Shown: positions 1 through 64,000 of the stretch, piece by piece
Position numbering within the stretch: position 1 is the first letter of the stretch
Layout: each line of letters opens with the position of its first letter
IMG/VR virus record: IMGVR_UViG_3300042870_001240
From: a virus
Lineage: Duplodnaviria > Caudoviricetes
DNA length: 64,000 nt
Direction: 5' to 3' (one strand)
The notes under the pieces: generated by a model
The model's input: only the letters and a program-made list of their open reading frames with translations
Databases searched by the model: none
What the model was told of the DNA's origin: nothing
Position numbers and translations under genes: made by a program

Positions 1-1
1 T

Positions 2-151
2 TATGTAACTAAATTTACAATATACCAACCAAACATAAACATAATATTATCTAATGACTACATCGTTGAAAAGGGAGACTTACAAGTAGATTTAGGTTTT
101 GCTTTTGATAACATAGTAATGTATTCAGACGATATCTCAGGAGACAAATGA
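2..151 (+). CDS. 3' fragment of hypothetical protein
   Basis: Open frame from the window edge (YVTKF...ISGDK*); its TGA overlaps the ATG at 148 (ATGA). Confidence 0.55.
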   Translation, partial: YVTKFTIYQPNINIILSNDYIVEKGDLQVDLGFAFDNIVMYSDDISGDK

Positions 152-474
152 AATATATAATAACAGAAAATAAGTTAAACAATGTCGCGTTAAGTTGGAT
201 GAATCAAAACTTCAGTCCATACCAGTTAGAAATTTTTGAATCTGAAAAATATCCAAATTCTGTTTTTTTTAGAAAAAATGGAAAAGTTGTGATGCAACAA
301 GATAAAAAATCTAAGTTTTTTTGGTTTGATTATGATAAAATTTGGTCATTTTTTAAATTGTTTTTTGGTATGCAATACCCACAAATACAAGACGTTCTGA
401 ACTACTGGTTGGAGGATACTTTCAAATTAGAGGGTTATACACCTAATCCCTACGAATTAACATATACACTTTAG
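148..474 (+). CDS. Array-linked small protein, paralog A (108 aa)
   Basis: 73/99 identical to 18295-18609 by manual alignment up to GYTP; LEDTFKLEGYTP is encoded by repeat 408-443. Confidence 0.85.
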   Translation: MKYIITENKLNNVALSWMNQNFSPYQLEIFESEKYPNSVFFRKNGKVVMQQDKKSKFFWFDYDKIWSFFKLFFGMQYPQIQDVLNYWLEDTFKLEGYTPNPYELTYTL

Positions 475-497
475 TTGGAGAATACCCTCAAATTAAA
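408..497 (+). CRISPR. CRISPR-like mini-array A: repeat, 30-nt spacer, truncated repeat
   Basis: GTTGGAGGATACTTTCAAATTAGAGGGTTATACACC (408-443), spacer 444-473, partial repeat GTTGGAGAATACCCTCAAATTAAA (474-497). Confidence 0.65.
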
Positions 498-507
498 ATA
501 AAAAGAA

Positions 508-891
508 ATGAAATATATAATAACAGAAAATAAAATGTATAACACGTTTTCATCTTTCCTAACTTCATTAGGGTTAAAGGACGTTATGTCACATGGTAAT
601 GGTTTAGATAGTTGTTATTATCCTGTTGAGTGGTTTGAATACGACTATGATGAGGATGGGTATGAACCAGCACCTTGTTTATTCAGATACTTTAATAATG
701 GAAAAGATTACAGTGAATGGCATGGAGTAAGTGATACTTATTCAAATCAAGATTACCCGATAATTGAGTTGGATTGGGAAATGTATAAACAAATTGAGGA
801 TTTATTTGGTGAAAAAACGATTACTGAGTTTGGTCCTAAATTTTTTCAAAATGTTGTAAATCAAGAAGTTAAAACTATAGTATCAGAGTAA
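508..891 (+). CDS. Hypothetical protein with MKYIITENK N-terminus
   Basis: First 26 nt identical to the 148 gene; body unrelated; no repeat at its 3' end. Confidence 0.8.
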   Translation: MKYIITENKMYNTFSSFLTSLGLKDVMSHGNGLDSCYYPVEWFEYDYDEDGYEPAPCLFRYFNNGKDYSEWHGVSDTYSNQDYPIIELDWEMYKQIEDLFGEKTITEFGPKFFQNVVNQEVKTIVSE

Positions 892-2538
892 TCACTTACT
901 TATTTCGTAATCAACTTCTCCCAATCTATCTGAAAGAATTTCATTATAACTTGATTTATCAATATCTGGATACCACCTATCGTCAATACTAAATTCAGGT
1001 TTGTCAATTACTTCACCAATCATTTCACTAAACACACATCCTAAATCATCGTCACATCTTTCCATATAATCATCATACCATACGTCATCTATATCGTTTA
1101 AATACTTTTCCATATTAACAATTATAACAATCCCTTCATCGTCAAATTTAATTACCTCACCCAATTCCTCTACAGCTTCTTTTAATGTATCATATAACAT
1201 ATTAGAATAACTGTCTTGTTCGGCATTATTAATTGCTCCTGATATTGCACTTGTAAGGTCATGATTATCGTCATATTCCTTAATCTTATCCTCCAAATTC
1301 ATGGCATTAAATTCTTCCTCATCAAAATCAGGATTGTCTTTGGTTGCAAGTTTTTTAATTAACTCATTAATCTTTTCTTCATTTTTTTTATCACAGTAAT
1401 AATCAATTCCACTCCTCCAATCAGCATTATAATTATCCCACAAATCCGAAGTTTCACCTGCCAAGATAGTTTCAAACATTGTCACCTTTCTACTATGACC
1501 TTCCTTAGTTTTCCATTGTCTAATAACCCAATCACCTGAGACATATCTATCCAAATCATCAGGATTAATCTCCACCCTAACTTTATAATTAATTTCAGGT
1601 TTATCGATAATCCCCATATCCATTAATTTCCTTTGTAATCTTCTTGAGGAGAATAAGTCAGGTCTACTACGATATAAATCAATTATAACATCATTAGGTA
1701 AATCCGTTATCTTGAAATCTTGTTGAGATGCGTATTCAGACCCAAACTCTTGGATTAGGTAATTATTATTTTCGTCCTTAATATAGAATAATGGTAAAAT
1801 ATAATCGTGGTATTCCTCTTTTGGTTTTGAGTTCTTAGGACCTTTTAGTTGATATAGCACATTATCATTCCCAATAGCCGCGGTTAAATGACTCTTATTT
1901 AACGTATACTTCTCTCCTGGCAGTCTTTTAACCTCTCTTAAGGAAACTATAGTATTTCTATTTCCTGTTCTACCACAGTGTCCCATTCTATTACATTCTT
2001 CACTAGAGTTGTTTGTGTTTAAGTCAACCCAATAAAACCCTTCACCATTTTTATTTCTGAAATCTAAAATAATATCATGAGTGTGTGGCTCAACGTAATT
2101 AATCTTACCTTGACCAATCTGTAATGAGTCGTGCCATTCTTTGGATTTTTGAAAAAGTTCTTTCCATGTTAAATCTTTGTACTGATTCATATTACCGTTA
2201 AGCCCGACTCTAATCCAATCCATGATAGATTGTATATCATATGAGGAACTAATAATTAAATTTCTACTATTAATTTTGTTAATTAACTCATCACCTTGAT
2301 ATGGTTTGGTATACAAACTAAGATGATTCTTATTTGACACGTCTTTAAACTTATTAAACATCCACACGGCAAGAGGACCACATTTTTCATCTAAAAAAGT
2401 GGCTTGTTCGACAGATAAACCTTCTTTGTCTGTAAGAATTTTTATTTTAGACGCCTCAGAAATAAGTTCATTATCGTATATTGAATTATAATTACGAAGT
2501 GTTTTAAGAATCTCCTCGTTTAAACTTTTTAAATCCAT
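892..2538 (-). CDS. PcfJ-like domain protein with acidic C-terminus
   Basis: SKEWH...EECNRMGHCG...SLRE...YQLKGPKNSKP motifs; probable start MDLKSL at 2538 after GTATTTAT. Confidence 0.6.
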   Translation of the reverse strand: MDLKSLNEEILKTLRNYNSIYDNELISEASKIKILTDKEGLSVEQATFLDEKCGPLAVWMFNKFKDVSNKNHLSLYTKPYQGDELINKINSRNLIISSSYDIQSIMDWIRVGLNGNMNQYKDLTWKELFQKSKEWHDSLQIGQGKINYVEPHTHDIILDFRNKNGEGFYWVDLNTNNSSEECNRMGHCGRTGNRNTIVSLREVKRLPGEKYTLNKSHLTAAIGNDNVLYQLKGPKNSKPKEEYHDYILPLFYIKDENNNYLIQEFGSEYASQQDFKITDLPNDVIIDLYRSRPDLFSSRRLQRKLMDMGIIDKPEINYKVRVEINPDDLDRYVSGDWVIRQWKTKEGHSRKVTMFETILAGETSDLWDNYNADWRSGIDYYCDKKNEEKINELIKKLATKDNPDFDEEEFNAMNLEDKIKEYDDNHDLTSAISGAINNAEQDSYSNMLYDTLKEAVEELGEVIKFDDEGIVIIVNMEKYLNDIDDVWYDDYMERCDDDLGCVFSEMIGEVIDKPEFSIDDRWYPDIDKSSYNEILSDRLGEVDYEISK

Positions 2539-2623
2539 ACCAATAAATACCAAGTAATAAAATTAAATAACAGATTATTTTTTAAACAACATTATTCGTA
2601 ACTTAAGGATAATTGTTAATAAC

Positions 2624-3031
2624 CTATAAGTAGGTAGTCACGGTGTACCATCTGCGCATATTTGATAAATAATCAATCTTTATTTTGAATTGGTCATTTC
2701 TATAATAACCATCATCATACCTTGCATATCCTTTATTCAATAATACTTCCATCAATTCACTGAGGATTACTTCTTTAAAGACTACTATATACTGAAAGCA
2801 CATATTATCTGAATTTAAGTAGTATGTCTGATAATTGTTAGACTCACTAAAAAACCACATATAGTAAGTGCCATCATTATCTACAGTTGTAGTTATTTCA
2901 ATTCCCTTGTCTTTAAATCGATTCTGAATCTCAGTCTTAGATAACCCAACGTAATTTTGGCTTTTTGCTGTAAAATTTATACCAAGTAGTATAATACTAC
3001 TTAGTATAATATTTAATAATTGTTTTTTCAT
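2624..3031 (-). CDS. Secreted hypothetical protein
   Basis: Signal-peptide-like N-terminus ending AKS-Q. Confidence 0.7.
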   Translation of the reverse strand: MKKQLLNIILSSIILLGINFTAKSQNYVGLSKTEIQNRFKDKGIEITTTVDNDGTYYMWFFSESNNYQTYYLNSDNMCFQYIVVFKEVILSELMEVLLNKGYARYDDGYYRNDQFKIKIDYLSNMRRWYTVTTYL

Positions 3032-3061
3032 AATTTTATTTTTTTTTATAAATATACTAAT

Positions 3062-3520
3062 TTATTTTGACCTGTCAATTATAACATAAATAGTATCAAT
3101 TATTTTACCAGTAACTTGTGGCGTGTTTTGATTTTTACCATTAAAAACATTACCGAAATTCTTTTCTAAAACTTCGCACTTTTCTATAAAATGAGATGTT
3201 TCACCACGATTATTAAACCAATTTTTACCAAAAGTTTCGTGATAAACAAGTTTAACTTTCCATCCAAATTGAGCTGCACTATCAATTGTTTTAATCAATT
3301 CTTCTGGCTCATTGTCGTTATCTACTGAAAAATCAAATGGAACTGAACTATTCATACCTGTTTGTGTAACATTTAAATGCCCTTCGTGGCTTTTCCATAT
3401 TGCTCCACTTTTTGAGAATTGAGTTACCACCCCAATTCTTTCACCGTTTGCATAATTTTCGGAACAACTTTGTATCATCAATGTAGCCGATGCAATCGCT
3501 ATTAAAAATAATTTTTTCAT
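3062..3520 (-). CDS. Bacteroidota-type lipoprotein
   Basis: Lipobox-like MIQSC; NGERIGVVTQFSKSG...KSHEG motif. Confidence 0.65.
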   Translation of the reverse strand: MKKLFLIAIASATLMIQSCSENYANGERIGVVTQFSKSGAIWKSHEGHLNVTQTGMNSSVPFDFSVDNDNEPEELIKTIDSAAQFGWKVKLVYHETFGKNWFNNRGETSHFIEKCEVLEKNFGNVFNGKNQNTPQVTGKIIDTIYVIIDRSK

Positions 3521-3609
3521 TTACTTAAATTTTGTTTTGCCTTCCGTTTAAAATGGGTGGAAATCTGAACCCTAAAAATGCACCGCATATAACAGGTATT
3601 AATTTTATT

Positions 3610-3927
3610 TTAATACCCTTCCCCTGTTTTGTTAATAAAATCAACTCCGTTTTCTTTTGCAAACTCAGATACCAGTTGTTCAACTAAATCTTTATCCATT
3701 TTTCCATAATCAACAGAATAACCATAAACTTCGATTCCAATATCTGACCAACAAACTCGTCCTCCACCACGAACTCTCCAATCCTTTAGTTCAGGTTCTT
3801 CTTTTCTAAAATTATTTGCAACCTCTTGATGAAACTCACCGTAACCTGAACGAAATACAAATTCACCCTCGTTTTCAAGGATAACACATTTATGAACCGA
3901 ATCTTTTTTAATTATAACTTTTTCCAT
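3610..3927 (-). CDS. Janus/Ocnus (PHPT1)-like phosphohistidine phosphatase
   Basis: EFH and GGGRV...IEVYGYSVDYG resemble human PHPT1 EYH and GGGRI...IHVYGYSMAYG. Confidence 0.65.
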   Translation of the reverse strand: MEKVIIKKDSVHKCVILENEGEFVFRSGYGEFHQEVANNFRKEEPELKDWRVRGGGRVCWSDIGIEVYGYSVDYGKMDKDLVEQLVSEFAKENGVDFINKTGEGY

Positions 3928-3931
3928 AAAA

Positions 3932-3963
3932 CAAATTTACAAATTAATATTTATATTTCCAAA
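3932..3963 (-). promoter_or_regulatory. Bacteroidota sigma70-type promoter
   Basis: TTTG-N20-TAAATTTG upstream of 3927. Confidence 0.7.
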
Positions 3964-4044
3964 TATAACCCATTAAATAATTTAAACCAAATCGAAATTA
4001 TTCTTCATAATACAAAGGTATGGATTATATTTTAATTTTACAAG

Positions 4045-4053
4045 GTATTTATA
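4045..4053 (+). promoter_or_regulatory. Recurrent RTATTTAT upstream motif (putative phage late promoter), example
   Basis: Same motif lies just upstream of more than 15 starts (e.g. 5114, 17792, 21174, 26417, 33406, 42191, 61714, 63156). Confidence 0.6.
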
Positions 4054-4057
4054 TGTT

Positions 4058-4549
4058 ATGGGAAAATCTAAATTAGAAGCATTAAGTGATAGAATATTAT
4101 CTCAATTTTTTATCCAATTAAGAAAAATATATGACGAGGAGTTAAGAAATAGTCCTCATTACTCATTGGTTGAACAAGATAATTTTATTGATGCGTGTGA
4201 TACGGTATCAAGTATATTTGGGGTCGCTCCTTGTGATTATATCGACCTTGATTTTATTATCACCATGATTGATATGAATCCATCTATTAGTGAAGGCATT
4301 ATTAATAAAAGACCAACAATAGGTAACTATACTTATGAGATAGATGTTCACGAAAAGGTTTATGAAAGAGTGACTTATAAACATAAGAGTGAATCGTATA
4401 GTCCAAGTACATTAATACAAATAGCTAAAAAAATGGAGTATGAAGGTGATATAAGTGTTTGGGATGGTCAAGAAATCGATAGGGATAATTATGATTCAGA
4501 AACTATCAGTATTGACTACGATAAGAATTCAATTACTAAAATAGGTTAA
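4058..4549 (+). CDS. Hypothetical protein
   Basis: 163-aa ORF with upstream motif. Confidence 0.75.
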   Translation: MGKSKLEALSDRILSQFFIQLRKIYDEELRNSPHYSLVEQDNFIDACDTVSSIFGVAPCDYIDLDFIITMIDMNPSISEGIINKRPTIGNYTYEIDVHEKVYERVTYKHKSESYSPSTLIQIAKKMEYEGDISVWDGQEIDRDNYDSETISIDYDKNSITKIG

Positions 4550-4552
4550 TCT

Positions 4553-5086
4553 TTATTTTTTTCTTTCCGATAATTTTCTAACAATCGGTAACTGTTCTTC
4601 AACAATCACTTGATATACTTTTGGTAAATAGAAATGTTTATACCATATAAGCACATCTTCAACACCATCAAACACTTCTTTAGTCTTTAAACGGTTATAA
4701 ACATCACCATAATACCATAACTCAATTTTATCATCATCTGTTATCTCCTTATAATACTGAATTTCCACAGGTATTCCTGACTCTCCTTGCCAAAATGGTG
4801 TAGCATAAACAAAAACTTTTTCTTTTCTCTCATTGGATACAAGTATTCCGTCCCAACCAAAAGCTCCTGACATATTGTCAATAGAAATTCCGAATTCTTT
4901 ATATTGTTTAGGTAACTTTCCCTCTGACATTAATTCTATTAACACCGTATTGGCTAACCCAGTATCAATAGTTATTTCACTAATGTGAATTAACTCAACA
5001 GGATTTATACCTGCGATTTTCGAGGCATCATAAATTCCATGTGTCTCAATTAAATTTAATAACTGTTGTCGTCTTTTATCTGTCAT
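4553..5086 (-). CDS. Hypothetical protein
   Basis: 177-aa ORF; ATATTTAT upstream. Confidence 0.75.
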   Translation of the reverse strand: MTDKRRQQLLNLIETHGIYDASKIAGINPVELIHISEITIDTGLANTVLIELMSEGKLPKQYKEFGISIDNMSGAFGWDGILVSNERKEKVFVYATPFWQGESGIPVEIQYYKEITDDDKIELWYYGDVYNRLKTKEVFDGVEDVLIWYKHFYLPKVYQVIVEEQLPIVRKLSERKK

Positions 5087-5113
5087 TAATAATAAATATA
5101 AGTATTTATAGTT

Positions 5114-5770
5114 ATGAATAGACTACTTTATATATATTTTCACAAATTTTTAAAACCTTCATATGATTTTCATGGGTTAACACTTAGACCTAATTTCTTA
5201 CCTAATGAAGGACTAATACGTTGGTCTGTCGAAAACCCTCAGGATAAATCATATTACATGGAGACATTGATTGCTTTTACAGAGGAACTTTTTATTACTT
5301 TTTGTCACCTTCTTGAGGGTGAAATCGGGTCAGGTTTTTATCGTAATAATCGTAGATATGCCTGTAGTTTTGAACAAACCAATAAGTATTATTACCTTAA
5401 TAAATCGGATGACCAAAAATTATTAAACAGTATTAAACAAATTACTAAAATTGATTACAAAAATATATTTTATAGTGATGTTGAATGTACCTATGTTAAT
5501 ATTTACCCAGCAGAAGATTTTACGATAACAATTGGAATGAAGCTTTTAAATCCTCATAATGAACAACATTCCAAATTGATTAACACTGAATTATCTGAAG
5601 CTATATTTGAATTGATTGAGGATGATTTTTTTTACAGTGACTATCTATTTGATTTATTTCACCCCGTAATAAATGTCATTACAAACCTACCCTTATTGTA
5701 CGACCATACCTGGATGTTTTTTACTACTAGTGTTGATTTCAGAGATAAAAACAATATAAAAATTAAATAA
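5114..5770 (+). CDS. Hypothetical protein
   Basis: 218-aa ORF; GTATTTATA at 5102-5110. Confidence 0.75.
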   Translation: MNRLLYIYFHKFLKPSYDFHGLTLRPNFLPNEGLIRWSVENPQDKSYYMETLIAFTEELFITFCHLLEGEIGSGFYRNNRRYACSFEQTNKYYYLNKSDDQKLLNSIKQITKIDYKNIFYSDVECTYVNIYPAEDFTITIGMKLLNPHNEQHSKLINTELSEAIFELIEDDFFYSDYLFDLFHPVINVITNLPLLYDHTWMFFTTSVDFRDKNNIKIK

Positions 5771-5799
5771 TTTTAATCAATTCTTATTTCTTATAAAAC

Positions 5800-6186
5800 T
5801 TAAGAATTCAATATCGTAAAGTCAAAATCATAATCAATACAAACATGAGTTAATATTGATTCAACCTCTCTAACTAAATCTTCACCTAACTCATCCCATA
5901 TTCTTTCGTAAACATCGTCTTGTCTAAATCCATGTTCCCACATATCATCAACCCCTAAAGAAACTTTAATTGGTTGGATGTATATTGTTCCATCAAATAA
6001 ACACACAACAGGGTCATTATTTTTCCATAATGAAACTTTCTTAACCTTATATTCAATGTGAACATCAACTCGGTCATCATCACTACTTGAATAGGGCATC
6101 GAATACCAAGTGTCAAATTCATTTTTGTCCTTTAATAATTTATGAACCATTTCAATAGTTCGTTCAGTGTGTTTGTCCATTTCCAT
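5800..6186 (-). CDS. Hypothetical protein
   Basis: 128-aa ORF. Confidence 0.7.
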   Translation of the reverse strand: MEMDKHTERTIEMVHKLLKDKNEFDTWYSMPYSSSDDDRVDVHIEYKVKKVSLWKNNDPVVCLFDGTIYIQPIKVSLGVDDMWEHGFRQDDVYERIWDELGEDLVREVESILTHVCIDYDFDFTILNS

Positions 6187-6227
6187 ATTATATAAGTATT
6201 TATAAGAAACAAAAAATTATTTAAATA

Positions 6228-6620
6228 ATGACAATAGAACAAGAAATACAATCATTAAACAAGATTATTAATTCAGGTCTTATATTATCAGTATATCCAA
6301 ATGTAGACCATATTGATGTGTCTTTTGATGGGACACACCATCCATATCTTATTTATAAGATGTATTTAAAAGATAAAGACGCCACTAATAATGATTTGTA
6401 TAATGATGTCGACCCTTTTTATTTAGTTGACTATCACGTAATGAACATCATTTCAAAACTAATTCCTTTTGAACACTTACCAATCAAAGATGATGGTTAT
6501 CAACTGATTGTTTATAATGGAAGTGGTATTCCAATTTTTGATTGGGAACATGAATTAAGTGTAATGAATAGAGGTTCTTTAGGTAGAAGTGATTGGGAAC
6601 AAAGGTCTAAAAACCGATAA
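6228..6620 (+). CDS. Hypothetical protein
   Basis: 130-aa ORF; GTATTTATA upstream. Confidence 0.7.
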   Translation: MTIEQEIQSLNKIINSGLILSVYPNVDHIDVSFDGTHHPYLIYKMYLKDKDATNNDLYNDVDPFYLVDYHVMNIISKLIPFEHLPIKDDGYQLIVYNGSGIPIFDWEHELSVMNRGSLGRSDWEQRSKNR

Positions 6621-7233
6621 ACTCAGTTTTAACATATGAGACCATCCATTCATTGTCAACTAACGCAGTTTCACCTTCTAAGATTTCATCAATATGAGGA
6701 TATGAATGGTCTGTCTCAGAGTATTTATTTCCTTTTTGAAATGACTGATAACGTTCCACGGTAAATTCAATTTTGGATTCAACTTTACCTTTATTTTGTG
6801 TATATAAAAATACTTTTAAAGGTTTGACATAATTTTTTATTACTAAAGCATTCTCAATAATCTCTATTTCTGCATTAACAGGTTTAATATCTATCTCGTG
6901 AGAACCAACTTTTAATACTTTAACAGTTTTAAGATAGTTTTTTATTTTTGTGAGTAATTCTTCATTAATGTATAAAGATTCCTCGTCATTTGAAGAACGG
7001 ATAAGTGTATGGACTTCTTTTTGTATTCCCAATAATTTCTGAAATGACTCCATACTTTCATTTGCAAACCCTTTTAATGCCGCATAACTATACGACACAT
7101 CATTAGGATTAATTACCTCAAACACCATTGTTTGACTATGGTCAAACCCAAGTGGTCGTAACAAAACCCCGTTAACATTTAAAGTCCCATTAAGATATTT
7201 GGTATATAATTCTAAATACTTTTTACTTATCAT
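6607..7233 (-). CDS. Hypothetical protein
   Basis: 208-aa ORF coupled to 7230-7790. Confidence 0.75.
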   Translation of the reverse strand: MISKKYLELYTKYLNGTLNVNGVLLRPLGFDHSQTMVFEVINPNDVSYSYAALKGFANESMESFQKLLGIQKEVHTLIRSSNDEESLYINEELLTKIKNYLKTVKVLKVGSHEIDIKPVNAEIEIIENALVIKNYVKPLKVFLYTQNKGKVESKIEFTVERYQSFQKGNKYSETDHSYPHIDEILEGETALVDNEWMVSYVKTEFIGF

Positions 7234-7790
7234 CCTACATCTGACTTATAATTTATCGAGTCCATTACAAATGAAATCCCTGTTTTATCTTCAACATTAT
7301 CACTAATGTATTCATGAATACAATCTTCAATTTCACTCTCAATCTCCCAACCGTAGTCATCACTATTTCTAGCCTCTTCCAACTTATGTAAAGTTCCATC
7401 CTCAAGTAAGATTACCGTGCCGTTAATGTCATCAACCGTTACCGTAACAATAAATTGTGCTCCATCATCCTCAACATTATCAATAGTAAAATTAAATTCA
7501 TAACCACCACATTTGTTTATGGTATGTTCTTTCTTATTGAAGAACTCCATGGCGATTTCTTGAGCCTTATCTACACCAAGATATTCGGTTAACCATCTTT
7601 GGACATCGACCATTCTGATACCTGTTTGATTTTTAAGTCCGCCATGATACTGAAATCCAAATAATTTTGTCATTGTATCAGTTAATCCAGGACCAACTTT
7701 GTCCCAATATTTAAACAACATCTTTTTATAAGACTCTTGTTCTTTTACTTTATCTAATTGGTCTTCAGTAATTTTAATTCTCATATACAT
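7230..7790 (-). CDS. Hypothetical protein (ITEDQL N-terminus)
   Basis: 186-aa ORF; ATATTTAT upstream. Confidence 0.75.
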   Translation of the reverse strand: MYMRIKITEDQLDKVKEQESYKKMLFKYWDKVGPGLTDTMTKLFGFQYHGGLKNQTGIRMVDVQRWLTEYLGVDKAQEIAMEFFNKKEHTINKCGGYEFNFTIDNVEDDGAQFIVTVTVDDINGTVILLEDGTLHKLEEARNSDDYGWEIESEIEDCIHEYISDNVEDKTGISFVMDSINYKSDVG

Positions 7791-7809
7791 AAATATAAGG
7801 TTTTGAGGT

Positions 7810-8334
7810 TTAGTTCACCCCAAAAACCTTATCTAAATATACTTTCATTGAGTAACACATGTGATATTCTTTAATGTCTAAACTTTTAATGAAATCCTCA
7901 TTCTCTTTCTTATACATCTCGAACATACGACTACCTGACATCTTAGAGTATTCAACATTTGCGATTCGGTCACACATCTTAACAAATATACCGTATTTTT
8001 CTGACCTAATACCTTCATAATACTTATCATTTGCACGTTCTTTACGAGTTTTACCTTTCTCATTAGTTAAAGCGTAAACCAAATCGGCAACGTAATGACC
8101 TAACTCCGATTTAACATCATTGTAAGTAACACGAGTGTCCTCGATTAAATCGTGCCCAAAACAAGCCATTTTAACATCTTCTCGTTTTATCTCTTCAACC
8201 AAATGTTTGAATCTCTCAAATACCCCAACAACCATTCGTAAATGATATTCATATGGAAGATATTCCGCATACATGTGATTAGTATTTTTGTGTTGGGTAA
8301 TAACCCATCTTATTTTTTCTTCTGTTGATTTCAT
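7810..8334 (-). CDS. HD-domain (p)ppGpp hydrolase-like protein (Mesh1/SAH type)
   Basis: PYEYH, GHDLIEDT, VYALT, VKMCDRIAN motifs. Confidence 0.8.
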   Translation of the reverse strand: MKSTEEKIRWVITQHKNTNHMYAEYLPYEYHLRMVVGVFERFKHLVEEIKREDVKMACFGHDLIEDTRVTYNDVKSELGHYVADLVYALTNEKGKTRKERANDKYYEGIRSEKYGIFVKMCDRIANVEYSKMSGSRMFEMYKKENEDFIKSLDIKEYHMCYSMKVYLDKVFGVN

Positions 8335-8338
8335 ACTA

Positions 8339-8369
8339 CAAAGATAATAATTTTTTAATTAAAAACAAA
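8339..8369 (-). promoter_or_regulatory. Bacteroidota sigma70-type promoter
   Basis: TTTG-N19-TATCTTTG. Confidence 0.7.
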
Positions 8370-8588
8370 TTACGAAACAATAAACATATTCGTATTTGCG
8401 ATTGGCAATCTCATCACAGGGAGAGCGTTACTGTCCTCATTAGGTTTTTGCATAACCTCATAGAAACCATTATCCGAACATTTCACAGTCGTTATGTTGT
8501 CCATTCTCTCCATAATTGTTGACGCCCCTCTGTGTCCAGATGTTAAGGAAATTGTCTTGTCTTTTGTGTTAAAAACTAAAGTTTGCAT
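8370..8588 (-). CDS. Small hypothetical protein
   Basis: 72-aa ORF fills the gap between terminator and promoter. Confidence 0.65.
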   Translation of the reverse strand: MQTLVFNTKDKTISLTSGHRGASTIMERMDNITTVKCSDNGFYEVMQKPNEDSNALPVMRLPIANTNMFIVS

Positions 8589-8623
8589 GATATATATATT
8601 TTGGTTTGATGTTAGTTAAATAA

Positions 8624-8647
8624 AAGGGGAGAGTCATCTCTCCCCTT
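8624..8647. terminator. Intrinsic terminator hairpin
   Basis: AAGGGGAGAG-TCAT-CTCTCCCCTT. Confidence 0.7.
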
Positions 8648-8651
8648 AAGA

Positions 8652-9392
8652 TTAAATCATCTTCAAGATGACTTCGGTCTTTCCATCCCATTTGATGATA
8701 CGTGATTTAGGAACCCAAAATTCTAAAATCCCAATCTCTTCCACCTTTTTCAAATAATCCTCTCGGAAACGCTCTGCTTGACTTAGGTCAGTGATGTATT
8801 CAACACCCATGTGTTTAGCACATGTCTTACCCATCTTAGTTAACATTGAGAACTCATCAGTCAATGTTTTAGCACAACACACACAAACATCACCACGTTT
8901 TACTGTCATCTTACCTGAGAACTTAACCGCCTTTGGAGACACTGCCAATACTTTAGTGATGTCCAAAAGGATTGGATTGAATTTCAAACCATATTGTTCC
9001 TTCATCTGTTGTCCGATAGAACGTCCAACTTTGATTGTCTCACCAATAGTAGGGATATTCATCTTACGAGTGTTCGCTTTGTCTTCCTCTTTTTGGATTT
9101 GTTTAACCGCCGCAGATGTCTGAGGGAAAGTAAGAGTTCCGTAAGACAACAATTTTTTCTTGATGTCCAATACGAAAGAGTTCTCTCCCACGTAGTTAGC
9201 AATTCTCTTCATATCCTCAGGTAATTCATCTACCTTCACTTCAGACTTGGTCATTAAGGCCTTCTCAACTGCCGCCAATTGTTTCTCAGTCAAACGACCG
9301 TATTTAGATAATGAGTCCTTCATTTTAAGAACGAAAGAGTTATTTCCTTGATAATTCTTGATTTTTGATGTAGTTGTTACTGTAGTTGTCAT
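8652..9392 (-). CDS. DUF6011-like zinc-finger protein
   Basis: CVCCAKTLTDEFSMLTKMGKTCAKH. Confidence 0.6.
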   Translation of the reverse strand: MTTTVTTTSKIKNYQGNNSFVLKMKDSLSKYGRLTEKQLAAVEKALMTKSEVKVDELPEDMKRIANYVGENSFVLDIKKKLLSYGTLTFPQTSAAVKQIQKEEDKANTRKMNIPTIGETIKVGRSIGQQMKEQYGLKFNPILLDITKVLAVSPKAVKFSGKMTVKRGDVCVCCAKTLTDEFSMLTKMGKTCAKHMGVEYITDLSQAERFREDYLKKVEEIGILEFWVPKSRIIKWDGKTEVILKMI

Positions 9393-9412
9393 ATGTCTTT
9401 GTTTTTGTTTTA

Positions 9413-9444
9413 CAAAGATATATAACTTTTAACGATTACCCAAA
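9413..9444 (-). promoter_or_regulatory. Bacteroidota sigma70-type promoter
   Basis: TTTG-N20-TATCTTTG. Confidence 0.7.
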
Positions 9445-9454
9445 TTTATTTTAA

Positions 9455-9985
9455 TTATTTTTGACCAGAAGTGGTAAACCATCTATAAGATTCTAAATCT
9501 ATTTCGGAACCTAAAACTTTCTGAAGTTCGTCAACAAATTTTATCCTATCTTTTTCCTTCCAAGTATTTTTGTGGTCATATAACCCAAATCTAACAACAG
9601 GATTGTCCCCTTCCGCAGATATAACCACATTAACTTCAGGACGACTAGTTTGTTTAATCGCTCTTTGTATCTTGTGTTCAATTTGGTCTAAGTATTTGTA
9701 ATTTTTAAAATTGAAGGAAACTCTAAGATTAACATCGAAAAACTTTTTAATTTCCTCAGCAATATATTCTATCTTTTCGATTGGTCTATAATCATTAACC
9801 AATTCTTCTGTATATTTTTTATCAAACTTACCACTATTTTTATCCATCTTCTCACAATCAACCACCAACATTAAATAAAAATCATTATGACGTTGTTCAA
9901 TTTTAAACTCAAACATAGGATTACCCATTTGAGCATAACTTAATATCGCTTTTTCAGGAATTTTATTTGGTGTTATATCGGACAT
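9455..9985 (-). CDS. Hypothetical protein
   Basis: 176-aa ORF. Confidence 0.75.
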   Translation of the reverse strand: MSDITPNKIPEKAILSYAQMGNPMFEFKIEQRHNDFYLMLVVDCEKMDKNSGKFDKKYTEELVNDYRPIEKIEYIAEEIKKFFDVNLRVSFNFKNYKYLDQIEHKIQRAIKQTSRPEVNVVISAEGDNPVVRFGLYDHKNTWKEKDRIKFVDELQKVLGSEIDLESYRWFTTSGQK

Positions 9986-9987
9986 AA

Positions 9988-10938
9988 TTAATGTGGGTGT
10001 TGAAATACAAAGATAGTATTATCTTTTGACAAATAGTCTCTATTGTCAGAAATAATTTTTTCTATAATTCCTCTTTCTAAATCCTCAGAGAATGGACTAG
10101 GGTGAATATACCCATCAGGATTAACAACCATTTTATTGGTTCCCTCAACAGTTCCCGCTTTATTAATAGTAATTTCAAACTTTATCTTATCTCTAACTTT
10201 TTTAGCGTTTGTAATAGTATAGTCAACCTTCTTCTTATCATCTCCCCATCCTATAGTTAATAGTTTTTTAGTCCCTTTCAACACTTTAGTAAACTTATCA
10301 CTAAAGTTACTAACTCTATTAGTTTTAACATTAGATAAACTCTCACCATTCATGATGGATTTTATCTCATCAGGTGTTACAGAAATAACTTCATCTTTTA
10401 TATTACTATCATAAGAATTTCTTTTGGGGTTTGACCCTGATAAATGTTTTCCTGTTGATGATGAGTAACTATTACTTACTCGATACCATTGGTCTTCTAT
10501 AAATAAATAAATTGGATACCAATTATATGATGTAACAACATAATACCATTGGTTATTAGGGTTAACATCCCAATGTCCTTCTAAATTAGACCCTTTGAAT
10601 GGGATTCTACCTGTCGTGTAATTATATGCACTGTTGTTAGGTGTTCTTCTTTGTTTGAAATCTCTATAATGAACAAAGTTCTTACCATCTAATTTTTCGT
10701 AATCACCTTCTGGTCTGTAGTTGGCGGTATAAACCTCATAGTAGAATCTTGCGTCGTTAGGACTTCTACCAATCATTGGCATCATTACCTTAATTAATTC
10801 AAGTAATTTTGGTTGAGTTTTGACTTCATCCTTATGTTTGTTAAGGTATTTGAACAATCTAATTTCTTTCTCAGATAATGGTTTGTCGTCAGAACCTTCC
10901 AATTGTTCTCTTAATATTCTTTTAATTAAATTTTTCAT
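9988..10938 (-). CDS. Hypothetical protein
   Basis: Probable start MKNLIKRILREQL at 10938 after ATATTTATA. Confidence 0.75.
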   Translation of the reverse strand: MKNLIKRILREQLEGSDDKPLSEKEIRLFKYLNKHKDEVKTQPKLLELIKVMMPMIGRSPNDARFYYEVYTANYRPEGDYEKLDGKNFVHYRDFKQRRTPNNSAYNYTTGRIPFKGSNLEGHWDVNPNNQWYYVVTSYNWYPIYLFIEDQWYRVSNSYSSSTGKHLSGSNPKRNSYDSNIKDEVISVTPDEIKSIMNGESLSNVKTNRVSNFSDKFTKVLKGTKKLLTIGWGDDKKKVDYTITNAKKVRDKIKFEITINKAGTVEGTNKMVVNPDGYIHPSPFSEDLERGIIEKIISDNRDYLSKDNTIFVFQHPH

Positions 10939-11040
10939 GTTACATATAAATATACATGAAAAAGAAAGTTCATTCATAAACACAAAGATAATAAAAAACC
11001 CCCACTAAAAATAGTGAGGGTCTTGATTATTTTTTAATTT

Positions 11041-11481
11041 TTACTTTAAGAATCTTAATTTATATAAAGTCGAATTAAGTAACTTACAAACATTGTCGAT
11101 TTCATTTTGGATGTATGAATCTTTACAACAATCTCTTAAGTCTTCAACTTTACTGTATAAGTCTTTAAAATAGTTAACCGTTGTTGTGGTGTCTTTATAA
11201 TCCTCAATGTCATATTTTTTATACCCTTTAATAATACTATACTTACCTTGATAAGATTCAATTAAACCGTCAACAATATCTCCAATCTCGTCATAGTATC
11301 CACCCAATGCACTGTGTTCAGCGAATGATTTAGTTTGTAAATGTAAAGTATGTGCTTGAGTTCTTGAATGAAACAATAACGACACCATCTCAATAAAATC
11401 TTTAGTGTTTGTTTTTTGTTCGATTAGTAAACCTCGTTTGGTCACTTCTTCAAATAGTCTATCTTTAAAATCTTGGTTCAT
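11041..11481 (-). CDS. DUF5856-like ferritin-like protein
   Basis: HSRTQAHTLHLQTKSFAEHSALGGYYD...DGLIESYQG; probable start at 11481. Confidence 0.7.
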   Translation of the reverse strand: MNQDFKDRLFEEVTKRGLLIEQKTNTKDFIEMVSLLFHSRTQAHTLHLQTKSFAEHSALGGYYDEIGDIVDGLIESYQGKYSIIKGYKKYDIEDYKDTTTTVNYFKDLYSKVEDLRDCCKDSYIQNEIDNVCKLLNSTLYKLRFLK

Positions 11482-11510
11482 AATAATGTTTAACAATAAA
11501 TACCTAACAA

Positions 11511-11771
11511 TTAAGAAAAATTAATCATAAAATCATCATATATCGAAAACAATTTCATAATGTTTTTTATTTCTTTATTAATGTAATGTCGGATAATTTT
11601 TTCAGTAAACATTTTATACTCCTCAGGATTAGTTAAAGACAAAGTAATCTCTTTAATATCCCCATTAAAATTACCAACTTCAATTATATTAAACGACAAT
11701 TTTATCCCACCCTCAGATGGAATATTAAAGTAAATTGGTTTACCCCTATAGTATTTAGTGAACTGCTCCAT
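11511..11771 (-). CDS. Hypothetical protein
   Basis: 86-aa ORF. Confidence 0.6.
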   Translation of the reverse strand: MEQFTKYYRGKPIYFNIPSEGGIKLSFNIIEVGNFNGDIKEITLSLTNPEEYKMFTEKIIRHYINKEIKNIMKLFSIYDDFMINFS

Positions 11772-11775
11772 ATAA

Positions 11776-11805
11776 AAATCCCCACCTTATTTAGGATGGG
11801 GATTT
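11776..11805 (-). terminator. Intrinsic terminator
   Basis: AAATCCCCA...TGGGGATTT hairpin after the 11814 gene. Confidence 0.65.
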
Positions 11806-11813
11806 AGTTAATT

Positions 11814-13250
11814 TTATTTTGTTAATATGAATAACGAATTTTGTTTAACCACTCTTCCCAATAAATCAAAATATTTTGTAGTTCCATTATCTAACGAAAG
11901 ATGGTCAATCGATATAATATCCGAATAATCAAAATTATTATTAAAATCGATTTGTTTTAATCTATAATATATGTTAGTTATATTAGGGTATTCATATTTA
12001 TCATAAAATACATAGGTGTTTTGGAAAGAACTTGTTCCATGTCCTAAGACATATCCTACTACACCCCATTCCTCTCCATTTAATGAACGTTGTATTTCAA
12101 ATTTCCAATTATCCACTTCGGTCGCAGTTACCCATTTTAAATGATTGATATTATCTATTGACACACCATTAAAATACAACCACTTCACAGGTAATGTGTT
12201 TGGTAATACGTTTAATCTAGCAGATGTAGATGTTATTGGACTACAAGGTGAGTTTGATGCTTGGATTCTATATCTAAATCCATTCATACTATAGGAGATA
12301 GGACTAATAGTTAAAGTATCTCGTGAAATAGTATCTACGTTACTCCAACTAATTCCTGAATCGGATGAATATTGCCATATATGGTTATTTGGAGATGAAG
12401 ATATAAATCTTACAGTTGACCCATCAATTGCGGTTGTATCTATTGGATTAGTAGTAATGGTTGGGTTTGAGCGAATAGTGACGTTAAATGTAGTTGGAGT
12501 TGACCAAACACCAGTACAACCAACAACCGTTGATACCGTTCTTAAGTATTGAGTATCTGTTGTTGATATGGTTTGGGGTGATGGTAAAGAAGTACTTACC
12601 CCAACCGCTGACGATTGTAAATACGAATTGGCCGGAAAAGTGGCTACTGTAGATAAACAAGTAGGTGAAGTGTAAGTTGGAGTAGGAGAACTTGGGATTA
12701 AACACCCTGTTAATTTAATATCATCAATTCTAAACTGCAAACCAACTGTATTTGTGTTCATTCTAAACCTAATTCTTAAGTTAGCAGTTGCAGGAATAGT
12801 TCCTGTTGGTGTTATGCGAGACCATGTATTGGCGGTTCCCGCCCCTGTTGATAATGTAAATGATAGTGTGTCGTATGTTACACCATCAGTACTAACTTCT
12901 ATTTTTAAGTTAGAACCATTAGATGCCGTTGTCGTCTTTAAAATACCTAAACTCAACGATAGTGAAGTGTAGTTGGTAGTGTTAATTGTTCCAAATGTTA
13001 CGTTTGTGCCTACAGTATTTGTTATAAATGTATTTCCTTGCCCACTAGCTCCAACATACACAGATGATGGTAAAGTAGTTCTAACGTCTGCAGTTCCAGT
13101 GTAGGATAACACCCCATAATTTTGCCATCCAGTGAAGGATGAGACTGATGTTGTTGACGATGGATTACCACAGTTTTCTGTGAATATTGTTGATTGACCC
13201 ATTGATAGAAATGGGATGGTCATTAGGACCAGAATTTTAAATAACTTCAT
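11814..13250 (-). CDS. Secreted T9SS-substrate-like protein (lectin/Ig-like domains)
   Basis: Signal peptide; LPVKWLYFNG...WVTATEVDNWKFEIQRS...IYYRLKQIDF module; short YFDLLGR tail. Confidence 0.7.
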   Translation of the reverse strand: MKLFKILVLMTIPFLSMGQSTIFTENCGNPSSTTSVSSFTGWQNYGVLSYTGTADVRTTLPSSVYVGASGQGNTFITNTVGTNVTFGTINTTNYTSLSLSLGILKTTTASNGSNLKIEVSTDGVTYDTLSFTLSTGAGTANTWSRITPTGTIPATANLRIRFRMNTNTVGLQFRIDDIKLTGCLIPSSPTPTYTSPTCLSTVATFPANSYLQSSAVGVSTSLPSPQTISTTDTQYLRTVSTVVGCTGVWSTPTTFNVTIRSNPTITTNPIDTTAIDGSTVRFISSSPNNHIWQYSSDSGISWSNVDTISRDTLTISPISYSMNGFRYRIQASNSPCSPITSTSARLNVLPNTLPVKWLYFNGVSIDNINHLKWVTATEVDNWKFEIQRSLNGEEWGVVGYVLGHGTSSFQNTYVFYDKYEYPNITNIYYRLKQIDFNNNFDYSDIISIDHLSLDNGTTKYFDLLGRVVKQNSLFILTK

Positions 13251-13309
13251 TGTTTTTGTTTTAATTTTATTTTAATGTATCGAATTATTTAACCATAAAT
13301 ATTAATAGA

Positions 13310-13606
13310 TTATTTTAACGATAAAATAAACGCTAATTTGTATCCAACAAATGCTCCCAATGCGGCTGCCGCTGGAAATATCATGTATTTTCCTACTCGG
13401 GTTTCATACTTGTCTCGGTTAATAACTATACTCACAAACATATAGTATATTAGAAAATTAATCAACACTGCAATATCATATTTCATAATTATAAACACGG
13501 TAATTGTATTAGCAATAAATCCATACATGAAATTAACTGCTGACTCCTTTACCAACTCACCAACACTAGTACGAGCATCTAAAAATCTAAATTTCTTGTT
13601 TAACAT
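13310..13606 (-). CDS. Small membrane protein
   Basis: About three hydrophobic segments. Confidence 0.65.
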   Translation of the reverse strand: MLNKKFRFLDARTSVGELVKESAVNFMYGFIANTITVFIIMKYDIAVLINFLIYYMFVSIVINRDKYETRVGKYMIFPAAAALGAFVGYKLAFILSLK

Positions 13607-13860
13607 TATATTCCGTATTTTGCTGGTTCATCCTCAATATAGAACTTAGAACCTAAATTGACCCCTACTATCTTAGTATTTAGGTATTGTTTTTTAATTT
13701 CATCCTGAATATCGTTGAATGATTGTGAGTCTTTCTCGTAGTAGTCTGTGAACATAACATATAACCCTTTATCAGTATCAAGGATATTGAACTCATGACC
13801 ATCATATACTCCAGGAGTTACTATAAGAAAGTAATTTGGTTTGTCTTCGATTTTTAACAT
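13606..13860 (-). CDS. Hypothetical protein
   Basis: 84-aa ORF. Confidence 0.6.
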   Translation of the reverse strand: MLKIEDKPNYFLIVTPGVYDGHEFNILDTDKGLYVMFTDYYEKDSQSFNDIQDEIKKQYLNTKIVGVNLGSKFYIEDEPAKYGI

Positions 13861-13883
13861 ATTATTTATTTTTATTTATTTGT

Positions 13884-13955
13884 AGTCAGGACAGGATTCG
13901 AACCTATACAATAGAGCAATCGCTCAAAGCGTTTAACCAATTTCGCCACCTGACT
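13884..13955 (-). tRNA. tRNA-like element 1 (non-canonical anticodon arm)
   Basis: AGTCAGG/CCTGACT acceptor, GCG/CGC D-arm, ATAGG-TTCGAAT-CCTGT T-arm; anticodon loop 4-6 nt; no encoded CCA. Confidence 0.6.
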
Positions 13956-14032
13956 ATTTACTTGTCTTTCCAAACTGTCAACTAAATTTCTAGGTAGTGG
14001 CACCTTTACACGGCCATTAGTTCTACTTGTGA

Positions 14033-14138
14033 TGGTAGTCAGGACAGGAATCGAACCTGTAACTTCTTTGTCATACAGAGTGCCATTAGCTGTTATCTCA
14101 ACCTTGATGGTGATACGTTACCACTACGCCACCTGACT
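14033..14138 (-). tRNA. tRNA-like element 2 (expanded, ACCA end)
   Basis: Same acceptor stem, GCGT-AGTGGTA-ACGT D-arm, ACAGG-TTCGATT-CCTGT T-arm; irregular anticodon arm plus ~35-nt extra region. Confidence 0.6.
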
Positions 14139-14167
14139 ATATTTTCCTTCTGTGTTTTATCTTATAA

Positions 14168-14199
14168 CAAATATACGAACTTTATTTCGTATTTCCAAA
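14168..14199 (-). promoter_or_regulatory. Bacteroidota-type promoter for tRNA-like elements 2 and 1
   Basis: TTTG-N20-TATATTTG. Confidence 0.7.
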
Positions 14200-14203
14200 T
14201 TCT

Positions 14204-14476
14204 TTACACTTCTGAGTGATGAATATTGTGATTAATTTCTATCCAACATTTAGCCCATATTAGATTTAGTCCTAACATGAAAGAGGGATATAGACTATAT
14301 TTTAGATTTCCACTACCTATACGAAGACACATATCTTTTCTAAAGAATATGCCAAGTTTCTTAACCTTATACTCATGAACTGTAGTGTATAAGTCTCCCG
14401 GTGAGTCCCATTTGTGACGAAATACCCCTTTCACAGTTATACCGCCTAACTTGAATTTCACTATTTTTCCTGCCAT
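14204..14476 (-). CDS. Hypothetical protein
   Basis: 90-aa ORF. Confidence 0.6.
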   Translation of the reverse strand: MAGKIVKFKLGGITVKGVFRHKWDSPGDLYTTVHEYKVKKLGIFFRKDMCLRIGSGNLKYSLYPSFMLGLNLIWAKCWIEINHNIHHSEV

Positions 14477-14482
14477 GTTATT

Positions 14483-14716
14483 CTATTTAAAGTATTCATC
14501 ATAAATATCATCTGTGCTAACATTACCCCACTTTTTACCATACTTTACAAAACTAATTCCTTCCCTATGAAATTCCTCTAAAAGTTCTTTCTCCACGGAA
14601 AGCAATTGCTCAAGCTTCTCGTTGATTTCTTGAATATTCTTATCAGTTAATGTTTTTGCAGCGTTTGATTCAGTTGCGAACCAATCTCTAAATGTGGTTA
14701 TTGGTGTTTTTTTCAT
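14483..14716 (-). CDS. Hypothetical protein
   Basis: 77-aa ORF. Confidence 0.6.
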   Translation of the reverse strand: MKKTPITTFRDWFATESNAAKTLTDKNIQEINEKLEQLLSVEKELLEEFHREGISFVKYGKKWGNVSTDDIYDEYFK

Positions 14717-14751
14717 GATATATTTTTCATTTATACTTTTATTTTTTTAGT

Positions 14752-14879
14752 AGTCAGGACAGGACTTGAACCTGTGATAGTATCCATCAGCACATTGATA
14801 AAGCAGATACTCCGTTGTACTTCTGTCAGAAAGTTTTTACGTCAATGTTTCGGTGCGTGTTCCAACTCGCCACCTGACT
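14752..14879 (-). tRNA. tRNA-like element 3 (128 nt, large internal insert)
   Basis: Same acceptor stem and D/T arms; ~75 nt between D- and T-arms; TATCTTTG -7 box immediately upstream (14886-14893). Confidence 0.55.
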
Positions 14880-14963
14880 ATAATACAAAGATAATAAAAA
14901 AATTGGGGAATAAAAATAATTCTCCATTTTTTTATTTTTAATCCAAACTTTAAAACATAAAAA

Positions 14964-14985
14964 ACCCCTCTTTGTTGGAGGGGTC
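14964..14985 (-). terminator. Intrinsic terminator
   Basis: ACCCCTC...GAGGGGT with A-run. Confidence 0.6.
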
Positions 14986-15007
14986 TTAATAAGATATTTT
15001 TAATAAA

Positions 15008-15325
15008 TTACTTACCAATAATTAAATCATCAAAGTTTAATTTTCCCATACCATCATTAGATTCTTTACTGGTAAACTCATCATACATAAATGATTGAAC
15101 CACAGATGTAATACTTTGTTCCGCTTGGGCTATCTTAGTTTCCTGCCAGTCTTCAAGTTGTTCTCCGTCTTCCATTTCTTCCCACATCTTATAAGCTAAT
15201 GTCGCAATGGTGAACAACTGTTGCTTTGACATGTAAGACCCCTCTTCTTGATTTTCAGTCAAGGAATTTTTAACTCGGTTAGTTAATTTTTCCAATTGTT
15301 TTTCCGATATAATAATATTTTTCAT
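15008..15325 (-). CDS. Hypothetical phage protein (ISEKQL N-terminus)
   Basis: 105-aa ORF; ATATTTATA upstream. Confidence 0.75.
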   Translation of the reverse strand: MKNIIISEKQLEKLTNRVKNSLTENQEEGSYMSKQQLFTIATLAYKMWEEMEDGEQLEDWQETKIAQAEQSITSVVQSFMYDEFTSKESNDGMGKLNFDDLIIGK

Positions 15326-15448
15326 GTTAGTCTTTATCTATAAATATACAACAGTAACATAAAAAAGGAGACGATTTCTCATCTCCTTAATTTGGGGCCG
15401 ATAATTCAGCGAATCCACCACCTTATTTTTCTAAACAAGGAAACAAAA

Positions 15449-15682
15449 CTATTCAGAAATAAGACTTGCATTATCATTTGTAATGACGCTATCAACATTT
15501 GATTGGTTTTCAACAATATGTTCGGTTTGAGTTGGTTTTGATAAATAATCATAACCCTCTTTCAACTTAATCACCGTAAAGGCAAACATAAGAATAAGTC
15601 CTATGAAAATCAACTTAACAACTTGTTTCCAAGTTTTAAATAAGATGTATAAAATTACCGCTAAAAATATAAGAAATCCCAT
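15449..15682 (-). CDS. Small membrane protein
   Basis: Two hydrophobic segments. Confidence 0.6.
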   Translation of the reverse strand: MGFLIFLAVILYILFKTWKQVVKLIFIGLILMFAFTVIKLKEGYDYLSKPTQTEHIVENQSNVDSVITNDNASLISE

Positions 15683-15694
15683 AATTGTTTATTT

Positions 15695-15970
15695 TTATTT
15701 TGTTACTAATGCTTCTACTTTACTTTTCATGTGGTCAGCCAAACCATAACTGTCTACCGATGTTAATACGATTGAATCAACCAAGTGTTTGAATGGTATG
15801 TGTACTAAGAAGTCCACCCCATTGAAGAATGTTAAGTCGTTCTTCAGTTCCAAACATCCGTGGATTATTTTAAGGAACAATTTGAACTGTGTTCCATCCA
15901 CGAATGTTTCGTCAACCAATTTACCGAATTTCTCGTTCTCAATTCTGATGTTGTATGTTGAAGTTGTCAT
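15695..15970 (-). CDS. Hypothetical protein
   Basis: 91-aa ORF; TAAATTTG upstream. Confidence 0.7.
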   Translation of the reverse strand: MTTSTYNIRIENEKFGKLVDETFVDGTQFKLFLKIIHGCLELKNDLTFFNGVDFLVHIPFKHLVDSIVLTSVDSYGLADHMKSKVEALVTK

Positions 15971-16003
15971 ATCTATTTGATTTATTCTACAAATTTACAA
16001 AAA

Positions 16004-16774
16004 CTATTTCATATTTCCTAATGCCTCGATAACAGAATCAGCACTATTTCCTCCCATAGATACTTGAGAGATAGTGAACACGATTTTACCATCAACCTCT
16101 GCGTAGTTAAGGATAACCGCACTTCCGTTAGGATTTTTTACCACGATTTGGTTTCTTGTAGTGTTAATATTATTAACTTTGTTACCACCAAAATCAATGT
16201 CAGAATTTCTGTAACGTTTGAACGCTTCACCGAAGGCGCTCATACGAACTTCGTTATCTTTAATTCTTCGGTTATGAACATCCCACATTCCTTTAACGTA
16301 GTCCTCAACAATTGTTACAACAGGTTTACCTGTTTTGTAATAGGTCTTAGTATCATCACTACCAACTTTAACTCTTAACTTATAACCATGACTCTTACTT
16401 CTCCAACCACCCCTTGGAGTTGTTGTGTGCTCTTCAACATAAACAGTAATACGATTGTTAGACTCACCTTCAGGTAGTTCACCCTTGTAAACAATTTTAG
16501 AACTGTTATAGTTCTCGGAAATTTCCCCAATTTTAACTTGGTTATAACCAATACGGTTACCTTGAGAGTCTAATTTATAAACATTTACAGGCCAAGTTTG
16601 AATATTCTGAGTTTTAACCAACTCAAATTTATCGGAATGTTTTTGAATTTCTTTGAAGTACCTATCCCACTCAGACTCAATTTTTGTCTGTTCAGATTTG
16701 AAATTATCCGCAGTTTTTTGAGCTGAGGCGATATTGTCTTTGATGTGTTTTTGTTGGTGTTCTTTTAGGGTCAT
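16004..16774 (-). CDS. Hypothetical protein
   Basis: 256-aa ORF with host-type promoter. Confidence 0.75.
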   Translation of the reverse strand: MTLKEHQQKHIKDNIASAQKTADNFKSEQTKIESEWDRYFKEIQKHSDKFELVKTQNIQTWPVNVYKLDSQGNRIGYNQVKIGEISENYNSSKIVYKGELPEGESNNRITVYVEEHTTTPRGGWRSKSHGYKLRVKVGSDDTKTYYKTGKPVVTIVEDYVKGMWDVHNRRIKDNEVRMSAFGEAFKRYRNSDIDFGGNKVNNINTTRNQIVVKNPNGSAVILNYAEVDGKIVFTISQVSMGGNSADSVIEALGNMK

Positions 16775-16799
16775 GGTAGAAGTTTTTGTGTTTGTTTTA

Positions 16800-16831
16800 C
16801 AAATATAAGCACATTATTTTAATTGGCCAAA
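16800..16831 (-). promoter_or_regulatory. Bacteroidota-type promoter at the distal end of array B
   Basis: TTTG-N20-TATATTTG. Confidence 0.7.
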
Positions 16832-16853
16832 TTTATTTAAAGACTAAATATCC

Positions 16854-16955
16854 GGTGTTAGACCCTTCAAATTATAGGTCTCTTCCAACTATAAAGAACG
16901 CAGGTTATTATTTGAAAAAGGTGTTAGACCCTTTAAATTATAGGTCTCTTCCAAC
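16854..16955 (-). CRISPR. CRISPR-like mini-array B: two 36-nt repeats, one 30-nt spacer
   Basis: GTTGGAAGAGACCTATAATTT(A/G)AAGGGTCTAACACC at 16920-16955 and 16854-16889; spacer 16890-16919. Confidence 0.75.
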
Positions 16956-17197
16956 CAGTATGTTATAATACCCTTCATTTGTTCATATTCCAACCCAAAA
17001 AAGGATTTTAAAAACGACCAAATTTCATTGTAATTTATATAAACATACCCATTTTTTTTATCCTGATAATAATAAAATAATGGTAATCTATCTTCATTAA
17101 CATAAATTGTTCTATCACCCTTAACTATTGGTTTTAAATTACCAAATTTATCGTTAAGCCATGTTATCACGACCTTATCTAATTTATTTTTAATCAT
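16889..17197 (-). CDS. Array-linked small protein, paralog B (102 aa)
   Basis: QDKK...IWSF...FFG..Y...YWLEETYNLKGLTP shared with A and C. Confidence 0.85.
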   Translation of the reverse strand: MIKNKLDKVVITWLNDKFGNLKPIVKGDRTIYVNEDRLPLFYYYQDKKNGYVYINYNEIWSFLKSFFGLEYEQMKGIITYWLEETYNLKGLTPFSNNNLRSL

Positions 17198-17215
17198 TTT
17201 ATCTTTAATTCTTTA

Positions 17216-17641
17216 TTATATAGATTGTTTGGATTCCCTATCTAAATCTCGTAATTTAATAGAATTTCTTTTATCCCATAGTTTTTTACCTTTAGCCAAC
17301 ACAATATCAACCTTCAATAATCCCCTGTCATTCTCATATAATACATGAGGAATGATTGTATATCCCTTAACCAACTCTGATTCAAGTTTTCTTAATTGTT
17401 TTTTCTTCAATAACAATTTTTTATCGGTAGCAATATTATCATTCCCAATTCCTTGGATAAGAACCCCTTTCATATATAACTCCCCATTATTAAAATAACA
17501 GAACGAGTCAGTCATAGAGACTTTCCCTTCTCGGATTCTCTTAACCTCAACACCAGTCAATTTAATACCCGCCAAGAATGTTTCCTCAATAAAATACTCA
17601 AACTTAACTTTTTTATTCTCAATACGAACTTTTATCTTCAT
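17216..17641 (-). CDS. smpB: SsrA-binding protein SmpB
   Basis: FEYFIEETFLAGIKLTGVEVK...KKLLL...AKGKKLWDKR; probable start at 17641. Confidence 0.9.
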   Translation of the reverse strand: MKIKVRIENKKVKFEYFIEETFLAGIKLTGVEVKRIREGKVSMTDSFCYFNNGELYMKGVLIQGIGNDNIATDKKLLLKKKQLRKLESELVKGYTIIPHVLYENDRGLLKVDIVLAKGKKLWDKRNSIKLRDLDRESKQSI

Positions 17642-17791
17642 AAACACAAAGATAAATATAAAAAACAAAAAACCCTAACAAATTTTTACATTCACCAGGG
17701 TTTAATATTAACCAACTAAGAAAGGGGTCGTTGGGACTATTTAGGTTATAAATATAACAAATTTTTTAAAAAGAAAAAGATATTTATAAAT

Positions 17792-18133
17792 ATGATATTA
17801 AAAATCAACGATAACAAATTTAAAGTGATGGTAATGATGACTCAAAAAGATACTCAAAAGGGTATGATGGGTCGTGACTTTGATTCTAACTTTAATGGTA
17901 TGTTATTTCTAATGGACAAAGGTCCTCACGGTTTTTGGATGAAGGATTGTATTATCCCATTGGATATTATTTTTATTGACGGTAATACAATAACTAAAAT
18001 ACACCATAGTTGTCCTCCATGTAAATCGGAAGACTGTCCTAGTTATGTCGGAACAGGAGATACTATTTTAGAACTTAGAGGCGGTACTTGCGGGGAATTA
18101 AGTATTAAAGAGGGGGATAAGATTCTATACTAA
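17792..18133 (+). CDS. DUF192 family protein
   Basis: GMMGR...GMLF...FWMKDCIIPLDIIFID...ILELRGG. Confidence 0.85.
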   Translation: MILKINDNKFKVMVMMTQKDTQKGMMGRDFDSNFNGMLFLMDKGPHGFWMKDCIIPLDIIFIDGNTITKIHHSCPPCKSEDCPSYVGTGDTILELRGGTCGELSIKEGDKILY

Positions 18134-18349
18134 TTTGAGAGTATCCTCCAACTGGATGTAATGGAGCGAATTGCGAAGCGTGGTGTATAACCCTTTAATT
18201 TGAGAGTCTCTTCCAACTAGTCATGCTTTCCGCTGAACCGTCTTTCAGGTGTATAACCCTTTAATTTGAGAGTCTCTTCCAACTACTAACGCATTCAAGA
18301 CTGGAAATGGCTCGGTGTATAACCCTTTAATTTGAGAGTCTCTTCCAAC
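18131..18349 (-). CRISPR. CRISPR-like mini-array C: three identical 36-nt repeats, one truncated repeat, spacers of 30/30/29 nt
   Basis: GTTGGAAGAGACTCTCAAATTAAAGGGTTATACACC at 18314-18349, 18248-18283 and 18182-18217; partial repeat 18131-18152. Confidence 0.85.
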
Positions 18350-18609
18350 CAGTAACTCAGAAATTCCTGTATTTCTTGGTATTCCATACCAAAAAACGAT
18401 TCAAAAAATGACCAAATTTCATCATAATCAAACAAAAAATCTTTATTTTTTTTATCCTGCTCCATCACAACTTCTCCATTTTTTTTAAAAAAAATTGAAT
18501 TAGGATATTTTTCAGATTTAACAATTTCTAACTGGTCTAAACCAAAGTTTTTGTTCATCCAACTTAACACGACATTGTTTAACTTATTTTCCGTTATTAT
18601 ATATTTCAT
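18295..18609 (-). CDS. Array-linked small protein, paralog C (104 aa)
   Basis: LEETLKLKGYTP comes from the repeat; SHFQS* comes from spacer 1. Confidence 0.85.
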   Translation of the reverse strand: MKYIITENKLNNVVLSWMNKNFGLDQLEIVKSEKYPNSIFFKKNGEVVMEQDKKNKDFLFDYDEIWSFFESFFGMEYQEIQEFLSYWLEETLKLKGYTPSHFQS

Positions 18610-18623
18610 TATTATGGATGATT

Positions 18624-20030
18624 TTATCCGTTATTAATCTTACTTTGTAAAACTCTCACAAATTCATTCTGAATCATTTTTGTGAATTTAACATATGGTG
18701 AGTCTTCGCTCTCAGAATCATATTTATAAGCTCCTGCCGGTGGTCTTTTTGACCTTCCAAGATAACTTAAACCCGAAATGTTAGTGATACATTTATGACC
18801 CCCACTGTTAGCCTGAATCAAATCCCAAGCATTAATTGTAATCTTATCTAACATCTCTTTTTCCTCCTCAGATAATTCGGTAAAAGGTTTTTCCATCATT
18901 TTACCAATATGAGTTAATGTTTCTTTACCGTTGTCCATTGTTTTGTATTTGTTACCATATAAAGCAACAAAGTCTTTAAATGTAAAACCGACAGACTCCG
19001 GTCCAAAACCTTTTGACCTTTCCGATATCCACTTAATTGTTGATAATGGGATTTCTTTTTCTTTTAAACTACCTTCCCACTTTGAAAGTACTTCTTGGGC
19101 AATTTCTCCTAAGTTAACCCCCTTTAATTCTCTTTCTTTCTTATAAGGATTACAAGACGCTTGTACCAAACCTAACGGCCAAGCAATAACAATAAAATCC
19201 GCTTCAGGATTATTTTTGAATGGGGTGTATCTATCATAAGACCCTGGCTTCATCATATTCCCACCACCGTATTGAACAATAATGTTACCCTCAACTTTAA
19301 CATTCGGATTGGTTTTCATTTGATTGATATAGGTTTCTTTATTCTTTTGTAATTCAGGTATTTTTGCATAACCTTTCTCAACCATAATTCTTTTAATGTT
19401 TTGTAATATATTCATTAAAGATGGTGAACATTTTAATACGAGTTCTTCTAAAAACCCTGGTTTGTTTTTAAAGGCCAATAACAATTTATTTGCGACCAAA
19501 CCTAAAGCCATTTTGTTTTTGGTTAAAGACGAATCTTTATCTAACTTAAATAAGTAATTAATAACTTGGTCAACAGAAATATCATTCATTGCAAAGTTTG
19601 CGGAATCTACAGTCGAAATTAATAAGATATCACTACTTGGGAATATTTCTCTTGGTGATACCACTTGGGAAATTGTCTCTACGTTGGACCTTGAGTGTCT
19701 AAATGATACTGATTTTGTGTCCTCAGCTCCCGCTTGTCTATCATGATGGTCAGTATGAATAACAAACATTGGTTTACCGTGAGCAAAATCAACAAGGACT
19801 GGCATTGTATCTCCCTGAGCATCATTCTTTTTAACGGAAAATTCTTTGTCCCCGTATTGGATGACATGGGCATCAACTACTTTAACCCCGTTGTCCTCAA
19901 GATATTTTTTCATCGCAATTGCGGTAGTAACACCATCTAAATCTTGATGGAAATAAATCTCCGCTTTAGGATATCTTTTAGCTAGTAGATTAATATCTCG
20001 TAACCCACTTTCTTTAATTAACTTTTTCAT
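18624..20030 (-). CDS. DHH-family phosphoesterase-like protein
   Basis: HQDLDG, LVDF, TDHH and SGGHK motifs. Confidence 0.7.
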   Translation of the reverse strand: MKKLIKESGLRDINLLAKRYPKAEIYFHQDLDGVTTAIAMKKYLEDNGVKVVDAHVIQYGDKEFSVKKNDAQGDTMPVLVDFAHGKPMFVIHTDHHDRQAGAEDTKSVSFRHSRSNVETISQVVSPREIFPSSDILLISTVDSANFAMNDISVDQVINYLFKLDKDSSLTKNKMALGLVANKLLLAFKNKPGFLEELVLKCSPSLMNILQNIKRIMVEKGYAKIPELQKNKETYINQMKTNPNVKVEGNIIVQYGGGNMMKPGSYDRYTPFKNNPEADFIVIAWPLGLVQASCNPYKKERELKGVNLGEIAQEVLSKWEGSLKEKEIPLSTIKWISERSKGFGPESVGFTFKDFVALYGNKYKTMDNGKETLTHIGKMMEKPFTELSEEEKEMLDKITINAWDLIQANSGGHKCITNISGLSYLGRSKRPPAGAYKYDSESEDSPYVKFTKMIQNEFVRVLQSKINNG

Positions 20031-20031
20031 A

Positions 20032-21174
20032 TTATATTAACGCTCCAATAACTTTACTCGCAGTTCCTCCCCCACCTCCGAATAATGATGCTAAGGCAGA
20101 TACTGGGTCTAACCCTCCTCCTCCACCTCCTGAAGATTGAGGTGACGTTGATGATGTTGATGATGTCGGTGGAGGTGGTGGGGAAACCTCTCCTTGACCT
20201 AAATCTTCTTGTGCGTATTGTTGGGCTTGATTAGTTTTTTCGTATTCATCAACTCTACCTTGTAAATTACCATATTGTTCTTCTAACTCATCAGGACCAA
20301 CAAAATTAGCAACCCCTAAAAAATCTAACAATCCTAAATACCATTTTGTTCTTCTCATAAGTGACCTTGTTGCTCTGTTACCCCAAAGTCTACCCATACC
20401 ACCCGAAATATATTTATTTGCAAAACTTTGTCCTTCACCTTTATAGTCTCTGAAACCTCTAAATGAACTTTGTTTCTTTAACTCGGTTGCTAATAATTCT
20501 TTTTCAGATTTAGTTAACGCCGCCTCACCTTTAGCCATAAGTTTACCTGTAATTTCGGTAGACGCTTTCATTTCTTTACTTGCTTTACCAAAAATACTAA
20601 CAAACTCTTCAACAGTTTTTACTAATCCAGTACCTAATAATGGTACTCTTCCAACAGAAGCTCTTAACATCGCAATTAATTTACTTCCCCAAGAAGGAAC
20701 CTTCTCAACTAATTTGGCAATAGGTCCACCCGCCATTTTTGCGGTCTTAGCCATTTTGGTAGCATCTCCTGCGATTGTTGCGGCTTTAAACGCTTTGGAT
20801 GCACTTCCACCTATTTTCATAACACCCACAACAGGTTTTGCAAGTAAATCTCCTAAATATGGTACTGCTGATACCCAAGATAAAATTGCAAATAATTTAT
20901 CTCCTTGTCTCCAATAACTAATTCCATTAACAATATCCACAACACCTGTAGGGTCAAAAATACCCACAATATCCCCAACTGTATTATACCAACGAGATTC
21001 GGTGACCAACATAGCCTTTTCAGGGTAAATTACTTTTAAAAATTCAAGAACAAATTGTCTATCAATTCCTGATAATTTATTCCATTTTTCGTCAAGAAGT
21101 TTTATTTGTTCTTCTTTGTATATTTTAACCATCGTTTCTTTTAGTTCCGATTCGGTAAGTGATAATTTATTCAT
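20032..21174 (-). CDS. Hypothetical protein with pre-toxin TG-like segment
   Basis: DPTGVVDIVNGISYWRQGDKLFAILSWVSAVPYLGD; Pro/Ser/Gly-rich tail. Confidence 0.5.
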   Translation of the reverse strand: MNKLSLTESELKETMVKIYKEEQIKLLDEKWNKLSGIDRQFVLEFLKVIYPEKAMLVTESRWYNTVGDIVGIFDPTGVVDIVNGISYWRQGDKLFAILSWVSAVPYLGDLLAKPVVGVMKIGGSASKAFKAATIAGDATKMAKTAKMAGGPIAKLVEKVPSWGSKLIAMLRASVGRVPLLGTGLVKTVEEFVSIFGKASKEMKASTEITGKLMAKGEAALTKSEKELLATELKKQSSFRGFRDYKGEGQSFANKYISGGMGRLWGNRATRSLMRRTKWYLGLLDFLGVANFVGPDELEEQYGNLQGRVDEYEKTNQAQQYAQEDLGQGEVSPPPPPTSSTSSTSPQSSGGGGGGLDPVSALASLFGGGGGTASKVIGALI

Positions 21175-21214
21175 ATGATATATTTTTATTTATAAATATC
21201 ATAGAAAATAAAAA

Positions 21215-21235
21215 AAGGGGTTGATTAAACCCCTT
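21215..21235 (-). terminator. Intrinsic terminator
   Basis: AAGGGGTT-GATT-AAACCCCTT. Confidence 0.6.
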
Positions 21236-22091
21236 CTTCAAAAACTAATTTACTTTGTTTTTTATCATCAACAAATGCTTGTATTCGTTTACGAGATATT
21301 TCACAATAATCAGGACTTAATTCAATCCCAATCCATCTCCTATCTAATATCTCAGCAGCAACACATGACGTTCCACTTCCGTTGAATGGGTCAAGAACAA
21401 TATCATTCTTATAAGATAATATCTTAATCGCCCTTGTAGGGATATCCATTGAGAATGTTGCCTTGGTTAAGGATTTAGTGTCAGCAAAATATTTCCATTG
21501 CCCAAACACCAATTCCATAAAATCTTTTTTATCAATATCCTCATAAACAACTTTTTTCTTAATTGTTCCATCCTCTTGTTCAATATCAGTTGGAACTCCC
21601 TTCCATTGGGGTTCTCCCTTAACAGTCTTAATATGTTTATGTTTGTAGGCTAATATAACACACTCTTTTGGGTTATAAATATAAGGGCTGGATGGACTCA
21701 TCCAACTACCCCAAGCAGTCGTCTTACTTCTATGGGGACTGTCTTCCTCAAGGTCAACGATACCGAAGAACTTATAACCAATTCTTTTCATAACTTGATA
21801 GACTTCAGAACAAAAGAAAATTCTACCACCTTTATCTTGTCTATTTATTTCGTAGGGGATATTTAACGCAATTCTACCATCGTCTTTTAATAACTGATAC
21901 GCTTCAGTTAACCATTCTTTAGTAAATTTTAGATATTCATCAAAATATACATCATCATTATGAACATCATAATTAATCCCAACACCATAAGGACAACTAG
22001 TCACAATTAAGTCAATTGAGTTTATCGGCATTTTTGACATTATGTCAATACAATCACCATTAATAACTTTACCCGTATAATTTTCTATCAT
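21225..22091 (-). CDS. Site-specific DNA methyltransferase (N4/N6, beta class)
   Basis: GDC, TSCPY (SPPY-like), VLDPFNGSGT. Confidence 0.85.
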   Translation of the reverse strand: MIENYTGKVINGDCIDIMSKMPINSIDLIVTSCPYGVGINYDVHNDDVYFDEYLKFTKEWLTEAYQLLKDDGRIALNIPYEINRQDKGGRIFFCSEVYQVMKRIGYKFFGIVDLEEDSPHRSKTTAWGSWMSPSSPYIYNPKECVILAYKHKHIKTVKGEPQWKGVPTDIEQEDGTIKKKVVYEDIDKKDFMELVFGQWKYFADTKSLTKATFSMDIPTRAIKILSYKNDIVLDPFNGSGTSCVAAEILDRRWIGIELSPDYCEISRKRIQAFVDDKKQSKLVFEEGV

Positions 22092-22321
22092 TTCTTTTCT
22101 AATGTTTTAATGTGATGTTCTAAATACCATAAAGCCTTTTTCAAATCTTGTAACTCTTTATCTGTTTCTTTTTTCCCTGCTCTTGAAATATACTTCACAG
22201 TATTCCCAAGTGAGAATCCCAAGTTCCAAGCATCAATAACCTTAATGGCTTCATATTCATTATTTTTTCCCCCATAATGACTCGGGTGGTCTACTTGTTC
22301 TTTATTTTTTTGGTTCTCCAT
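22088..22321 (-). CDS. DUF3310 family protein
   Basis: VDHPSHY...GNTVKYISRAGKK...DLKKALWYL. Confidence 0.85.
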   Translation of the reverse strand: MENQKNKEQVDHPSHYGGKNNEYEAIKVIDAWNLGFSLGNTVKYISRAGKKETDKELQDLKKALWYLEHHIKTLEKK

Positions 22322-22694
22322 AACTAATTGGTTCTAATAATAAATCTGTCTCACCAATAATAACTCTAAGTTTTGTTATCATCAAGTCGTCACCAGAATA
22401 AGAATGTTTTCTTTCAAAGTTAATACCCTTAACAATCATTTTTAATCCTCCAACAACAACTCCTGTTGGGTCTAAATACTCTAAGGTTATATCAGTAATC
22501 TCCAATAATTCTTTTGGGTTATATGAGTCTGTAACCGTTTCAAAAAACTCAGTTTTGAATACGATTGATTCTCCTTCATTATACATCTTATACTTTCTAA
22601 ACAAGTACGGGTTAATGTTTATTGGGTGAGTTTTAATAATCCATCTATTTTCCATTAAAGGCTGAAAAGGCACAAAATGTTTAAATTTTTCCAT
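22302..22694 (-). CDS. Tail-tube (gp19)-like paralog
   Basis: PLMENRW...ITLEYLDPTGVVV...YSGDDL. Confidence 0.45.
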   Translation of the reverse strand: MEKFKHFVPFQPLMENRWIIKTHPININPYLFRKYKMYNEGESIVFKTEFFETVTDSYNPKELLEITDITLEYLDPTGVVVGGLKMIVKGINFERKHSYSGDDLMITKLRVIIGETDLLLEPISYGEPKK

Positions 22695-22696
22695 AT

Positions 22697-23815
22697 TTAA
22701 TCTTTTTTATATTCGTTTAATAATTCTTCGGTAGTAAGGATTCCATTGTATTTTTTAGCAACCTCATCAAAGTTTTTAACACTAACATTACTATACATGT
22801 TGTGGGTTGTTGCGAGAAGTTCGTTAGCCATATCAATCGTTTCAGAAATAACTTTAACTATGTCATAAGGGTTTGCATTTGATGCTGGTCTTCTATCTTC
22901 AATATAACCTTTCCACTCTTTAGCCGTTGACACAGGAACTCGGATAGATGCTCCTCGGTCACTAATCCCCCAACTGAACTTATCAATTGATTGTGTTTCG
23001 TATTTACCTGTAAGTCTTAGTTCATTATCTGAACCATAAACTTCAATATGTTGATATCTTCTTGATTCCAAAGAATTAAATATTACGTTGAAGTATTCCT
23101 CCCCACCCTTATTTCTCATTATATCTGTCGAAAAGTTTGTGTGTAATCCTGACCCATTCCATTCACCATGTCTAATCGGTTTAGGATGGTATTCAATATA
23201 ATATCCATATTTCTCAGATAGTTTTTCCATTAGATATCTCGACATCCAAAGGTCGTCACCAGCCTTTAATTTACCTTTTGAGAATACTTGATATTCCCAT
23301 TGTCCTAAAGCCACTTCAGCGTTCACACCTGTAATGGTGATTCCCATATTTAAACATAAATCCATGTGCTCTTCAACAATATCTCTACCAACAACATTAG
23401 AACCTACACCGCAATAGTATTTTCCTTGACCTTCAATCAACCCTTCACTATGTCCTAACACTGGTTTGTTTTTACCTTCACGGATAAAATATTCTTGTTC
23501 AAATCCAAACCACATATCATTATCTTCGTCACCTAACTGTGCTCTTCTATTAGTTTCGTGAGGAGTCCCATCAGGATTCATAACCTCACATAAAACGTAT
23601 ATTTTAGATGTGTCAACATTTGTCCAATAAACTCTCACAGGTTTTAAAATACAATCAGAATTATTATCTTCCGCCTGTAGTGTTGATGACCCATCAAAAT
23701 TACATTCAGGAATTTTATGTAATTCACAGTTTTGTTCTTCAACAACTTTAATTTTACTTCTTAAATTTGGTTCAGGCGTATAACCATCAAGCCATATGTA
23801 TTCAATTTTTGTCAT
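22697..23815 (-). CDS. glnII: Glutamine synthetase type II
   Basis: FDGSST, GFEQEY, NAEVALGQWEYQV, HPKP, WNGSGLHTNFS, RGASIR, EDRRP. Confidence 0.92.
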   Translation of the reverse strand: MTKIEYIWLDGYTPEPNLRSKIKVVEEQNCELHKIPECNFDGSSTLQAEDNNSDCILKPVRVYWTNVDTSKIYVLCEVMNPDGTPHETNRRAQLGDEDNDMWFGFEQEYFIREGKNKPVLGHSEGLIEGQGKYYCGVGSNVVGRDIVEEHMDLCLNMGITITGVNAEVALGQWEYQVFSKGKLKAGDDLWMSRYLMEKLSEKYGYYIEYHPKPIRHGEWNGSGLHTNFSTDIMRNKGGEEYFNVIFNSLESRRYQHIEVYGSDNELRLTGKYETQSIDKFSWGISDRGASIRVPVSTAKEWKGYIEDRRPASNANPYDIVKVISETIDMANELLATTHNMYSNVSVKNFDEVAKKYNGILTTEELLNEYKKD

Positions 23816-24006
23816 TTGTTTTTATTTTTTATAGTGTAGTAATTATTTTCTTTACTAAGGATTCCATCTTCAACCAAACCATCCAAATATTCTTTAGCCT
23901 CAAATTGATTCGTCTTTAAGATATTAGAACTGATAAATTTCAAATCCAATGGTTGTCTTAATTTTGAAAAAAGTAATTTAGTATTAAACAATTTCTCCAT
24001 TCTCAA
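23812..24006 (-). CDS. Small winged-helix-like protein
   Basis: 64-aa ORF; EAKEYLDGLVEDGILS. Confidence 0.5.
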   Translation of the reverse strand: MRMEKLFNTKLLFSKLRQPLDLKFISSNILKTNQFEAKEYLDGLVEDGILSKENNYYTIKNKNK

Positions 24007-24181
24007 TCATTTTTAAAATTTCTTTATCTTCAACACCTTTTTCATATAGTTTGAATATTTTTGTGGACGCATCATCAGTAAAGATTAAAGCATCGGCAGA
24101 AAAAACTTTTGATAACGAATATTCGTTTTTTAAAAATTCTTTTATATTTTCTAATGTAACAATTCTTTTATTGAACCCCAT
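23984..24181 (-). CDS. Hypothetical protein
   Basis: 65-aa ORF within the operon. Confidence 0.6.
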   Translation of the reverse strand: MGFNKRIVTLENIKEFLKNEYSLSKVFSADALIFTDDASTKIFKLYEKGVEDKEILKMIENGEIV

Positions 24182-24959
24182 TTAATAATATTTTTTTAGT
24201 TTGATTATTTTCTTTTTTAACTGTCTGAATAATGTAAGACATAATCTTCCTTTTGAATATCGGAACCAGTGTTTCCTCTAAAGGGAATATCTCATCACAC
24301 AAAACTTCAAATAATGGAAATTTATGGGTCTTAACTTTTTCTTTAGTTGATAAAAAATTAAGGATAATATCGTTAATTGTCAAATCATCTTCTTTACCTT
24401 GATATATTAATTTCAAAAATGTTTTACTTTGTATATCTGTTTTGGACATTTTTCTTGTATTATATCTCCAAACATATAAGACTTCTTTAGTCTTATAGTA
24501 AAAAAATCCAATTTTTGATTCTAAATTGTTCTTGTTTTTTTTAACATTAATATTTATTGAGTCGTACACAATAGACCATATTGACTTAGTTATTCCAAAA
24601 TAATCCAGTAATTTTGGGTGACTATATTTTAGAATCTTTTGATATTCCAAAAACTCATCTTCAGCCATGACAGGAATATTCTTAACCTTAAGGTCAGATA
24701 ACATTAACTCATCGTCAAAGGACGATAAAATTTTTTCAGTATATAAAATTTGATTTTGATTAAGTAAAGTTTGTATATTCCCTAAATGTAGGGATAGTTC
24801 GGTGAACATAGGGTACACCTTCATCTCCTCAAGATTTTTATTTAGTTTTTGGAAATATCCAAGTAAGATATATTGTTTTTGTTCGGAATCGATAACTCCT
24901 TCAAATAACCAATCTGTATCCATCACAAACTTTAATTTATTTTTTCTAACCATACTCAT
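24168..24959 (-). CDS. Hypothetical protein
   Basis: 263-aa ORF. Confidence 0.75.
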   Translation of the reverse strand: MSMVRKNKLKFVMDTDWLFEGVIDSEQKQYILLGYFQKLNKNLEEMKVYPMFTELSLHLGNIQTLLNQNQILYTEKILSSFDDELMLSDLKVKNIPVMAEDEFLEYQKILKYSHPKLLDYFGITKSIWSIVYDSININVKKNKNNLESKIGFFYYKTKEVLYVWRYNTRKMSKTDIQSKTFLKLIYQGKEDDLTINDIILNFLSTKEKVKTHKFPLFEVLCDEIFPLEETLVPIFKRKIMSYIIQTVKKENNQTKKILLNGVQ

Positions 24960-25004
24960 TTTACTAAAAAAATATAAATAAAGTTTTACAATAAATAAAT
25001 AGAG

Positions 25005-26417
25005 TTACTCAACTCTCATGATATAATATGTTTCACCGTTAAAACTTTCCGAATCGTAACTACCATCATAACCATTCATAACCCCCCATCCATCAGTATC
25101 AACTAACGCTTGAGCTAATTCTTTTTCATCAATAAAATTTTTAATATCTAAACCCCAGTCATTAATAAACGATATTGGGTTATACAACGCATCATTAACT
25201 CTACCCTCAACAACTTTGTCAACCATTTCTTGAGTTGGTTCTTTATCTGGTTCAATATTATCTAATTCATCTTGGGCTTTATCACGATTCTCTGTCGCGT
25301 CATCAATCATTTTTTGAATCTCATCATGTCTTTGTGAATATTCGTCAGCATCTTCAATCTCATCCTCTAAATCAGATTGTTGTTCTTCCATTCTTTCAAT
25401 ATATTCGTCTAACTCTTCAATATAAGTTTCCAAATGTTCTTGTCGTTCTTCTTGTTCTGTAGTTAGTTCAAAATCATCATCATTAAAGTATACATCAGGA
25501 TTTTGCCAAATATCATCCTCATAATAATCTTCAACATAACTTTTAAGATAATCTGTATCAATATGGTCTTCAATAAAACTTTTATTTAATCCTTCGACAC
25601 CTACCTCATCAACAAACCCTTCAGCGTAATCTAAAGCCCCTTCTTCCATTTCCGAGTCCGTACCTACAGTATACATTCTATTCACTAAGTCATCCACACC
25701 AATAACCTCAAATTGTCCCATACCATAGAACTTATATGTGGTTGGAAATATATTATAAACATCCGCAGTGTCTTCTTCCAATTCACTTATTTCATCTTCA
25801 ATCTCACTAATCCTATCATTCAATTGATTATATCTATCAGACTCCTCTTCTTTGTCGTATTCCTCAGTTAATCGTTCTAATTCAATCTTTAAATTTTTAA
25901 GTGTTTCTTTTTGTTCATCGTCCAACTCTTTAATCTCACCTTCACTTACTAACCATTTAAATAACGCATTGGCTTTAAGACCTTCATCATCCATATCATC
26001 TATCGACCATTCATTATTCTGTCTTCTTTCCTCACCATCCGCCATTTTTATGGCTAATTCACGAGCCTTTCTTTTTCTTTCGATTGGTGTGTCACTATCC
26101 CAAACATATCTTTTCACCTCTATACCTGAAATATCTGATATGTTTGTATTAGCAATATTTAACGAACCTTCAATATATCCAACATTACCTAAGGAATCCG
26201 TTGGTGTATGACTAAGGTTTAAATCTCCTGTTATCCATAATGGTTTACCTTGGAACTTTGGTAACTTACTAATTCCTTTCCCATGATACCCAGATAACTT
26301 CATTAACTCCACATACTCTTCAGGACTTATTTTATAAAACTCGTCTTCTACCTGTTCAACTATATTCCTAACTATCTTACGTAGTTTACTTTCAGTTAGT
26401 ATGATTTTTTTTCTCAT
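25005..26417 (-). CDS. Highly acidic protein with short LRR-like segment
   Basis: GDLNLSHTPTDSLGNVGYIEGSLNIANTNISDI; D/E-rich body. Confidence 0.7.
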   Translation of the reverse strand: MRKKIILTESKLRKIVRNIVEQVEDEFYKISPEEYVELMKLSGYHGKGISKLPKFQGKPLWITGDLNLSHTPTDSLGNVGYIEGSLNIANTNISDISGIEVKRYVWDSDTPIERKRKARELAIKMADGEERRQNNEWSIDDMDDEGLKANALFKWLVSEGEIKELDDEQKETLKNLKIELERLTEEYDKEEESDRYNQLNDRISEIEDEISELEEDTADVYNIFPTTYKFYGMGQFEVIGVDDLVNRMYTVGTDSEMEEGALDYAEGFVDEVGVEGLNKSFIEDHIDTDYLKSYVEDYYEDDIWQNPDVYFNDDDFELTTEQEERQEHLETYIEELDEYIERMEEQQSDLEDEIEDADEYSQRHDEIQKMIDDATENRDKAQDELDNIEPDKEPTQEMVDKVVEGRVNDALYNPISFINDWGLDIKNFIDEKELAQALVDTDGWGVMNGYDGSYDSESFNGETYYIMRVE

Positions 26418-26531
26418 ATTAATAAATACCTTGTAATTAATAAAATAATTGATTTTATTTACAAATTAAGATTATTGGAGATATTTATTTATATAATAAA
26501 ACTAAAAATAAACCTTTAAAAATAATTTACC

Positions 26532-26675
26532 ATGTGCGGATGTAAAAACAAAAATAATGGAACTCAGGCTAAACCAGCACAAAGTGCTCAACCTAGCCAA
26601 TCTCAACAAGTTAAATCCCCTACTATTCAAGAGTCAATCAAGAAAGTAGTTGAGAAGTATTACAATAAAAAGTAA
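26532..26675 (+). CDS. 47-aa MCGC protein (not in the ORF track)
   Basis: MCGCKNKNNG...EKYYNKK*; ATATTTAT upstream, terminator downstream. Confidence 0.7.
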   Translation: MCGCKNKNNGTQAKPAQSAQPSQSQQVKSPTIQESIKKVVEKYYNKK

Positions 26676-26696
26676 TATTGTTACATTATCAGAATT

Positions 26697-26723
26697 GAAG
26701 AGGGTTTATCCCTCTTTTTTTTT
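26697..26723 (+). terminator. Intrinsic terminator
   Basis: GAAGAGGG...CCCTCTT followed by a T-run. Confidence 0.7.
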
Positions 26724-26773
26724 ATAATCTATTTAACATTGTCTTTTTTTTAACTATTAATTTCACATAATAA

Positions 26774-27610
26774 ATGTGTATGAGATATATTAACCCAAAT
26801 TCAAGAAGAGGTATTGTTAACAAATTAGCCGATTATATTTTAAGTCAAATAGATAAATCAAAAACAACCCGATTACAGGTAACCGACTTTAAAACATTTT
26901 ATGTTGTCAATGGTAATACCAACTCAGATAAAATATTAGACTTATCGGTAATCAAAGAATCTTTTTACAAAGAAAACAAAGAGGTCTTAACTTCTTTAGG
27001 AGTTAAACAGATTAACCTTATAGACATCATTGAATACAAAGAACCTATTGGTCAATTAGACCACTATTTTGACCTTTATAATAGTGAGAGACCATTATAT
27101 CATCAACATACTATTAATCAAGTAAGAAGTGGATTAGAAAGTCATTATAAACAGAGTCACCTTAATTCAATTAATTATACTAACCGACTTGAGTTAGAGT
27201 TTGATTATCCTTATAACTACACAAACTTAGACACATATAACACCACAGAATTTATGTCAGTATCATCAGAGTTTCCATACGGATATAGTTTGAATATGGG
27301 CAGGTTGGAATTATTTTATTCTGAATATGTTTGTAATCACCTCTTTGCTTCGTTAGCAACCGATAGAATGGAGTTTATGATTACAAAACAAAAAAACGAT
27401 GATGAAGATTTAATTATTTCAGTTAATTCAAACTCAATTTATAGTAAAGAAAAAATCAAATCTTTAATTTTAGATGTATTTGATTTTAATCTTGGGAAGT
27501 TCCAAAGTATGTTTTTAGAGGACTATAATTTAACCACAGAAATTGAGACTCAATTATTTTCCAAGCCGTGGTTAGTTAAAGATAGAAGTTCAGATATAGT
27601 CTTATTTTAA
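26774..27610 (+). CDS. Hypothetical protein, weak MetK N-terminal resemblance
   Basis: GIVNKLADYILS loosely recalls HPDKIADQISD. Confidence 0.35.
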   Translation: MCMRYINPNSRRGIVNKLADYILSQIDKSKTTRLQVTDFKTFYVVNGNTNSDKILDLSVIKESFYKENKEVLTSLGVKQINLIDIIEYKEPIGQLDHYFDLYNSERPLYHQHTINQVRSGLESHYKQSHLNSINYTNRLELEFDYPYNYTNLDTYNTTEFMSVSSEFPYGYSLNMGRLELFYSEYVCNHLFASLATDRMEFMITKQKNDDEDLIISVNSNSIYSKEKIKSLILDVFDFNLGKFQSMFLEDYNLTTEIETQLFSKPWLVKDRSSDIVLF

Positions 27611-28137
27611 ACTCGTTTAGAATAAGAAATAACCTGATAGAAATCCTTAGTCCCATCACAATATTCCTTCATTAAGTTTAATAGATTTTTAAACATGAAA
27701 GCATTTTTAGTTTGTTTCTCACACTTGATGAACAACTCCATTAATCCTGATAAGAACTCTATACTAAACGCTCCCGTATTATCTAACAAATCATACTTCT
27801 CAGTGAAATATTCATTATAAAGAAGTTTATATTCATTTCGTTCTTCTTTAGTTGAAAACGGTTCGACCTTATCGTAAATCTCAATCCATTCTTTAATGTA
27901 GTTAGAGATGTCACTAGGAGAATATTCAGACTTAACGATTAGGTCAACAATCCAATGTGTGTGAGATGGCGCCCGTAAACGTGACTTTATCTTTGTTGAT
28001 TTATATTTGATAATAAAATCTAACTCAGGGTTATCTCCTCGACTACCTTGATAAATTACTAAAAAAGTCCCATCAGATAATTCCCATTGATTTAATGGCG
28101 TATGGGTAACTCCATTTTTATTAAAATTAAGGGTCAT
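27607..28137 (-). CDS. Hypothetical protein
   Basis: 176-aa ORF. Confidence 0.7.
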   Translation of the reverse strand: MTLNFNKNGVTHTPLNQWELSDGTFLVIYQGSRGDNPELDFIIKYKSTKIKSRLRAPSHTHWIVDLIVKSEYSPSDISNYIKEWIEIYDKVEPFSTKEERNEYKLLYNEYFTEKYDLLDNTGAFSIEFLSGLMELFIKCEKQTKNAFMFKNLLNLMKEYCDGTKDFYQVISYSKRV

Positions 28138-28154
28138 CTTAATTATTTAAAAGG

Positions 28155-28439
28155 TTACAACATATATTTTTTAATAATTTCAACTCCTTCAGTAATTTCA
28201 TTGAAGTGTATCTCAGGAGCGAAGACGTGTGATATAGGTATCTCACTCTCATGACCCTCCACAATCATAAATGCCGGAACATAATCACTACCTGTTACCT
28301 CAACAAATAGTTTATGTTCTTCATCATGTTCATCAATATCACGTTCATAATATTCAATGTTTTCCTCAACTAATTGTTCTTTCATCATATCACAAAAAGG
28401 ACACCCTTTCATGGTATACAATATTACTAAATTATCCAT
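28155..28439 (-). CDS. Glutaredoxin-like protein
   Basis: YTMKGCPFC, YVPAF. Confidence 0.85.
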   Translation of the reverse strand: MDNLVILYTMKGCPFCDMMKEQLVEENIEYYERDIDEHDEEHKLFVEVTGSDYVPAFMIVEGHESEIPISHVFAPEIHFNEITEGVEIIKKYML

Positions 28440-28755
28440 TGATTAAATTGTTTATTAATTGTTTAATTTGTGGTTCCATTTGAATACCTGATTGAGTATG
28501 AACTTCTTTACCACCTGAAAATAATTTTACCGTAGGAATTGCTCTAATACCTAACGATGATGAAAATTCTTTATTCTCTTCAACATTTAATGTGAATAAT
28601 TGAACTTCCGAATTTTCATTTCTGTATTGTTCCGAAACTTTTTCAAACATAGGTTTCATTACACGGCATGGTCCACACCATGGGGCCCAGAAGTCAACCA
28701 TTAACTTTTCCCCATTTTCAATTTTTTGTTTTAATTCTTCACTAGTAATTTCCAT
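28432..28755 (-). CDS. trxA: Thioredoxin
   Basis: DFWAPWCGPC, IRAIPT. Confidence 0.92.
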   Translation of the reverse strand: MEITSEELKQKIENGEKLMVDFWAPWCGPCRVMKPMFEKVSEQYRNENSEVQLFTLNVEENKEFSSSLGIRAIPTVKLFSGGKEVHTQSGIQMEPQIKQLINNLING

Positions 28756-28759
28756 AATA

Positions 28760-29071
28760 TTATTTTAATCTTTTTAATGTTTGTATTGAGAATTCAGCCA
28801 CTTCATATCTATCAATTGTGGTTAAGATAAATAGAGTTAACTCTTCATTTATATATATCATGATTCCTGTTGAATCGTAAATTACAAATTTTTCTTTCGT
28901 ATGTTTTTTATTATCATCACCTATAAATTCGTTAATCCAAACTAACTCAGACTTACTTAAAAACTTATTGATTGATTCTCTAGTCTTACTTAGGTTAAGT
29001 TCGATAACCGAGGGATAAGATTTAAACTTATCTATAAAAATATCGATACAATGTTTTGGTATAGTTTCCAT
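28760..29071 (-). CDS. Hypothetical protein
   Basis: 103-aa ORF. Confidence 0.65.
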   Translation of the reverse strand: METIPKHCIDIFIDKFKSYPSVIELNLSKTRESINKFLSKSELVWINEFIGDDNKKHTKEKFVIYDSTGIMIYINEELTLFILTTIDRYEVAEFSIQTLKRLK

Positions 29072-29075
29072 ATTA

Positions 29076-30848
29076 TTAATCTAAATCATTTTCTAATAAA
29101 GGTAAAGGTTCTTCCAAAATTTGAGGAAATGGTAGGTTTCCATAGTTATTAGTCGGTCTGTTGTTTATTCTTGGGTCTTCCCAATCCAATACTTTTGTTG
29201 GTTGTGACCCGTTGAATAGGTAGTGTGGTTTATCAACAAAATGTGACCCCGATTTAAATTCCTTATAACCAATTTTTAAAATAACACCAGGTAATTCAAA
29301 TAATTTGGCCGACATTAATTTACCTATTTTTAAATCCAACATTATTAAGGGTTTTTTCCATTCATCATCTAACCCTTTATTAAACCTACCTAAAGTTTGT
29401 ATACGTTTTAACTTATTCTCCTCAGAAATAGTAAATTCAATTGTCGCCCTTACTTTAGAATCTTGACTACCTTCTCTAAAAGAAATGATTAGTGACGGTG
29501 CTCTGTCAACATATCCTTTAACACAGTTAGATTGTATAAAAGACTCCATATTATACTCCTCAGACGTTTTTAATAATACTGGATAATAGGTAACACCATC
29601 AATATTAAGAGGTTCTTGCACTCTATTTGTAAACTCTTCACCATATATTCTTTCGAATGTTCCCTTAGTGTAAAAAGAAATCTTATCACTCAAAACCATA
29701 TGTTCATTTGTAAAACTGTCGTAGTCTTTAGCATCCCACTTAACAGGTTCAAATTGACGTAATTGGTTTATCATTCTAAAATGGTCATAGTATGTGTTTA
29801 TATCCACATCACCACGTAGAACTTGTTTAAACACCTCAAAAGAATTATTTTTCTCTCTCTTAGATAAGTTTTTTAAATACCCCGTCATTCCTCCGTTAAT
29901 ATATAGGTTACATTCAACAATATCTTGGATTAATTTATCGTCTTGAGACGCCATGAATTCCTTACCAAAAAAATCATTCGTAAACTTGAAAAACTCCAAG
30001 CCTTTAATGTCAGTAACCTTATGTAATACTCTCTTAATCTTATCACCCTGTAACCCATGAATAAACATAAACGCATCCATGAACTTCAATTTATGTTTAA
30101 CATAATCTTTCTTTTTAGGTTGAGGATAAATGTTAATAAATGTATTCCAATTATTTGGGGATTTTATTTTATGTCCATCTAAATACAGTTTAAATAAAAC
30201 CTCATTAGGTGTATACATTTTATATTTCTCAGTATTAGGGATGTTGTCTATAAAATGTGTAATCACATCGTTTACAACAGTATTATTAATTAATAGTTCA
30301 GGAGTCTTTTCTAAGACAAATCTAACCATATTAGACAATACACCCAACATTCCATTAAGAGAACCATCATAAAAACAATTACGTTTAACTCTTTTAGTGA
30401 ACTTCCTTTTCTTATGGTAATTAATTATATGTCCAGAATATAGGGAATGAGTTATGTAATTGAATGTTATGTACTTTACCTTGGTCGACACTCTGAAATA
30501 AGGTTTACCCCGCATCCGAGTTCTTTGATATTCAAAAAATTTAATCGCAACTTTCTTATCATCTTTAGTTACAACAACTGTTGGTCGATAAATGTTAACA
30601 GATGCCATAGGATTACCATAGTTTTCAACAAAATCTTCCTCAGTATATAACGATTTATCAAAAGTCCATTTAGGATGTTTTGAACTATACATCTCACTGT
30701 CTCTCGTTTTAACCACAGGCATGCCAAAAAGGTTATCCTCATTCTCAACACTAAACTCCTCAGTCTCAAGGTTTTCGTTATACTCATTATAGTTTTTAAA
30801 CATATTTGTAGTATAAATAGAATGTGTAAATTTATATATATCCGCCAT
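29076..30848 (-). CDS. PcfJ-like domain protein
   Basis: EEYNMESFIQSNCVKGY...ISFR...RATIEF...IQTLGRFN. Confidence 0.75.
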   Translation of the reverse strand: MADIYKFTHSIYTTNMFKNYNEYNENLETEEFSVENEDNLFGMPVVKTRDSEMYSSKHPKWTFDKSLYTEEDFVENYGNPMASVNIYRPTVVVTKDDKKVAIKFFEYQRTRMRGKPYFRVSTKVKYITFNYITHSLYSGHIINYHKKRKFTKRVKRNCFYDGSLNGMLGVLSNMVRFVLEKTPELLINNTVVNDVITHFIDNIPNTEKYKMYTPNEVLFKLYLDGHKIKSPNNWNTFINIYPQPKKKDYVKHKLKFMDAFMFIHGLQGDKIKRVLHKVTDIKGLEFFKFTNDFFGKEFMASQDDKLIQDIVECNLYINGGMTGYLKNLSKREKNNSFEVFKQVLRGDVDINTYYDHFRMINQLRQFEPVKWDAKDYDSFTNEHMVLSDKISFYTKGTFERIYGEEFTNRVQEPLNIDGVTYYPVLLKTSEEYNMESFIQSNCVKGYVDRAPSLIISFREGSQDSKVRATIEFTISEENKLKRIQTLGRFNKGLDDEWKKPLIMLDLKIGKLMSAKLFELPGVILKIGYKEFKSGSHFVDKPHYLFNGSQPTKVLDWEDPRINNRPTNNYGNLPFPQILEEPLPLLENDLD

Positions 30849-30863
30849 AGGTAATTATAAAAT

Positions 30864-30882
30864 GGAGGGGAAACTCCCCTCC
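30864..30882. terminator. Intrinsic terminator
   Basis: GGAGGGG-AAACT-CCCCTCC. Confidence 0.65.
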
Positions 30883-30887
30883 TTGTA

Positions 30888-31679
30888 TTAATATGAAAAT
30901 TGTTCAGCTAGCTCCCAAAGTTTGGTGTTAATTTTATTAACCACCATAATATCTTTTAATCCTTTCAATGTTGTGGTTCTCCCACGATTTGATTTGTATT
31001 CAAGACCACCACTAATAAAGTTCTCTTGAATCACGTTGAATACTGTCCATAGGTCGTTCTTGTTGTCCTCTTCTCGTTTAGGATACATGATTGCCATAAC
31101 ATCCAAACTTGCCGGTACTGTACCAGTTTTCCAACGGACATTGATTGCTTGTTTAACAAACTTAATTTTTTCAGGTGTTGTTAACTCCTTACTCATCATT
31201 CGGTCAACCGATGATTGGATAAGTGGTAAACGTCCCGCAAAACTATCTGTAAGTTGTTTTACCTCATCCAAATTGAATCTTTGGTGTCTAAGGTTAAATG
31301 ATTCTGAAAGTGACGTAGGAACAGTTAAACCGTTACTACAAACCAATCTATGAAGTCCAGCACTTACAGAGAAGGTAGCCATACCATTATGTGAATTACG
31401 GATGATTGCCTCAACCAAACAGTCCCCAACTTTTGGAAGTTCTCCATTACGAAGTCTTAGTTCGTGGACACCGTGAACCTTACGGCCAGTTTGTTTTACA
31501 GATGAAAGTTCCCACCCTTGTTTTTGGAAGTTCTCCAAGATATCCATGGTAGGTACGAAAACATACTTGTCGGACATTTTAGGTGATGGTGTGGTTGAGA
31601 AGATTGCAGGTGCGGTAGATTTAATTTGTTCGATAGTCATCATATGTTTCTGTTTTAATATTAGAATACAAAAATACAC
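30888..31679 (-). CDS. DUF932 family protein
   Basis: SDKYVFVPT...NSHNG...AGLHRLVCSNGL...LWTVFNVIQE. Confidence 0.85.
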   Translation of the reverse strand: MYFCILILKQKHMMTIEQIKSTAPAIFSTTPSPKMSDKYVFVPTMDILENFQKQGWELSSVKQTGRKVHGVHELRLRNGELPKVGDCLVEAIIRNSHNGMATFSVSAGLHRLVCSNGLTVPTSLSESFNLRHQRFNLDEVKQLTDSFAGRLPLIQSSVDRMMSKELTTPEKIKFVKQAINVRWKTGTVPASLDVMAIMYPKREEDNKNDLWTVFNVIQENFISGGLEYKSNRGRTTTLKGLKDIMVVNKINTKLWELAEQFSY

Positions 31680-31699
31680 TAATTTTCAATTAAAACAAA
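31669..31699 (-). promoter_or_regulatory. Bacteroidota-type promoter
   Basis: TTTG-N19-TATTTTTG; implies the real start is the MMTIEQ Met. Confidence 0.6.
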
Positions 31700-31700
31700 A

Positions 31701-31991
31701 CTAATTTAAAAAAATTGAACCGAATTTGGTTTCTTGTACGATACTATGTAATTTGGTTTTATCATACTCAATTGACTTAACCTTTTTAAGTTCAACAACA
31801 ATATTGATAATCTGTTTCTGAGTTAATGAAACTTCATCACCAACTTCACTATTCTTTATACATTGTTCCCTAACTTTTTCATAAAAAGATTCTTTCAATA
31901 AATCACCAATAAGGTCGATTAAATCATTAGGATTCTTATCAAAAAAAGTTATCAATTGGTTTACATATATATTAATATCAATATTACTCAT
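31701..31991 (-). CDS. Hypothetical protein
   Basis: 96-aa ORF. Confidence 0.7.
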   Translation of the reverse strand: MSNIDINIYVNQLITFFDKNPNDLIDLIGDLLKESFYEKVREQCIKNSEVGDEVSLTQKQIINIVVELKKVKSIEYDKTKLHSIVQETKFGSIFLN

Positions 31992-32020
31992 AACACTACT
32001 TTTTTATAAAGGTATTAAAA

Positions 32021-33406
32021 TTAAGTCACATAATAAAATCCATTACCTTCATTACTTAATTTTTCTTGTAATGCTGGTGGTATCTTAACATTAGGGTTAC
32101 TGTCTTTCAAGTTAATAAAAGCTAACCCATCAATATTACCGATTCCAACAGGTAATGAAACTAAGTGTTTGTTATTAGGTAAAGCTAAGAAATTTAAGTT
32201 AGTTAATTTACCAATACTTTCAGGTAATGACTTAACAATATTTTGTAATAACAACGCTTGTAATGATGTAAATCGACCTAATGACTCAGGTACAACTAAC
32301 GCAATATCTTCTTTAGATTTATTATTAATCAATAAATGTTCAATATTTTGAGGTAAACTGTCGAATAAATCATCAAATCCGTATAACGCAACGAATTTAC
32401 CTGCCGAACTGTCAGGATAGTTAATTTCAACTTTAGTACCAGCTGCGTTAACCAAACCTTTTGCGAACTCAGGTTTAAAGAACTCTTTTAAATCAGACAT
32501 AGGTCCGTTTAGATATTCAACAAGATTGATTTGTCTATCATGTCTATCCATATATTGATTTGATGGAAAATGGAATTGGAATCTCTCTTGAGGTAATCCT
32601 GTCTTTTTACCAACTAACCCTTTATCATCGTTAGGGAATATTACATATAATGGACCATCTTTAATGTATCCGTTGAAATAAGATAAACCTGGTGATGATG
32701 TACACCATCTTGATTCTCCTTGGTCATATTCATGGAAACCACCATAATAAATAGCAGCATCTTTACCAACTTGACCTTGGTCCTTAATACGAATCATTGT
32801 CCACTTAGGACCTTCGTAAATAATCTCACCACCCGCGTGATTGAATCCTTCTCTCGATTTCTTAGCTTCTTTTTTCTCCATCTCCGCTTTTTTCTTTTCG
32901 GGGATTTGGAAATTTTGTAACGTATCAAATAAAGTTCTTGGTGTGAACTTATTAATATCTCTTTGTTCTTGTGGAAGATACGCTTTCGCTCTTTCAAATT
33001 TTTTCAAATCATCAGTAGTCTTATATAAATCCTCAAGGAACAATTTTCTGAATTCCATAGTAGCGTTTTTATATACTTTACTATCACGGTCAATTTCTTG
33101 GTCCGCAGGTAATTCTAATTCAGACATACTAGGATTAACAAAGTTTTTCAATAACCATTGAGCATATTTTCCAACTTTGACAGGTTCCATATCATTTTCT
33201 GTAGCACCTTCAACGTTAAATCCTTCAGGAGCTTTAGTTGTTGGGTCAGCAAATATAATTGTTTTTAATGTTTCGAAGTCCATTAAACCTTTTGCCTTAG
33301 TCTTTTTCTTATCAGGACTAACAGGCGGCTTAACCATTTTGTCAAATAATACTTGAAATCTTGATTGTTCCAAGATTAAATTAGATAATAGTGATGTAAT
33401 TCTCAT
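32021..33406 (-). CDS. Protein with PcfJ-related WCT domain and C-terminal leucine-rich repeats
   Basis: RWCTSS...GPLYVI...QFHF; LPESIGKLTNLNFLALPNNKHLVSLP. Confidence 0.65.
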   Translation of the reverse strand: MRITSLLSNLILEQSRFQVLFDKMVKPPVSPDKKKTKAKGLMDFETLKTIIFADPTTKAPEGFNVEGATENDMEPVKVGKYAQWLLKNFVNPSMSELELPADQEIDRDSKVYKNATMEFRKLFLEDLYKTTDDLKKFERAKAYLPQEQRDINKFTPRTLFDTLQNFQIPEKKKAEMEKKEAKKSREGFNHAGGEIIYEGPKWTMIRIKDQGQVGKDAAIYYGGFHEYDQGESRWCTSSPGLSYFNGYIKDGPLYVIFPNDDKGLVGKKTGLPQERFQFHFPSNQYMDRHDRQINLVEYLNGPMSDLKEFFKPEFAKGLVNAAGTKVEINYPDSSAGKFVALYGFDDLFDSLPQNIEHLLINNKSKEDIALVVPESLGRFTSLQALLLQNIVKSLPESIGKLTNLNFLALPNNKHLVSLPVGIGNIDGLAFINLKDSNPNVKIPPALQEKLSNEGNGFYYVT

Positions 33407-33459
33407 TTTACAGGTTTTTTATTATATAAATATTAGGTGAAAAGAAATAATCCAATTTT

Positions 33460-34314
33460 TTAGTAGTTCATTATTAAAAGTTCTTCTCCCATAGTTTGAG
33501 GTTTACCTTTTTTTGCAGCAGCAGCCTTAGCAAATTCCTTTGTCTCCCACTTATATTGGTCTTTAGGAAACCATTCAGATAATATTGGAAAATCATAATA
33601 CGATAATGAGAACCTCCCTTTAATACTTTTTAAACAATTCGCCAATCTTTCGTGGTCTTGTCTTCCAAAATCGTGGTTAGAATAATAATTCCCTTCTCCA
33701 ACAATATAATACGGCGGGTCAACATAAAAATAAGTTGTCGGAGCGTCATATTTCTCAATCACCTCTTGAAAATCCATATTTTCAACGAAAGTAATTCTTT
33801 CAAACATTTTTTGCCACTCAGGTTTTTTTAATTTATTTTTAAATGAAGTAAATTTTGAATGGTATTTACCTTTTAAATCAATAAACTTTGATTTAGAAGG
33901 ATTTGACCCCGAAAACACTTGAGTTAAAACGTAAATATATTTTGCGGCAACAACATAATCGTAATCCTCTACTCTGAAACTTTCATCAAATATTTCAGAC
34001 TGAAACCTGACAAATTGTTCACCACAAATCGGATTAGTCGGAAAAACCTCCTTTTCTTGAACCACTAATTTTTCACATTCTTCAAGTAATCTTTGATGGT
34101 TCTTCTGTAAACATTGATACATATTATAGTTCAATGGATTAAAATCATTATAGACTACCGTTTTAAGATTTGGGTAATCCTCTAAATTCATTTTAAAAAA
34201 CGTCCAAAATTGACCGCTAAACGACTCGACAAATGTCTCAATGTCTTTAGGTATATTTGGAATTATTAATTGTGGAGCAATTTTAGATTTACCACCTACA
34301 TAGGATACACACAT
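33460..34314 (-). CDS. dam: Dam-like DNA adenine methylase
   Basis: YVGGKS, FVESFSG, YNDFN, FYVDPPY, FSLSY. Confidence 0.85.
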   Translation of the reverse strand: MCVSYVGGKSKIAPQLIIPNIPKDIETFVESFSGQFWTFFKMNLEDYPNLKTVVYNDFNPLNYNMYQCLQKNHQRLLEECEKLVVQEKEVFPTNPICGEQFVRFQSEIFDESFRVEDYDYVVAAKYIYVLTQVFSGSNPSKSKFIDLKGKYHSKFTSFKNKLKKPEWQKMFERITFVENMDFQEVIEKYDAPTTYFYVDPPYYIVGEGNYYSNHDFGRQDHERLANCLKSIKGRFSLSYYDFPILSEWFPKDQYKWETKEFAKAAAAKKGKPQTMGEELLIMNY

Positions 34315-34325
34315 ATTATATTATT

Positions 34326-34490
34326 TTATTTTTTTAAATTATCTACCGTCCATAATGGTTGTTGATTATCTAACGAGTTAATAATAGATATTTTTTCTGA
34401 TTTATCAAACTTTGAGACAGGTTTTATATGGTCAATATGCCACTCACCCCAATTATCTCAAGATATTCTATCTGTAAATTTTTTTCCATA
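34326..34490 (-). pseudogene. HNH homing endonuclease remnant
   Basis: KKFTDRIS*DNWGEWHIDHIKPVSKF...DNQQPLWTVDNLKK*, in frame behind the TGA of the upstream GT. Confidence 0.75.
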
Positions 34491-35081
34491 TTCCTGATTA
34501 ACAGGATTTGTTTTTAATTTATTATAATAGGATATTGGTTGATTCCATATTCCGCATTTTTTCCCATAAAATTCATATACCGAATCCCAAAATAAAAAGT
34601 CCTTATGATTTTTTCCTTCAATGTGCTTTGAAGGCCATCTAAGTTCTTTAAGACATGAATAGTGTGATAAAACGTTTCCAGTATCAATTTTATTAAAAAC
34701 AGGTTTACTTGCTATTAATCTTAATTTTCCGCAGTAATTTAATTGTTCACCTATTAACATCCCAATAAAATTATGTTCTACACAATCAACATATTTCATA
34801 TACATATTTTCGTGAAAAATAGTATCATCGTCTAATAAACAAAAATACCCATCTTTAATATTATCAAAAACGGCGTTTCTTTTAGAAGTTGTATCAGTAT
34901 CTTCACAATCAACATTATATAATCTAATTCTATTATCTTTTTTTAAAAAATCATAATCCAATTCTTCTCGTTTATTTGATTTTGAGATATGCCAAGTTAT
35001 ATCGTCATTTATGAGTATTGAATTATAAACTTGTTCTAATAAATTAAAACGATAAAGTGGGGTTATAATGTGTAATTTCAT
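34458..35081 (-). CDS. Glycosyltransferase family 2-like
   Basis: IITP, KRN, FCLLDDDT, IDTGN. Confidence 0.65.
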   Translation of the reverse strand: MKLHIITPLYRFNLLEQVYNSILINDDITWHISKSNKREELDYDFLKKDNRIRLYNVDCEDTDTTSKRNAVFDNIKDGYFCLLDDDTIFHENMYMKYVDCVEHNFIGMLIGEQLNYCGKLRLIASKPVFNKIDTGNVLSHYSCLKELRWPSKHIEGKNHKDFLFWDSVYEFYGKKCGIWNQPISYYNKLKTNPVNQEYGKKFTDRIS

Positions 35082-35707
35082 TGTGTATATATTTTAAACT
35101 TAGATAAATCAGGATATGGTAATTCAATATCATCATTCATCTTTTTATTACCATCATAATCATAAAATTGATTCATCATTAATAAACCTCTAGCCGATAA
35201 TTCAGGCATCATATAAAAATTCCAACCTAACATATAAAATTCATCATCGTGATAAGAACATTCTCCACGACCACTAAACCTAGCCCGTTTAAACCATTCA
35301 TATGCCTTAATATCATCGGTTAGTATTGCCCCACCTTTTGATAGTTTTAAATGTTTATATGGCCCCGTAAATGAAATACACATATGCGTATTAGGTATAA
35401 ACATATTAGCGGTAAATCTTAATGCCGAATCCCATACTTTTGTTGGTTTTAACTGATAAGCCCCCTTCAATTTTTCACCATCAATTTTATAAAATTTAAC
35501 TTTACCACCAGCATGTATAATTTCACAAGGTACTGATGGGTATGTCCTGTTAGGGATTTCAATTTCTTTTCCTTTTATGTTTTCATAATATAATGACAAA
35601 AACAACGCATTGCTTTGATTGTCAACAGTCACCACATATGGAGCACCAGTATAATCGGAAATCTTTTTTTCAAACTCCTCAGTTATTTTATATACCCCTT
35701 CAGCCAT
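35078..35707 (-). CDS. DegT/DnrJ-type PLP aminotransferase (short)
   Basis: FEKKISDYTGAPYV, TYPSVP, SFTGPYKHL, GWNFYM. Confidence 0.8.
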   Translation of the reverse strand: MAEGVYKITEEFEKKISDYTGAPYVVTVDNQSNALFLSLYYENIKGKEIEIPNRTYPSVPCEIIHAGGKVKFYKIDGEKLKGAYQLKPTKVWDSALRFTANMFIPNTHMCISFTGPYKHLKLSKGGAILTDDIKAYEWFKRARFSGRGECSYHDDEFYMLGWNFYMMPELSARGLLMMNQFYDYDGNKKMNDDIELPYPDLSKFKIYTQ

Positions 35708-36341
35708 TTTTTCTAATTATTTTACAAGGGTTTCCATATGCAACCACATTGTCAGGAATGTCTTTAGTAACTACTGAACCCGCACCAATAATGGTATTAT
35801 TACCAATCTTAATACCATCAATAATATTTGTTCCAATACCAATTTGACAACCTTCACCAATTACTACATTACCAGCGATATTAACACCAGGATTTATTGT
35901 TGTGTATTCACCAATTACGGTATGATGACCAATACTAACATTTCTATTAATAAATACAAAATCACCAATCGTTGTGTGACCAGCAATACTTACCAAAGTA
36001 TTAACAACTATCCCCCTACCTAATTTAACTGTCTGAGATATATCAGAGTTATCCGATATTAGGTTAACCAAAAGAGTGTCTTTATTTACCTCGAATACAT
36101 TACTAACTATTTTTCTCATTTTAACCTTACCAACTCCCAAGGTAACCATTTTGTTATTGATATCCACATCATTAATAATTTCGATATTGAACTTGGGATG
36201 TTCGTATTTTTTTGTTGGTAATAATCCCAAGTTATTGATGATTTCAATGGATGGATAAAGACCTTTTGAATTCAAAATATCTAATAACATTGTTAATGTC
36301 GCCTCACTAAATCCAAGTATTGTTAATTTTTCTATTTCCAT
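35700..36341 (-). CDS. PglD/NeuD-type sugar acetyltransferase
   Basis: Hexapeptide repeats; IGHH; VVAYGNPCK. Confidence 0.85.
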   Translation of the reverse strand: MEIEKLTILGFSEATLTMLLDILNSKGLYPSIEIINNLGLLPTKKYEHPKFNIEIINDVDINNKMVTLGVGKVKMRKIVSNVFEVNKDTLLVNLISDNSDISQTVKLGRGIVVNTLVSIAGHTTIGDFVFINRNVSIGHHTVIGEYTTINPGVNIAGNVVIGEGCQIGIGTNIIDGIKIGNNTIIGAGSVVTKDIPDNVVAYGNPCKIIRKNG

Positions 36342-37140
36342 AACCTAAGTTTTTAAAATTTAATGGAGATATAACACCCAATCCCATTTCGTCCATTATC
36401 TTACGAATTCTTTGTAATAATTTAACATTAGTTGTTTTGACTTTATCTGTGTAGTATAAATTATCCTCCAAACCAATTCTAATTCCGTCAGCATATAATA
36501 AACCTAACAGATTAGACGACAATTGTTCTTTACCTATACCACCCAAACATAATAAACTATTATTAGGTTTATTTTGAATTATCGAATTGAGTGATGCAAC
36601 ATCTGATTGTGCGTTATACATATTACCCAATATAACATTAATGTAATGAGGACCCGTTAAGACACCTTTTTTAATCAAATAATTGGTGTAGTTTAACATT
36701 CCTGAATCAAAACATTCGATTTCAGGAATAACACCAAATTCATCCATTTTTTGGATTAATTTCAAAATAGTATCAGGAGAATTAATTGATTCACCTGTCG
36801 GGAAATTTAATGAGGACATGGTTAATGACCCCATATCGGGAAGTAATTCTAAGACTTCAGTCCTTCTGTCAATATTTGGTTCGAATCTACCAGTTAAAGA
36901 TACACATATAGATAAATCAGGACAATGTTTTCTAATCCCTTCTATAATGGGTCTATAGTGATTTTTGTCACTACTATTATTTAATGTCTCAGGGTCTCTG
37001 GCGTGAATATGCACCATCGTAATACCATATTCATACGCCTCATGAACCTCATCAATTATTTCAGATGGTAATAACGGAGCAAAAGAATTATCTCTTGTCG
37101 TTTGTGTTCCTGTTGGTGTGAAATTGATTATTTTATTCAT
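36307..37140 (-). CDS. BKACE (3-keto-5-aminohexanoate cleavage enzyme) family
   Basis: NFTPTG, VHIHARD, MGSL, PEIEC, RIGLEDN; probable start MNKIIN at 37140. Confidence 0.85.
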   Translation of the reverse strand: MNKIINFTPTGTQTTRDNSFAPLLPSEIIDEVHEAYEYGITMVHIHARDPETLNNSSDKNHYRPIIEGIRKHCPDLSICVSLTGRFEPNIDRRTEVLELLPDMGSLTMSSLNFPTGESINSPDTILKLIQKMDEFGVIPEIECFDSGMLNYTNYLIKKGVLTGPHYINVILGNMYNAQSDVASLNSIIQNKPNNSLLCLGGIGKEQLSSNLLGLLYADGIRIGLEDNLYYTDKVKTTNVKLLQRIRKIMDEMGLGVISPLNFKNLGYGNRKINNTWI

Positions 37141-37245
37141 GATAATATATCCCAAAAAATAAGAAAAGTGTGTCAAAAATAAATAATTCCGACAATTTTA
37201 TTGATAAAATCCAAAATCTCCTATATTATTATAAAAAAGAAACAA

Positions 37246-37389
37246 ATGGAAAATAAAGAAGAATGTAAAACATGTAAAAAAGGATTATCAGGTATGCACT
37301 GGACAATGATTATAGTATCATTCTATATATTATTTGCGTCAATTTACGGTACAGTTAAATTAATCGGTGAAATTATGTCTAATTTTTAG
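37246..37389 (+). CDS. Small membrane protein with CxxC
   Basis: [12 protein letters not shown] plus one TM segment. Confidence 0.55.
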
Positions 37390-38305
37390 ACCTTTTAAAC
37401 TTCACAAATAACTTAACAAACAAATCCCCAACACCATTACTTTTAAACCCTTTCGATTTAACTCTTAAGGGTTTTGACGTATCAAAATCTTCGGGTAAAT
37501 TAATCAATATGTTTCCAGATGGATGTGGTATTTCTAAATTGTCCTTACTTAAATCCTCCAAAGTTAAAAACGCATTATATACCAAATCATTCTCACTCTT
37601 CTCAAAGTTACCTTCGGGCACCATTTTAACTCTTATAACTAAATTACCATAAACACCGTTATTGTAGTCTCCCTTACCTTGCATCTTGAAGAACTGTCCG
37701 TCATCCACACCATGAGGTAACTTTATTTTAATGGTTTCCATTTCAGTCATTGTCGCACTCCCATTACAAACCCCACATCTTGTTTTAAAGACTTGTCCTT
37801 CACCTCTACAATCATTACATGGTTGTCTGAACACTTGAGTAAATAAACCTGTTCCCATCGTCACAGTAGTATATCCACCACCATTACACTTAATACATGT
37901 TTTTTTATCTCCACCCGTTCCATTACAAGTATTACAACCGTGTTTTCGACTATATGTAATAATCTTATCGGAACCATTAAATGATTCTAATGTGCCAACA
38001 GTTATATCGATAACACTATCAGGTGCGGTTCTTCGTCTAGATTGGTAACCAGAATTAAAGAAATCTTCAAAAGGATTTCCACCACCAAAACCTCCAAATG
38101 GATTATTTTTTTGATTATCGTATTGTCTTCTTTTATTCTCGTCACCTAACGTATCATAAGCTTCGGATATTTTTTTAAACGTTTCTTCATTCCCACCTTT
38201 GTCAGGGTGATGTTCAATCGCCATTTTTCTATAGGACTTTTTAATTTCTTCTTGTGTCGCTTTTTCATCGACACCCAACACTTGATAAAAATTTTCTGTA
38301 TTCAT
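37379..38305 (-). CDS. dnaJ: DnaJ chaperone
   Basis: J-domain HPD; CxxCxGxG repeats. Confidence 0.92.
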
Positions 38306-38352
38306 TTACTTATCTATATATTATTTTTATTATTTTATAATTATTAATCATA

Positions 38353-39000
38353 ATGAATGATACCTATCAGGTTATTCTATTTAAGAATAAAGTAAAAAAG
38401 AAAATAATCAATAAATTCAAGACACATAAAAAGGCTTTTGAGTATTATAAATTACTTGTTAAAGAAAGTGATGAGGTGATTTATGATAAAGTTATGGAAA
38501 ATGGTGTAGTATCAGAATATGAACTATCATTAGTCGAACGGTCCTCATCGTTCCCCTCATCTTTATATATGAAAGATGATTATGGAAGACAAGTTAAAGT
38601 CTCTTTAGATGACTCTGAACTTACTATGATTAATATTACAAGATATCGAATTGAGGAATTGTTTTTAGATTATACAACAAATAAAAAGATTGATACACGT
38701 CAGTTCATTAAACAATACTTAGACCATACAGGATTTAAGTTAATATCGAAACTAAATAACAAAATCATCGTACAAAACGATGACAAATTTAATTTATTTA
38801 CATTAAAAACATCTGACGAATCTGAAAGATTTATCGATATTTTAACAAAAAAATTTAATGATGATGGTAGAAAGGATTGTTTACTAGTAAAGGATTACTC
38901 AACCCCTCAAAGAAAATATCTTTATGAACTACTAGTTAAAATGGGGTTTGAGAAATCTTATCTTCAGAGGAGTTCAACAACTTATCCTTCAAAAAAATAA
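38353..39000 (+). CDS. Hypothetical protein
   Basis: 215-aa ORF. Confidence 0.75.
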   Translation: MNDTYQVILFKNKVKKKIINKFKTHKKAFEYYKLLVKESDEVIYDKVMENGVVSEYELSLVERSSSFPSSLYMKDDYGRQVKVSLDDSELTMINITRYRIEELFLDYTTNKKIDTRQFIKQYLDHTGFKLISKLNNKIIVQNDDKFNLFTLKTSDESERFIDILTKKFNDDGRKDCLLVKDYSTPQRKYLYELLVKMGFEKSYLQRSSTTYPSKK

Positions 39001-39202
39001 ATTCAGTTCCTGAAATATCAATTTTAAATTGAGTAGTATTATTATCAAAATTATTTACTTGGGCTTTGGTTCTATTAAAATCTTCATCATTTAAACAAAA
39101 CACAACAACAGATTTTGCCTTAGGAAATATATCAACTAATGAGTCCGATAATACCGCAAATCTTTGTATCACCCCATTAACACCTTCTTTATTCTTTTCC
39201 AT
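38936..39202 (-). CDS. Hypothetical protein
   Basis: 88-aa ORF. Confidence 0.55.
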   Translation of the reverse strand: MEKNKEGVNGVIQRFAVLSDSLVDIFPKAKSVVVFCLNDEDFNRTKAQVNNFDNNTTQFKIDISGTEFIFLKDKLLNSSEDKISQTPF

Positions 39203-39363
39203 AGACTTAATTTTATATTTTCTTTTTTAGGAATTAATTCCTCTTTTTTATGTTTTTTGATTTCCTTAATTAAATCTAATTTACTTTTTTCAAGTAATAT
39301 TTGGTCTTTTCTATTCTCCTTTTCCAACCACTCCAGTTGTATCAAGTTCTTCTTCATTGTCAA
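39169..39363 (-). CDS. Hypothetical basic protein
   Basis: 64-aa ORF overlapping neighbours. Confidence 0.55.
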   Translation of the reverse strand: MTMKKNLIQLEWLEKENRKDQILLEKSKLDLIKEIKKHKKEELIPKKENIKLSLWKRIKKVLMG

Positions 39364-39745
39364 CTAATTCTATTTTATTTTGTTTAATATCAAAGTGTAA
39401 ACTTTTTAAATTACTTAAGTTTTGTTTTTCAAATATCATTTTTAACTCATTCACCTTTGAGTCAAATAGTTTTTCTTTTTCCTCTCTTTCAAGATTGTAT
39501 TTTATAATATTTTGAATATTACCGGAAACTTTTTCAACATCTTCTTCAGTTATTTCTGACACAAACGAAAATAATCTTTCATTTGGTATTGTTGTAGTTT
39601 GTTCCATAACTTTTTCCTCATTTACAAATTTCTTAGGTAGTTTCCACGTATTTGGAAAACTAACATCAAAAGTTAGATAAGTTTTAATTTTCCTAACAGA
39701 CTGTAGGTAAGGAAATAGTATCGAGAATTCTTTATATAAGCTCAT
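39311..39745 (-). CDS. Hypothetical protein
   Basis: 144-aa ORF. Confidence 0.7.
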   Translation of the reverse strand: MSLYKEFSILFPYLQSVRKIKTYLTFDVSFPNTWKLPKKFVNEEKVMEQTTTIPNERLFSFVSEITEEDVEKVSGNIQNIIKYNLEREEKEKLFDSKVNELKMIFEKQNLSNLKSLHFDIKQNKIELVDNEEELDTTGVVGKGE

Positions 39746-39747
39746 AA

Positions 39748-39945
39748 TTAATTTTGTATTAAATAAGTTAAGGTGTAGGTAACCGCCAATCCTAAGGATA
39801 TAAGTTCCCTTCCACTTAACACCAATTTAGTTGGTGGTGATTGTGATAGGGCACTTACAAACCTAAAAACCGTTCTTACCACGGTTAATACCGAAAAGAT
39901 AAATATAAATAAAAATATACTATCTAAATTATTCATTATCGGCAC
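39748..39945 (-). CDS. Small membrane protein
   Basis: Two TM segments. Confidence 0.6.
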   Translation of the reverse strand: MPIMNNLDSIFLFIFIFSVLTVVRTVFRFVSALSQSPPTKLVLSGRELISLGLAVTYTLTYLIQN

Positions 39946-40111
39946 TTTTGTTTTCTTCCAAAATTTCTTTTCTCAAAGTTTGTAATAAGTCTTTTAACAC
40001 TTGTGCAGTTTTTCTAGCACGAGTTCCAGCGCTTTTATTCCCTTTGAAGAATTTTGTGGTATTAGCCGACAATTCTTCTGTCATTGTTTTAATTTTTTCT
40101 AATGTTTCCAT
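39929..40111 (-). CDS. Histone H1-like (Hc1-like) protein, Bacteroidota type
   Basis: KGNKSAGTRARK...LRKE. Confidence 0.75.
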   Translation of the reverse strand: METLEKIKTMTEELSANTTKFFKGNKSAGTRARKTAQVLKDLLQTLRKEILEENKSADNE

Positions 40112-40187
40112 TTGATTTTATTTATTAATTTTATTACTGATAAAGTAAACTTTTTTTACTCTATAGTAAACAATACACATATTTTTT

Positions 40188-40655
40188 TTATTTTTTCATA
40201 TGTTTATCCAACATCTTATAAATTGAAGATATCATATCAATATCAGATTTAGTGAAGGGTTTTTTTGTGTCAAATAAATCACTGAAAAAACTTCCGATAG
40301 ATTTTCTAATCTTTTCATCTTTCTGATTATAAAAAATTTCATCAAAGAATGACTTGAAATAATCAAAATGTTCACCATCATATTCAAAAATTAATTCTTC
40401 CTTTTTAAAATTGTCAATGATTTTATTCCAACACCATTCAAAGTGTCGTTGATTATCATCCTCACTTAAAGTTATTTTAGTTTCATTTGATTTTGGTGGT
40501 TCCCCTAAATAAGTGTCAACTATTAAAATATTCAATGAGTGACTAAAATCAGAAAATAATTCCAATTTTTCGGGAATAATATTATTACTCCTGAACCAAA
40601 GGTCTACCTCTTCGGGGGTTAATGGTTTTGTTATATAATTAAAAAAATTCTCCAT
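40188..40655 (-). CDS. Hypothetical protein
   Basis: 155-aa ORF. Confidence 0.75.
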   Translation of the reverse strand: MENFFNYITKPLTPEEVDLWFRSNNIIPEKLELFSDFSHSLNILIVDTYLGEPPKSNETKITLSEDDNQRHFEWCWNKIIDNFKKEELIFEYDGEHFDYFKSFFDEIFYNQKDEKIRKSIGSFFSDLFDTKKPFTKSDIDMISSIYKMLDKHMKK

Positions 40656-40703
40656 AAGAAATGTCTTATGGAGAAAATATAATAACTATTATTTAAATGT
40701 ATA

Positions 40704-42191
40704 TTACTGAGTCTTTCTATCGTATGAAATTAATGATTTCATTTTTTCAAATTCTTCATTTAACTTCTTATCTGTTTTTGATTCAGTTGATTCAACTTTA
40801 ATGTCTAACCCTTTTCCTGACTCTTGACCTGGTTTATCTGTAACGACAGGTTGGGGTGATTTATTTGCCGCCATTCTTTTAGCTTTAGCAAATTTATTTT
40901 CTTTTCGTTTTTTATTAAGTTTTGCCCCTAATTCAGTTTTTTCAGCATTTATCCATTCAGGATTATTACCTGTTCTTGAAGACCCTTCGATATTATCTTT
41001 CATCCAATCTTCATTGGGATGTATTTCATCGTAATCAAGATTTTCCATACCAGGTCTCATGTAATCATCCAAAAATTCTTCACCATCTTTAGAAACTTCG
41101 TAAGCCATTTTTTTCATTTTTGCTAATCCACCATTACTTTTTGGGAAATGTTTAGGGTTTGTTTCGTAATCCCCTTTAGAACCGTCTTTTAAGTATTCTT
41201 TCATTTTCTTAGCAACAGATTTGATATAATCATCATTCTCTTTACCAGAACCTTTAAACGCTCTTTTATATGTGGTTAATCCTTTAGGTTCGGTTAAATT
41301 TTTAATATTAGATTTTACTTTGTCCTCTAATACAATTTTTTCAATCAAATCAATCATTTCTGATTCAGATAACTTAAGAGATTTTTTTAATTTAACACCT
41401 CTACCCATTAATACATCTTTACGAGTTACTTTACCGTCACCACTCAAATCAGGAAATTTTTTCTTACTTTCATTACTTTCACCAAACGCTTTATCTAATG
41501 CCCAAGTAGCAACCGATGGTGCCGCTGCAACTGCCATATCCGCAGCTAAAGCTTGCCATTGTTCATCCGTTTCTCCACCTTTTCTCAACATTCTGAAGTC
41601 TTCCGCATCAATCTTATTGTTTTTGTTCTTATCAATTTTTTTTTGATTACCTCGTAATCTTTCATTCATATTCATTTCCATACCTAAACATTTTTCTTGG
41701 TATCTCTCATCTTCAGGTCCGAACATTTTTTTCTGATATCTACAAAATTCACTATTTTCCTCTTCTTTTTCAGATTTTTCCTCTTCAAAATCAACATCAT
41801 CTTCTTCTTGGACATAATCGAACGATTGTTTTTTAGGAAAGTTTTTGGATACATCATAGATATCTTCATCCATATATGATTTACCACATTCCATACATTC
41901 ACCTTCATACATACCTCCACCACATTCACAAACTTCAGATTCTTCATCAAGTTCATTCCATTTCTCTTCATCGTCAGAACTCATTCCACCTCTAACAGGT
42001 TTCTTTAATAAGTCCTCGATTTCTTCATCAGTCATTTTTGATAAGTTAGGTTTATCAGACTTACGATGGTCATCATCCATTCCACCTAACTCATTTATTT
42101 TAGAAACTAAACTATTCGCTCTACCTTCTAAAGTTTCATTGATAATTTTACTCACTAAGTTATCAATATATGTGCTGTTAATTTTTTTCAT
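40704..42191 (-). CDS. Probable head/scaffold-associated protein with EF-hand-like loops
   Basis: IDKNKNNKIDAEDF, PDLSGDGKVTRKD, CECGG. Confidence 0.55.
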   Translation of the reverse strand: MKKINSTYIDNLVSKIINETLEGRANSLVSKINELGGMDDDHRKSDKPNLSKMTDEEIEDLLKKPVRGGMSSDDEEKWNELDEESEVCECGGGMYEGECMECGKSYMDEDIYDVSKNFPKKQSFDYVQEEDDVDFEEEKSEKEEENSEFCRYQKKMFGPEDERYQEKCLGMEMNMNERLRGNQKKIDKNKNNKIDAEDFRMLRKGGETDEQWQALAADMAVAAAPSVATWALDKAFGESNESKKKFPDLSGDGKVTRKDVLMGRGVKLKKSLKLSESEMIDLIEKIVLEDKVKSNIKNLTEPKGLTTYKRAFKGSGKENDDYIKSVAKKMKEYLKDGSKGDYETNPKHFPKSNGGLAKMKKMAYEVSKDGEEFLDDYMRPGMENLDYDEIHPNEDWMKDNIEGSSRTGNNPEWINAEKTELGAKLNKKRKENKFAKAKRMAANKSPQPVVTDKPGQESGKGLDIKVESTESKTDKKLNEEFEKMKSLISYDRKTQ

Positions 42192-42224
42192 GTTACTTTT
42201 TATTTAATAAATATCTTAAAATTT

Positions 42225-43151
42225 TTATTTGACATTATAATATTCATAAGACAAGATGGATTTAATAACATTTTCACTAATTCCGTGTTTCTCACTTATA
42301 TTTTTAATTACTTTTTTAAAGGTTTCATTCTCAAATATGTTCAAGGCTTTAATATCCCCCTGATTACAATATGGGAATTTTTTACATTTCTCTTTTACTT
42401 GAACAAACTTTCCTCCAGGGATTTGAGTTTTAGATTTACCTCTCCAATCTTTTTTATTGGTTGATTTCGCCCAAGCGGCAGTTGTTACATAAGACCCTGA
42501 GGAGGCCGAACCAGTCGCTTCTTTAGTTTCAACTTTTTTAACTTTTCCTTGACAGTGAGCCTTTTGACTAAACCCTTTTGGATTATCACAATCAATACTG
42601 TCTTTATATTTCTTAGACCATTTTTCTTCAACTTCTTCACTTTCTTTGATAGGAACACAATTAGGAACTTTTTTACCGTTCTTGTCTTTCATACCATTTT
42701 GTTTATACCCTTTCCAACATGACTCATTCATAGACTTTATTGGTTTTGGAGCCTCGTCTGAGAACATGGTTAACTTTGGAGCTTTGAAGGATGTTTGTTT
42801 CATCTCTTCCATTTCTTTTTTAGTGACCGAAAATAGTGGTGCCGAGTATCCTCCCGCAGAACCTGAACCTGTTGATTCTTTAGATTCTCCACCGATAAAA
42901 CTATACATCTTTCCAATAGGTTTATCTAATTTAGGTGTTCCAACTATTTTGTCAGATACTCCTCTTTTTATTTTTCGTTTAATCACTTGTTCTTTTTTGT
43001 TTTTATCTTTATTTTCACCAAGACTTCCAAGAGCGTTGTTAAAATCGTTTTGATTTTGCATTCTTTCGACAGGGTCAACACCACCAGTTTCACCAAATCT
43101 TTTATTCATGGTAATTTTTAAATTTGTAGTTAAATTTTCGTTGATTTTCAT
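42225..43151 (-). CDS. Probable virion protein with Cys micro-modules
   Basis: CWKGYK...VPNCVP; KWSKKYKDSIDCDNPKGFSQKAHC. Confidence 0.55.
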   Translation of the reverse strand: MKINENLTTNLKITMNKRFGETGGVDPVERMQNQNDFNNALGSLGENKDKNKKEQVIKRKIKRGVSDKIVGTPKLDKPIGKMYSFIGGESKESTGSGSAGGYSAPLFSVTKKEMEEMKQTSFKAPKLTMFSDEAPKPIKSMNESCWKGYKQNGMKDKNGKKVPNCVPIKESEEVEEKWSKKYKDSIDCDNPKGFSQKAHCQGKVKKVETKEATGSASSGSYVTTAAWAKSTNKKDWRGKSKTQIPGGKFVQVKEKCKKFPYCNQGDIKALNIFENETFKKVIKNISEKHGISENVIKSILSYEYYNVK

Positions 43152-43152
43152 A

Positions 43153-43398
43153 TTAAGCGTTTTTTAATCTAGGTGCCCAATACCCTCTCTGAGTATACAT
43201 AAATTGATAAAATTCACTGAAAACTCGAATAACAATGTCTTTAACATCCCCTTCAAGTTTTCCTCGTCTAATCTCTTTTGATAAGGTATCCATTAGTTTA
43301 TCTTCGTATTGTTTCATAGTATTATTCCCCATGAAATCTTTAATTTCTTTACGAATTATTACTTCAATTTGTTTTTTATCGGTATCAGTTAACGCCAT
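43153..43398 (-). CDS. Hypothetical protein
   Basis: 81-aa ORF. Confidence 0.7.
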   Translation of the reverse strand: MALTDTDKKQIEVIIRKEIKDFMGNNTMKQYEDKLMDTLSKEIRRGKLEGDVKDIVIRVFSEFYQFMYTQRGYWAPRLKNA

Positions 43399-43399
43399 C

Positions 43400-44032
43400 T
43401 TATTTTTTTAATTTAATCTTCCAATAAATACCTCCTTGGATTGAAACGGTTTTTGCATTACTGTATCCAATCCCAATTGAATATACCTTATCTTTTTTAT
43501 CTTTAATTAGTAGAGATGGTCCAACAAAATTTACTATATTGACTTTGTCGAATCCAGCAACTCCACCAATAAATACCATAACTTTAGGTGGTTGTTCTAA
43601 ATACAATGTTTCTTTAATTGTTATTTTATTTACATGTGAAACAAATGTTCTATTTAAAATTTTATTTTTAAATATGGTATCGTTAATTGTAATAAACCCT
43701 AATCCCTCAGTAAGTTTAACCGTATCTTTATAAGGATATTTGGTATAATAATCTCGTAAGATTGCCACAGTATCAACATTAGTAGGCACTTTTACATAAA
43801 CAGGTTTATCAACAAAAATAACCTCACCCGGTCTATAAACAACTTGTTTTACGGGTTTATATACCGTATCAATGTCATGTTTAACCACAACGTATTTTTT
43901 ACCATTAACTTTAATTGTTCCCCCTTTTTTAGGTTTTACTGTTGAGGTGCACGCCCTCATTAATAAGATAACAATAATTAATACCAAGATTAATATTGTT
44001 TTTAAATCTAATTTTTTTAAAAAATATATCAT
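43400..44032 (-). CDS. Membrane-anchored protein, spanin candidate
   Basis: N-terminal TM, DTV/DTI repeats, located in the lysis cluster. Confidence 0.45.
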   Translation of the reverse strand: MIYFLKKLDLKTILILVLIIVILLMRACTSTVKPKKGGTIKVNGKKYVVVKHDIDTVYKPVKQVVYRPGEVIFVDKPVYVKVPTNVDTVAILRDYYTKYPYKDTVKLTEGLGFITINDTIFKNKILNRTFVSHVNKITIKETLYLEQPPKVMVFIGGVAGFDKVNIVNFVGPSLLIKDKKDKVYSIGIGYSNAKTVSIQGGIYWKIKLKK

Positions 44033-44643
44033 TAGTCTGTTTTTTTAGTTTTCTTTCTTGATGCTAATATTGTTGCCCACTTTGATTTAAATTTTTCATA
44101 ATAAGACTTTAGTTTTGTAACAAACTCAATAAACTTATCATCCATTTTCATCATTTCACCATCAATATAAATACCATTCTCTTCTCCAATTGAATATGTA
44201 AATTCAACATCAAAGTCGATAATTTTACCTGACCACTCAATATTATTTGGGTAGACGTTTAACTTATTAAAATCCACTAAGTCAGATACTTCAGTAACAA
44301 ATTCATCCATGGTTTCCTGAAAGGCGATTTTTTCATCAGTGGTTAATTCTAATTCAGTTTGGGTTTTTCCGTGTAACACCAAAATACCCCCTGAAATTCT
44401 ATATCCTTGTGATTTATCTTTCTCAGGAGTTTTTTCGTCATTATCATAATTAATAGCAGTTTCTATCTCATCACCAACATTAAATTTTTTAGTTATATCA
44501 CCAGATGTCATATTAACATCTTGTTCAGTTAAGATACCATACTGTTTCTTAATACTTATGGATTCTTTTAATGTCTCAGAGTTAGAAAGCATAGTTCTTG
44601 ACGCCTTCAATAAGTTTTTTATTTCATCATGTGAGTTGTTCAT
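44032..44643 (-). CDS. Hypothetical protein
   Basis: 203-aa ORF. Confidence 0.75.
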   Translation of the reverse strand: MNNSHDEIKNLLKASRTMLSNSETLKESISIKKQYGILTEQDVNMTSGDITKKFNVGDEIETAINYDNDEKTPEKDKSQGYRISGGILVLHGKTQTELELTTDEKIAFQETMDEFVTEVSDLVDFNKLNVYPNNIEWSGKIIDFDVEFTYSIGEENGIYIDGEMMKMDDKFIEFVTKLKSYYEKFKSKWATILASRKKTKKTD

Positions 44644-45232
44644 TTTCTATTTTTTTTAAAAATTTTTCAAAATTAAAGGCCGGACTAACATCGGTAAAAT
44701 TAGAATCAAAATTACTTTTGGTTACCACTCCTTCAAACTTTTCAATACCATTTATTCTCGTATTATGTCCAATAACATTATCCTTTATCCCCAACTCATT
44801 AAACAACATTTTACATAAAATAACTGTAGAATCTATTTGTTTTTCTGTGTATGGTTCCCAAAAGAAATAATCTCTCCATTTTTTTTCGAACACATTACCT
44901 TTATAAATATCGCCAATCCAGTTAACGTAATAATCTTTTAGCGGTTCTTTTTGTAACCACCCTAAATTTTCCAATACAATAACCACTGAATTTTGATTTA
45001 CATTAGTTTCGGATAAGAATTTTGAGTGTTCGGTGTTTGAAAGTAGGTTTAATACCTTACCTTCTTTGGTAATAACGTAATTCGGAATCTTAGGGTTTTT
45101 CCCGTTATACCTAAATTTTAAAGATTGTAAATAATTTTCAACGTTTCTTGAGGTGTGAGAAAGAATAATTTGATGTTTCTTTTTCTGTTTACCTAACGGT
45201 TTAAAGTTCCCATATTTTATTATATCGACCAT
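44627..45232 (-). CDS. N-acetylmuramoyl-L-alanine amidase (Amidase_2) endolysin
   Basis: ILSHT, NYVITKEG, NQNSVVIVLEN, YTEKQ, IGHN, DVSP. Confidence 0.8.
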   Translation of the reverse strand: MVDIIKYGNFKPLGKQKKKHQIILSHTSRNVENYLQSLKFRYNGKNPKIPNYVITKEGKVLNLLSNTEHSKFLSETNVNQNSVVIVLENLGWLQKEPLKDYYVNWIGDIYKGNVFEKKWRDYFFWEPYTEKQIDSTVILCKMLFNELGIKDNVIGHNTRINGIEKFEGVVTKSNFDSNFTDVSPAFNFEKFLKKIENEQLT

Positions 45233-45242
45233 TTAACATAAC

Positions 45243-45950
45243 TTAAAGGTTTATTAAATTAACTGGTTTACTATAGGTTAATCTTCTAACCCCATCATTG
45301 GTTGTTGTTGTTGTGATATTAGATATTAGATTTTCTTGGATGTCAAAGTATCTTAATGATTCCTCATCCATTATCTCACCTATTTCCGCCTTCCCATCCA
45401 AATCATCCACCAAATCAGTTATTTGAGTCTCTGATTCAACTTTGGGAGTATCATGTACGGTATCATGTACGGTTGTAGAGTCAGGTTTATCATCTTCATA
45501 TTTAATAAAAAAGTGTAAAGATGTTAATGAAATGATAGGTAATAATCCGCCTTCCAAAAACGCCAACCATCTTTTAAGTGAAATAACATCAGTTATGTCC
45601 GTTCCAAACGCATCCCAAACAGGTGATGTTAATTCAACCCATGATTTAAATAAATCTCCATTGGCGTCAATTTCTTTATAGGAAAAGAATATGTTCCCTA
45701 TCATTTGAATAAAGGTCACTAACCCAAACATAAACCATACCCCTCCTTTAATCTTGTTAGTTGCGGCAACCAATGCAGTCATCGCACCAATCTCAATTGC
45801 GATAGATAGGTAGATAGCCCAACTTATTGGATTTGCAAGATTATACCAAGAAACAACGTGTGAAATTGAAATACCCGCTACTAAAAGTATTGGAACCAAA
45901 AACATGGCTCTATTCGGATTTAATTTAATCCATTCCCAAATTTTTTTCAT
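45243..45950 (-). CDS. Multi-TM membrane protein, holin candidate
   Basis: About four TM helices adjacent to the amidase. Confidence 0.5.
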   Translation of the reverse strand: MKKIWEWIKLNPNRAMFLVPILLVAGISISHVVSWYNLANPISWAIYLSIAIEIGAMTALVAATNKIKGGVWFMFGLVTFIQMIGNIFFSYKEIDANGDLFKSWVELTSPVWDAFGTDITDVISLKRWLAFLEGGLLPIISLTSLHFFIKYEDDKPDSTTVHDTVHDTPKVESETQITDLVDDLDGKAEIGEIMDEESLRYFDIQENLISNITTTTTNDGVRRLTYSKPVNLINL

Positions 45951-46276
45951 TTTTCTAAGTTTTTAAGATTTTGTTTAACAATCTTATGTAATTCCATTAA
46001 TTGTTCTCCTCTATTTTTAGATGAAATGTAGTTATCGTATTCGGTATGAATTTTGATTTTTTCAACTCTAATGACTTCAGAAATATTATTAATAGTGTCT
46101 TTCTGACCTTTTATAACTGTTGTCAAACTATCGATAACTTCAGTGGTTTTGGTTTTAGATTTTTCTAGTTTTCTAACCTCACTTGACTTGGAGCATGAAC
46201 GGAAGAAGAAAATGACCAACAAAGACGCTAAGATATGTATCTTATAATTTTTAACAAATTCAATAATTTTTTTCAT
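45947..46276 (-). CDS. Membrane/lipoprotein, spanin candidate
   Basis: Hydrophobic N-terminus, FRSC, coiled coil. Confidence 0.45.
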   Translation of the reverse strand: MKKIIEFVKNYKIHILASLLVIFFFRSCSKSSEVRKLEKSKTKTTEVIDSLTTVIKGQKDTINNISEVIRVEKIKIHTEYDNYISSKNRGEQLMELHKIVKQNLKNLEK

Positions 46277-46297
46277 AATATTTTTCTATAAAAGTAA

Positions 46298-46329
46298 AAA
46301 ACCTTCTATTATAATAAATAGAAGGTTTT
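46298..46329. terminator. 13-bp perfect hairpin
   Basis: AAAACCTTCTATT-ATAATA-AATAGAAGGTTTT. Confidence 0.7.
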
Positions 46330-46337
46330 AAACTTTT

Positions 46338-47138
46338 TTACATGTAGTCGAATAACACCGAACTATCATTCCTTAATTTTCGTAGTGCCTTTTCTTTTAT
46401 CTGTCTGACCCTCTCTTTCGTAAGACTGAAATCTCCACCAATATCCTCTAAAGTTCTTGGTGACCCAGAGATACCAAAATAATCCTCAATAATAACCTTT
46501 TCTCGGTCATCTAACGAATTTAATAAACCAATTAACTTAGACTTTAACAAATCCTTACTGTTGAATACTTCGTCAGGCATATCCGCGTCTTTATTTTTAA
46601 TGATGTCGAATAATGTATCACCTTCTTCATTAATATCTATATCAAGGTAAATCATTGATGGTAGTCCTTGGAATTTGGCATCTAAATCCCCACCATTAGA
46701 TTCTATCGCTTTTTTGGCTCTGTGTAAGTCTTGTACTACATTAACAGGAAGTCGAATGGTTCTCGCGTTGTCATTCAGTGACTGTAAGATTGATTGTTTA
46801 ACCCACCAAACAGCATAAGAGATAAATCTTAAATCTTTATTCCAATCAAAGTTTTTAATCGCCTTCATTAACCCAAAATTCCCTTCAGCAATTAAATCAG
46901 GGAAATCCAACCCTTGGTTTTGATACTGTTTTGCGACCGTAATTACAAATCGTAAATTACCCTCAAGCAACTCTTTATGAACCTTCTCTTTTTGAGAGTC
47001 TGTCAATGTTCCTGACTTCATCATCCCCGCTAATTCTTTTTCTCGTTGTGGGGTCATAACTTTTATCCTACGGATGTCCTTAAGATAGTGCTGAATTTCT
47101 TCTTGATTAATTATAATTCCTGTGTTTTTGTCTTTCAT
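46338..47138 (-). CDS. rpoD: RNA polymerase sigma factor, Bacteroidota RpoD-like
   Basis: NLRFVITVAKQYQNQGL, FISYAVWWVKQSILQ, LTKERVRQIKEKA; no region 1.1. Confidence 0.9.
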   Translation of the reverse strand: MKDKNTGIIINQEEIQHYLKDIRRIKVMTPQREKELAGMMKSGTLTDSQKEKVHKELLEGNLRFVITVAKQYQNQGLDFPDLIAEGNFGLMKAIKNFDWNKDLRFISYAVWWVKQSILQSLNDNARTIRLPVNVVQDLHRAKKAIESNGGDLDAKFQGLPSMIYLDIDINEEGDTLFDIIKNKDADMPDEVFNSKDLLKSKLIGLLNSLDDREKVIIEDYFGISGSPRTLEDIGGDFSLTKERVRQIKEKALRKLRNDSSVLFDYM

Positions 47139-47140
47139 AT

Positions 47141-47710
47141 TTATTTTTTAGAGTATTCGTTAAGTAATTTTATTTCAGAGTCGCACAAAGAGGGGTAACC
47201 CTCGTCAATTATTTTATCTAAAAGTTGGTCTAAAGTTTTTACTTTAGGTTTATCTTTATAGTTTATTTCTTTTAATATATCATCTTCATCTTGATTGATT
47301 ATTTCTTTTAATAAAGAATCTAAACCATTTTCAAGTTCTCTAATGAACAATTTTTGTACCTCAACCTGTTCTTCTTTAGTATTTTCAACAATTATACCTG
47401 TTTTGTCAGGATTAAAAAGATGTTTCTCCACACTTCTATCCAACCAATATGACATTTTGTCAGGTTCGTACGGGGATAAGAAATAAACAATTTCTGATGC
47501 TCCCAACATAAATTGAAAAAAATCTTTAATACTATCCAAACTTTCAAGTGAATTGAAAGTAATTATTGCGGATTCAGAACCAAAATAATATTGTACGTCA
47601 GTTGAGTCAGTTAATGTAACAATTTCTTCACCCAAAATTGTTACGAATTTTTCTTGTTCTTTGTGTTTCGCAAAAAGGAATAATATGTATTTCATATATT
47701 TATATTTCAT
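47141..47710 (-). CDS. Hypothetical protein
   Basis: C-terminal LDQLLDKIIDEGYPSL motif. Confidence 0.7.
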   Translation of the reverse strand: MKYKYMKYILFLFAKHKEQEKFVTILGEEIVTLTDSTDVQYYFGSESAIITFNSLESLDSIKDFFQFMLGASEIVYFLSPYEPDKMSYWLDRSVEKHLFNPDKTGIIVENTKEEQVEVQKLFIRELENGLDSLLKEIINQDEDDILKEINYKDKPKVKTLDQLLDKIIDEGYPSLCDSEIKLLNEYSKK

Positions 47711-47746
47711 TCCACAAATGTACTATTCTTTTATGGTTCTACAAAA

Positions 47747-50119
47747 TTATTGTGAGACAAAACTGACATTATCCTCTTTTTTGATTTTAACAACATTATC
47801 AGCCCAATTAGTTACCAAAGGATTATGTGTAATAACAAAAATTTTCTCGAAATATTCTTTAATCTTAGTGAAAAATTCTGCAACCATGTCCAAATTATCA
47901 TTTGATATTTTTCCAAATATTTCGTCAAACACTACGATATTTGGTTTTGGTAATGAACAAATTTTACTTAACACTGCTCTTAACGCTAAAGACGCAATGG
48001 TTCTTTCGTAACCTGAACCTGACGCCATCAGTTTTTCCACTTGGGTATTATTATCAATCATCAAGAACTCAACCTCATTCTTATCATTAATGTTAACTTC
48101 CAATCTGAAGTGAGAACTGTCCTCTAACAATCTTTGTAATTCAGAATTGATTAATGGCATCATGGTTTTCATAATCATTTTTGATACCCCATTTTTACCA
48201 TATATCTCCAAGTATATTTTGTATATTTTTTCTCGTTCAGCTTCTTCACCAATCTTAACAATTGTTTTTAGATTTTGTTCAATCTTATCTTTAAACGTTT
48301 GAATTTGATAATCGTTACTGTTTATTTTTTTAGTTGTGTTATTTTTTTCAACATCGAGGTCATCTAAACGTAAACCCGCCTTAATTAATTGGGTTTCAAT
48401 TTTTTCGTTAGATGTTATTTTATCTTGTAATTCATTATATTTCGTTAACTTCTCTTGAAGTCCTTTAATTTTTAAATCAAATCCTTCGATACTAAGTTCA
48501 TATTTTTCTTTGATTAATTTGTTTTTCTCATACTCATCAAACTCTTTTTTAAGGTGTACGAAACCTTGTTCTTTGACGGATAAATCCTGCATTAACCCCG
48601 AAATTTGGTCTTTTTGCATGATATATCCGTCAAGTTCGGCTATTTTAGATTGGGTAATTGATGCCATCATTAAATCAATTCCACAATGTTCACATTTGAT
48701 TCCACCGTCAACAGAACTTTTTAAATCCTCAATAGTTTTTATCTTATGGTCAACATCAACTTTTTTCTTATACTCCTCATTGTAGTCTTCCTTAACTTTA
48801 TCGTGTTCATCCTCATGATAAAAAGAGGATGGTTCCACAACCTTTATCTCAGATAATTGTTTTTCAACACCTTGTCTTTGACTTTTAAGAGTTATTATAT
48901 CCGTAGTTACTTTATCAGGAGAAAGTAAACTAATTTCTTTATCAATGTCAGTATGTTTACTTTTCAATAAATTATCTCTGTATTCCTGACCTTTAATGAT
49001 TCGGTCTTGAACATCAATTAAATCTTTTTGTAGTCGTTGGTTTTCTTCATTTAATTCAACTATTTTAGAATTATAATCCTCATTATCCGTTTTTAACTTC
49101 TCACTACTATAGATGTTAGACATCATTGATTTGGAGAAATCACTATAAATTTCTTTACCAGCATCTTCTTTCTTCTTAAGGAAGTCCAATCCCATAAATC
49201 TTGACAATACTTGTCCTCGAGCCGTTGGTTTAGAATCAATCAAATCTTCCAAGTTAGTCGCGGTAGTTAAGATTGTCATTAAGAAATCTTCTTTAGACCC
49301 AATAGACGTTTTAATGAACGCCTCAGTTTCTCGTCTTTGTTCTCCAGTAAAGTTTTGTAAACTACCGTCAAACAACTTTTTAAAGAAGTCCAATTCAGTC
49401 TTAACATTCCACTCACCTGCCTTAGATTTTTTTCTCTCAATGTTTCTAACAATGATGTATTCATCACCATCGATAATAATTTCCCCCTTAACGGATACTT
49501 TGTTCTTATCGGTAAATCGATTGAACACTTCTTCGGCTTTGGATGTTTTAGTTGTCTCATTAAAAAATAAGAACAATAGTAAATCCACCGTTAGGACTGT
49601 TTTTCCCCCAAAATTGGGCGGATTAGACTCAACAACAGAAATCCCATCACATTTTTCAAAATCCAATTTTTGATTCTCACCATATGAAAGGAAATTTGAG
49701 AACTCAATGTTCTTAATGAACCATCGTTTAAACGGACTGACTTCATTGTTATTAACTAATAATTTATTGTCAACAATCCCGTCAAGATGAATAACCTCAT
49801 CAAAATATTTCTCTAAAGATTTGGAGGTTAAATATGTTTTAACTAATTCGGACTGATAATTCTTGTCCAAGATATTAAAAGAGATATCGACTGTGTGAGT
49901 AACATCATCACTAGCCTTGGTCTTAGTAATAACATTTACATTAGTCGTGTTATATTTCTTTTGAAAGTAATGTCTAACGCTTTTAATCTTCTCTTGAGTA
50001 AAATTTTCAGCGTAGTCATCCCATACAACTTGCACATATGGATTATCTAAAGTTTCAAACTCTAATTCTTTATTCATTATTTTATAATTAAATTCTATTG
50101 GGGGATTGAACAAATCCAT
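47747..50119 (-). CDS. sbcC: SbcC/Rad50 (gp46-like) ATPase
   Basis: NFLSYG, NFGGKT, zinc hook CEHC, SGSGYE, VVFDE, ITH. Confidence 0.9.
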   Translation of the reverse strand: MDLFNPPIEFNYKIMNKELEFETLDNPYVQVVWDDYAENFTQEKIKSVRHYFQKKYNTTNVNVITKTKASDDVTHTVDISFNILDKNYQSELVKTYLTSKSLEKYFDEVIHLDGIVDNKLLVNNNEVSPFKRWFIKNIEFSNFLSYGENQKLDFEKCDGISVVESNPPNFGGKTVLTVDLLLFLFFNETTKTSKAEEVFNRFTDKNKVSVKGEIIIDGDEYIIVRNIERKKSKAGEWNVKTELDFFKKLFDGSLQNFTGEQRRETEAFIKTSIGSKEDFLMTILTTATNLEDLIDSKPTARGQVLSRFMGLDFLKKKEDAGKEIYSDFSKSMMSNIYSSEKLKTDNEDYNSKIVELNEENQRLQKDLIDVQDRIIKGQEYRDNLLKSKHTDIDKEISLLSPDKVTTDIITLKSQRQGVEKQLSEIKVVEPSSFYHEDEHDKVKEDYNEEYKKKVDVDHKIKTIEDLKSSVDGGIKCEHCGIDLMMASITQSKIAELDGYIMQKDQISGLMQDLSVKEQGFVHLKKEFDEYEKNKLIKEKYELSIEGFDLKIKGLQEKLTKYNELQDKITSNEKIETQLIKAGLRLDDLDVEKNNTTKKINSNDYQIQTFKDKIEQNLKTIVKIGEEAEREKIYKIYLEIYGKNGVSKMIMKTMMPLINSELQRLLEDSSHFRLEVNINDKNEVEFLMIDNNTQVEKLMASGSGYERTIASLALRAVLSKICSLPKPNIVVFDEIFGKISNDNLDMVAEFFTKIKEYFEKIFVITHNPLVTNWADNVVKIKKEDNVSFVSQ

Positions 50120-50120
50120 T

Positions 50121-50363
50121 TTATTTCTCTAACTCCGAAACTTGGTCTTCAGTTGGGGTAACCTCTTCGTTACTAAGAACATCAATAATGTTCTCGGCAC
50201 TTAATTCATCATTTTCAGTTAATCCTGAAAATTTGTTTTGAAACGCTTGTAGTTGTTGTTCCATCATTTGAAGATATTTTTTCTCCGTTTGTTTTTTTTC
50301 GAGTCTAATGTTCTCGTTTCTTTTTGCGATTTTTGCTCTGTGAGCCTTTGATGCTTTACCCAT
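50121..50363 (-). CDS. Hypothetical protein
   Basis: 80-aa ORF. Confidence 0.65.
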   Translation of the reverse strand: MGKASKAHRAKIAKRNENIRLEKKQTEKKYLQMMEQQLQAFQNKFSGLTENDELSAENIIDVLSNEEVTPTEDQVSELEK

Positions 50364-50364
50364 G

Positions 50365-50913
50365 TTATATTGTATTATTTGTTAATTGTTCTATTAATTC
50401 TTCAGTTGATAACTCTCTTAACTTGTCTTGGTGTTTTTGATATTTTTCTTGTTCGAATTTTTTTCTGAATAATTCAATATTATTATCCAAAGTACTCATG
50501 TGTTTATTAATCTCCATTTGTTCTTCGTCATCATCAGTCATGTATACCTTCATAAAAGTATCATCCATGGTTGGTTTAAAATTATCCACCGTCTTTATGA
50601 AGTTTTTAATCCCGTCTTGGGCAATACCAATTCCTTTATTAAATTTGGTCTTTACCTCAATTCGTTTATATTGTTCGAACCTCACATGGTCACCAGTACT
50701 ATTAAAGTGAACATCAACGTTTTCGTTCTCCAAAAATTCAAAGATGTCTACCAATAAATCTTCATCATTAATAATACCCATATTTTCAAGTAAACTAAAA
50801 AATGTATTGGATTCAATGACCCATCGTTGTTTAATGTTTTCTTGTAATCGTTTTAAAACAAAGTCAGTTAGTTTTGACATAGATTTATTATTTTGTTGGT
50901 TTGTTTTCTTCAA
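50365..50913 (-). CDS. Hypothetical protein
   Basis: 182-aa ORF. Confidence 0.65.
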   Translation of the reverse strand: MKKTNQQNNKSMSKLTDFVLKRLQENIKQRWVIESNTFFSLLENMGIINDEDLLVDIFEFLENENVDVHFNSTGDHVRFEQYKRIEVKTKFNKGIGIAQDGIKNFIKTVDNFKPTMDDTFMKVYMTDDDEEQMEINKHMSTLDNNIELFRKKFEQEKYQKHQDKLRELSTEELIEQLTNNTI

Positions 50914-51238
50914 ACCATTCTACAATTGCGTTTATCGCCCACACAGCTCCTGATGATAATATACCATCAAAAAACCATCCACACCATAATGGCAATCCAA
51001 ATAATACCATAGATGGAGAGAATACCACTAATGATAAAAACCAACCGCCATGGAAACCAAAACACATGGGACAGGTTAATATACCTGAAATAAATTTACC
51101 AACAAATTGAAATGGTGTATATGGATTTTCTCCCCATTTATTAAAAAAATCTCTTAATCCTTGGAAAATACTTCCGAAGACCATAATGTTCATAAGTCCG
51201 TAACTTAAAATGAACCAAGTTAAAATGTTAATTGTCAT
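50888..51238 (-). CDS. Membrane protein (DUF1360-like)
   Basis: LTCPMCFGFH between TM segments. Confidence 0.55.
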   Translation of the reverse strand: MTINILTWFILSYGLMNIMVFGSIFQGLRDFFNKWGENPYTPFQFVGKFISGILTCPMCFGFHGGWFLSLVVFSPSMVLFGLPLWCGWFFDGILSSGAVWAINAIVEWFEENKPTK

Positions 51239-51241
51239 AAT

Positions 51242-51913
51242 TTATATGTTTTTTGTTAGGTTCGACCCTTTCATATAGACCGCACCTTGATTTATGTTTA
51301 GTTGTTCTAATTGTTTGATAGTCCCCTCAAGTTCTTGTATTTTTGTATTTTTATCTGTAAGTTCTTTTCTTAATTTATTCAAGGTATCTTGTAACATCAC
51401 CACTTTATCGTTAGACACACCAACTTCTTTAATCACCTCAACAATCTTTTCCACTTCAACAATCTTCTCAACCTCAACAATCTTCTCAATAATAATCGGT
51501 TCAGGATTGTCACAAATCTTTCCTATATTTGTGACAGAATTTTCTTCTTTTTTGTCGTAAATATATACTATTTTTTCGACAGGAACTTCCACTTTTATCT
51601 CTTTAATAACCTCTCTATCAACATACTCAATAACTTTAACTTCCGTGGGGGGTGTGGGAACTTCTTTAATGATTTCAACGATTTTTTCCACAATAACCTC
51701 AACAGGAACCTCCACCCGTTTTTCAACAATGATTTCTTTTACTTCATTATCAACCTCACCAATGATACCATATTTTTCTAAATTAAAACCTTTCTTAAAA
51801 CATTTATTAATAAATCCATCAATATCCATAATCTTGTTTAACAAACAAAAATCATAGATTTCTTTGGTATTTTTAATATCAATATTATACATTTGTGAGT
51901 TTTTCTTTTCCAT
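51242..51913 (-). CDS. Protein with VE(K/V)xV low-complexity repeats and coiled coil
   Basis: VEVPVEVIVEKIVE; IVEVEK repeats. Confidence 0.7.
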   Translation of the reverse strand: MEKKNSQMYNIDIKNTKEIYDFCLLNKIMDIDGFINKCFKKGFNLEKYGIIGEVDNEVKEIIVEKRVEVPVEVIVEKIVEIIKEVPTPPTEVKVIEYVDREVIKEIKVEVPVEKIVYIYDKKEENSVTNIGKICDNPEPIIIEKIVEVEKIVEVEKIVEVIKEVGVSNDKVVMLQDTLNKLRKELTDKNTKIQELEGTIKQLEQLNINQGAVYMKGSNLTKNI

Positions 51914-52667
51914 CTATAATATCCTCAAATGATTTTATTTTAAATGAAAGATACGGCTTTGGATTATGTAAATCAACAAATGAATATTCATCTGATTCTA
52001 AATTGTAGATTCCGAACCCGTGTTTAGTAACAGTTTCCCCAAAATTTTGTTGCAAACATGAACCTATCATGACACCCCTCTTACCATTTGGGATGTTAAA
52101 AACAGAACGTTTATGAACATCTCCACATAGAACAAGGTCTAACCCATTAAATTTTTCAACATCATAAGCATGTGAGCCAAAATCAAAACCTAAATCCGTA
52201 GTTAACCCCGCCACCGGGTCATGAAACAATCCAATCTTAAATCCAACCGCCGTATTAATTTCAGGAGGAACATTCCCTTGAAATTGTGAATACACACACC
52301 AAGACACATTTTCATCCTCATAGACACCTCTGTTCTTGTAATAAACAATATTTGGATTATTCAAATTATCAACAATAGGACTTATACTATCCAATCTATC
52401 ATTATTATTAATTAAGGCATCATGATTTCCAGGTATAAGTATTGTTTTAGCAATTAAAGAACATTCCGTTAATACCCAAGACGCGATTTCAATAACTTCC
52501 GGACTTAATTGATTTTTTGAGTGAAGTAGGTCACCAGTAAAGACTATTCTACAAGGTTTAATCTCTCTAAATTTTTCTAACATATCATTGAGTATTAACC
52601 TATAAAGGTCGTGGTCTTTGAATAATTTTAGATGTAAATCACTAAAATGACAAATGGTCTTAATCAT
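51885..52667 (-). CDS. sbcD: SbcD/Mre11 (gp47-like) metallophosphoesterase
   Basis: SDLH, GDLLH, GNHD, GDVH. Confidence 0.85.
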   Translation of the reverse strand: MIKTICHFSDLHLKLFKDHDLYRLILNDMLEKFREIKPCRIVFTGDLLHSKNQLSPEVIEIASWVLTECSLIAKTILIPGNHDALINNNDRLDSISPIVDNLNNPNIVYYKNRGVYEDENVSWCVYSQFQGNVPPEINTAVGFKIGLFHDPVAGLTTDLGFDFGSHAYDVEKFNGLDLVLCGDVHKRSVFNIPNGKRGVMIGSCLQQNFGETVTKHGFGIYNLESDEYSFVDLHNPKPYLSFKIKSFEDIIDGKEKLTNV

Positions 52668-53610
52668 ATTTTTTACTTTCTTTTTTAAGTTTCATCATTT
52701 TTTTCACTTCTTTGTGATATTTTTCAACTTCATAAATCTTGTCTTCAACTTCCTTACCTTTTTTTAATATTTCCGCAAGTCTACCCGTATAACGATTAAT
52801 CCCTTGATTTTCCAAAAACTCATCAATTATTTTCTCAGTGATTATCTTAGGGTCAGTTCCAACCTCATCAATAAATTTATCTTTTAAATGTGATGGGATA
52901 ATTTTATTATTTAACCTCAATTCAATTTCACCAGGTTTAATCACATTTGTTTCTAAATAAAATACTTTATAACCAACATCTTCAGGTTTATTCACAGTTA
53001 AATCTACACCATAAACGTTTCTGTTAATTTCAGACCCATCATTGTTGTCTATCACCTCAAATAACCCTCTTACCAAAACACCTCTAAGTCCTTTAGTTTT
53101 GTATTCTTCAGGGTTATCCAAAACATCATCCAATAACTTATGAATGTCATTTCTTAATGTTAATTCATCATTAGCACCAGACACGTCTTGAGCCATTTCA
53201 GGTGACCAAGTTAATAAAATATGTTTTCTTGGTTCAAATGTGTCAATATCATAAATTGTCGGACCCATAGCAGCACCATTCTTAACAGGTTTAAGTAATC
53301 GACTTGGGTCATACATTTCAGGAGTTAAACCTAACGATAATAGATAACATCTACCTTTAAATTCTGTTAAATCAGAAAGTTTAATAGTGTTAGTTGTGTA
53401 AATTTCGCCATTTTTACCTTTAACCAACGGCATCGTTAAAATATCTAACGAATCGCATTTAGCAAATTCATCACATTCTTTAATTATGTTTTTATATTTA
53501 TCCAATTCATTACCATAAAAACAAGTCTCATCAGTAAACTTGTCATTGGTTAACATTGGATTATCTTTTTTACTAATTAAAGCTACTTCTAAAAATTCTT
53601 TTAATTTCAT
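52660..53610 (-). CDS. Hypothetical protein
   Basis: 316-aa ORF. Confidence 0.7.
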   Translation of the reverse strand: MKLKEFLEVALISKKDNPMLTNDKFTDETCFYGNELDKYKNIIKECDEFAKCDSLDILTMPLVKGKNGEIYTTNTIKLSDLTEFKGRCYLLSLGLTPEMYDPSRLLKPVKNGAAMGPTIYDIDTFEPRKHILLTWSPEMAQDVSGANDELTLRNDIHKLLDDVLDNPEEYKTKGLRGVLVRGLFEVIDNNDGSEINRNVYGVDLTVNKPEDVGYKVFYLETNVIKPGEIELRLNNKIIPSHLKDKFIDEVGTDPKIITEKIIDEFLENQGINRYTGRLAEILKKGKEVEDKIYEVEKYHKEVKKMMKLKKESKKYD

Positions 53611-53657
53611 ATTTTTTATTATTTATTTTCTTTTATCAATCAAATCATTGATTCATA

Positions 53658-53897
53658 TTACATCACTATTTTTGGTGGTCTACCTAAATCATCATCGTCC
53701 TTAGTTGTTAAAGGTACTGAGATAGGATTAAAATATTGTTGTTGAGTTTTTGACAATTTAGAGAATTTCTCAAGGTCAAAGTCATCTTTCACCTCCCCCA
53801 TTTTTTCAACTATCGGGGTAATGTCGATGTGTTTATTTTCAAGTTTACCGTATAAGTAACCCTCTAACCAACTATAAAATTGTTTGTGATTTATCAT
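53658..53897 (-). CDS. Hypothetical protein
   Basis: 79-aa ORF. Confidence 0.65.
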   Translation of the reverse strand: MINHKQFYSWLEGYLYGKLENKHIDITPIVEKMGEVKDDFDLEKFSKLSKTQQQYFNPISVPLTTKDDDDLGRPPKIVM

Positions 53898-53912
53898 TTT
53901 ACATATTAAAAT

Positions 53913-54122
53913 TTAGAATAATTCAAATTCAGGATTAACATGACCACATCCACTACACATATATGTTGGAAATGGGACAAGAGTATCTTCTGAACTACCT
54001 GTTAATATTTTACTTACTTTTTTTATCAATATAACTTCTTTAAAGTATTTTGAGTTACATTTCTCACACTCAACCGTTGGTTGTTGTTTTAGGTCAATTT
54101 TTGGTTTTAAAATATCGTCCAT
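53913..54122 (-). CDS. Zinc-ribbon protein
   Basis: CEKC...CSGCGH. Confidence 0.75.
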   Translation of the reverse strand: MDDILKPKIDLKQQPTVECEKCNSKYFKEVILIKKVSKILTGSSEDTLVPFPTYMCSGCGHVNPEFELF

Positions 54123-54238
54123 CTTATTTAATTATATAATTTATTTTTAATCCTTTTGAGAAATTATTATCCCAAGTTGTGGTATATACCCACGTAATTG
54201 TTATATCATTTTCCATACTAAAATATAGTCATTTGGTT

Positions 54239-55096
54239 TTACTTAGTCAAATACTTTTTCATATCCATATCCATTATGGTTTGTTGAACTTCTTTTGGAA
54301 CTCGGAATTCCTCATAGTCACCAGTGTCTTTAACAAGAACTATAATACAACCATAAAGTTTGATATTCTCATATTTGGAACCTTGTAACATTTTAAGTAA
54401 TAATTTCCCATAAAACGGTAATTGTGTAAAATAATGCCCTAAAGCATTGTTTGGGTGTTTTTGGAAGGGATATTTCATTCTTGTCGTAAAATGACTCTCT
54501 TCAAAGTTCTTTTTTTTATTACTTTTCCAATCTGTTATCATTAAACCAACCTCAGTTTTTTCCTTATTCATAATTAACCATACCTTGTCAGGTTGTCCAG
54601 TGTAGGCCAGTTCTGGGTCACCTAATACAATCTCCGTATCAAGTAAAACCGCCCCTCTTTCAACCATAAGATTCAAATAATCAGTTCCGGCAGAAACCAT
54701 AGAGTCACTTTTAAGTATTTGGGTAAAATCACACTCAAAAATGGGTTGTCTTACTTCTTTATAAGAACCAAACATTTCAATAGTTTTCTTTTCCAACAGG
54801 TAATGAACCCTACTTCCCATATTGGTTGAATAATCTCCAGCAGCTTTCCATTCATCAAGTAATTGTCGTTGAACTTCGGGGTCTCCCTTAGCCTTCTTTA
54901 ATGAAATACCTTCACTATCAAACTCTTCGTAAAAATATTTCATCACCTTACTAACAGATGGATAATCACTTCGGATTACTCCGGTTTCATCCTTCATATA
55001 ATAGGTGTGAGTATCTTCAACAAATGTTAATTCTAACTCTTCTCTTCTTTTTTGTAATATGTCACGAATCTCGTTCGCAGTCTTATTTAAATCCAT
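54239..55096 (-). CDS. PD-(D/E)XK exonuclease
   Basis: PSVS, GSRVH, TE, GQPD, DWKS, QLPFY. Confidence 0.85.
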   Translation of the reverse strand: MDLNKTANEIRDILQKRREELELTFVEDTHTYYMKDETGVIRSDYPSVSKVMKYFYEEFDSEGISLKKAKGDPEVQRQLLDEWKAAGDYSTNMGSRVHYLLEKKTIEMFGSYKEVRQPIFECDFTQILKSDSMVSAGTDYLNLMVERGAVLLDTEIVLGDPELAYTGQPDKVWLIMNKEKTEVGLMITDWKSNKKKNFEESHFTTRMKYPFQKHPNNALGHYFTQLPFYGKLLLKMLQGSKYENIKLYGCIIVLVKDTGDYEEFRVPKEVQQTIMDMDMKKYLTK

Positions 55097-55995
55097 TATC
55101 TTATTGTTATATAGTAATCATCAATCTGCCCCTTTAAATCAGCAACATCAGAATCACCTGTTAATTTTATTATTTTAATTTTACCGTATAATCTACCCCC
55201 ATTTAAATTATGATATAGTTTAACCGCATCTTGGAACGCATCACTATCCAAACAAAGAACGATATTACCGTTTGCTTTCTCATATAAAGTGGTTAATAAT
55301 AAGTCAGACATATGTTTACCCAACATAGCGATACTATTTGGTAGAAATATCGCATCAAACGCACCCTCACAAAGATAAATGTCTTCATCCCAATTAATCA
55401 TATTCTCAAAAAAAATTATCTCATCTTTAGGACACTCAGGGTTTTTGTATTTGGCACGACTATTTGGGTCCCAACTTCTGGCAATAAAATAATTTAATTG
55501 ATTCTTATTATTATAAGATGGGATTATAATCCTACCTGAGAACGAACCCTTATCACAAAAACCTATACCATACTTCTCAATAATATTATCAGTAATTCCA
55601 CGCTTAATTAAATAATTATATGCCTGTCTACGAATAGGATATACCAAACTACTATCTTTAAATTGGGTAAATCCTTCAGGTAATTTTAATTTGTTTTTTT
55701 GTTTTTCTTTTGGTTTTTGTTCTTCGGGTTGAAGTAGGTTGTAAATTTTCTTTTGTTTTTTATTACCATACTTATCAATCAACTTACCAAGAGTTCCGTG
55801 AGTCCCATTTATGTCTCCACACGCCCAACAATGAAACAAATGTTTTTCTAACGAAACTTCTAAATTACCTTTCCTCTCTTCTAAACCACATTCGGGACAA
55901 TTATATCCGTATTGCAATTTTGAATCATAGACTTTTTCAGGGTCACCCAAAATTTCGTGTAAAATCTCTAATAGTATTTCTTTATCATCAGACAT
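55096..55995 (-). CDS. dnaG: DNA primase (Zn finger + Toprim)
   Basis: CPEC...HCWAC, GRIIIP, CEGAFDA, LDSDA. Confidence 0.88.
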   Translation of the reverse strand: MSDDKEILLEILHEILGDPEKVYDSKLQYGYNCPECGLEERKGNLEVSLEKHLFHCWACGDINGTHGTLGKLIDKYGNKKQKKIYNLLQPEEQKPKEKQKNKLKLPEGFTQFKDSSLVYPIRRQAYNYLIKRGITDNIIEKYGIGFCDKGSFSGRIIIPSYNNKNQLNYFIARSWDPNSRAKYKNPECPKDEIIFFENMINWDEDIYLCEGAFDAIFLPNSIAMLGKHMSDLLLTTLYEKANGNIVLCLDSDAFQDAVKLYHNLNGGRLYGKIKIIKLTGDSDVADLKGQIDDYYITIR

Positions 55996-56077
55996 GGATT
56001 AAAAATAAGAAATATAATAATAGTTGTCAATCTTCACAAGTTTTATAGGTTCATTATATTTATCTAAAAAGAATAAA

Positions 56078-56296
56078 ATGCCCACAGACATTACAATCAA
56101 CACAATTACGGGGTCGTCACCATTTGATGTTTATTTATGTGATAATCCGATTACAACATGTATATATATTGACACAATTTCGTCAACACCATATGTATTC
56201 GAAATTCCATCCATAATATCAAGTCAAAACGACTTTAATTTAAAAATTGTTGATAACAATAATTGTACTGTAATTGAAAACCTAAGTTTATTATGA
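56078..56296 (+). CDS. Small virion-type protein
   Basis: Probable start MPTDITI at 56078 after ATATTTAT; paralogous to 58285-58512. Confidence 0.7.
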   Translation: MPTDITINTITGSSPFDVYLCDNPITTCIYIDTISSTPYVFEIPSIISSQNDFNLKIVDNNNCTVIENLSLL

Positions 56297-58275
56297 GTTG
56301 TTATTCCTATAGATTAACTAATGCAACATCTTCACCAATAACCCAAAATTTCACAGATTGTAATGGTAATCCGTGTAGCGTAACTGTTCTTAGTGGTGAT
56401 ACTCTTCCTAGTGGAAGTACCAAATACTATATAACCGCCGATTCAACAACTTTTGTCCCAAATCCAGCCTTTACCAATGTAACAACATACTCTGGAAATA
56501 CCCGAGCGTTCTCATTTAGTAGTTGTTGCACAAATGATGTTTTTTATATTTTAGGTGATACCACAACCCTTACATCAGGACAAACAGGTAATACTATTTG
56601 CGTAACCGAATTAACAAATGCTAACGATTGTACTATCAACAACACCTTAGTTAAAGGTTGTTACACATTTGTTAGTATTGAAAGTAACATTCTAAACGCT
56701 TTAGGTAACCAAGTTTATTTAGAATATTCATTGTTATTTAACAATTGTACAGCCTGTCTTACATCATGGGTAACAAAGGGAGTGGGTTGTGTTCCTTGTT
56801 GTAAATGTTACCAAATAGATGTAGTAGATGAGGCCGGTGATTACGTGTCTTATGTTGATTGTGACGGAAACCCATCTGGCCAAACTTTTTATGGGTTAAA
56901 TAACTATATTTGTTCCGTAGAATTACCATTAAAAACAAATCAATCAACTACTGTTACCGATTTAGGCCCTTGTTCAACTACAGAAGTTTGCGGCCCTTGT
57001 CCTGCTTATTGTATAACCAACACAGGTAACGAATATGACGATAACTACACCTTAGACGGTAACTATGATGGTTATTCCTATTGGATTAGTGGTTCAGGAC
57101 TTTGGTTTATCTACTATAACACAATAGATAAACAATGGTGTTTATCAGACAGTTTAGGTGGTGAACCTAAACTATCAGGTAAATCACCGTGTTTTTCAAT
57201 CTGTCCTGACTTATGTGAAGAAATTTTCTTTTCGGGGTCGTGTCCAACAACCACAACAACAACTGCCGCCTGTATAAATTTTGATTTTGATGCAATATTT
57301 GATTGTATGGCAGAACCAACCCCATCACCAACCCCAACACCATCTATCACCCCAACAATGACCGTAACACCAAGTTCAACAAATTATTGTTCAATGGTTG
57401 GTGTTGACGCAACAATCGATACTTATAGCCCGACACCTACTCCAACTCCAACAGTAACACCATCATCATCACCCATCATAATAAGACCTTGTAATGTATT
57501 GGGTGACGTTTCTTTTACCACACTTGATGGTCATATTGGTTGTCCAAGTAGTAAACAATTCCAAGACTGTGTTACAGGTATGATGTATTACACAACAGAA
57601 TTAGTACCAACTCCTTCTGGAGGTACTTTAACTGAGTTCATGATTTTTAAAGCATATGTTGACGATGTACTTAAGTGTATTTCATTTGTAGGTATAAACG
57701 ATAATATTATTGGTGTTAATACAATTGAATTAGTTGAAGGTCCAACAGGTTATTCTAACTTAGGTGAATGTGTTTCATGTGTTGTAATACCAAGTCCTAC
57801 ACCAACTCCAACCCCAACAATGACACCAACTCCAAGTGGAACACCTTGTTTTTGTTACGAATTAATTGCGAATGCACAAACAATATTTAATTATTTTGAT
57901 TGTAATGGGTTGGGAACAAGTGCAATAAGCCAAAAAACAATACCAACATATGTTTGTTCTTTAACATTACCAACAACAACTAGTTTAAACCCATATAGTA
58001 TTACAAAACTTGATATATGTTCTAATGATGTATGTCCACCATTAACATGTAATTGTTATACAGTATCAAATGGTGGTCCTATAAATGGACAAGGTTCAGA
58101 ATTCTCCTCAGTATATATGAGTTACATTGATTGCGATAACTTAGGACAGGTTATGGTAATTAATGATTACACAACAACACTACCATTCTGTTCATTAACA
58201 ACACCATTCATTAATAGTTCAACTAACATAATAACCGTAACATTACTTGGTAATTGTGCATCATGTTCATCATAA
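56293..58275 (+). CDS. Cys-rich probable virion/fibre protein with PT linkers
   Basis: Four (Y/F)xDC(D/N) modules; TPTPTPT linkers. Confidence 0.65.
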   Translation: MSCYSYRLTNATSSPITQNFTDCNGNPCSVTVLSGDTLPSGSTKYYITADSTTFVPNPAFTNVTTYSGNTRAFSFSSCCTNDVFYILGDTTTLTSGQTGNTICVTELTNANDCTINNTLVKGCYTFVSIESNILNALGNQVYLEYSLLFNNCTACLTSWVTKGVGCVPCCKCYQIDVVDEAGDYVSYVDCDGNPSGQTFYGLNNYICSVELPLKTNQSTTVTDLGPCSTTEVCGPCPAYCITNTGNEYDDNYTLDGNYDGYSYWISGSGLWFIYYNTIDKQWCLSDSLGGEPKLSGKSPCFSICPDLCEEIFFSGSCPTTTTTTAACINFDFDAIFDCMAEPTPSPTPTPSITPTMTVTPSSTNYCSMVGVDATIDTYSPTPTPTPTVTPSSSPIIIRPCNVLGDVSFTTLDGHIGCPSSKQFQDCVTGMMYYTTELVPTPSGGTLTEFMIFKAYVDDVLKCISFVGINDNIIGVNTIELVEGPTGYSNLGECVSCVVIPSPTPTPTPTMTPTPSGTPCFCYELIANAQTIFNYFDCNGLGTSAISQKTIPTYVCSLTLPTTTSLNPYSITKLDICSNDVCPPLTCNCYTVSNGGPINGQGSEFSSVYMSYIDCDNLGQVMVINDYTTTLPFCSLTTPFINSSTNIITVTLLGNCASCSS

Positions 58276-58284
58276 TATAAAGAA

Positions 58285-58512
58285 ATGACATCAATAGAAT
58301 TAACAGTCATAACAGGTAGTATAACAATTCCGTATTCGATTTACGCTTGTGATGTATACGGTAATAACTGTGTAATAATCGCAACTATTGTAACAACTGT
58401 TCCACCAACAAATACAATTTTTCTTCCACCTCAATTTAATACGGCACCAGCAGTTGGGATTAAAATAATAACTGATGATGGGTGTGAGCGATTTGAAATA
58501 TTTAATTGTTAA
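58285..58512 (+). CDS. Small virion-type protein
   Basis: PYSIYACD...IKIITDDGC, similar to PFDVYLCD...LKIVDNNNC of the 56078 ORF. Confidence 0.7.
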   Translation: MTSIELTVITGSITIPYSIYACDVYGNNCVIIATIVTTVPPTNTIFLPPQFNTAPAVGIKIITDDGCERFEIFNC

Positions 58513-58523
58513 CCCTAAAAAAA

Positions 58524-58547
58524 AATATCGTCTAAAAAGACGATATT
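58524..58547. terminator. Hairpin between convergent genes
   Basis: AATATCGTCT-AAAA-AGACGATATT. Confidence 0.7.
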
Positions 58548-58573
58548 CCAATTTATAATTCACTTAACCGATA

Positions 58574-59176
58574 TTACCTCCAAAGACCTTCTTGATTCAT
58601 AAAACCAAGAACACAACAATAAGCATCTGATTGGTCAAAATTCTCTTTCTTAAGAGTATTGTTTTTTGTATAACTCCAAACAATTTGTGGTTCTCTTTTG
58701 GCAACTAAATCCCAAATGATTTGTTTCTTATCAATGTCTTTTGGTAATCCTCCGAATAACACATGTTTACCTTTGTCATTCTCTCTAACTAATTCAGGGA
58801 AAGCAAATTTTCTTGAGTTGTATGTTGAGATATAGTCGGGCACAATACCTAATACATCATAGATTTGTTTGGTAACTAATGTATTGAATCTTAACAACGT
58901 TTGTATGGTGTACACATTATTACTATTCATTAAAGGTTCCTCAATGATAACCTTTGTAATACCCAATCCTTTATAATCTAAAAGTTTGGTTTTAAAGATT
59001 TCACTCTTAAGAAGTAATTCTTTTATTTTATTATCTTCCTTTGGCTTTGGTATAGGTGATATGTGTGTAAGCTCAAGTAACTCTTGGTTCCCAATGTCAA
59101 ATAACGCCCATCCAATCGTTCGGGTCGATACATCAAGTCCAAGAACCTTAGGACTTTCTTTAATAGATTTTTTCAT
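58574..59176 (-). CDS. ruvC: RuvC-like Holliday junction resolvase
   Basis: LGLDVSTRTIGWA, IIEEP, DQSDA. Confidence 0.8.
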   Translation of the reverse strand: MKKSIKESPKVLGLDVSTRTIGWALFDIGNQELLELTHISPIPKPKEDNKIKELLLKSEIFKTKLLDYKGLGITKVIIEEPLMNSNNVYTIQTLLRFNTLVTKQIYDVLGIVPDYISTYNSRKFAFPELVRENDKGKHVLFGGLPKDIDKKQIIWDLVAKREPQIVWSYTKNNTLKKENFDQSDAYCCVLGFMNQEGLWR

Positions 59177-59179
59177 ATG

Positions 59180-61714
59180 TTAAATATCGAATTTAATCAA
59201 AAACTGCTGAATACCTTGTCTTAAAACGGGTGATTGCATTTTTGATATAATCATAAGATTTTTGTTCGAATCGTAAAGCCCTATTTCACTTACGAAAGTA
59301 GGTTTACCACTTGTCCATGTCGGATTCGATGTTGTTTGAAATTCCGCTTGACCTAAATTAATCTTATATTTCATTTCATAGATAGTTGCTTGGATGTCAG
59401 TTTCCAAAGAACCATAGAAATAATACTCATCACCAAAATTCAAAGAAGTTCCTGTATATCCTACAGGTGTTAATGGAATGTAAGTGTTTAAGTTATATGC
59501 CGGAGCATTGTCATACTCTTGTTGGGTGATAACAAATGTATTACCCGTCAACCCTTCTTGGGTGATATAACCATTAACCATTGTTGATGATAACTGACTT
59601 GTGAAATCAATAGCAACCCACTCAGAAGAGTTAGGTCTCTCATTACCAACAACTTTTTGACAAAGAATCTCAAATTTATTAGCCAAGAATCCTTGAGTTA
59701 CGTCACAGTATATCGGACATATTGATGTTGTTGTTGTAGTTACAGGATTATAAATTGTTGTTGTAGTCGTTGTAGGATTATAACTTGTTGTTGTAGTCGT
59801 TGTAGGATAATAAGATTGATTTAAACAACCAAATTCCCCACCGAATCTAACCGCAACATTTTGGGATGTAATCGTAGTACAATCAATATTAGGTCCTTGA
59901 ATAAACGAATAATAATTACAATGTAATGAATCGGTAAATAAATCTGTATTACTTAATCTATATGTGACATACAACGATTCTGTTAAACCTGTTAATATAC
60001 CCGTAACTGTTGAACTATCGTTACCACAAGTGTTTGGAGTAATTAATGATATCTTAGGTGATGGTATTGTCCAATTTCTATTTGATTTGTAGGACATTGC
60101 TGCAATGATTTCCTCATCATCAATAATAACCAACTTATCATCAGGGAATACTTTACCAACTCTATTAGGAATACCGTTAGCATTTGCGTTTGTGTCCCAT
60201 AGATGGTAATATCTCATACCAGGGTTATTCATATCAACATTCTTAGTTGACTGAAGGTATTGAACTTGGAAAAGATTTAAATCTTCAAATCCTGGAGGGT
60301 CAACCCAAAATGTTTGACCATTACAACAATCAGGATTTTTATGCCACATTAACCAAGGGATATGTACTTTAAAGTTTCTCGCCTCTCCCGTAGTATCAGC
60401 AGGATTTGATGGGTCAAATGGTTCCAATGCAAATTTTTCACCGTAGAATAAATCCACCGTTTGGTTTGTATAATGGATAATTCCAATCGCCTTTTGTTGT
60501 TCAGGTAACACATTAATTTTATCTCCAAAAGAGTTAAAATAATACACTGAACTACTATCTGTTTGTCCACTACTTGACGCATATCCAAAGTATTCTTTAG
60601 CCCCTAAGTAAGCGACAGAACCAAAATTAGTATAGTCTTTACTGATTGATGAGATTAGACCTGCAGGATTTTCTGACCATGGAATATTCATATTCCAAAC
60701 TTTAACATCAAACTCGTCAGTATAACAAACTGATTCAAAATTAATGACATTGTCATTCCAATGACGGCTAGGTGTAATACTATCGTATATCGTTGTCATG
60801 TTAGGAGGATAAACTATCACTCTACCATAACAAACGCTTGTTACATTTATAAAATTAGGTGTAGGTCTATCTAATGTTATCTCACCCAAACAAATGTTAA
60901 CAATTTTATATGTTAACATTGAGTAACAACTACTCATATCAACCAAACAATCAGGTGGTGATGGTAGTGGACATGCTCTACTTGTTGACGGTGTTAAACA
61001 AGGAGTTTTAGACGGTGTAGGAGTAGGTGTTGGTGAATCACAAGGGAACGAATTAGATGATGTTGGCGTAGGTGTTGGTGTTGAACCACTTTGAGGACTT
61101 ACCGAAGGCGTCACTGAGATTGTTGGTGTTGGTGTCGGTGTCGGGAGATTTAAACAAATACAATTATCCATACCTTTACCATCATAATAAATTGTGATAA
61201 TATCTCCAATAGCAGGCTCTCTAACTGAATCAGGATTACTTGGATTACTAATAAGAGTAATTTTATTGGTTCCAACTAATGAGTTCATCTGAACAACGTA
61301 GTTAGCATTGATAGCGTAAAAATTGTTAGTTAACGCACTCCAACTAATTGTCTCAGCACTTGTGTTACCAGTAAAGAACCCTCTCATTACCGCTCTATTA
61401 AATACAGGACTTACTTGAGAATCCATAAAAGGAATTCCATAAGTATTACCCGCTCTCCCATCAACATAATAAGGATATTTTACATTACTTTTATTTGATT
61501 CTGGAATCCCACTTGAATTTTGAGCATTGAAGCTCGGCTCTAATATTACAGTATCAAATTGATTATAACTTGTTGGTAAGGTATTGTATGAGACCTCACT
61601 ATCTCCAACTTGGAAATAGGAGATGTTAAAATTTCCTTGTGACAATTTTTCTCGTCCAATATCGGTTAATCTTGTATTAATTAACCCTGCAGTATTTTTT
61701 ATTATAAATCCCAT
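59180..61714 (-). CDS. Probable baseplate/tail structural protein
   Basis: RLTDIGREKL N-terminus, SEIGLYD...ISKMQSP C-terminus, PT/T-rich linkers. Confidence 0.65.
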   Translation of the reverse strand: MGFIIKNTAGLINTRLTDIGREKLSQGNFNISYFQVGDSEVSYNTLPTSYNQFDTVILEPSFNAQNSSGIPESNKSNVKYPYYVDGRAGNTYGIPFMDSQVSPVFNRAVMRGFFTGNTSAETISWSALTNNFYAINANYVVQMNSLVGTNKITLISNPSNPDSVREPAIGDIITIYYDGKGMDNCICLNLPTPTPTPTISVTPSVSPQSGSTPTPTPTSSNSFPCDSPTPTPTPSKTPCLTPSTSRACPLPSPPDCLVDMSSCYSMLTYKIVNICLGEITLDRPTPNFINVTSVCYGRVIVYPPNMTTIYDSITPSRHWNDNVINFESVCYTDEFDVKVWNMNIPWSENPAGLISSISKDYTNFGSVAYLGAKEYFGYASSSGQTDSSSVYYFNSFGDKINVLPEQQKAIGIIHYTNQTVDLFYGEKFALEPFDPSNPADTTGEARNFKVHIPWLMWHKNPDCCNGQTFWVDPPGFEDLNLFQVQYLQSTKNVDMNNPGMRYYHLWDTNANANGIPNRVGKVFPDDKLVIIDDEEIIAAMSYKSNRNWTIPSPKISLITPNTCGNDSSTVTGILTGLTESLYVTYRLSNTDLFTDSLHCNYYSFIQGPNIDCTTITSQNVAVRFGGEFGCLNQSYYPTTTTTTSYNPTTTTTTIYNPVTTTTTSICPIYCDVTQGFLANKFEILCQKVVGNERPNSSEWVAIDFTSQLSSTMVNGYITQEGLTGNTFVITQQEYDNAPAYNLNTYIPLTPVGYTGTSLNFGDEYYFYGSLETDIQATIYEMKYKINLGQAEFQTTSNPTWTSGKPTFVSEIGLYDSNKNLMIISKMQSPVLRQGIQQFLIKFDI
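59725..59812 (-). repeat. 30-nt coding tandem repeat (YxPTTTTTTx) x3
   Basis: TTGTTGTTGTAGTCGTTGTAGGATTATAA-like units. Confidence 0.75.
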
Positions 61715-61740
61715 TGACTATAAATATGTATATTTCTTTT

Positions 61741-63156
61741 TTATGTAGTAATTACGGTACAACAATTACAACCTGATAATTTTAAATTCGTTATTGAATA
61801 TTTTTCATCGCTCGTCCCAATATAACAATTAATTGATTCATTTTTTGTTACAGAAGTTATTGTAGTTAAACTTAAAATATCCGCGTTAGTGATAATGACT
61901 TGAGTCCATTGTTCTGAATTTGAATAAACATAAACATCATTTGATTGACACCCAGGTATTATACTTTTTGTTTCTGACTCATCAAACCCCACAATTGGTT
62001 CAAGAGAATCTCCGTTTATAACTAAATCACTATCACTTTGAAATGTTGCCGATTCTGAATTTGGTGATGATTTTGAAACATTTAAATGAGTAATATTAAA
62101 CGTTAAAGACACTCCGTCAGGTAGTGGTGGGGTTATTTTAATAGTCGTCTCATATTGTTTTGTAACACTATTATTTGATATTTCAACTGTTTTTGATGTT
62201 GTATTTAAACTAACATTATATGTTGTAGGTTTTGATGGTGAGTTAAGAATAATACTTGAACTAGTAATAATTCCACTATCATCAACAACAAGAACATTAT
62301 ACGTCCCAGAACATAAATTATTAAAAATTGGCATATTTTTATATGTCAATCCTGCATCTATAGAATACGTATACGGTGGTGTACCCCCATTTGCAGTTAT
62401 TGTAATCCCTCCATCACATCCACAAATAGTTTGATTTTTGGTCACATTCATAGTTAACGGAGTAATTCCTTCTCCAAGTTTAAGTTTACCTTCAACAGGT
62501 AATGATTGACAAAGACCTTCATAAACAATAACGCTACCCGTATTACCAATTAGGAACCAACTACCGTAAATCGGTGGATATGTCGGATTTAAATTCGATA
62601 TCACATATAGAGTTGGTGTTGCAGCGGACACTAACCATTGTGATTGAGATGTATCCCAAATTATTGCTTGTTGACTGTCGTCAGAAATCCATGCCGGTTT
62701 TCCATCATAAATTCCATTTGGGTTAAAATGTGTTTGTGTTTCCACATAAACCCCTTGTACTAACATGTTTGTAACCATACATAATTCGTATTCATTAGGA
62801 TATGGTGAAGTTGTACTAGTACTTGTTGTAGTTGTAGTTGGGGTTACTCCTGTCAAAATACATGTCGTATTTGCCGTAAAATCTCCGTAATAATCTACAA
62901 CCGTTGCTCCGTATGACCCCGCACTTAAATTATAAATAATCGGACCAATTCCCCCATTCAACCAAATAATAGTATATGGAGGAGTCCCACCTGTTATTGT
63001 TAACGAAGCTATTCCGTCAGTCGATTCGGGTAATGTTGGGTGTGATACGTTACATTCAACACCCATTTGAAATAATGTGATAACATTACAATCGTTAACA
63101 CCTGTTGTTAGACAAGATGTTTCACCAGTCATTTTATATGGGGACTTATTACTCAT
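61741..63156 (-). CDS. Probable structural protein with SprB-like repeats
   Basis: DGIASLTITGGTPPYTIIW and DGGITITANGGTPPYTYSID. Confidence 0.7.
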   Translation of the reverse strand: MSNKSPYKMTGETSCLTTGVNDCNVITLFQMGVECNVSHPTLPESTDGIASLTITGGTPPYTIIWLNGGIGPIIYNLSAGSYGATVVDYYGDFTANTTCILTGVTPTTTTTSTSTTSPYPNEYELCMVTNMLVQGVYVETQTHFNPNGIYDGKPAWISDDSQQAIIWDTSQSQWLVSAATPTLYVISNLNPTYPPIYGSWFLIGNTGSVIVYEGLCQSLPVEGKLKLGEGITPLTMNVTKNQTICGCDGGITITANGGTPPYTYSIDAGLTYKNMPIFNNLCSGTYNVLVVDDSGIITSSSIILNSPSKPTTYNVSLNTTSKTVEISNNSVTKQYETTIKITPPLPDGVSLTFNITHLNVSKSSPNSESATFQSDSDLVINGDSLEPIVGFDESETKSIIPGCQSNDVYVYSNSEQWTQVIITNADILSLTTITSVTKNESINCYIGTSDEKYSITNLKLSGCNCCTVITT

Positions 63157-63171
63157 TTACGATAAATACAT

Positions 63172-64000
63172 TTACAATTGATTTTTTACAATCCTTTTCA
63201 TTATCTCAACGTATTTTATTGTTGAACTATTAGTATCAACAAAATCAAAATAATTCATATCTTCTTTTAATTTATTTAAAGGATTGACGTTGATGAACTC
63301 TCCCTTATAGAACTTGGAGCCCTTTAAATCGTGAGTTACTCCCGCCATATGTAATATGGGTTGTTTCTCATAAATATTAACATTATCAGTTGCCCAAGAA
63401 AACCCCAATTCATTTGTTATTTTTGTTTCAATCCCAAAGTACCAAAGATTCCACAATAAAGACCACATCTCAGCAGTCCAAAACTGTATCTCTCCCGGAC
63501 TTATTGGGAATCTTTTTTGGTAACTCATCATTTGGTCATATAATGGAGTGCAATCTTCATAAATTTTATTCCATATAAACGAATCAGTGTTTTTTATAAT
63601 ATATTGACCTCCACCTGAGTTTTCTTGATTACATTTAACACAATCAACCGATACTCCAACAACATCCACCATCTCTTGAATCAATTGTCCCTTATCAGAG
63701 GTCGGGTGATGTTTCTCGTATCGAATACAACAGTCATTAATGTAGTTGTAACCAATGTATCCGACAGTGTCGGATAAATAGGTTATATCGTCAGATAACA
63801 AACTTTCGAAGTCAGGTAGTTCCCTAAAAATAATGTCCGCATCATGTAAGAAAAAACATTTTCCAAATTCAGGAAATTGTTCTAACCATTTATAAATTAA
63901 AAATGGTTTAATGTTCGGGATGTAATGTTTTTGATGTCGAGCATCTAAATAATGGTGAACATTAATTCCCATAGATTTAAGTTCTAAAGATTCTTTTGTT
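63172..64000 (-). CDS. Glycosyltransferase-like protein (5'-truncated by the window)
   Basis: FLHDADIIF (DxD), WTAEMW, ILHMAG; the frame appears to continue to the window edge. Confidence 0.55.
   Translation of the reverse strand, partial: TKESLELKSMGINVHHYLDARHQKHYIPNIKPFLIYKWLEQFPEFGKCFFLHDADIIFRELPDFESLLSDDITYLSDTVGYIGYNYINDCCIRYEKHHPTSDKGQLIQEMVDVVGVSVDCVKCNQENSGGGQYIIKNTDSFIWNKIYEDCTPLYDQMMSYQKRFPISPGEIQFWTAEMWSLLWNLWYFGIETKITNELGFSWATDNVNIYEKQPILHMAGVTHDLKGSKFYKGEFINVNPLNKLKEDMNYFDFVDTNSSTIKYVEIMKRIVKNQL

Follow-up and report, generated by a model that had tools for sequence, protein, structure and literature searches.

Gene-embedded CRISPR-like mini-arrays in a phage gene family, probably built by polarised CRISPR-type integration

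Three paralogous genes were identified in a phage sequence of 64,000 nucleotides (the window, which here means the whole stretch of DNA that was analysed), each carrying close to its 3′ end a 36-nt repeat that is translated as part of the protein and at the same time serves as the first repeat of a short CRISPR-like array. These arrays have probably been built by polarised CRISPR-type integration. The explanation that we favour, with slightly less than even confidence, is that the host supplies a CRISPR integrase and the phage maintains the repeat mimic into which this enzyme writes, the mimic in that case probably being a decoy; the decoy function of the mimics, taken by itself, is put forward more tentatively. 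The identity of the integrating enzyme, the processing of the RNA and the decoy role are what we infer from the patterns described below. In the literature that was searched, no description of a gene-embedded array layout was found.

Anatomy of the loci in the window

At all three loci the 36 nt preceding the variable tail of each gene are re-iterated downstream with a period of 66 nt, the copies being separated by unique spacers of 29–30 nt (Table 1), as the original prediction from this DNA had described. When the window was shuffled, the repeat pattern gave no match in 100 shuffles. Genes A, B and C share the motif W-L-E-x-T-x-x-L-x-G-x-T-P; the prediction was right about this common motif, but not about the open reading frames ending at the repeat, as reading continues into the first spacer. 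The downstream repeats were copied from the version of their own gene (identical three times in locus C, with one change in locus B), also in line with what had been proposed. In locus B the displaced old tail, (P)DI-stop, is found after the second repeat, and it has been retained as well in the B-type arrays of the relatives L009 and L003. The spacers of the window are unrelated to one another. As previously noted, no cas, integrase or RT gene adjoins the loci, whose neighbours are SmpB, DUF192 and a DHH-like gene. The carrier of the arrays is a giant lake-water phage.

Table 1. Coordinates of the family genes, repeats and spacers at the three loci of the window.
Locus	Feature	Position	Strand	Remarks
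A	Family gene A, 108 aa	148..474	+	ORF spans the repeat and the whole spacer
A	Stop codon of gene A, TAG		+	Its G opens the truncated repeat of A
A	In-gene repeat, 36 nt	408..443	+	Codes (W)LEDTFKLEGYTP
A	Spacer A1, 30 nt	444..473	+	27% GC
A	Truncated terminal repeat	474..497	+	First 24 nt retained, ending AAATTAAA; ATAA follows
B	Family gene B, 102 aa	16889..17197	-	
B	In-gene repeat	16920..16955	-	
B	Spacer B1, 30 nt	16890..16919	-	23% GC
B	Second repeat, full	16854..16889	-	One change (TTA to TTG)
C	Family gene C, 104 aa	18295..18609	-	TGA stop within spacer C1
C	In-gene repeat	18314..18349	-	
C	Spacer C1, 30 nt	18284..18313	-	43% GC; missing in strain variant L143
C	Repeat 2	18248..18283	-	Identical to the in-gene copy
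C	Spacer C2, 30 nt	18218..18247	-	47% GC; missing in strain variant L143
C	Repeat 3	18182..18217	-	Identical to the in-gene copy
C	Spacer C3, 29 nt	18153..18181	-	48% GC; oldest; common to L143 and protein P0003
C	Truncated terminal repeat, 23 nt	18130..18152	-	Overlaps the stop codon of a convergent DUF192 gene (17792-18133)

Spread of the family and polarity of array growth

From related phages 114 unique modules were gathered, of which 112 were complete; an array was present in 97 of these 112, although such counts are phylogenetically non-independent. Downstream copies of a homolog's own 3′ end are thus usual rather than rare, and a very large phage family, comprising 1,867 clusters at 50% identity (E ≤ 1e-3), has conserved the layout; this family looks phage-specific and restricted to viruses. 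Protein and repeat have co-diverged across this family: diverged members have arrays built of their own repeat variant, and different variants occur among the paralogs of one genome. Each phage genome has many paralogs and carries 7–13 copies of the repeat. The modules yielded 142 unique spacers, with only one to three per array, of which 136 were 29–32 nt long and 30 nt was the commonest length. In 80 of the 97 arrays the terminal repeat breaks off after about 24 nt, at one common point, for which simple integration is no explanation.

The original prediction placed the gene in the position of a leader, and this was borne out by six comparisons indicating array growth at the gene-proximal repeat. 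In all six (L001/L003, L008/L112, L070/L098, two among L093/L094/L096, and P0003 or L143 against array C of the window) the spacer common to two arrays lay distally in the longer of them. Contig L143, which represents a near-identical strain, has identical flanks and lacks exactly 132 nt, corresponding to repeat-C1-repeat-C2. With CRISPR these loci have in common regular direct repeats, unique spacers of near-constant length, and polarised growth in which the leader-proximal repeat is duplicated as new spacers are added there.

Origin of the spacers

None of the spacers matched the 774 kb of related phage DNA that was compared, including the complete relative G001. They are not duplication debris, the alternative against which the original prediction was to be judged. 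Against GenBank phages array C gave nothing significant, and in IMG/VR exact matches were lacking for two of its spacers, both databases being limited. Mean spacer GC was 36.0%, compared to 30–31% for 30-mers drawn at random from the phage genomes (z = 6–7). One of the 142 spacers could be traced to a source, namely bacterial 23S rDNA: this spacer, from the relative L083, is the sense sequence of 23S rRNA and agrees at 27 of 28 nt with a Flavobacteriaceae genome (E = 9e-10). Most of the spacers appear to be of non-phage origin.

Likeness of the repeat to type VI-B repeats

A 36-nt repeat combined with 30-nt spacers is the geometry of type VI-B systems (Smargon et al., bioRxiv 10.1101/092577). 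Aligned to the VI-B repeat of Riemerella anatipestifer (sequence taken from PMC5006608), the one natural VI-B repeat compared, the phage repeat showed 26/37 identity. The similarity reached z = 4.6–6.5 for six of seven repeat variants (the three of the window and three of four relatives) and z = 2.9 for the most divergent relative repeat, that of L027, and the best alignment lies in gene-sense, which is the cas13b-sense orientation. At the codon level, Leu88 is encoded by TTG in 96% of modules, compared to a background use of 14%, and Glu90 by GAG in 82%, compared to 21%; the third base of codon 95 is G, and 78 of 79 Thr98 codons are ACA. As this codon usage shows, synonymous-site selection keeps the repeat VI-B-like, rare codons being retained. 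The complementary 5′-GUUG and CAAC-3′ ends, the poly-U loop and the conserved hairpin of VI-B repeats are all lacking: the 3′ end was CACC, not CAAC, in 63 array-bearing repeats, RNAalifold predicted no pairs, and single folds were no better than shuffles.

In VI-B systems the Cas13b crRNA consists of a spacer and, 3′ of it, a full repeat (bioRxiv 10.1101/092577). By these rules, truncation of the terminal repeat leaves 49 of the 97 array modules without such a unit, and this weighs against the idea, which we consider unlikely, that the arrays are an arsenal of guides. They would then be co-transcribed with the gene and give rise to crRNAs used by a host effector (Cas13b or another) for the benefit of the phage, with competing phages or host transcripts as examples of possible targets. 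One- and two-spacer viral mini-arrays that exploit host Cas proteins are known (PMC11656645), and both the identity of the downstream repeats with the in-gene copy and the sense orientation of the VI-B-like repeat fit such a use. However, protospacers were absent from the related phage DNA, the searches with array C gave no matches of the kinds sought, a conserved hairpin is missing from the repeats, and the sole spacer traced to a source could not pair with the 23S rRNA, both being of one sense.

Translational filter and the tail of the protein

No in-frame stop was found within codons 1–3 of 140 spacers, while 22.6 ± 3.6 were expected and no permutation came near to this result, indicating that every spacer has passed a filter at the protein level. 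The filter spans only the first three to four spacer codons, and codons 5–9 contain stops as often as expected by chance. The same filter is seen in spacers that have become internal, as expected if each of them once adjoined the gene. The family protein is predicted to be compact, alpha/beta and about 100 aa long; in the AlphaFold2 model (pLDDT 89.8) the repeat corresponds to residues 87–99 of the conserved protein and would be part of its fold, coding the end of the last helix, a turn and the final strand, while residues 98–102, that is T, P and three spacer-coded residues, are placed in the last beta-strand. The C-terminal tail is at least four residues long in every family member, and some members (for example P0014, L027, P0158 and P0199) are read through in frame over two to five units. 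Tail swapping, one of the models originally proposed, is a real consequence of this layout, since with every insertion the protein receives a new C-terminal tail in place of the old one, and the filter acts on this tail. The protein matched no known fold and resembled no nuclease or RNA-binding fold, and there was no sign of the RNA-guided effector that it had been suggested to be. Of the earlier interpretation, the leader position, the copying of the own repeat and tail swapping are supported, and the RNA-guided effector protein is not supported.

The filter invites a second explanation to which we give the same low probability as to the guides, according to which CRISPR-type insertion has been co-opted to provide ever-new C-terminal tails, or 22-residue cassettes, to a multi-copy and possibly virion-packaged small protein, the downstream units being fossils. 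The many paralogs per genome, the absence of tails shorter than four residues, and the members open in frame through several units are in agreement with this, as is the filter itself, but its restriction to the first codons fits the completion of the last beta-strand better than tail diversity. Spacer length is divisible by three in 76 of 142 cases, so that 46% of the lengths break the reading frame, and codon periodicity is absent (chi-square p = 0.48), from which we conclude that the spacers are not evolved coding cassettes. The rare codons fixed within the repeat, moreover, indicate a function at the level of nucleic acid.

Search for cas genes and cellular counterparts

No Cas protein, Cas13b included, was found among the 19 window ORFs scanned and the neighbours of the loci. 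The complete relative G001 has neither Cas1 nor Cas2, and ten of its ORFs of 800–1,110 aa gave no NCBIfam Cas match, being structural- or replication-like or matchless. Among 185,579 species genomes the exact repeat pattern was met only on a phage-like contig of 1.8 kb that had been binned with a Flavobacterium MAG, and 151 Flavobacteriaceae genomes searched with a sequence model of the repeat yielded no arrays; a caveat for both searches is that arrays assemble poorly in MAGs. Samples of 401 Flavobacteriaceae and 251 Flavobacteriales genomes gave no canonical VI-B-type array, and Cas13b would be rare in these groups, if the hosts belong to them.

The lack of a cellular counterpart in these searches would suit a self-contained phage system, in which the repeat is read and the spacers are employed by an unrecognised phage integrase or effector, the small protein possibly taking part. 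The co-divergence of protein and repeat, the several repeat variants within one genome and the many large phage ORFs that are unannotated point the same way, but we regard this as improbable in view of the lack of Cas1 and Cas2 in G001, the results for its ten scanned large ORFs, and a small protein unlike nuclease or RNA-binding folds. Least probable of all is an origin outside CRISPR, as a modular repeat protein or as slippage or recombination debris with a chance 36+30 geometry, since a 66-nt period equal to 22 codons and arrays that are in some cases fully open in frame are outweighed by the common 29-, 31- and 32-nt spacers, their lack of relation to each other and to the phage, the one derived from bacterial 23S rDNA, the polarised growth, the missing coding periodicity and the significant similarity of the repeat to a VI-B repeat.

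A repeat mimic written by a host integrase

Under the favoured explanation, host integration into a phage-maintained mimic, the host Cas1-Cas2 would be the most likely source of the integrase, given the absence of both proteins from G001 and of any Cas protein among the scanned window ORFs. The integrase would insert 30 ± 1 nt of DNA, mostly non-phage, at the gene-proximal repeat and duplicate that repeat in doing so. Each insertion would swap the C-terminal tail of the protein, and the survivors would be inserts that open with at least three sense codons. In Flavobacterium columnare, a II-C Cas1-Cas2 serves a VI-B array in trans, and about half of the spacers are derived from the host genome (PMC8092290). 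It has further been reported that Cas13b defence can be weakened when the first repeat gives rise to an extra crRNA (PMC13187072) and that phage repeat mimics work as RNA anti-CRISPRs (PMC10651486). The 7–13 mimics per genome could likewise act as decoys, which may compete for Cas13b loading, absorb spacer integration, or both. Most spacers would then be by-products and not a guide arsenal. Several of the results given above weigh against the favoured explanation: the lack of a cellular array with this repeat and of canonical VI-B-type arrays in the genomes searched, the missing hairpin and the CACC end, the differing repeat variants among paralogs of one genome, and the common cut point of the terminal repeats.

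Comparison with known systems

Off-target (“neo-CRISPR”) integration of spacers by Cas1-Cas2 into non-CRISPR sites was reportedly described by Nivala et al. in 2018. In such events, as in the phage arrays, the duplicated “repeat” is the local sequence of the insertion site, possibly intragenic; they are sporadic, whereas the phage site is conserved and under selection across more than 1,800 clusters.

Type VI-B (Cas13b) systems of Bacteroidota (bioRxiv 10.1101/092577; PMC8092290) share with the phage arrays not only the lengths of repeat and spacer, but also a repeat that opens with GTTGG and has AGGGT and ACA.C blocks close to its 3′ end. VI-B arrays, too, have no cas1 and cas2 of their own and are filled in trans, with many host-derived spacers (PMC8092290). 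In contrast to VI-B, the arrays described here are phage-borne with no cas13b nearby, their first repeat is coding sequence, the CACC end breaks the closing GUUG/CAAC stem, poly-U loop and conserved hairpin are missing, and only one to three spacers and several repeat variants per genome are present.

Virus-borne mini-arrays (PMC11656645) are likewise cas-less and viral, with one or two spacers, and are thought to rely on host Cas; in the known ones the repeats are host-identical and the spacers are directed at related viruses. The repeat described here is part of a gene and is translated, no host counterpart of it was found, and related phages gave no match to any spacer. To our knowledge, no virus-borne mini-array within a coding sequence has been reported.

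The arrays also resemble Racr, which are RNA anti-CRISPRs consisting of solitary repeat units (PMC10651486), and the viral crRNA-like regulators Cracr (bioRxiv 10.1101/2024.10.29.618823), phage-borne, cas-less and often multi-copy mimics of CRISPR repeats that act by competing for Cas proteins. Whereas each of these is a small non-coding RNA under a promoter of its own, the mimic described here forms the translated 3′ end of an mRNA and gains spacers as well. The Racr survey gave examples for all CRISPR types but type VI (PMC10651486).

It is possible, though rather unlikely, that captured DNA is routinely written by a CRISPR integrase, in short stretches, into the coding 3′ end of the gene and that the family represents a natural “write-into-protein” system for a multi-copy phage protein, or else the first RNA or DNA mimic directed against type VI and CRISPR adaptation. 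If the former is true, the dual-coding repeat would be kept so that captured DNA supplies new C-terminal segments to an abundant phage protein.

Gene-embedded arrays in the window

The original prediction that three paralogous small genes of the window are fused to arrays of a 36-nt repeat was found to be correct. The genes share 44-70% pairwise identity, and the 36 nt encoding their (W)LE.T..L.G.TP motif are reiterated downstream with a period of 66 nt and with unique spacers of 29-30 nt, such repeat matches being entirely absent from shuffled sequence. In all three cases the ORF extends into the first spacer.

Location of the three family genes in the window
Feature	Position (nt)	Strand	Description
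Gene A	148-474	+	Paralog, ORF with downstream repeat
Gene B	16889-17197	-	Paralog, ORF with downstream repeat
Gene C	18295-18609	-	Paralog, ORF with downstream repeat

Four of the five window spacers (A1, B1, C1 and C2) end in TA, so that, together with the G that opens the following repeat, they create a TAG in frame. This ending was observed in 9 of 55 spacers from the window and its relatives, and may be peculiar to the window's phage. Recoding of TAG was considered and rejected, as an in-frame TGA also occurs in array C and many spacers have a length that disrupts the frame.

Several neighbouring features were recorded. An ORF at 508-891 (127 aa), unrelated to gene A, adjoins it and begins with MKYIITENK, as do genes A and C; the likeness holds at the DNA level too (148-181 versus 508-541, repeat family D11). 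Loci B and C are separated by genes for a phage-encoded SmpB homolog (17216-17668; Pfam E = 3e-40) and for a DUF192 protein (17792-18133). The truncated repeat with which array C terminates overlaps the stop codon of the latter gene.

The phage and its likely host

The window is AT-rich (GC about 31%) and appears to derive from the genome of a jumbo myovirus. Among its products are SmpB, DUF192, an SbcC-like protein, a protein with SprB repeats and a tRNA, and its large proteins share 62-65% identity with those of G001, a complete 296-kb phage in IMG/VR. Window DNA is present in at least 18 lake-water metagenome runs; in two lake metatranscriptome runs 5-6% of the sampled words were present, a figure that says nothing on expression.

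Three proteins, of 660 aa with Pro/Thr-rich tandem repeats (57321-57853), of 844 aa with 30-nt tandem repeats (59726-59815), and of 471 aa with SprB repeats (61741-63156), look like fibre or adhesin proteins, which points to a Bacteroidota host. On the minus strand, 13869-14773 holds three elements with a common tRNA-like 3′ end (repeat family D5); two are tRNAs according to Rfam, one of these with a 45-nt insertion, and ARAGORN reported only a tRNA-Gln at 13882-13955.

A large viral family with a conserved layout

Protein and locus searches identified 198 close relatives, 40 IMG/VR loci and 80 metagenome loci, and a profile search delimited a family of 1,867 clusters at 50% identity, whose neighbours in the ESM Atlas are viral without exception. 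Homologs are mostly followed by periodic copies of their own 3′ end: among the 114 unique modules collected (a family gene plus any downstream repeat and spacer units), 112 were complete, and 97 of these have one or more units behind the gene. The C-terminal motif differs in distant members (for example WLDEVYNLRGVTP, ILSDTTKLNVYAP and WVEEHYNLRVTTT), and the array of each is built on its own version of the repeat. The family found no match in Pfam or PHROGs scans, nor among solved structures (best Foldseek E = 0.1; best VIA Z = 4.3), and the sole fold-search matches were uncharacterised phage proteins.

Thirteen family members are dispersed over the G001 genome. At 238754-242671 of this genome (L053/L054), six paralogs form a tandem series on one strand; some of them have arrays and others are decayed, and this looks like a site of family expansion and contraction. 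Long members with three to five domain copies were also observed (P0122, 760 aa; P0132, 588 aa; P0123, 346 aa). At a further related locus (L001:3001-3500) an ORF continues across two spacers and on into additional coding sequence, showing that arrays can fuse adjacent paralogs into a single reading frame.

The terminal repeat is truncated in 80 of the 97 arrays, at the same cut point about 24 nt in (..AAnTTAAA), and its ending is that of the array-less 95-aa forms (...LKLK-stop). Recombination of the first repeat with the terminal one can give rise to these forms, and leaves the origin of the truncated repeat itself unexplained.

Spacer origin and array growth

The arrays behave as CRISPR arrays and not as a repeat protein. 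Spacer length is 29-32 nt in 136 of 142 unique spacers (mode 30 nt) and is divisible by three in just 76 of the 142; the spacers are mutually unrelated and lack the codon periodicity that is present in the phage's genes. The possibility that they are duplication debris of phage genes, raised together with the original prediction, was not borne out, as none of the 142 matched 774 kb of related phage DNA including the G001 genome. Their GC content (36.0%) also exceeds that of random phage 30-mers (30-31%; z = 6-7). No significant match to the whole array C region, with its three spacers, was found in GenBank phages, and no exact match to C1 and C2 in IMG/VR.

One spacer of a related phage (L083:1497-1528, 32 nt) reproduces bacterial 23S rRNA in the sense orientation, matching E. 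coli 23S over 26/28 nt, a Flavobacteriaceae genome over 27/28 and a 2.7-kb record within an E. coli assembly over 29/29. The share of rRNA operons in a bacterial chromosome roughly equals one 23S match per 142 spacers. This sole traced protospacer carries GTTA at -9 to -6, compared with TTTA in Flavobacterium columnare; with n = 1, this is no PAM evidence either way.

Array growth is polarised. In six comparisons of arrays with a common spacer, the common one was distal in the longer array. Relative to locus C of the window, contig L143, from an almost identical strain whose gene order is unchanged, has exactly 132 nt less, corresponding to repeat-C1-repeat-C2, with identical flanks. In the window, L009 and L003 alike, B-type arrays close with a full repeat, and the old tail displaced behind it, (P)DI-stop, is the same in all three, exactly as insertion at the gene-proximal repeat predicts. 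The arrays were thus probably made by polarised, ruler-like insertion of the CRISPR type at the gene-embedded repeat. Spacer lengths, the lack of periodicity, the polarity and the 23S spacer all speak against reading the loci as a 'cassette protein'.

A dual-coding repeat and a translational filter

Insertion is followed by selection at the protein level. AlphaFold2 models the family protein with confidence (pLDDT 89.8) as a sheet with three helices. Within this fold the repeat accounts for the end of helix 3, where W87 and L88 are invariant, for a turn, and for the beginning of the last strand (residues 98-102), which three spacer-coded residues complete. This matches the first three spacer codons, in which no in-frame stop was found among 140 spacers against 22.6 +/- 3.6 expected, while out-of-frame stop triplets occur at expected rates and in-frame stops reach the chance rate from spacer codon 5 on. 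No family member has a tail of fewer than four residues. The filter holds also for spacers that are now internal, independently supporting the entry of each spacer beside the gene.

The repeat is constrained at the nucleotide level in addition to its coding. Rare synonymous codons are near-fixed within it, with Leu88 as TTG in 96% (background 14%) and Glu90 as GAG in 82% (background 21%), as are the G closing codon 95 and ACA at Thr98; some codons just 5′ of the repeat are likewise affected. Arrays accompany all 63 repeats that end in ACACC, and none of the 15 array-less members has this ending; other endings do occur, however, in some members with arrays.

Similarity to type VI-B repeats

In gene sense, the repeat is identical at 26 of 37 positions to the Riemerella anatipestifer VI-B repeat in cas13b orientation (PMC5006608), a comparison resting on this one published repeat because no natural VI-B arrays were found in 401 Flavobacteriaceae or 251 Flavobacteriales genomes. 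Of seven repeats aligned, all three from the window and three of the four from relatives gave z = 4.6-6.5, the most divergent (L027) giving 2.9; the alignment outscored both the antisense orientation and a II-C repeat. The phage repeats also have the 36/30 geometry of VI-B arrays (bioRxiv 10.1101/092577), but not the defining VI-B structure, lacking the GUUG/CAAC closure, the poly-U loop and conserved pairing. The family gene contains T-tracts (-42 to -59) and an A-tract (-97 to -104), apparently resembling the poly-A and poly-T CRISPR leader motifs mentioned in a preprint.

A cellular array with the phage repeat was sought in 185,579 species genomes, where the sole match was a phage-like contig in a Flavobacterium MAG, and a sequence model of the repeat detected no arrays in 151 Flavobacteriaceae genomes. 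An ungapped scan allowing G-U pairs found no tracrRNA-like anti-repeat above chance in the window and G001, and Rfam returned no CRISPR-DR or other RNA family for the arrays at E <= 10.

Possible mechanism and function

Neither the 19 window ORFs scanned nor G001, searched for Cas1 and Cas2 and, in ten ORFs of 800-1,110 aa, for Cas effectors, yielded a cas gene. We infer that the integrase would be supplied by the host, for which there is a precedent in F. columnare, where II-C Cas1-Cas2 acts in trans to fill a VI-B array, drawing about half of its new spacers from the host chromosome (PMC8092290).

As to function, the repeat may be a mimic that acts as a decoy, either in Cas13b loading or in spacer integration. 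This is plausible given that extra crRNAs from the first repeat weaken Cas13b defence (PMC13187072) and that repeat mimics serve phages as RNA anti-CRISPRs (PMC10651486). Two other explanations are still live: that insertion serves to diversify the C-terminal tail, and that the arrays work with a phage-encoded partner of a kind so far unrecognised. Use of the spacers as an arsenal of guides is less favoured, since by Cas13b rules (spacer, then full repeat) a complete crRNA is missing from 49 of 97 modules owing to the truncation of terminal repeats. On this ground repeat mimicry is tentatively preferred to guides, as a possible rather than a probable function.

Novelty and significance

Neither repeat mimics nor viral mini-arrays without cas genes are new in themselves. 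The mini-arrays have been reviewed as having repeats identical to those of the host and spacers against related viruses (PMC11656645), and the mimics in the largest published survey are non-coding and represent every CRISPR type but type VI (PMC10651486). Our literature search found no published case of an array that lies within a phage gene and is translated as part of it. Four aspects appear to be new, none of them having turned up in the papers searched: a CRISPR repeat doubling as conserved protein-coding sequence, array growth inside a gene, spacers under a translational filter, and a type VI-like mimic in phages.

With about 1,870 clusters at 50% identity the family is a large one, and its phages are common in lake metagenomes. 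Its loci are a natural example of dual-coding constraint. If host Cas1-Cas2 writes them, they would record host DNA taken up in infection, and they may serve to counter adaptation or Cas13b. In either case a defined target other than a CRISPR array becomes available for direct tests of spacer integration.

Follow-up and report, generated by a model that had tools for sequence, protein, structure and literature searches.

Why does a CRISPR-like repeat form the end of a phage protein, and is the stop codon that closes two such proteins built into the array? Both questions are raised by a 64,000-nucleotide stretch of DNA (the window) from a giant phage of lake water, with a GC content of about 31%. 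Three paralogous genes of approximately 100 amino acids (aa), which start with MKYIITENK or similar and end with W-L-E-E/D-T-x-x-L-K/E-G-x-T-P, each have a 36-nt repeat for their final 12 codons. The repeat opens with the third base of the Trp codon, closes with the CC of the Pro codon, and recurs downstream, with unique spacers of 29–30 nt between the copies; the repeat pattern matched six times in the window and never in 100 shuffled versions. The initial annotation had proposed a 66-nt period with a TAG built into the spacer/repeat junctions. The period was borne out in the sequence of all three loci (36 + 30 = 66 nt, or 22 codons), and so was the proposed Pro-wobble junction: the repeat ends in CC, the Pro codon is completed by the first spacer base, and the frame is kept by any 30-nt spacer.

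The loci were named by their position in the window, and the labels A, B, and C may differ from those used in the initial annotation. On the plus strand, a 108-aa gene (148..474), placed in the MKYIITENK family by alignment, has as its last codons the first repeat (408..443, encoding (W)LEDTFKLEGYTP) and a 30-nt spacer that ends in TA (444..473; tail NPYELTYTL), and it stops at the junction TAG at 472–474. A degenerate terminal repeat copy of approximately 24 nt (474..500) leads into an in-frame TAA at 498–500, and the ATG of the next paralog lies at 508. On the minus strand, a 102-aa gene (16889..17197) contains its in-gene repeat at 16920..16955, encoding (W)LEETYNLKGLTP, followed by the 30-nt spacer A1, which also ends in TA (16890..16919; tail FSNNNLRSL). 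Its stop is the junction TAG at 16891–16889, and the full second repeat (16854..16889) differs from the in-gene copy by a single synonymous mismatch. Locus C, also on the minus strand, has three identical 36-nt repeats (18349–18314, 18283–18248, and 18217–18182), two 30-nt spacers that both end in TA (18313–18284 and 18247–18218), and an oldest spacer of 29 nt that ends in CA and shifts the frame (18153..18181). The truncated, diverged terminal copy at this locus (18130..18152, start approximate) overlaps the stop of a convergent DUF192 gene (17792–18133, plus strand). The 104-aa gene of locus C (18295..18609) stops at a TGA inside spacer 1 and has the tail SHFQS; spacer 2 would translate as ERRFSGKHD, then TAG, and the earlier suggestion that loss of one unit would swap the first tail for the second is arithmetically correct. 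The predicted C-terminal peptides of the three genes are ...GYTPFSNNNLRSL, ...GYTPNPYELTYTL, and ...GYTPSHFQS.

Homologous loci were gathered with a protein query (36 from IMG/VR, 42 from lake metagenomes, and 8 from a second subfamily), and a complete 309-kb relative, G001, was added whole. In total, about 75 arrays and 145 distinct spacers were parsed, 140 of them from outside the window. The architecture of an in-gene repeat, a spacer of about 30 nt, further copies, and a last copy cut at approximately 22–24 nt was present in nearly all close homologs and many distant ones, and each of the arrays on the IMG/VR and lake-metagenome contigs carried its own gene's version of the repeat. One phage had at least six arrays, no two of them sharing a repeat. 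All spacers were 29–32 nt long, 104 of the 145 being exactly 30 nt (outside the window: 29 nt, 19; 30 nt, 100; 31 nt, 15; 32 nt, 6), and there was no similarity among them. The first and second repeat copies were identical in 23 of 39 arrays, against a mean difference of 13.5 of 36 nt between arrays. The arrays are also polarized: in five pairs of related loci (L026/L028, L060/L071, L059/L069, L083/L084, and L077/L079), the spacers at the trailer end are common to both members and those at the gene end differ. These data show that array growth takes place at the gene end, each step adding a repeat plus approximately 30 nt. The terminal copy of only about 24 nt abuts native flanks, which simple duplication of the repeat leaves unexplained.

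We then turned to the TAG. The coordinates confirm a TA end for four of the window's five spacers, and they confirm that in genes A and B the junction TAG closes the frame after nine spacer-encoded residues. The TA ends are in excess of the internal TA frequency of spacers (7.4%; p = 1.4e-4, in a test chosen post hoc) and of the ends seen in other phages (Fisher 2.7e-4). Outside the window, only 10 of 140 distinct spacers (7.1%) ended in TA, which is the background frequency. Among the 100 non-window spacers of 30 nt, the only length that places TA plus G in frame, there were two. Chi-square tests on the last five positions gave no value below 0.05 for all non-window spacers or for window-type arrays; among the in-frame arrays described below, positions -5 and -3 reached p = 0.02 and 0.04, which was lost after correction for 30 tests. 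Spacer ends tabulated across homologous arrays are thus random in the larger sample. The TA excess in the window was singled out once the data had been seen, as one of many possible features in many phages. It is treated here as chance, with a smaller likelihood that it reflects a lineage-specific bias. Neither the TA ends nor the TAG is built into the system; both are coincidental or, at the very most, peculiar to the lineage.

A lineage-specific bias could take the form of a donor-end or integration motif of the window's own phage-host pair, either PAM/TAM-like, as had been suggested, or the product of a slipped cut. The window frequencies themselves favor such a motif, as do the close relatives of locus C (L054, L055, L057, and L058), which also have TA or AA ends, and the 32-nt spacers, all six of which end in AA or TA. 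These observations are outweighed by the background frequency elsewhere, by the C-type arrays outside the window, where TA ends 5 of 29 spacers, and by the unbiased positions -1 and -2. The flanks of the four bacterial donor sites described below, none of which derives from a window spacer, shared no motif, although four is a small number of sites. In E. coli type I-E systems, the PAM supplies the final base of the repeat, and such a PAM-derived junction base is constant across the spacers of one system. This is the kind of mechanism that the initial annotation had proposed for a fixed spacer end, but the spacer end of the phage arrays is not constant outside the window. The acquisition motif of the Flavobacterium columnare VI-B system, moreover, is upstream, at the leader-facing end rather than the end that carries TA (PMC8092290). 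We consider a TA motif improbable.

The second proposed cause was selection for termination, in which TA ends would be favored because they stop translation and cap the tail at nine residues, every spacer having once been first and translated. Genes A and B stop exactly at the junction, and with gene-proximal growth C1 and C2 would, from the polarity, each have been the first spacer once. TAG is otherwise a minor stop in the window, although a genuine one, ending 6 of 60 long open reading frames (ORFs). Recoding of TAG was rejected on that count, together with a coding density of 81% under the standard code and the lack of a suppressor tRNA in the window. Set against a cap, the stop fell at the junction TAG in only 3 of the 63 arrays with their first repeat in the gene, and two of the three were those of the window. 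Among the other genes, 19 continued into the truncated terminal copy and stopped there, 14 stopped within a spacer, 7 stopped in a non-terminal copy behind a frameshifting spacer, and 17 were open through everything fetched; some array genes run on into the following paralog as a fusion (L001). Window-type spacers tend, if at all, towards greater openness in the gene frame (48 of 70) than in the other two (43 and 36), and 51 of 52 spacers in the in-frame sister arrays are open. The nine-residue cap therefore holds for genes A and B but is not general, because any spacer of 29, 31, or 32 nt puts what follows out of frame and 19 genes stop only in the terminal copy. Selection for a stop at the junction appears distinctly improbable as the origin of the TA ends.

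The frame does matter in a second group of arrays, with repeats such as GGTGGAAGAGGTCTTAAATTGTAAGGTAAGCACAAC, comprising L030–L032, L114–L120, and two arrays of G001. The two kinds of array can share a contig, as L116 from the second group and the window-type array L006 do. All 52 distinct spacers of the second group are exactly 30 nt long, and 51 of them are free of stop codons in the gene frame; the other two frames are open in 30 and 17 spacers (p = 7e-17). The resulting ORFs extend for 127–264 aa across up to eight units, with the form [VEEVLNCKVxTT + 10 variable residues]n, and terminate in a degenerate half-repeat. Because every spacer has the same length and all but one are open, these arrays have clearly been kept readable as protein, with stops selected against. 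Window-type arrays are looser in spacer length (29–32 nt) and often lose the frame early. Given the avoidance of stops in the second group, and a gene frame that is no less open than the other frames in window-type arrays, the 66-nt, 22-codon unit is biologically relevant as a means of staying in frame and not as a built-in terminator.

The origin of the inserts was established for sister arrays. Spacers of L030 matched Crocinitomicaceae genomes at 31 of 31 and 30 of 30 nt (G463 and G512) and at 29 of 30 nt (G512) in a search of 301 genomes of this family. In the same genomes, spacer 5 of the window-type array L066 matched at 28 of 29 nt in two and at 26–27 of 29 nt in fifteen more, and its donor site lies inside a conserved oxidoreductase gene. 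Taken together, the donor sites fall in genes for a T9SS-secreted beta-lactamase-family protein, a methyltransferase-domain protein, and a pyridine-nucleotide-disulphide oxidoreductase, with one outside any long ORF. All three genic donors are in the sense orientation relative to array transcription, and two are in the phage's reading frame; because donor and phage share that frame, the phage peptide GVGIVSKKER is identical to the host peptide. These inserts are host chromosomal DNA.

Donors for the window spacers were sought in the same way. C1, C2, C3, and A1, each searched on its own, gave none; for A1 (16890..16919), this means none at three or fewer mismatches in the 301 Crocinitomicaceae genomes. 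Spacer B1, covered by local BLAST and an insensitive long-query search only, likewise gave none; the latter used a 16.6-kb query spanning B1 and A1 with two candidates scored per genome, a design insensitive for spacers. The whole locus-C array matched the 301 genomes only at 86–88% across repeat/spacer borders, which we judged to be chance, and BLASTN against 50,697 phage records returned chance-level matches only. Exact 24-mers of spacers C2 and C3 were absent from IMG/VR. No spacer matched a related virus in the phage collections or in 565 kb of related phage DNA: 113 spacers compared with those 565 kb of related loci and the window produced array self-matches only. The spacers of G001 had no donor in its own complete genome, and the L030 arrays had none in G006, a metagenome-assembled genome (MAG) that bears Cas13b.

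The donor matches bear directly on whether the arrays are CRISPR-like at all or are ordinary tandem repeats of coding sequence (a "false CRISPR"), made up of a conserved 12-aa part and a 10-aa part that varies. Ordinary repeats would account for a repeat that encodes an ordered part of the predicted fold, for the same C-terminal motif in array-less homologs, for the openness of the in-frame arrays, and for the absence of an RNA-structure signal. They are contradicted by spacers that exactly copy unrelated bacterial chromosomal loci, unless these reflect contamination or chimeric assemblies. Repeats that are identical even at synonymous sites flank spacers that share nothing, and L066, out of frame and with its gene stop in spacer 1, still has seven identical repeats; spacer turnover is also polarized. 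Simple tandem repetition is thus highly improbable. Variable repeats of the DGR type were also considered and rejected, since there is no template repeat and there are no A-specific changes. The arrays behave like CRISPR arrays, and an in-frame array of this type is real and unusual.

The closest known counterparts are the type VI-B (Cas13b) arrays of Bacteroidota, which likewise combine a 36-nt repeat and a 30-nt spacer in a 66-nt unit, with repeats that start with GTTGG or GGTGG and end with ACACC or ACAAC. One loose pattern matched both the window repeats and the Cas13b arrays of Bergeyella zoohelcum, two Capnocytophaga species, and a Crocinitomicaceae MAG, and the proteins adjoining those bacterial arrays scored 644–839 bits on the Cas13b model. 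One G001 repeat variant was identical to the Bergeyella repeat at 27 of 36 positions (hand count, ungapped alignment). Both kinds of array grow in a polarized manner at the upstream end, take many spacers from host chromosomes, and have no adjoining cas1 or cas2. In F. columnare, VI-B arrays that lack Cas1 are filled in trans by the Cas1–Cas2 of a II-C system, and many of their spacers are self-derived (PMC8092290).

The phage arrays differ from VI-B in that a protein gene contributes the first repeat as its own 3' end and ribosomes read the array, and in their number, at least six in one phage, every one with its own repeat. They also differ in that the complete relative lacks the proteins for adaptation and effector function: Cas1 (PF01867) and Cas13b (NF038190) were absent from G001 and from four partial relatives. 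The Cas13b search did recover the gene in G006 and G007, its positive controls. Neither protein was found among the 10 large window ORFs scanned. The likely host family, Crocinitomicaceae, does have Cas13b (G006). Among 185,579 species-representative bacterial genomes, no array had the window's repeat; only distinct Cas13b repeats matched.

The hairpin of the VI-B repeat is not conserved either. The Bergeyella repeat folded with z = -3.4, whereas the phage repeats gave z values between -1.95 and +1.2, no better than shuffles. Across 78 repeat variants, there was no covariation for a Cas13b-type hairpin, with pairing at 63% versus 64.6% in shuffles, and the hairpin pair 2:35 was broken in 70 of the 78. 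Poor folding, the lack of covariation, and the broken pair do not support a role as RNA (crRNA).

The repeat does appear to be part of a folded protein. For the locus-C protein, AlphaFold2 gave a model with a mean pLDDT of 90 from an alignment of 19 sequences, which predicts helix 1, a four-stranded sheet, helix 2, and helix 3. Residues W87–P99, encoded by the repeat, form the end of helix 3 and a short strand and are well ordered in the model (pLDDT 93). Homologs without an array retain the same W-x-E-x-x-[LYF]-x-[LIV] end, which, together with the predicted order, indicates that the first repeat is true coding sequence. No function for this family emerged from Pfam, PHROGs, or the ESM Atlas, and Foldseek found no match in the PDB at E ≤ 0.001.

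From these results, we think it probable that the loci are CRISPR-type arrays of VI-B/II-C format, in which the leader-proximal repeat doubles as the final 12 codons of a small phage gene and the TAG is incidental. New units, each consisting of a duplicated repeat and approximately 30 nt of captured DNA, would be added beside the coding domain. The likeliest agent is a Cas1–Cas2 complex of the Bacteroidota host acting in trans; we infer that a type II-C-like complex would accept the 3' end of the gene as a leader-repeat junction. The donor DNA would be largely host chromosome. Since 36 + 30 nt equals 22 codons, each 30-nt unit would lengthen the open frame, and the outcome at the ribosome would be set by the sequence and length of the spacer. 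Inserts would then be filtered by their translational effect; such filtering would probably be strong for the in-frame arrays and weak or absent for the window type, which may represent ectopic integration without benefit. Any benefit to the phage is as putative as the identity of the integrase, and we lean towards the protein tail rather than an RNA (decoy or guide) as its source because RNA structure is not conserved and stops are avoided.

A bolder extension, which we regard as tentative and rather unlikely, is that lake jumbo phages use CRISPR-type capture to write host-derived 10-residue cassettes into the C-terminal tails of small proteins that belong to a large family. Such an array would then be a protein-diversifying device and not (only) a store of guide RNAs, with stop-bearing spacers, such as those ending in TA, acting as a display switch.

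Two other classes of phage-borne repeat invite comparison. Virus-borne mini-CRISPR arrays have repeats identical to those of host arrays and spacers against related viruses (PMC6858448; reviewed in PMC11656645). The window arrays resemble them in being short, with 1–3 spacers, in a viral genome without cas genes. They differ in that no host array with the window repeat was found, the donors found are host chromosomal genes, and the arrays are gene fused. Racrs, the RNA anti-CRISPRs or solitary repeat units, are likewise CRISPR-repeat look-alikes on phage genomes, but they are non-coding small RNAs, whereas the arrays in phage genes are coding and accumulate spacers. By analogy with such units, the in-gene repeat might conceivably act as a decoy. 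No type VI units turned up in the Racr survey, for which ORFs were masked beforehand (PMC10651486), so repeats embedded in genes would have been invisible to it. In a full-text search of the literature, no account turned up of CRISPR arrays that are translated or fused to a gene, and such arrays are apparently unpublished.

A built-in TAG, if true, would have meant either an acquisition motif or a designed translational cap; as things stand, it offers nothing to build on and adds nothing general to the gene-fused arrays. The periodicity is what matters. With the first repeat inside the gene and a unit of 22 codons, each captured 30-nt piece joins an open reading frame, and in the sister arrays those pieces are host chromosomal DNA whose frame is kept open by selection.

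Beyond the arrays, the window encodes SmpB (17216–17668, minus strand), a DHH-family protein, SprB/T9SS-type proteins, and tRNA-Gln, in addition to the DUF192 protein. Only approximately 5% of the sampled window words were present in RNA runs. In 20 lake-water metagenome runs from 2020 to 2024, the window DNA was present at 93%–98% of sampled words.

Arrays of this kind also occur elsewhere in related phages. A complete 309-kb phage genome, G001, carries at least six (loci L097–L112; positions 3885–3985, 274810–275033, 291950–292221, 303335–303422, 305507–305728, and 308090–308377), and the repeat variant differs from array to array. Two of these arrays are open and in frame, and two others are frame-broken by spacers of 29 or 31 nt. 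In a further homologous locus (L001:3001–3687, equivalent to L059), the reading frame stays open across an array with two 30-nt spacers and continues into the following paralog, which yields a 228-aa fusion ORF.

Base composition was skewed at spacer position 2, where the first complete codon of the spacer begins. Among 140 spacers from all arrays outside the window, G was enriched (43 spacers) and T depleted (24 spacers; p = 1e-4); in the in-frame arrays, T occupied this position in only 5 of 50. The bias could reflect either avoidance of stop codons or an acquisition motif. All six 32-nt spacers in the parsed homologous arrays (L055, L057, L058, L064:807–905, the seventh spacer of L066, and the first of L085) end in AA or TA, and five of them are trailer-most, adjoining the truncated terminal repeat copy. 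This pattern may be a trace of the mode in which the first unit is laid down. Two different spacers from homologous loci (L077:2907–2936 and L079:40–69) have a 17-nt near-palindromic core in common, TTCGGAAATTCCGAACA, in opposite orientations; they look as if they derive from the same or a similar hairpin-containing donor.

A 152-aa gene in the window (3062–3520, minus strand) has no Pfam match, but a 468-nt DNA alignment pairs it at 75% identity with a Crocinitomicaceae genome (G653:C16, L138), a similarity that links the phage to this family as host. In a Crocinitomicaceae MAG, cas13b and a small ORF precede the VI-B array (locus L048, positions 4866–5400 and 5478–5836), and the cas13b-nearest repeat lacks its 5' part.

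The window also encodes tRNA-Gln(UUG) (13882–13955, minus strand), with a second tRNA-like match at 14036–14138 found by Rfam and not by ARAGORN, and SmpB (17216–17668, minus strand; PF01668, 138 bits). Directly behind the first array lies an array-less member of the wider paralog family (508–891, plus strand), which, like the gene bearing that array, starts with MKYIITENK.

Follow-up and report, generated by a model that had tools for sequence, protein, structure and literature searches.

Array C, which occupies positions 18131-18349 on the minus strand of a 64,000-nt stretch of DNA from an uncultured jumbo lake phage (Duplodnaviria; Caudoviricetes; IMG/VR record IMGVR_UViG_3300042870_001240; hereafter the window), is a phage-borne, cas-less CRISPR array of a known kind with an unusual gene fusion. 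Strain comparisons and matches to bacterial chromosomes offer direct evidence of what appears to be live, polarised uptake of host DNA. The reading we prefer, with a probability of around 0.7, is that array C is a cas-less array of type VI-B format that is fused to a gene and lengthened in trans, from host DNA, by the host's adaptation machinery. The phage would in this way record the DNA of its likely host, the reverse of ordinary CRISPR immunity.

Array C is fused to a small gene

Array C comprises three identical 36-nt repeats, three unique spacers of 29-30 nt and a truncated fourth repeat, all on the minus strand. Read from the gene-proximal end, repeat 1 (18314-18349) is followed by spacer C1 (18284-18313; 30 nt), repeat 2 (18248-18283), spacer C2 (18218-18247; 30 nt), repeat 3 (18182-18217), spacer C3 (18153-18181; 29 nt) and a terminal repeat truncated to 22 nt (18131-18152). 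Repeats 2 and 3 match repeat 1 exactly, giving a period of 66 nt. Fixed-length repeats separated by unique spacers of fixed length are what is expected of a CRISPR array, and not even one copy of the array C repeat appeared in any of 100 shuffles of the window. Across the wider family of related arrays, spacers measure 27-32 nt with a mode of 30 nt.

Compared with the full repeat, the truncated copy carries two differences (positions 7 and 10), and only one separates it from the repeat of a second locus in the window, locus A (408-443), which bears out the original prediction that it is closer to the latter. Its last 3 nt (18131-18133) also provide the TAA stop of a convergent DUF192 gene (17792-18133, plus strand; Pfam PF02643, E=5.7e-22), as had been proposed, and the same overlap is kept in the related phage locus L003.

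The 'leader' place of array C is taken by gene C (18295-18609, minus strand; 104 amino acids plus a TGA stop), an open reading frame of a paralogous family whose products begin MKYIITEN. Repeat 1 forms its last codons, encoding L-E-E-T-L-K-L-K-G-Y-T-P in frame; the gene reads through this repeat and stops at a TGA five codons into spacer C1, which also encodes the protein tail SHFQS-stop. The role of repeat 1 as coding sequence of the adjacent gene was absent from the original prediction. An AlphaFold model of the gene C protein (pLDDT 90, pTM 0.80) has an alpha/beta fold in which the repeat-encoded residues 88-99 are predicted to form the end of helix 3 and to run into the last strand. Comparison of the protein with Pfam and PHROG gave no match, and a fold search produced no match in PDB (best E=0.17) and, in AFDB, none but uncharacterised relatives. 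All 198 homologs of the gene are annotated 'hypothetical protein', and none carries a Pfam domain or an informative name.

Together with array C, the window holds three paralogous gene-array loci of the same build. Locus A (148-495, plus strand) consists of a gene (148-474), a repeat (408-443), a spacer (444-473) and a truncated repeat of 22 nt (474-495); the next MKYIITEN gene comes immediately afterwards. Locus B (16854-17197, minus strand) consists of a gene (16889-17197) and two repeats (16920-16955 and 16854-16889) flanking one 30-nt spacer (16890-16919), which is identical in the related loci L068, L071 and L072. All arrays in the window are closed by a stop codon, a TGA in C1 and a TAG at the junctions of loci A and B. 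A scan for promoters and terminators returned signal at background level.

In five of eight spacers from this lineage the last two letters are TA, so that a TAG arises with the first G of the repeat. Selection for such a junction codon was considered and rejected, since a stop falls at the junction in just 9 proteins among 113 homologs. Reassignment of a stop codon was likewise rejected: ordinary open reading frames are intact under table 11, and the first stop after repeat 1 is TGA.

The spacers of array C are richer in GC than their surroundings, at 43% (13/30), 47% (14/30) and 48% (14/29) for C1, C2 and C3 respectively, and the original prediction of their foreign composition in a window of about 30% GC agrees well with the measured window value of 31.2%. 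Each spacer falls within the top 6-12% of the 30-nt windows of the whole stretch, and three such GC-rich windows spaced at a period of 66 nt occur at only 0.5% of positions. Loci A and B each have one spacer, which is AT-rich instead (27% and 23% GC, respectively); thus, the GC contrast is a property of array C and not of the whole gene-array family, in which spacers average 37% GC vs 31% for the loci. The earlier observation that the spacers have no match elsewhere in the window held, and extended to about 100 further loci, homologous arrays excepted.

Strain variation is gene-proximal

The original prediction held that the newest spacers lie next to the gene, and named strain variation at the distal end as an observation that would speak against this. 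Sister-strain contigs were reached via protein relatives 96-100% identical to gene C; their flanks are 95-100% identical to the window (86-94% for L071). Four haplotypes of the array were obtained: C1-C2-C3 (the window and L072), Y1-Y2-C3 (L092-L094 and L096), X-C3 (L071) and C3 alone (L068-L070). Spacer C3 and the truncated repeat are invariant in all four, all variation is gene-proximal and distal variation was seen in none. C3, common to every haplotype, is thus probably the oldest unit. The array of L068 is exactly 132 nt, or two units, shorter than that of the window, while the remaining DNA is 100% and 99.1% identical. The same distal-constant, proximal-variable pattern was repeated in L026/27 vs L028, and between arrays a and b of L030. 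Array C therefore displays the classical polarity of a leader end and a trailer end.

Part of this variation appears to reflect deletion between repeats or recombination rather than gain, because the short array is found in the closest strain, L068, and the long array of the window recurs unchanged in the more distant L072.

Spacers match chromosomal genes of one bacterial lineage

A source for the spacers was sought in samples of 401 Chitinophagales, 401 Flavobacteriales and 401 Cytophagales genomes, in keeping with an earlier suggestion that Bacteroidota be searched. One Chitinophagales genome, G479 (2.6 Mb), matches both C1 and C2; the array gave nothing significant against the Flavobacteriales and Cytophagales samples. 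Spacer C1 is identical over 30/30 nt to G479:C10:90151-90180 (E=1.3e-8 per genome), where it lies antisense to a gene for a T9SS-sorted surface protein with Ig_7 and Por_Secre_tail domains. Spacer C2 matches 29/30 nt at G479:C4:89155-89184 (E=3e-7 per genome), in the sense orientation within rpsB (Ribosomal_S2, E=3.8e-90), itself part of an rplM-rpsI-rpsB-tsf operon. Its sole mismatch to G479 falls at a synonymous GCA/GCG site, and the corresponding match in the sister genome G466 is 27/30.

Spacers from the sister strains also match G479, Y2 and B5 over 30/30 nt and Y1 over 29/30, and the five matches (C1, C2, Y1, Y2 and B5) are spread over five different contigs. Spacer B3 matches 26/30 nt in parB of G466, with mismatches at apparent third codon positions. 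The genes concerned are ordinary chromosomal ones: rpsB, the T9SS surface protein and arginine deiminase, with parB in G466. Misbinned phage DNA is an unlikely explanation for the G479 matches, given that one of them lies inside the rplM-rpsI-rpsB-tsf operon. The loci around the protospacers have a GC content of 36-41%, above the 31% of the phage, which lends support to the earlier suggestion that the spacers came from higher-GC DNA or RNA of a host or a competing element. Protospacers of the kind expected for a CRISPR array thus exist for C1, C2, Y1, Y2 and B5, and the original prediction, which an absence of protospacers would have refuted, is upheld on this point. On the strength of these five independent 29-30-nt matches, read from phage genomes, an uncultured phage can be assigned to a probable host lineage, a small Chitinophagales family.

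It is very hard to credit that a coding repeat instead gave rise to the array by ordinary tandem duplication or recombination, the segments between copies diverging under selection and neither an integrase nor foreign DNA being involved. The 66-nt period does correspond to 22 codons, and array-less homologs likewise have the conserved helix that the repeat encodes. However, five spacers can be traced, exactly or at 29/30, to unrelated genes within a single bacterial genome, the spacers show no similarity to one another, and the repeats have sharp 36-nt borders and are identical even at synonymous sites. An origin as a plain coding tandem repeat was accordingly rejected as contradicted by the host protospacer matches. 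A diversity-generating retroelement was also rejected, there being no pair of template and variable repeats and the spacers being unrelated to each other.

What these comparisons demonstrate, at the level of sequence, is apparent CRISPR-type integration that adds host chromosomal units at the gene-proximal repeat, and hence a natural case in which host DNA supplies the spacers integrated into a phage. Relative to their source genes, the six spacers that could be mapped are sense in four cases and antisense in two. Codon phase, checked for four of them, is mixed, with B5 alone in frame with its source gene. Both orientations and mixed phase fit capture at the level of double-stranded DNA by a process that would be blind to genes. 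The flanks of the six protospacers share no motif that might serve as a PAM, a sample too small to exclude one.

Spacer C3 had no source in G479 or G466 (at up to 3 mismatches) nor in the sampled genomes, and further relatives of G479 provided no new spacer match. The viral and metagenomic collections, also put forward at the outset as places to look, yielded no protospacer. Exact-match scans found none of C1, C2 and C3 in IMG/VR and neither C1 nor C2 in JGI metagenome contigs, collections from which the phage lineage itself seems absent; a scan for the truncated-repeat context of this lineage likewise found nothing. By blastn against 50,697 phage records, the array gave chance-level matches only. 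With long queries, for which few candidates were scored, and consequently at low sensitivity, the arrays of L003 and L030 against the G479 family and that of L032 against the 401 Chitinophagales returned no spacer match, the only similarity being to the smpB gene.

The repeat resembles those of type VI-B arrays in sequence

A scan of species-representative genomes for repeats of 36 nt that share these end motifs and alternate with spacers of 28-32 nt recovered, along with other arrays, the genuine Cas13b arrays of Bergeyella zoohelcum and Capnocytophaga. Alignment of the window repeats to the Cas13b repeat of Bergeyella zoohelcum gave z=8.2 for array C, 5.4 for B and 6.8 for A, a score that was reached by 0 of 500 shuffles and in the same orientation only. 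Array C therefore has the VI-B format of a 36-nt Cas13b-like repeat and 30-nt spacers, and shares with the Bergeyella repeat its class, a GTTGGAA start and an ACA-A/C-C end (z=8).

A close parallel is provided by Flavobacterium columnare, in which VI-B arrays devoid of cas1/2 are loaded in trans by a II-C module (Hoikkala et al. 2021, PMC8092290) and many self (chromosomal) spacers enter the VI-B array, their distribution along the chromosome peaking at oriC or ter (PMC8092290). Array C has in common with the F. columnare VI-B array a 36-nt repeat, 30-nt spacers, a locus without adaptation genes, growth at the GTTGG side of the repeat and the uptake of chromosomal 'self' spacers. It differs from VI-B arrays in its location on a phage and not in a cell, with no cas13b found in phage or host family; in a leader and first repeat that are coding sequence of a folded protein; in its weak hairpin; and in that all mapped spacers of the phage arrays come from the host and none from phage.

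The resemblance in sequence does not extend to RNA folding. The window repeats have predicted folding energies of -4.4 to -6.8 kcal/mol (z of -0.9 to 0.1), no better than shuffles, compared with -11.2 kcal/mol (z=-3.4) for the Bergeyella repeat. They lack the stable hairpin closed by GUUG/CAAC that characterises VI-B; read from its ends, the window repeat finishes in CACC, allowing 3 of the 4 closing pairs. Since they fold no better than shuffles, the phage repeats would be doubtful crRNA scaffolds.

These properties bear on whether array C supplies working guide RNAs, being transcribed with the gene and processed so that host Cas13b or Cas9 silences or cuts host genes such as rpsB, a role put forward for the arrays of huge phages that target their hosts. 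The spacers do match host genes, including a translation gene, and cas-less arrays of huge phages target host transcription and translation genes in the available part of one account (PMC7162821). Both the sequence of the repeat and its orientation are VI-B-like, and transcription beginning at the gene would enter the array from the leader side, as in VI-B. Conversely, four of the six mapped spacers have the same sense as the mRNA and, not being complementary to the transcripts as VI-B spacers are, could not pair with them under an RNA-guided Cas13b. No Cas13b was found in phage relatives or in five genomes of the host family, and no PAM emerges from the six flanks. Nor do the window repeats resemble the 47-nt II-C repeat of G435, a member of that family (z=0.3, 1.7 and 0.0), so a host tracrRNA would not be expected to pair with them. 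Spacers also turn over very quickly, 113 homologs having 106 different tails, as against the retention expected of useful guides. Working guides are thus unlikely, given the mostly sense spacers, the weak hairpin, the fast turnover and an effector that was not found.

The II-C comparison is not negative throughout the family. Repeats of the L026 and L029 types are similar to the G435 repeat (z=5.9 and 4.2, respectively), and the L026-type repeat has a 16-nt word in common with it and is 11 nt shorter. In other species, the mean length of VI-B repeats falls 11 bp below that of II-C repeats (PMC8092290). Spacer length is compatible with II-C as well, at 29-30 nt in both G435 and array C.

Gene-fused arrays are a family trait

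Relatives of gene C are encoded at 36 IMG/VR loci. At many of these, further copies of the last 36 nt of the gene lie downstream, set apart by unique spacers of about 30 nt, and the arrays end in a truncated repeat copy of 22-24 nt. The repeat sequence diverges in step with the gene across the family, and array-less homologs still possess a C-terminal W-x-E helix, for which reason the gene, and not a CRISPR locus, may be the ancestor of the repeat.

The tails encoded after the repeat are highly variable (106 different sequences among 113 homologous proteins), and the first spacer is open, without a stop, in 77% of the 113 homologs. The arrays of L030, L031, L032 and L009 (minus strand) include 27 spacers that measure exactly 30 nt; across 297 in-frame codons these have 0 stops, compared with 13/270 and 31/270 for the two other sense frames. 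Such an absence has a chance probability of about 4e-10, and the composition of these spacers is codon-like. Judging from their sequences, the arrays of L030, L031, L032 and L009 are in all likelihood both translated and selected, and a function at the level of the protein thus stays under consideration.

A device acting purely at the protein level would use phage-encoded or co-opted insertion to diversify the C-terminus of a small protein, possibly a virion-delivered one; the CRISPR-like geometry would then be the trace left by the insertions, and the peptide the selected product. Along with the open arrays and open first spacers just described, it would account for the position of repeat 1 as a structural part of a confidently predicted domain, which each insertion recreates while altering only the tail. 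It is nevertheless rather unlikely: all arrays in the window itself are closed by a stop, B5 alone of the four phase-checked spacers is in frame and two of the six mapped spacers are antisense. Moreover, no candidate integrase was found in the phage DNA examined (the window, the related phage loci and a relative of 309 kb), and the geometry is exactly that of the II-C and VI-B arrays of bacteria of the host phylum.

Possible, if doubtful, is a selected device in which the 3' end of the gene evolved as a mimic of a CRISPR leader and repeat, inducing host Cas1-Cas2 to write into the phage. Such a device would serve one or both of two ends, namely a multi-copy sink, with three loci in the window, that draws spacer integration off the host array and a supply of new C-terminal peptides on a possibly virion-delivered protein. 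A repeat that encodes part of a folded protein, together with arrays held in frame, raises the question of whether CRISPR adaptation can be turned to use, either in rewriting the tail of a protein or in weakening adaptation by the host.

Adaptation machinery and a proposed mechanism

The reading we favour, of extension in trans by the host, requires that the adaptation machinery reside outside the phage. Searches by phmmer for Cas9, Cas1, Cas2 and Cas13b against all open reading frames of the window and the related phage loci found nothing at E<=10, and neither Cas1 nor Cas13b was found in the 309-kb relative, which is rated 100% complete. Thus, the cas genes or adaptation module that may accompany a CRISPR array in the same genome were found in none of these. 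A single Bergeyella Cas13b query also found no Cas13b in four phage records, nor in five genomes of the G479 family, which may be incomplete.

One of the five genomes of the G479 family, G435, encodes Cas9-Cas1-Cas2 (II-C) followed by an array of 47-nt repeats and 29-30-nt spacers, the latter without a match to the window. In G479 and G466, whose assemblies may be incomplete, no Cas1 was found. By analogy with F. columnare, we consider the odds a little better than even that the integrase is a host type II-C Cas1-Cas2 acting in trans during infection. Against this link to the host, the Cas1-Cas2 evidence comes from the sister genome G435 and not from G479 or G466, and the window repeats are not similar to the II-C repeat of G435.

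We propose that a new 66-nt unit, made up of a fresh 30-nt spacer and a copy of the repeat, would be inserted at the gene-proximal repeat, pushing older units toward the truncated terminal repeat. The inserted pieces would be chromosome fragments of the bacterium in which the phage grows, a Chitinophagales lineage represented by G479, and were probably captured during infection from degraded host DNA. Integration in trans would fall to the host II-C Cas1-Cas2, as it does for the cas1/2-less VI-B arrays of Flavobacterium columnare. If host Cas1-Cas2 is indeed responsible, adaptation in trans would reach past the cell's own arrays.

We lean towards regarding the phage loci as substrates of host adaptation rather than as sources of working guides; the phage may tolerate the arrays, or selection may keep them as a decoy or sink for host CRISPR machinery. 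Tolerance or a sink role is suggested by the fact that each insertion would rebuild the protein domain and swap only a short C-terminal tail. Both a tolerated by-product and a sink or decoy fit the data of the window; against a pure by-product, the arrays of sister phages are kept as open reading frames.

Comparison with known virus-borne repeats

Compact arrays, often cas-less and with some spacers matching host chromosomes, are described for huge phages in the available part of Al-Shayeb et al. 2020 (PMC7162821). Genes of the window are 71-76% identical at the nucleotide level to two huge phages of that study, LR756502 and LR745206. Going by the same part of that study, array C and the huge-phage arrays have in common a Bacteroidota jumbo phage, a short array, host-chromosome spacers and the lack of Cas1, Cas2 and an effector; the in-frame gene fusion, the presence of several paralogous gene-array units per genome and the gene-proximal turnover at strain level are features that this part does not describe. 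In the literature searched, no description of gene-fused or translated CRISPR arrays was found.

Racrs, mini-arrays and solitary repeat units (Camara-Wilpert et al. 2023, PMC10651486; reviewed in PMC11656645) are, as portrayed in the accessible portions of these sources, also cas-less, virus-borne CRISPR repeats with a possible decoy role. The Racrs of those portions differ in being non-coding solitary repeats that mimic a functional crRNA handle (PMC10651486). In array C the repeats are coding, the spacers turn over and the predicted fold is poor, and by that partial description it is not a Racr (PMC10651486).

The window is present in 19 lake metagenomes, and the gene-proximal junction of these loci would form an easy amplicon with which integration could be tracked in lake time series. 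A further likeness concerns the formation of new arrays at pseudo-repeats: off-target activity of Cas1-Cas2 on the chromosome of laboratory E. coli was reportedly seen by Nivala et al. in 2018 to generate 'neo-CRISPR' loci. Integration at a non-canonical array and duplication of the adjacent segment as a new repeat are features that array C would share with such loci, whereas array C represents a conserved, multi-copy arrangement in natural phage populations.

Reading frame through the arrays

Longer arrays attached to genes of the same family as gene C were found in four loci of related phages, namely L030 (100-3000), L031 (2480-2960), L032 (3560-4989) and L009 (860-1200, minus strand). These arrays comprise up to nine units and maintain the reading frame throughout. 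Across the 27 spacers of exactly 30 nt in these loci, no stop was present among 297 in-frame codons; in the other two sense frames of the same spacers stops accounted for 13/270 and 31/270 codons. Guanine occupied 33% of first codon positions in the in-frame spacers compared with 14% of third positions. Degeneration of the repeats in these four arrays increases toward the distal end.

In the lineage of the phage under study, five of eight spacers terminate in TA. The first G of the repeat completes this dinucleotide to a TAG codon, in frame and placed precisely where spacer and repeat meet. The TA-ending spacers are C1 and C2 of array C (18284-18313 and 18218-18247), those of locus B (16890-16919) and locus A (444-473), and Y1, the first spacer of the sister strain L092. 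The terminal TA of C1 and C2 already exists in the host sequence, and the final base of Y1 is A in the phage versus G in the host. Family-wide, a stop at the spacer-repeat junction was found in only 9 of 113 proteins.

Gene start and leader side

Nucleotide-level conservation of the first eight codons, which encode MKYIITEN, extends over small genes that are otherwise unrelated and over distant phages. In the window these codons lie at 148-171, 508-531 and 18586-18609, and they are present at many other loci.

Immediately upstream of repeat 1 of array C (18350-18470, minus strand), poly(A) and poly(T) runs lying about 40 to 110 nt from the junction encode the conserved protein motifs K-K-N-K and S-F-F-E-S-F-F-G. 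For type II-C and VI-B leaders, common poly(A)/poly(T) motifs at comparable distances have been reported (PMC8092290). The likeness may be a coincidence.

Neighbouring genes and paralogs

Between arrays B and C the phage encodes SmpB (17216-17668; Pfam E=2.9e-40). In the corresponding inter-array segment of a relative, L003, a 31-nt stretch (about 4201-4231) shows 94% identity to sequence from two members of the family of G479, the likely host lineage; we take this stretch to be part of the L003 smpB gene.

In the sister strain L071 (3700-4800), locus B consists of three tandem paralogs with one array apiece. One of these carries the locus B spacer of the window, followed by a truncated repeat and then the ATG of the next gene. 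Whole genes seem to be gained and lost by recombination between the arrays of adjoining paralogs. Two-domain fusion proteins were also observed: in L001 (3001-3684) the frame is open across spacers and repeats into a second domain copy, and in L013 (3001-3672) it is open across a truncated repeat into the next paralog.

Related repeats in bacterial genomes

A mini-array of the same repeat class, comprising two repeats and one spacer, lies directly at a gene end in a Cytophagales MAG (L039:2634-2732); no adjoining cas gene was seen within the stretch read.

G435, a genome of the same family as G479, carries a type II-C locus (L088:6337-12847) encoding Cas9 (1487 aa), Cas1 and Cas2 with a 47-nt repeat. 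This repeat and the 36-nt repeat found in phage loci L026-L029 have both end motifs in common, as well as a 16-nt word. The phage repeat of this type looks like the II-C repeat with 11 nt removed.

Follow-up and report, generated by a model that had tools for sequence, protein, structure and literature searches.

A stretch of 64,000 nucleotides of DNA from a lake jumbo phage of about 290 kb (referred to below as the window) contains a genuine CRISPR-type mini-array, array C, of a family which is growing in related phages. The repeat belongs with those of type VI and, judged from its sequence and predicted fold, favours a Cas13a-like over a Cas13b-like design. The explanation we prefer, tentatively and with something short of even confidence, is that of a phage CRISPR array lacking cas genes, in which the end of a small gene serves as the leader, Cas1-Cas2 of the host acts in trans and the partner is a Cas13a-like effector of the host. 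The broader proposition, that a family of type VI-like arrays without cas genes, with a coding first repeat, is maintained in lake jumbo phages, still being extended and used as a guide library or decoy set for an RNA-targeting effector of the host, is possible, and we hold it with less assurance.

Array C is built from a 36-mer present in three exact copies, where 100 shuffled sequences gave an expectation of zero. Its features are collected in Table 1 with those of two sister arrays, A and B. The minus-strand sequence of the repeat, GTTGGAAGAGACTCTCAAATTAAAGGGTTATACACC, has GTTGG at its start and CACC at its end, and contains an inner stem, ACUCU/AGGGU, of -4.4 kcal/mol by RNAfold. The length, the two ends and the stem had been reported in the first-pass annotation and are borne out. 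The array extends past the interval 18182-18349, with a 29-nt spacer followed by a half repeat which adjoins a convergent DUF192 gene and overlaps its stop codon. The spacers between the identical repeats are unique and mutually unrelated, at 30, 30 and 29 nt. Arrays A and B, cited by the same annotation for their stems, are also real, with stems ACTTTC/GAGGGT and AGACC/GGTCT, respectively. The gene directly after array A (508-891, plus strand) begins with MKYIITENK, as do the array-bearing genes, then diverges and contains no repeat.

Table 1. Positions of the arrays and associated genes in the window.
Feature	Positions	Strand	Remarks
Array A	408..495	+	repeat 408-443, 30-nt spacer 444-473, half repeat 474-495
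Gene carrying first repeat of array A	148..474	+	paralogue, 108 aa
Array B	16854..16955	-	repeats 16920-16955 and 16854-16889 (one mismatch apart), 30-nt spacer 16890-16919
Gene carrying first repeat of array B (P0002)	16889..17197	-	paralogue, 102 aa
DUF192 gene	17792..18133	+	PF02643, 78 bits; convergent, bounds array C
Array C, terminal half repeat	18131..18152	-	GTTGGAGGATACTCTCAAATTA; only the first 22 nt retained
Array C, spacer 3	18153..18181	-	29 nt
Array C, repeat 3	18182..18217	-	exact copy of the 36-mer
Array C, spacer 2	18218..18247	-	30 nt
Array C, repeat 2	18248..18283	-	exact copy of the 36-mer
Array C, spacer 1	18284..18313	-	30 nt, 43% GC
Array C, repeat 1	18314..18349	-	within the small gene; leader-proximal end
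Small phage gene (P0001)	18295..18609	-	104 aa; last 13 conserved residues, WLEETLKLKGYTP, encoded by repeat 1; stop codon in spacer 1

Approximately 130 related phage loci were fetched, and these yielded 200 arrays and 246 unique spacers. The general features of CRISPR which are present are identical repeats, unique spacers of near-constant length and polarised growth at the leader-proximal end. Spacers of 30 nt are the most frequent (119), followed by those of 29 nt (49), 31 nt (46) and 32 nt (25), and repeat periods of 65-68 nt are common. The lengths 29, 31 and 32 nt are not multiples of the frame, so that the reading frame is often broken. The mean GC content of the spacers is 38%, compared to about 30-31% for the phage DNA. 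Seven pairs of arrays were informative about the direction of growth; five have only gene-distal spacers in common (L012/L013, L009/L014, L014/L147, L148/L156 and L156/L208), and none shares proximal spacers only. Sharing restricted to distal spacers is the signature of leader-proximal acquisition, and thus the gene end acts as the leader. In the close relatives L082, L083, L092 and L098 the repeat and the locus are the same and the spacers wholly different. TA is the commonest final dinucleotide of a spacer (19 of 101), and a G is rare at the start (9 of 101); a final TA, together with the G of the next repeat, makes TAG, which is in frame for 30-nt spacers.

A half repeat terminates 127 of the 200 related arrays. 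Identity to the preceding repeat is 90% in the first 22 nt of this half repeat and only 31% in the last 14 nt. Single-spacer arrays number 73, and in the majority of these just the repeat upstream of the spacer is intact, which makes sense only in a design where the guide follows the repeat; such arrays could not give a spacer-bearing Cas13b crRNA. Systems with the repeat-then-guide order can disable their last repeat, and those with the opposite order, such as VI-B, cannot (Migur et al. 2026, PMC13187072). Two Cas13a arrays (L020 and L240) likewise finish with a repeat cut short at about 20-22 nt, in parallel to the phage half repeat.

The first repeat of each of the three arrays in the window coincides with the 3' end of one of the paralogous genes of about 100 aa and provides its last 12-13 codons, with the stop codon in spacer 1. 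The protein motif encoded by the repeat is W-L-E-(E/D)-T-x-x-L-x-G-x-T-P, and in the genes of this window translation runs only 5-9 codons into the first spacer. The homologues of P0001, about 200 in number, all come from uncultured viral or metagenomic sequences. The confident AF2 model of P0001 (pLDDT 89) places the residues encoded by the repeat within its final helix, and homologues lacking an array (L108 and L113) retain the full 13-residue motif; from these two observations the segment serves as both protein and repeat. Foldseek found no match in the PDB for the fold of the small protein, and in the Atlas only viral hypothetical clusters. Codon choice in the repeat departs from that of the genome: TTG is used at 53 of 54 positions (16% of Leu in this genome), CTC at 20 of 27 (1% of Leu), GAG at 43 of 50 (30% of Glu) and AAG at 25 of 25 (22% of Lys). 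The retention of codons which are rare in the genome implies that some bases are conserved for a reason beyond the amino acid, and the repeat is evidently not shaped by the protein alone. One II-C spacer of a Flavobacterium MAG, G001 (L061:13066-13094), has an 18-nt match to the beginning of the small gene (window 18581-18598), and its frame reads KIKRITENK, compared to MKYIITENK in the small gene. This match hints that the host lineage of G001 targets a relative of the phage.

The first-pass annotation had also proposed that pairing is retained despite divergence. This applies to the stems of arrays A, B and C, but is not sustained by covariation across the family. Among 61 distinct repeats, 70.5% of cells at the hairpin are paired, compared to 69.0% in shuffles, and 28 of 500 shuffles reach the observed value. 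No significant covariation of the hairpin was found in these repeats (score 0.231, against 0.222 in shuffles), and the stem is absent from some lineages which are gaining spacers (L009 type and L012 type). The 3' end is ACACC in 41 of the 61 and ACAAC in 4. Conservation following the amino acids only, with no covariation, had been named in advance as evidence against the Cas13b reading; the covariation is indeed missing, but the rare codons are a constraint at the nucleotide level.

A VI-A repeat has an inner stem-loop with unpaired flanks, and its stem and 3' flank form the 5' handle of the crRNA. A tandem pattern derived from the phage repeat was used to scan 185,579 species genomes. The scan returned a single phage fragment together with six arrays whose repeats are different, and found no array with the phage-type repeat in Bacteroidota or other bacteria. 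Two of the arrays are directly behind cas13a, one in a Thalassospira MAG (L020, GTTGGAGATCACCCCCAAATTGAGGGGGACTACACC) and one in a Betaproteobacteria MAG (L017/L239). Picks made with such a pattern are biased toward the phage repeat, and the Cas13a clade was therefore resampled by protein homology. The repeats of the clade have the form GTTGGAG...ACTACACC, with the end ACT(A/G)CACC. The nearest in the protein-homology sample is L240, chosen by Cas13a homology only, which matches the window repeat at 26/36 positions ungapped and 30 gapped. The repeat of L017/L239 matches at 27/36 ungapped, a value inflated by the phage-derived pattern through which two of the closest VI-A repeats were found. 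With gaps there are 29-30 matches across L240 and L017/L239, and more distant members of the clade give 20-23/36. The resemblance to VI-A repeats, which extends along all 36 nt, has a z of 6.5-7.5 against shuffled controls. The rare-codon bases G4, C14, C16 and G25 of the phage repeat agree with the Cas13a repeats, and all Cas13a repeats whose 3' end was read finish with CACC or CACG (that of L247 was unread).

The likeness to the VI-A clade (L020, L017/L239 and the metagenomic L240-L246) covers the 36-nt length, the GTTGGA(G/A) start and (A/G)CACC end, an inner stem of about 5 bp, a CAAAT-rich loop, unpaired termini, spacers mostly of 30 nt with a longer tail, and a leader which abuts the GTTGG end. 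The predicted folds of L020 and L017 have the inner stem only, with loose ends, as do the phage repeats; the flanks are 9-11 nt, the stem 5-6 bp and the 3' flank 7-8 nt. The VI-A-like features which are present, as read from sequence and fold, are thus the inner stem with loose ends, the likeness in sequence and the disabled last repeat. There are also differences. The phage stem is weaker and AU/GU-rich (-7 to -9.8 kcal/mol in VI-A repeats), the 3' flank is TATACACC in the phage and GACTACACC in the clade, spacer length varies more loosely within the clade (28-39 nt), and only in the phage is the first repeat protein-coding. A cas13a gene adjoins the array in the clade, whereas there is none anywhere in the phage. 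The known carriers are GC-rich contigs, some labelled Pseudomonadota or Bdellovibrionales MAGs, and their GC content of 50-64% is unlike that of the host expected for an AT-rich lake phage of 31% GC. The neighbours of the array in L017 are TRAP transporter genes, which are uninformative about the array. In a Bdellovibrionales MAG (L021:4529-7528) an array of eight repeats (GTTGGAGACACCCTCATAATTAGGGGGTATGCCAGC, a repeat also present in L016) lies directly behind an ORF of 821 aa without an NCBIfam or PADLOC match; this ORF could be a compact Cas effector, undescribed or poorly modelled.

No Cas13a, Cas13b, Cas9, Cas1 or Cas2 was found in the window, in a 296-kb relative rated 100% complete by CheckV (G809), or in a 261-kb relative with an estimated completeness of 89%. 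Cas13a was also not found in phage genomes G809-G811, in fragments G804-G808, or in any of 386 genomes of the candidate host genus, that of G001. One phage fragment binned in a MAG and the 18-nt II-C spacer match point weakly to Flavobacterium as the host. In 401 Flavobacteriaceae genomes Cas9 occurs in 91-100, and together with adaptation genes in about 25% of genomes. A type II-C partner was considered for the phage repeats, since the half repeat is about the length of the repeat part of a Cas9 crRNA, and was ruled out, as the II-C repeats of Flavobacteriaceae (a 36-nt family, GTTGTGGTTTGATTA..., and one of 46-47 nt) are unrelated, matching the phage repeat at 14-15/36 with z from -0.4 to 2.0, ie at the level of shuffles. 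Spacers of array C gave chance matches only against INPHARED phages, and IMG/VR contains no exact copy of spacer 1 or spacer 2. Against 401 Flavobacterium genomes array C had only partial matches, at chance level and in unrelated genes. None of the 246 spacers had a convincing protospacer in the approximately 130 related loci or in two relatives which are near-complete. In the opposite direction, the G001 spacer is the sole match of a host CRISPR spacer to the phage. Positions 15000-22000 had no megablast match in phages. Five lake metatranscriptome runs contain small shares of the stretch.

In the preferred explanation, Cas1-Cas2 of the host would insert spacers in trans during infection, and the array would be transcribed together with the small gene. 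A Cas13a-like effector supplied by the host would bind the inner hairpin and 3' flank of each intact repeat, with the spacer downstream of that repeat as the guide, and the crippled last repeat would yield no additional crRNA. The RNAs of the array could be working guides, or decoys which soak up the effector. Uptake of spacers in trans had been suggested in the first-pass annotation, and it fits both the gene-proximal growth in relatives and the lack of cas1, cas2, cas9 and cas13 in the complete 296-kb relative.

The same annotation had assigned the repeat to type VI-B. In a VI-B repeat, of 36 nt, the 5' GUUG pairs with the 3' CAAC, and the whole repeat is one hairpin which is recognised by Cas13b. 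If the phage repeats were of this type, the phage RNAs would be substrates or decoys for Cas13b of Bacteroidota, the 3' end of the gene with repeat 1 would correspond to an 'extraneous crRNA' in competition with the crRNAs of the host, and II-C Cas1-Cas2 would add the spacers in trans. We regard this as rather improbable, although a good deal fits. The Bergeyella repeat which had been cited for comparison is letter for letter a repeat found next to cas13b in Flavobacteriaceae (G037 and L029). It was said to align well, which is so only with indels: 27 matches in 37 columns with two indels, nearly the VI-A level once gapped, and 16/36 ungapped. The VI-B repeats of Flavobacteriaceae (Bergeyella-type G037 and Flavobacterium G719) are alike in the 36-nt repeat with a GTTG(G) start, in spacers of about 30 nt, in an inner stem of the CUCUC/GAGGG type and in adaptation genes which do not adjoin the array. 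In verified VI-B arrays, as here, the GTTGG end is the one next to the leader. In Flavobacterium columnare the II-C Cas1-Cas2 supplies spacers in trans to VI-B arrays, although the repeats of the two types differ (Hoikkala et al. 2021, PMC8092290), Cas9 with adaptation genes is available in a quarter or so of the candidate host family, and forced production of extraneous crRNA lowers Cas13b defence (PMC13187072). The likeness of cas13b-linked repeats to the window repeat has a z of 3.7-5.4 against shuffles. However, without gaps the four verified VI-B repeats agree with it at only 16-20/36 positions, and all four are symmetric and fold with a closed GUUG/CAAC terminal stem of 4-7 bp around the inner stem. 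The phage repeat is asymmetric, with its CACC end, and has no closed terminal stem because of a U2-C35 mismatch. Each VI-B spacer needs an intact downstream repeat, whereas most phage arrays finish with a half repeat, and the many single-spacer arrays would be left without a usable Cas13b crRNA. VI-B spacers are strictly of 30 nt, and two VI-B arrays have long interrupted repeats ('long DR'), units which are absent from the phage arrays; spacers of 31-32 nt make up 29% of those in the phages, whereas spacers of at least 31 nt number 2 of 290 in II-C and 0 of 47 in VI-B arrays of Flavobacteriaceae. Cas13b is rare, being found in 4 of 401 Flavobacteriaceae genomes and in 2 of 386 of the candidate host genus, one of these broken. 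What stands of the assignment, then, is a type VI kind of repeat, clearly unlike the local II-C repeats; a comparison with repeat families, proposed along with it, gave no Rfam CRISPR-DR match at the gathering score or at E <= 10. In the verified VI-B arrays (L142:6318-6933 and 10733-11414; L029:11347-13613) repeats are split by an insert of about 50 nt, as GTTGTAACT..TTTT / insert / TTGAAAGGTAAACACAAC, and in L142 cas13b is flanked by two arrays with near-identical leaders.

A serious rival, unlikely in our estimation but less so than a Cas13b partner, dispenses with the effector. In such a 'neo-CRISPR' the 3' end of the small gene would merely resemble a leader-repeat junction to the host Cas1-Cas2, which would write spacers into the phage genome, and the array would have no guide function, being a by-product, an adaptation sink or a source of variable tails. 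The full motif is encoded in array-less homologues and is structured in the predicted fold, from which it follows that the repeat may be ancestral coding sequence. The hairpin does not covary, arrays grow in lineages without the stem, the effector was not found in the phage nor, mostly, in candidate hosts, and no spacer target was found among related phages. Against this, the fixed rare codons agree with Cas13a repeat bases, and the likeness to VI-A extends over the whole repeat. The sharp boundary of the half repeat is not that of neutral decay, and occurs also in real Cas13a arrays. In this window few first-spacer codons are translated, and spacers of 29, 31 and 32 nt break the frame. It is very improbable that the structure is not CRISPR at all, and is a coding tandem repeat made by slippage or duplication of the gene 3' end. 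A period of 66 nt does equal 22 codons and the first copy is coding, but unrelated spacers separate identical repeats, other periods in the range already given are common, the frame closes within the first spacer, and turnover in relatives is polarised, with the distal spacers in common.

Compact arrays without cas genes have been described in huge phages (Al-Shayeb et al. 2020, PMC7162821; review PMC11656645). These, and virus-borne mini-arrays, are like the present arrays in being short, in having no adaptation or interference genes and in their presumed use of host Cas proteins. The described viral mini-arrays have repeats identical to those of the host and spacers which target related viruses; here neither was found, in 185,579 species genomes and with 246 spacers, respectively. 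They differ also in that here the first repeat is inside a gene and each genome has many paralogous arrays. Viral repeat units are known for all CRISPR types except type VI, as RNA anti-CRISPRs, or Racrs (Camara-Wilpert et al. 2023, PMC10651486). Racrs are likewise copies of CRISPR repeats encoded by phages, with the potential for unproductive loading of Cas proteins, but are solitary units, whereas the phage arrays here are growing and have a coding first repeat. The papers cited here on huge-phage compact arrays and viral repeat units contain no description of arrays which begin inside a gene.

If the broader proposition, of type VI-like arrays kept and extended in lake jumbo phages, is true, these would be the first family of viral arrays of type VI and would fill the type VI gap among viral repeat units, and they would provide the first instance of a protein-coding gene in the role of CRISPR leader. 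Processing of repeat 1 would also be linked physically to the translation of the gene. The arrays represent acquisition of spacers into a virus genome without adaptation genes, and a CRISPR repeat doubling as conserved protein-coding sequence. The choice between a Cas13a-type and a Cas13b partner alters both the enzyme to be used in experiments and the RNA ends to be expected.

Several other features were observed in the window and in a related phage contig. At 14036-14138 (minus strand) Rfam identifies a tRNA of 103 nt (47 bits) which is unreported by ARAGORN and adjoins a tRNA-Gln at 13882-13955; possibly this tRNA contains an insertion or intron. Tandem repeats occur at 59726-59818 (30 nt, 3.1 copies), inside the ORF at 59180-61714, and at 51435-51489 (18 nt, 3.1 copies). 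The related contig (L153:8229-10085, minus strand) encodes a full Hsp70/DnaK (859 bits), with stretches of 80-82% DNA identity to a Flavobacteriaceae chromosome (L063).
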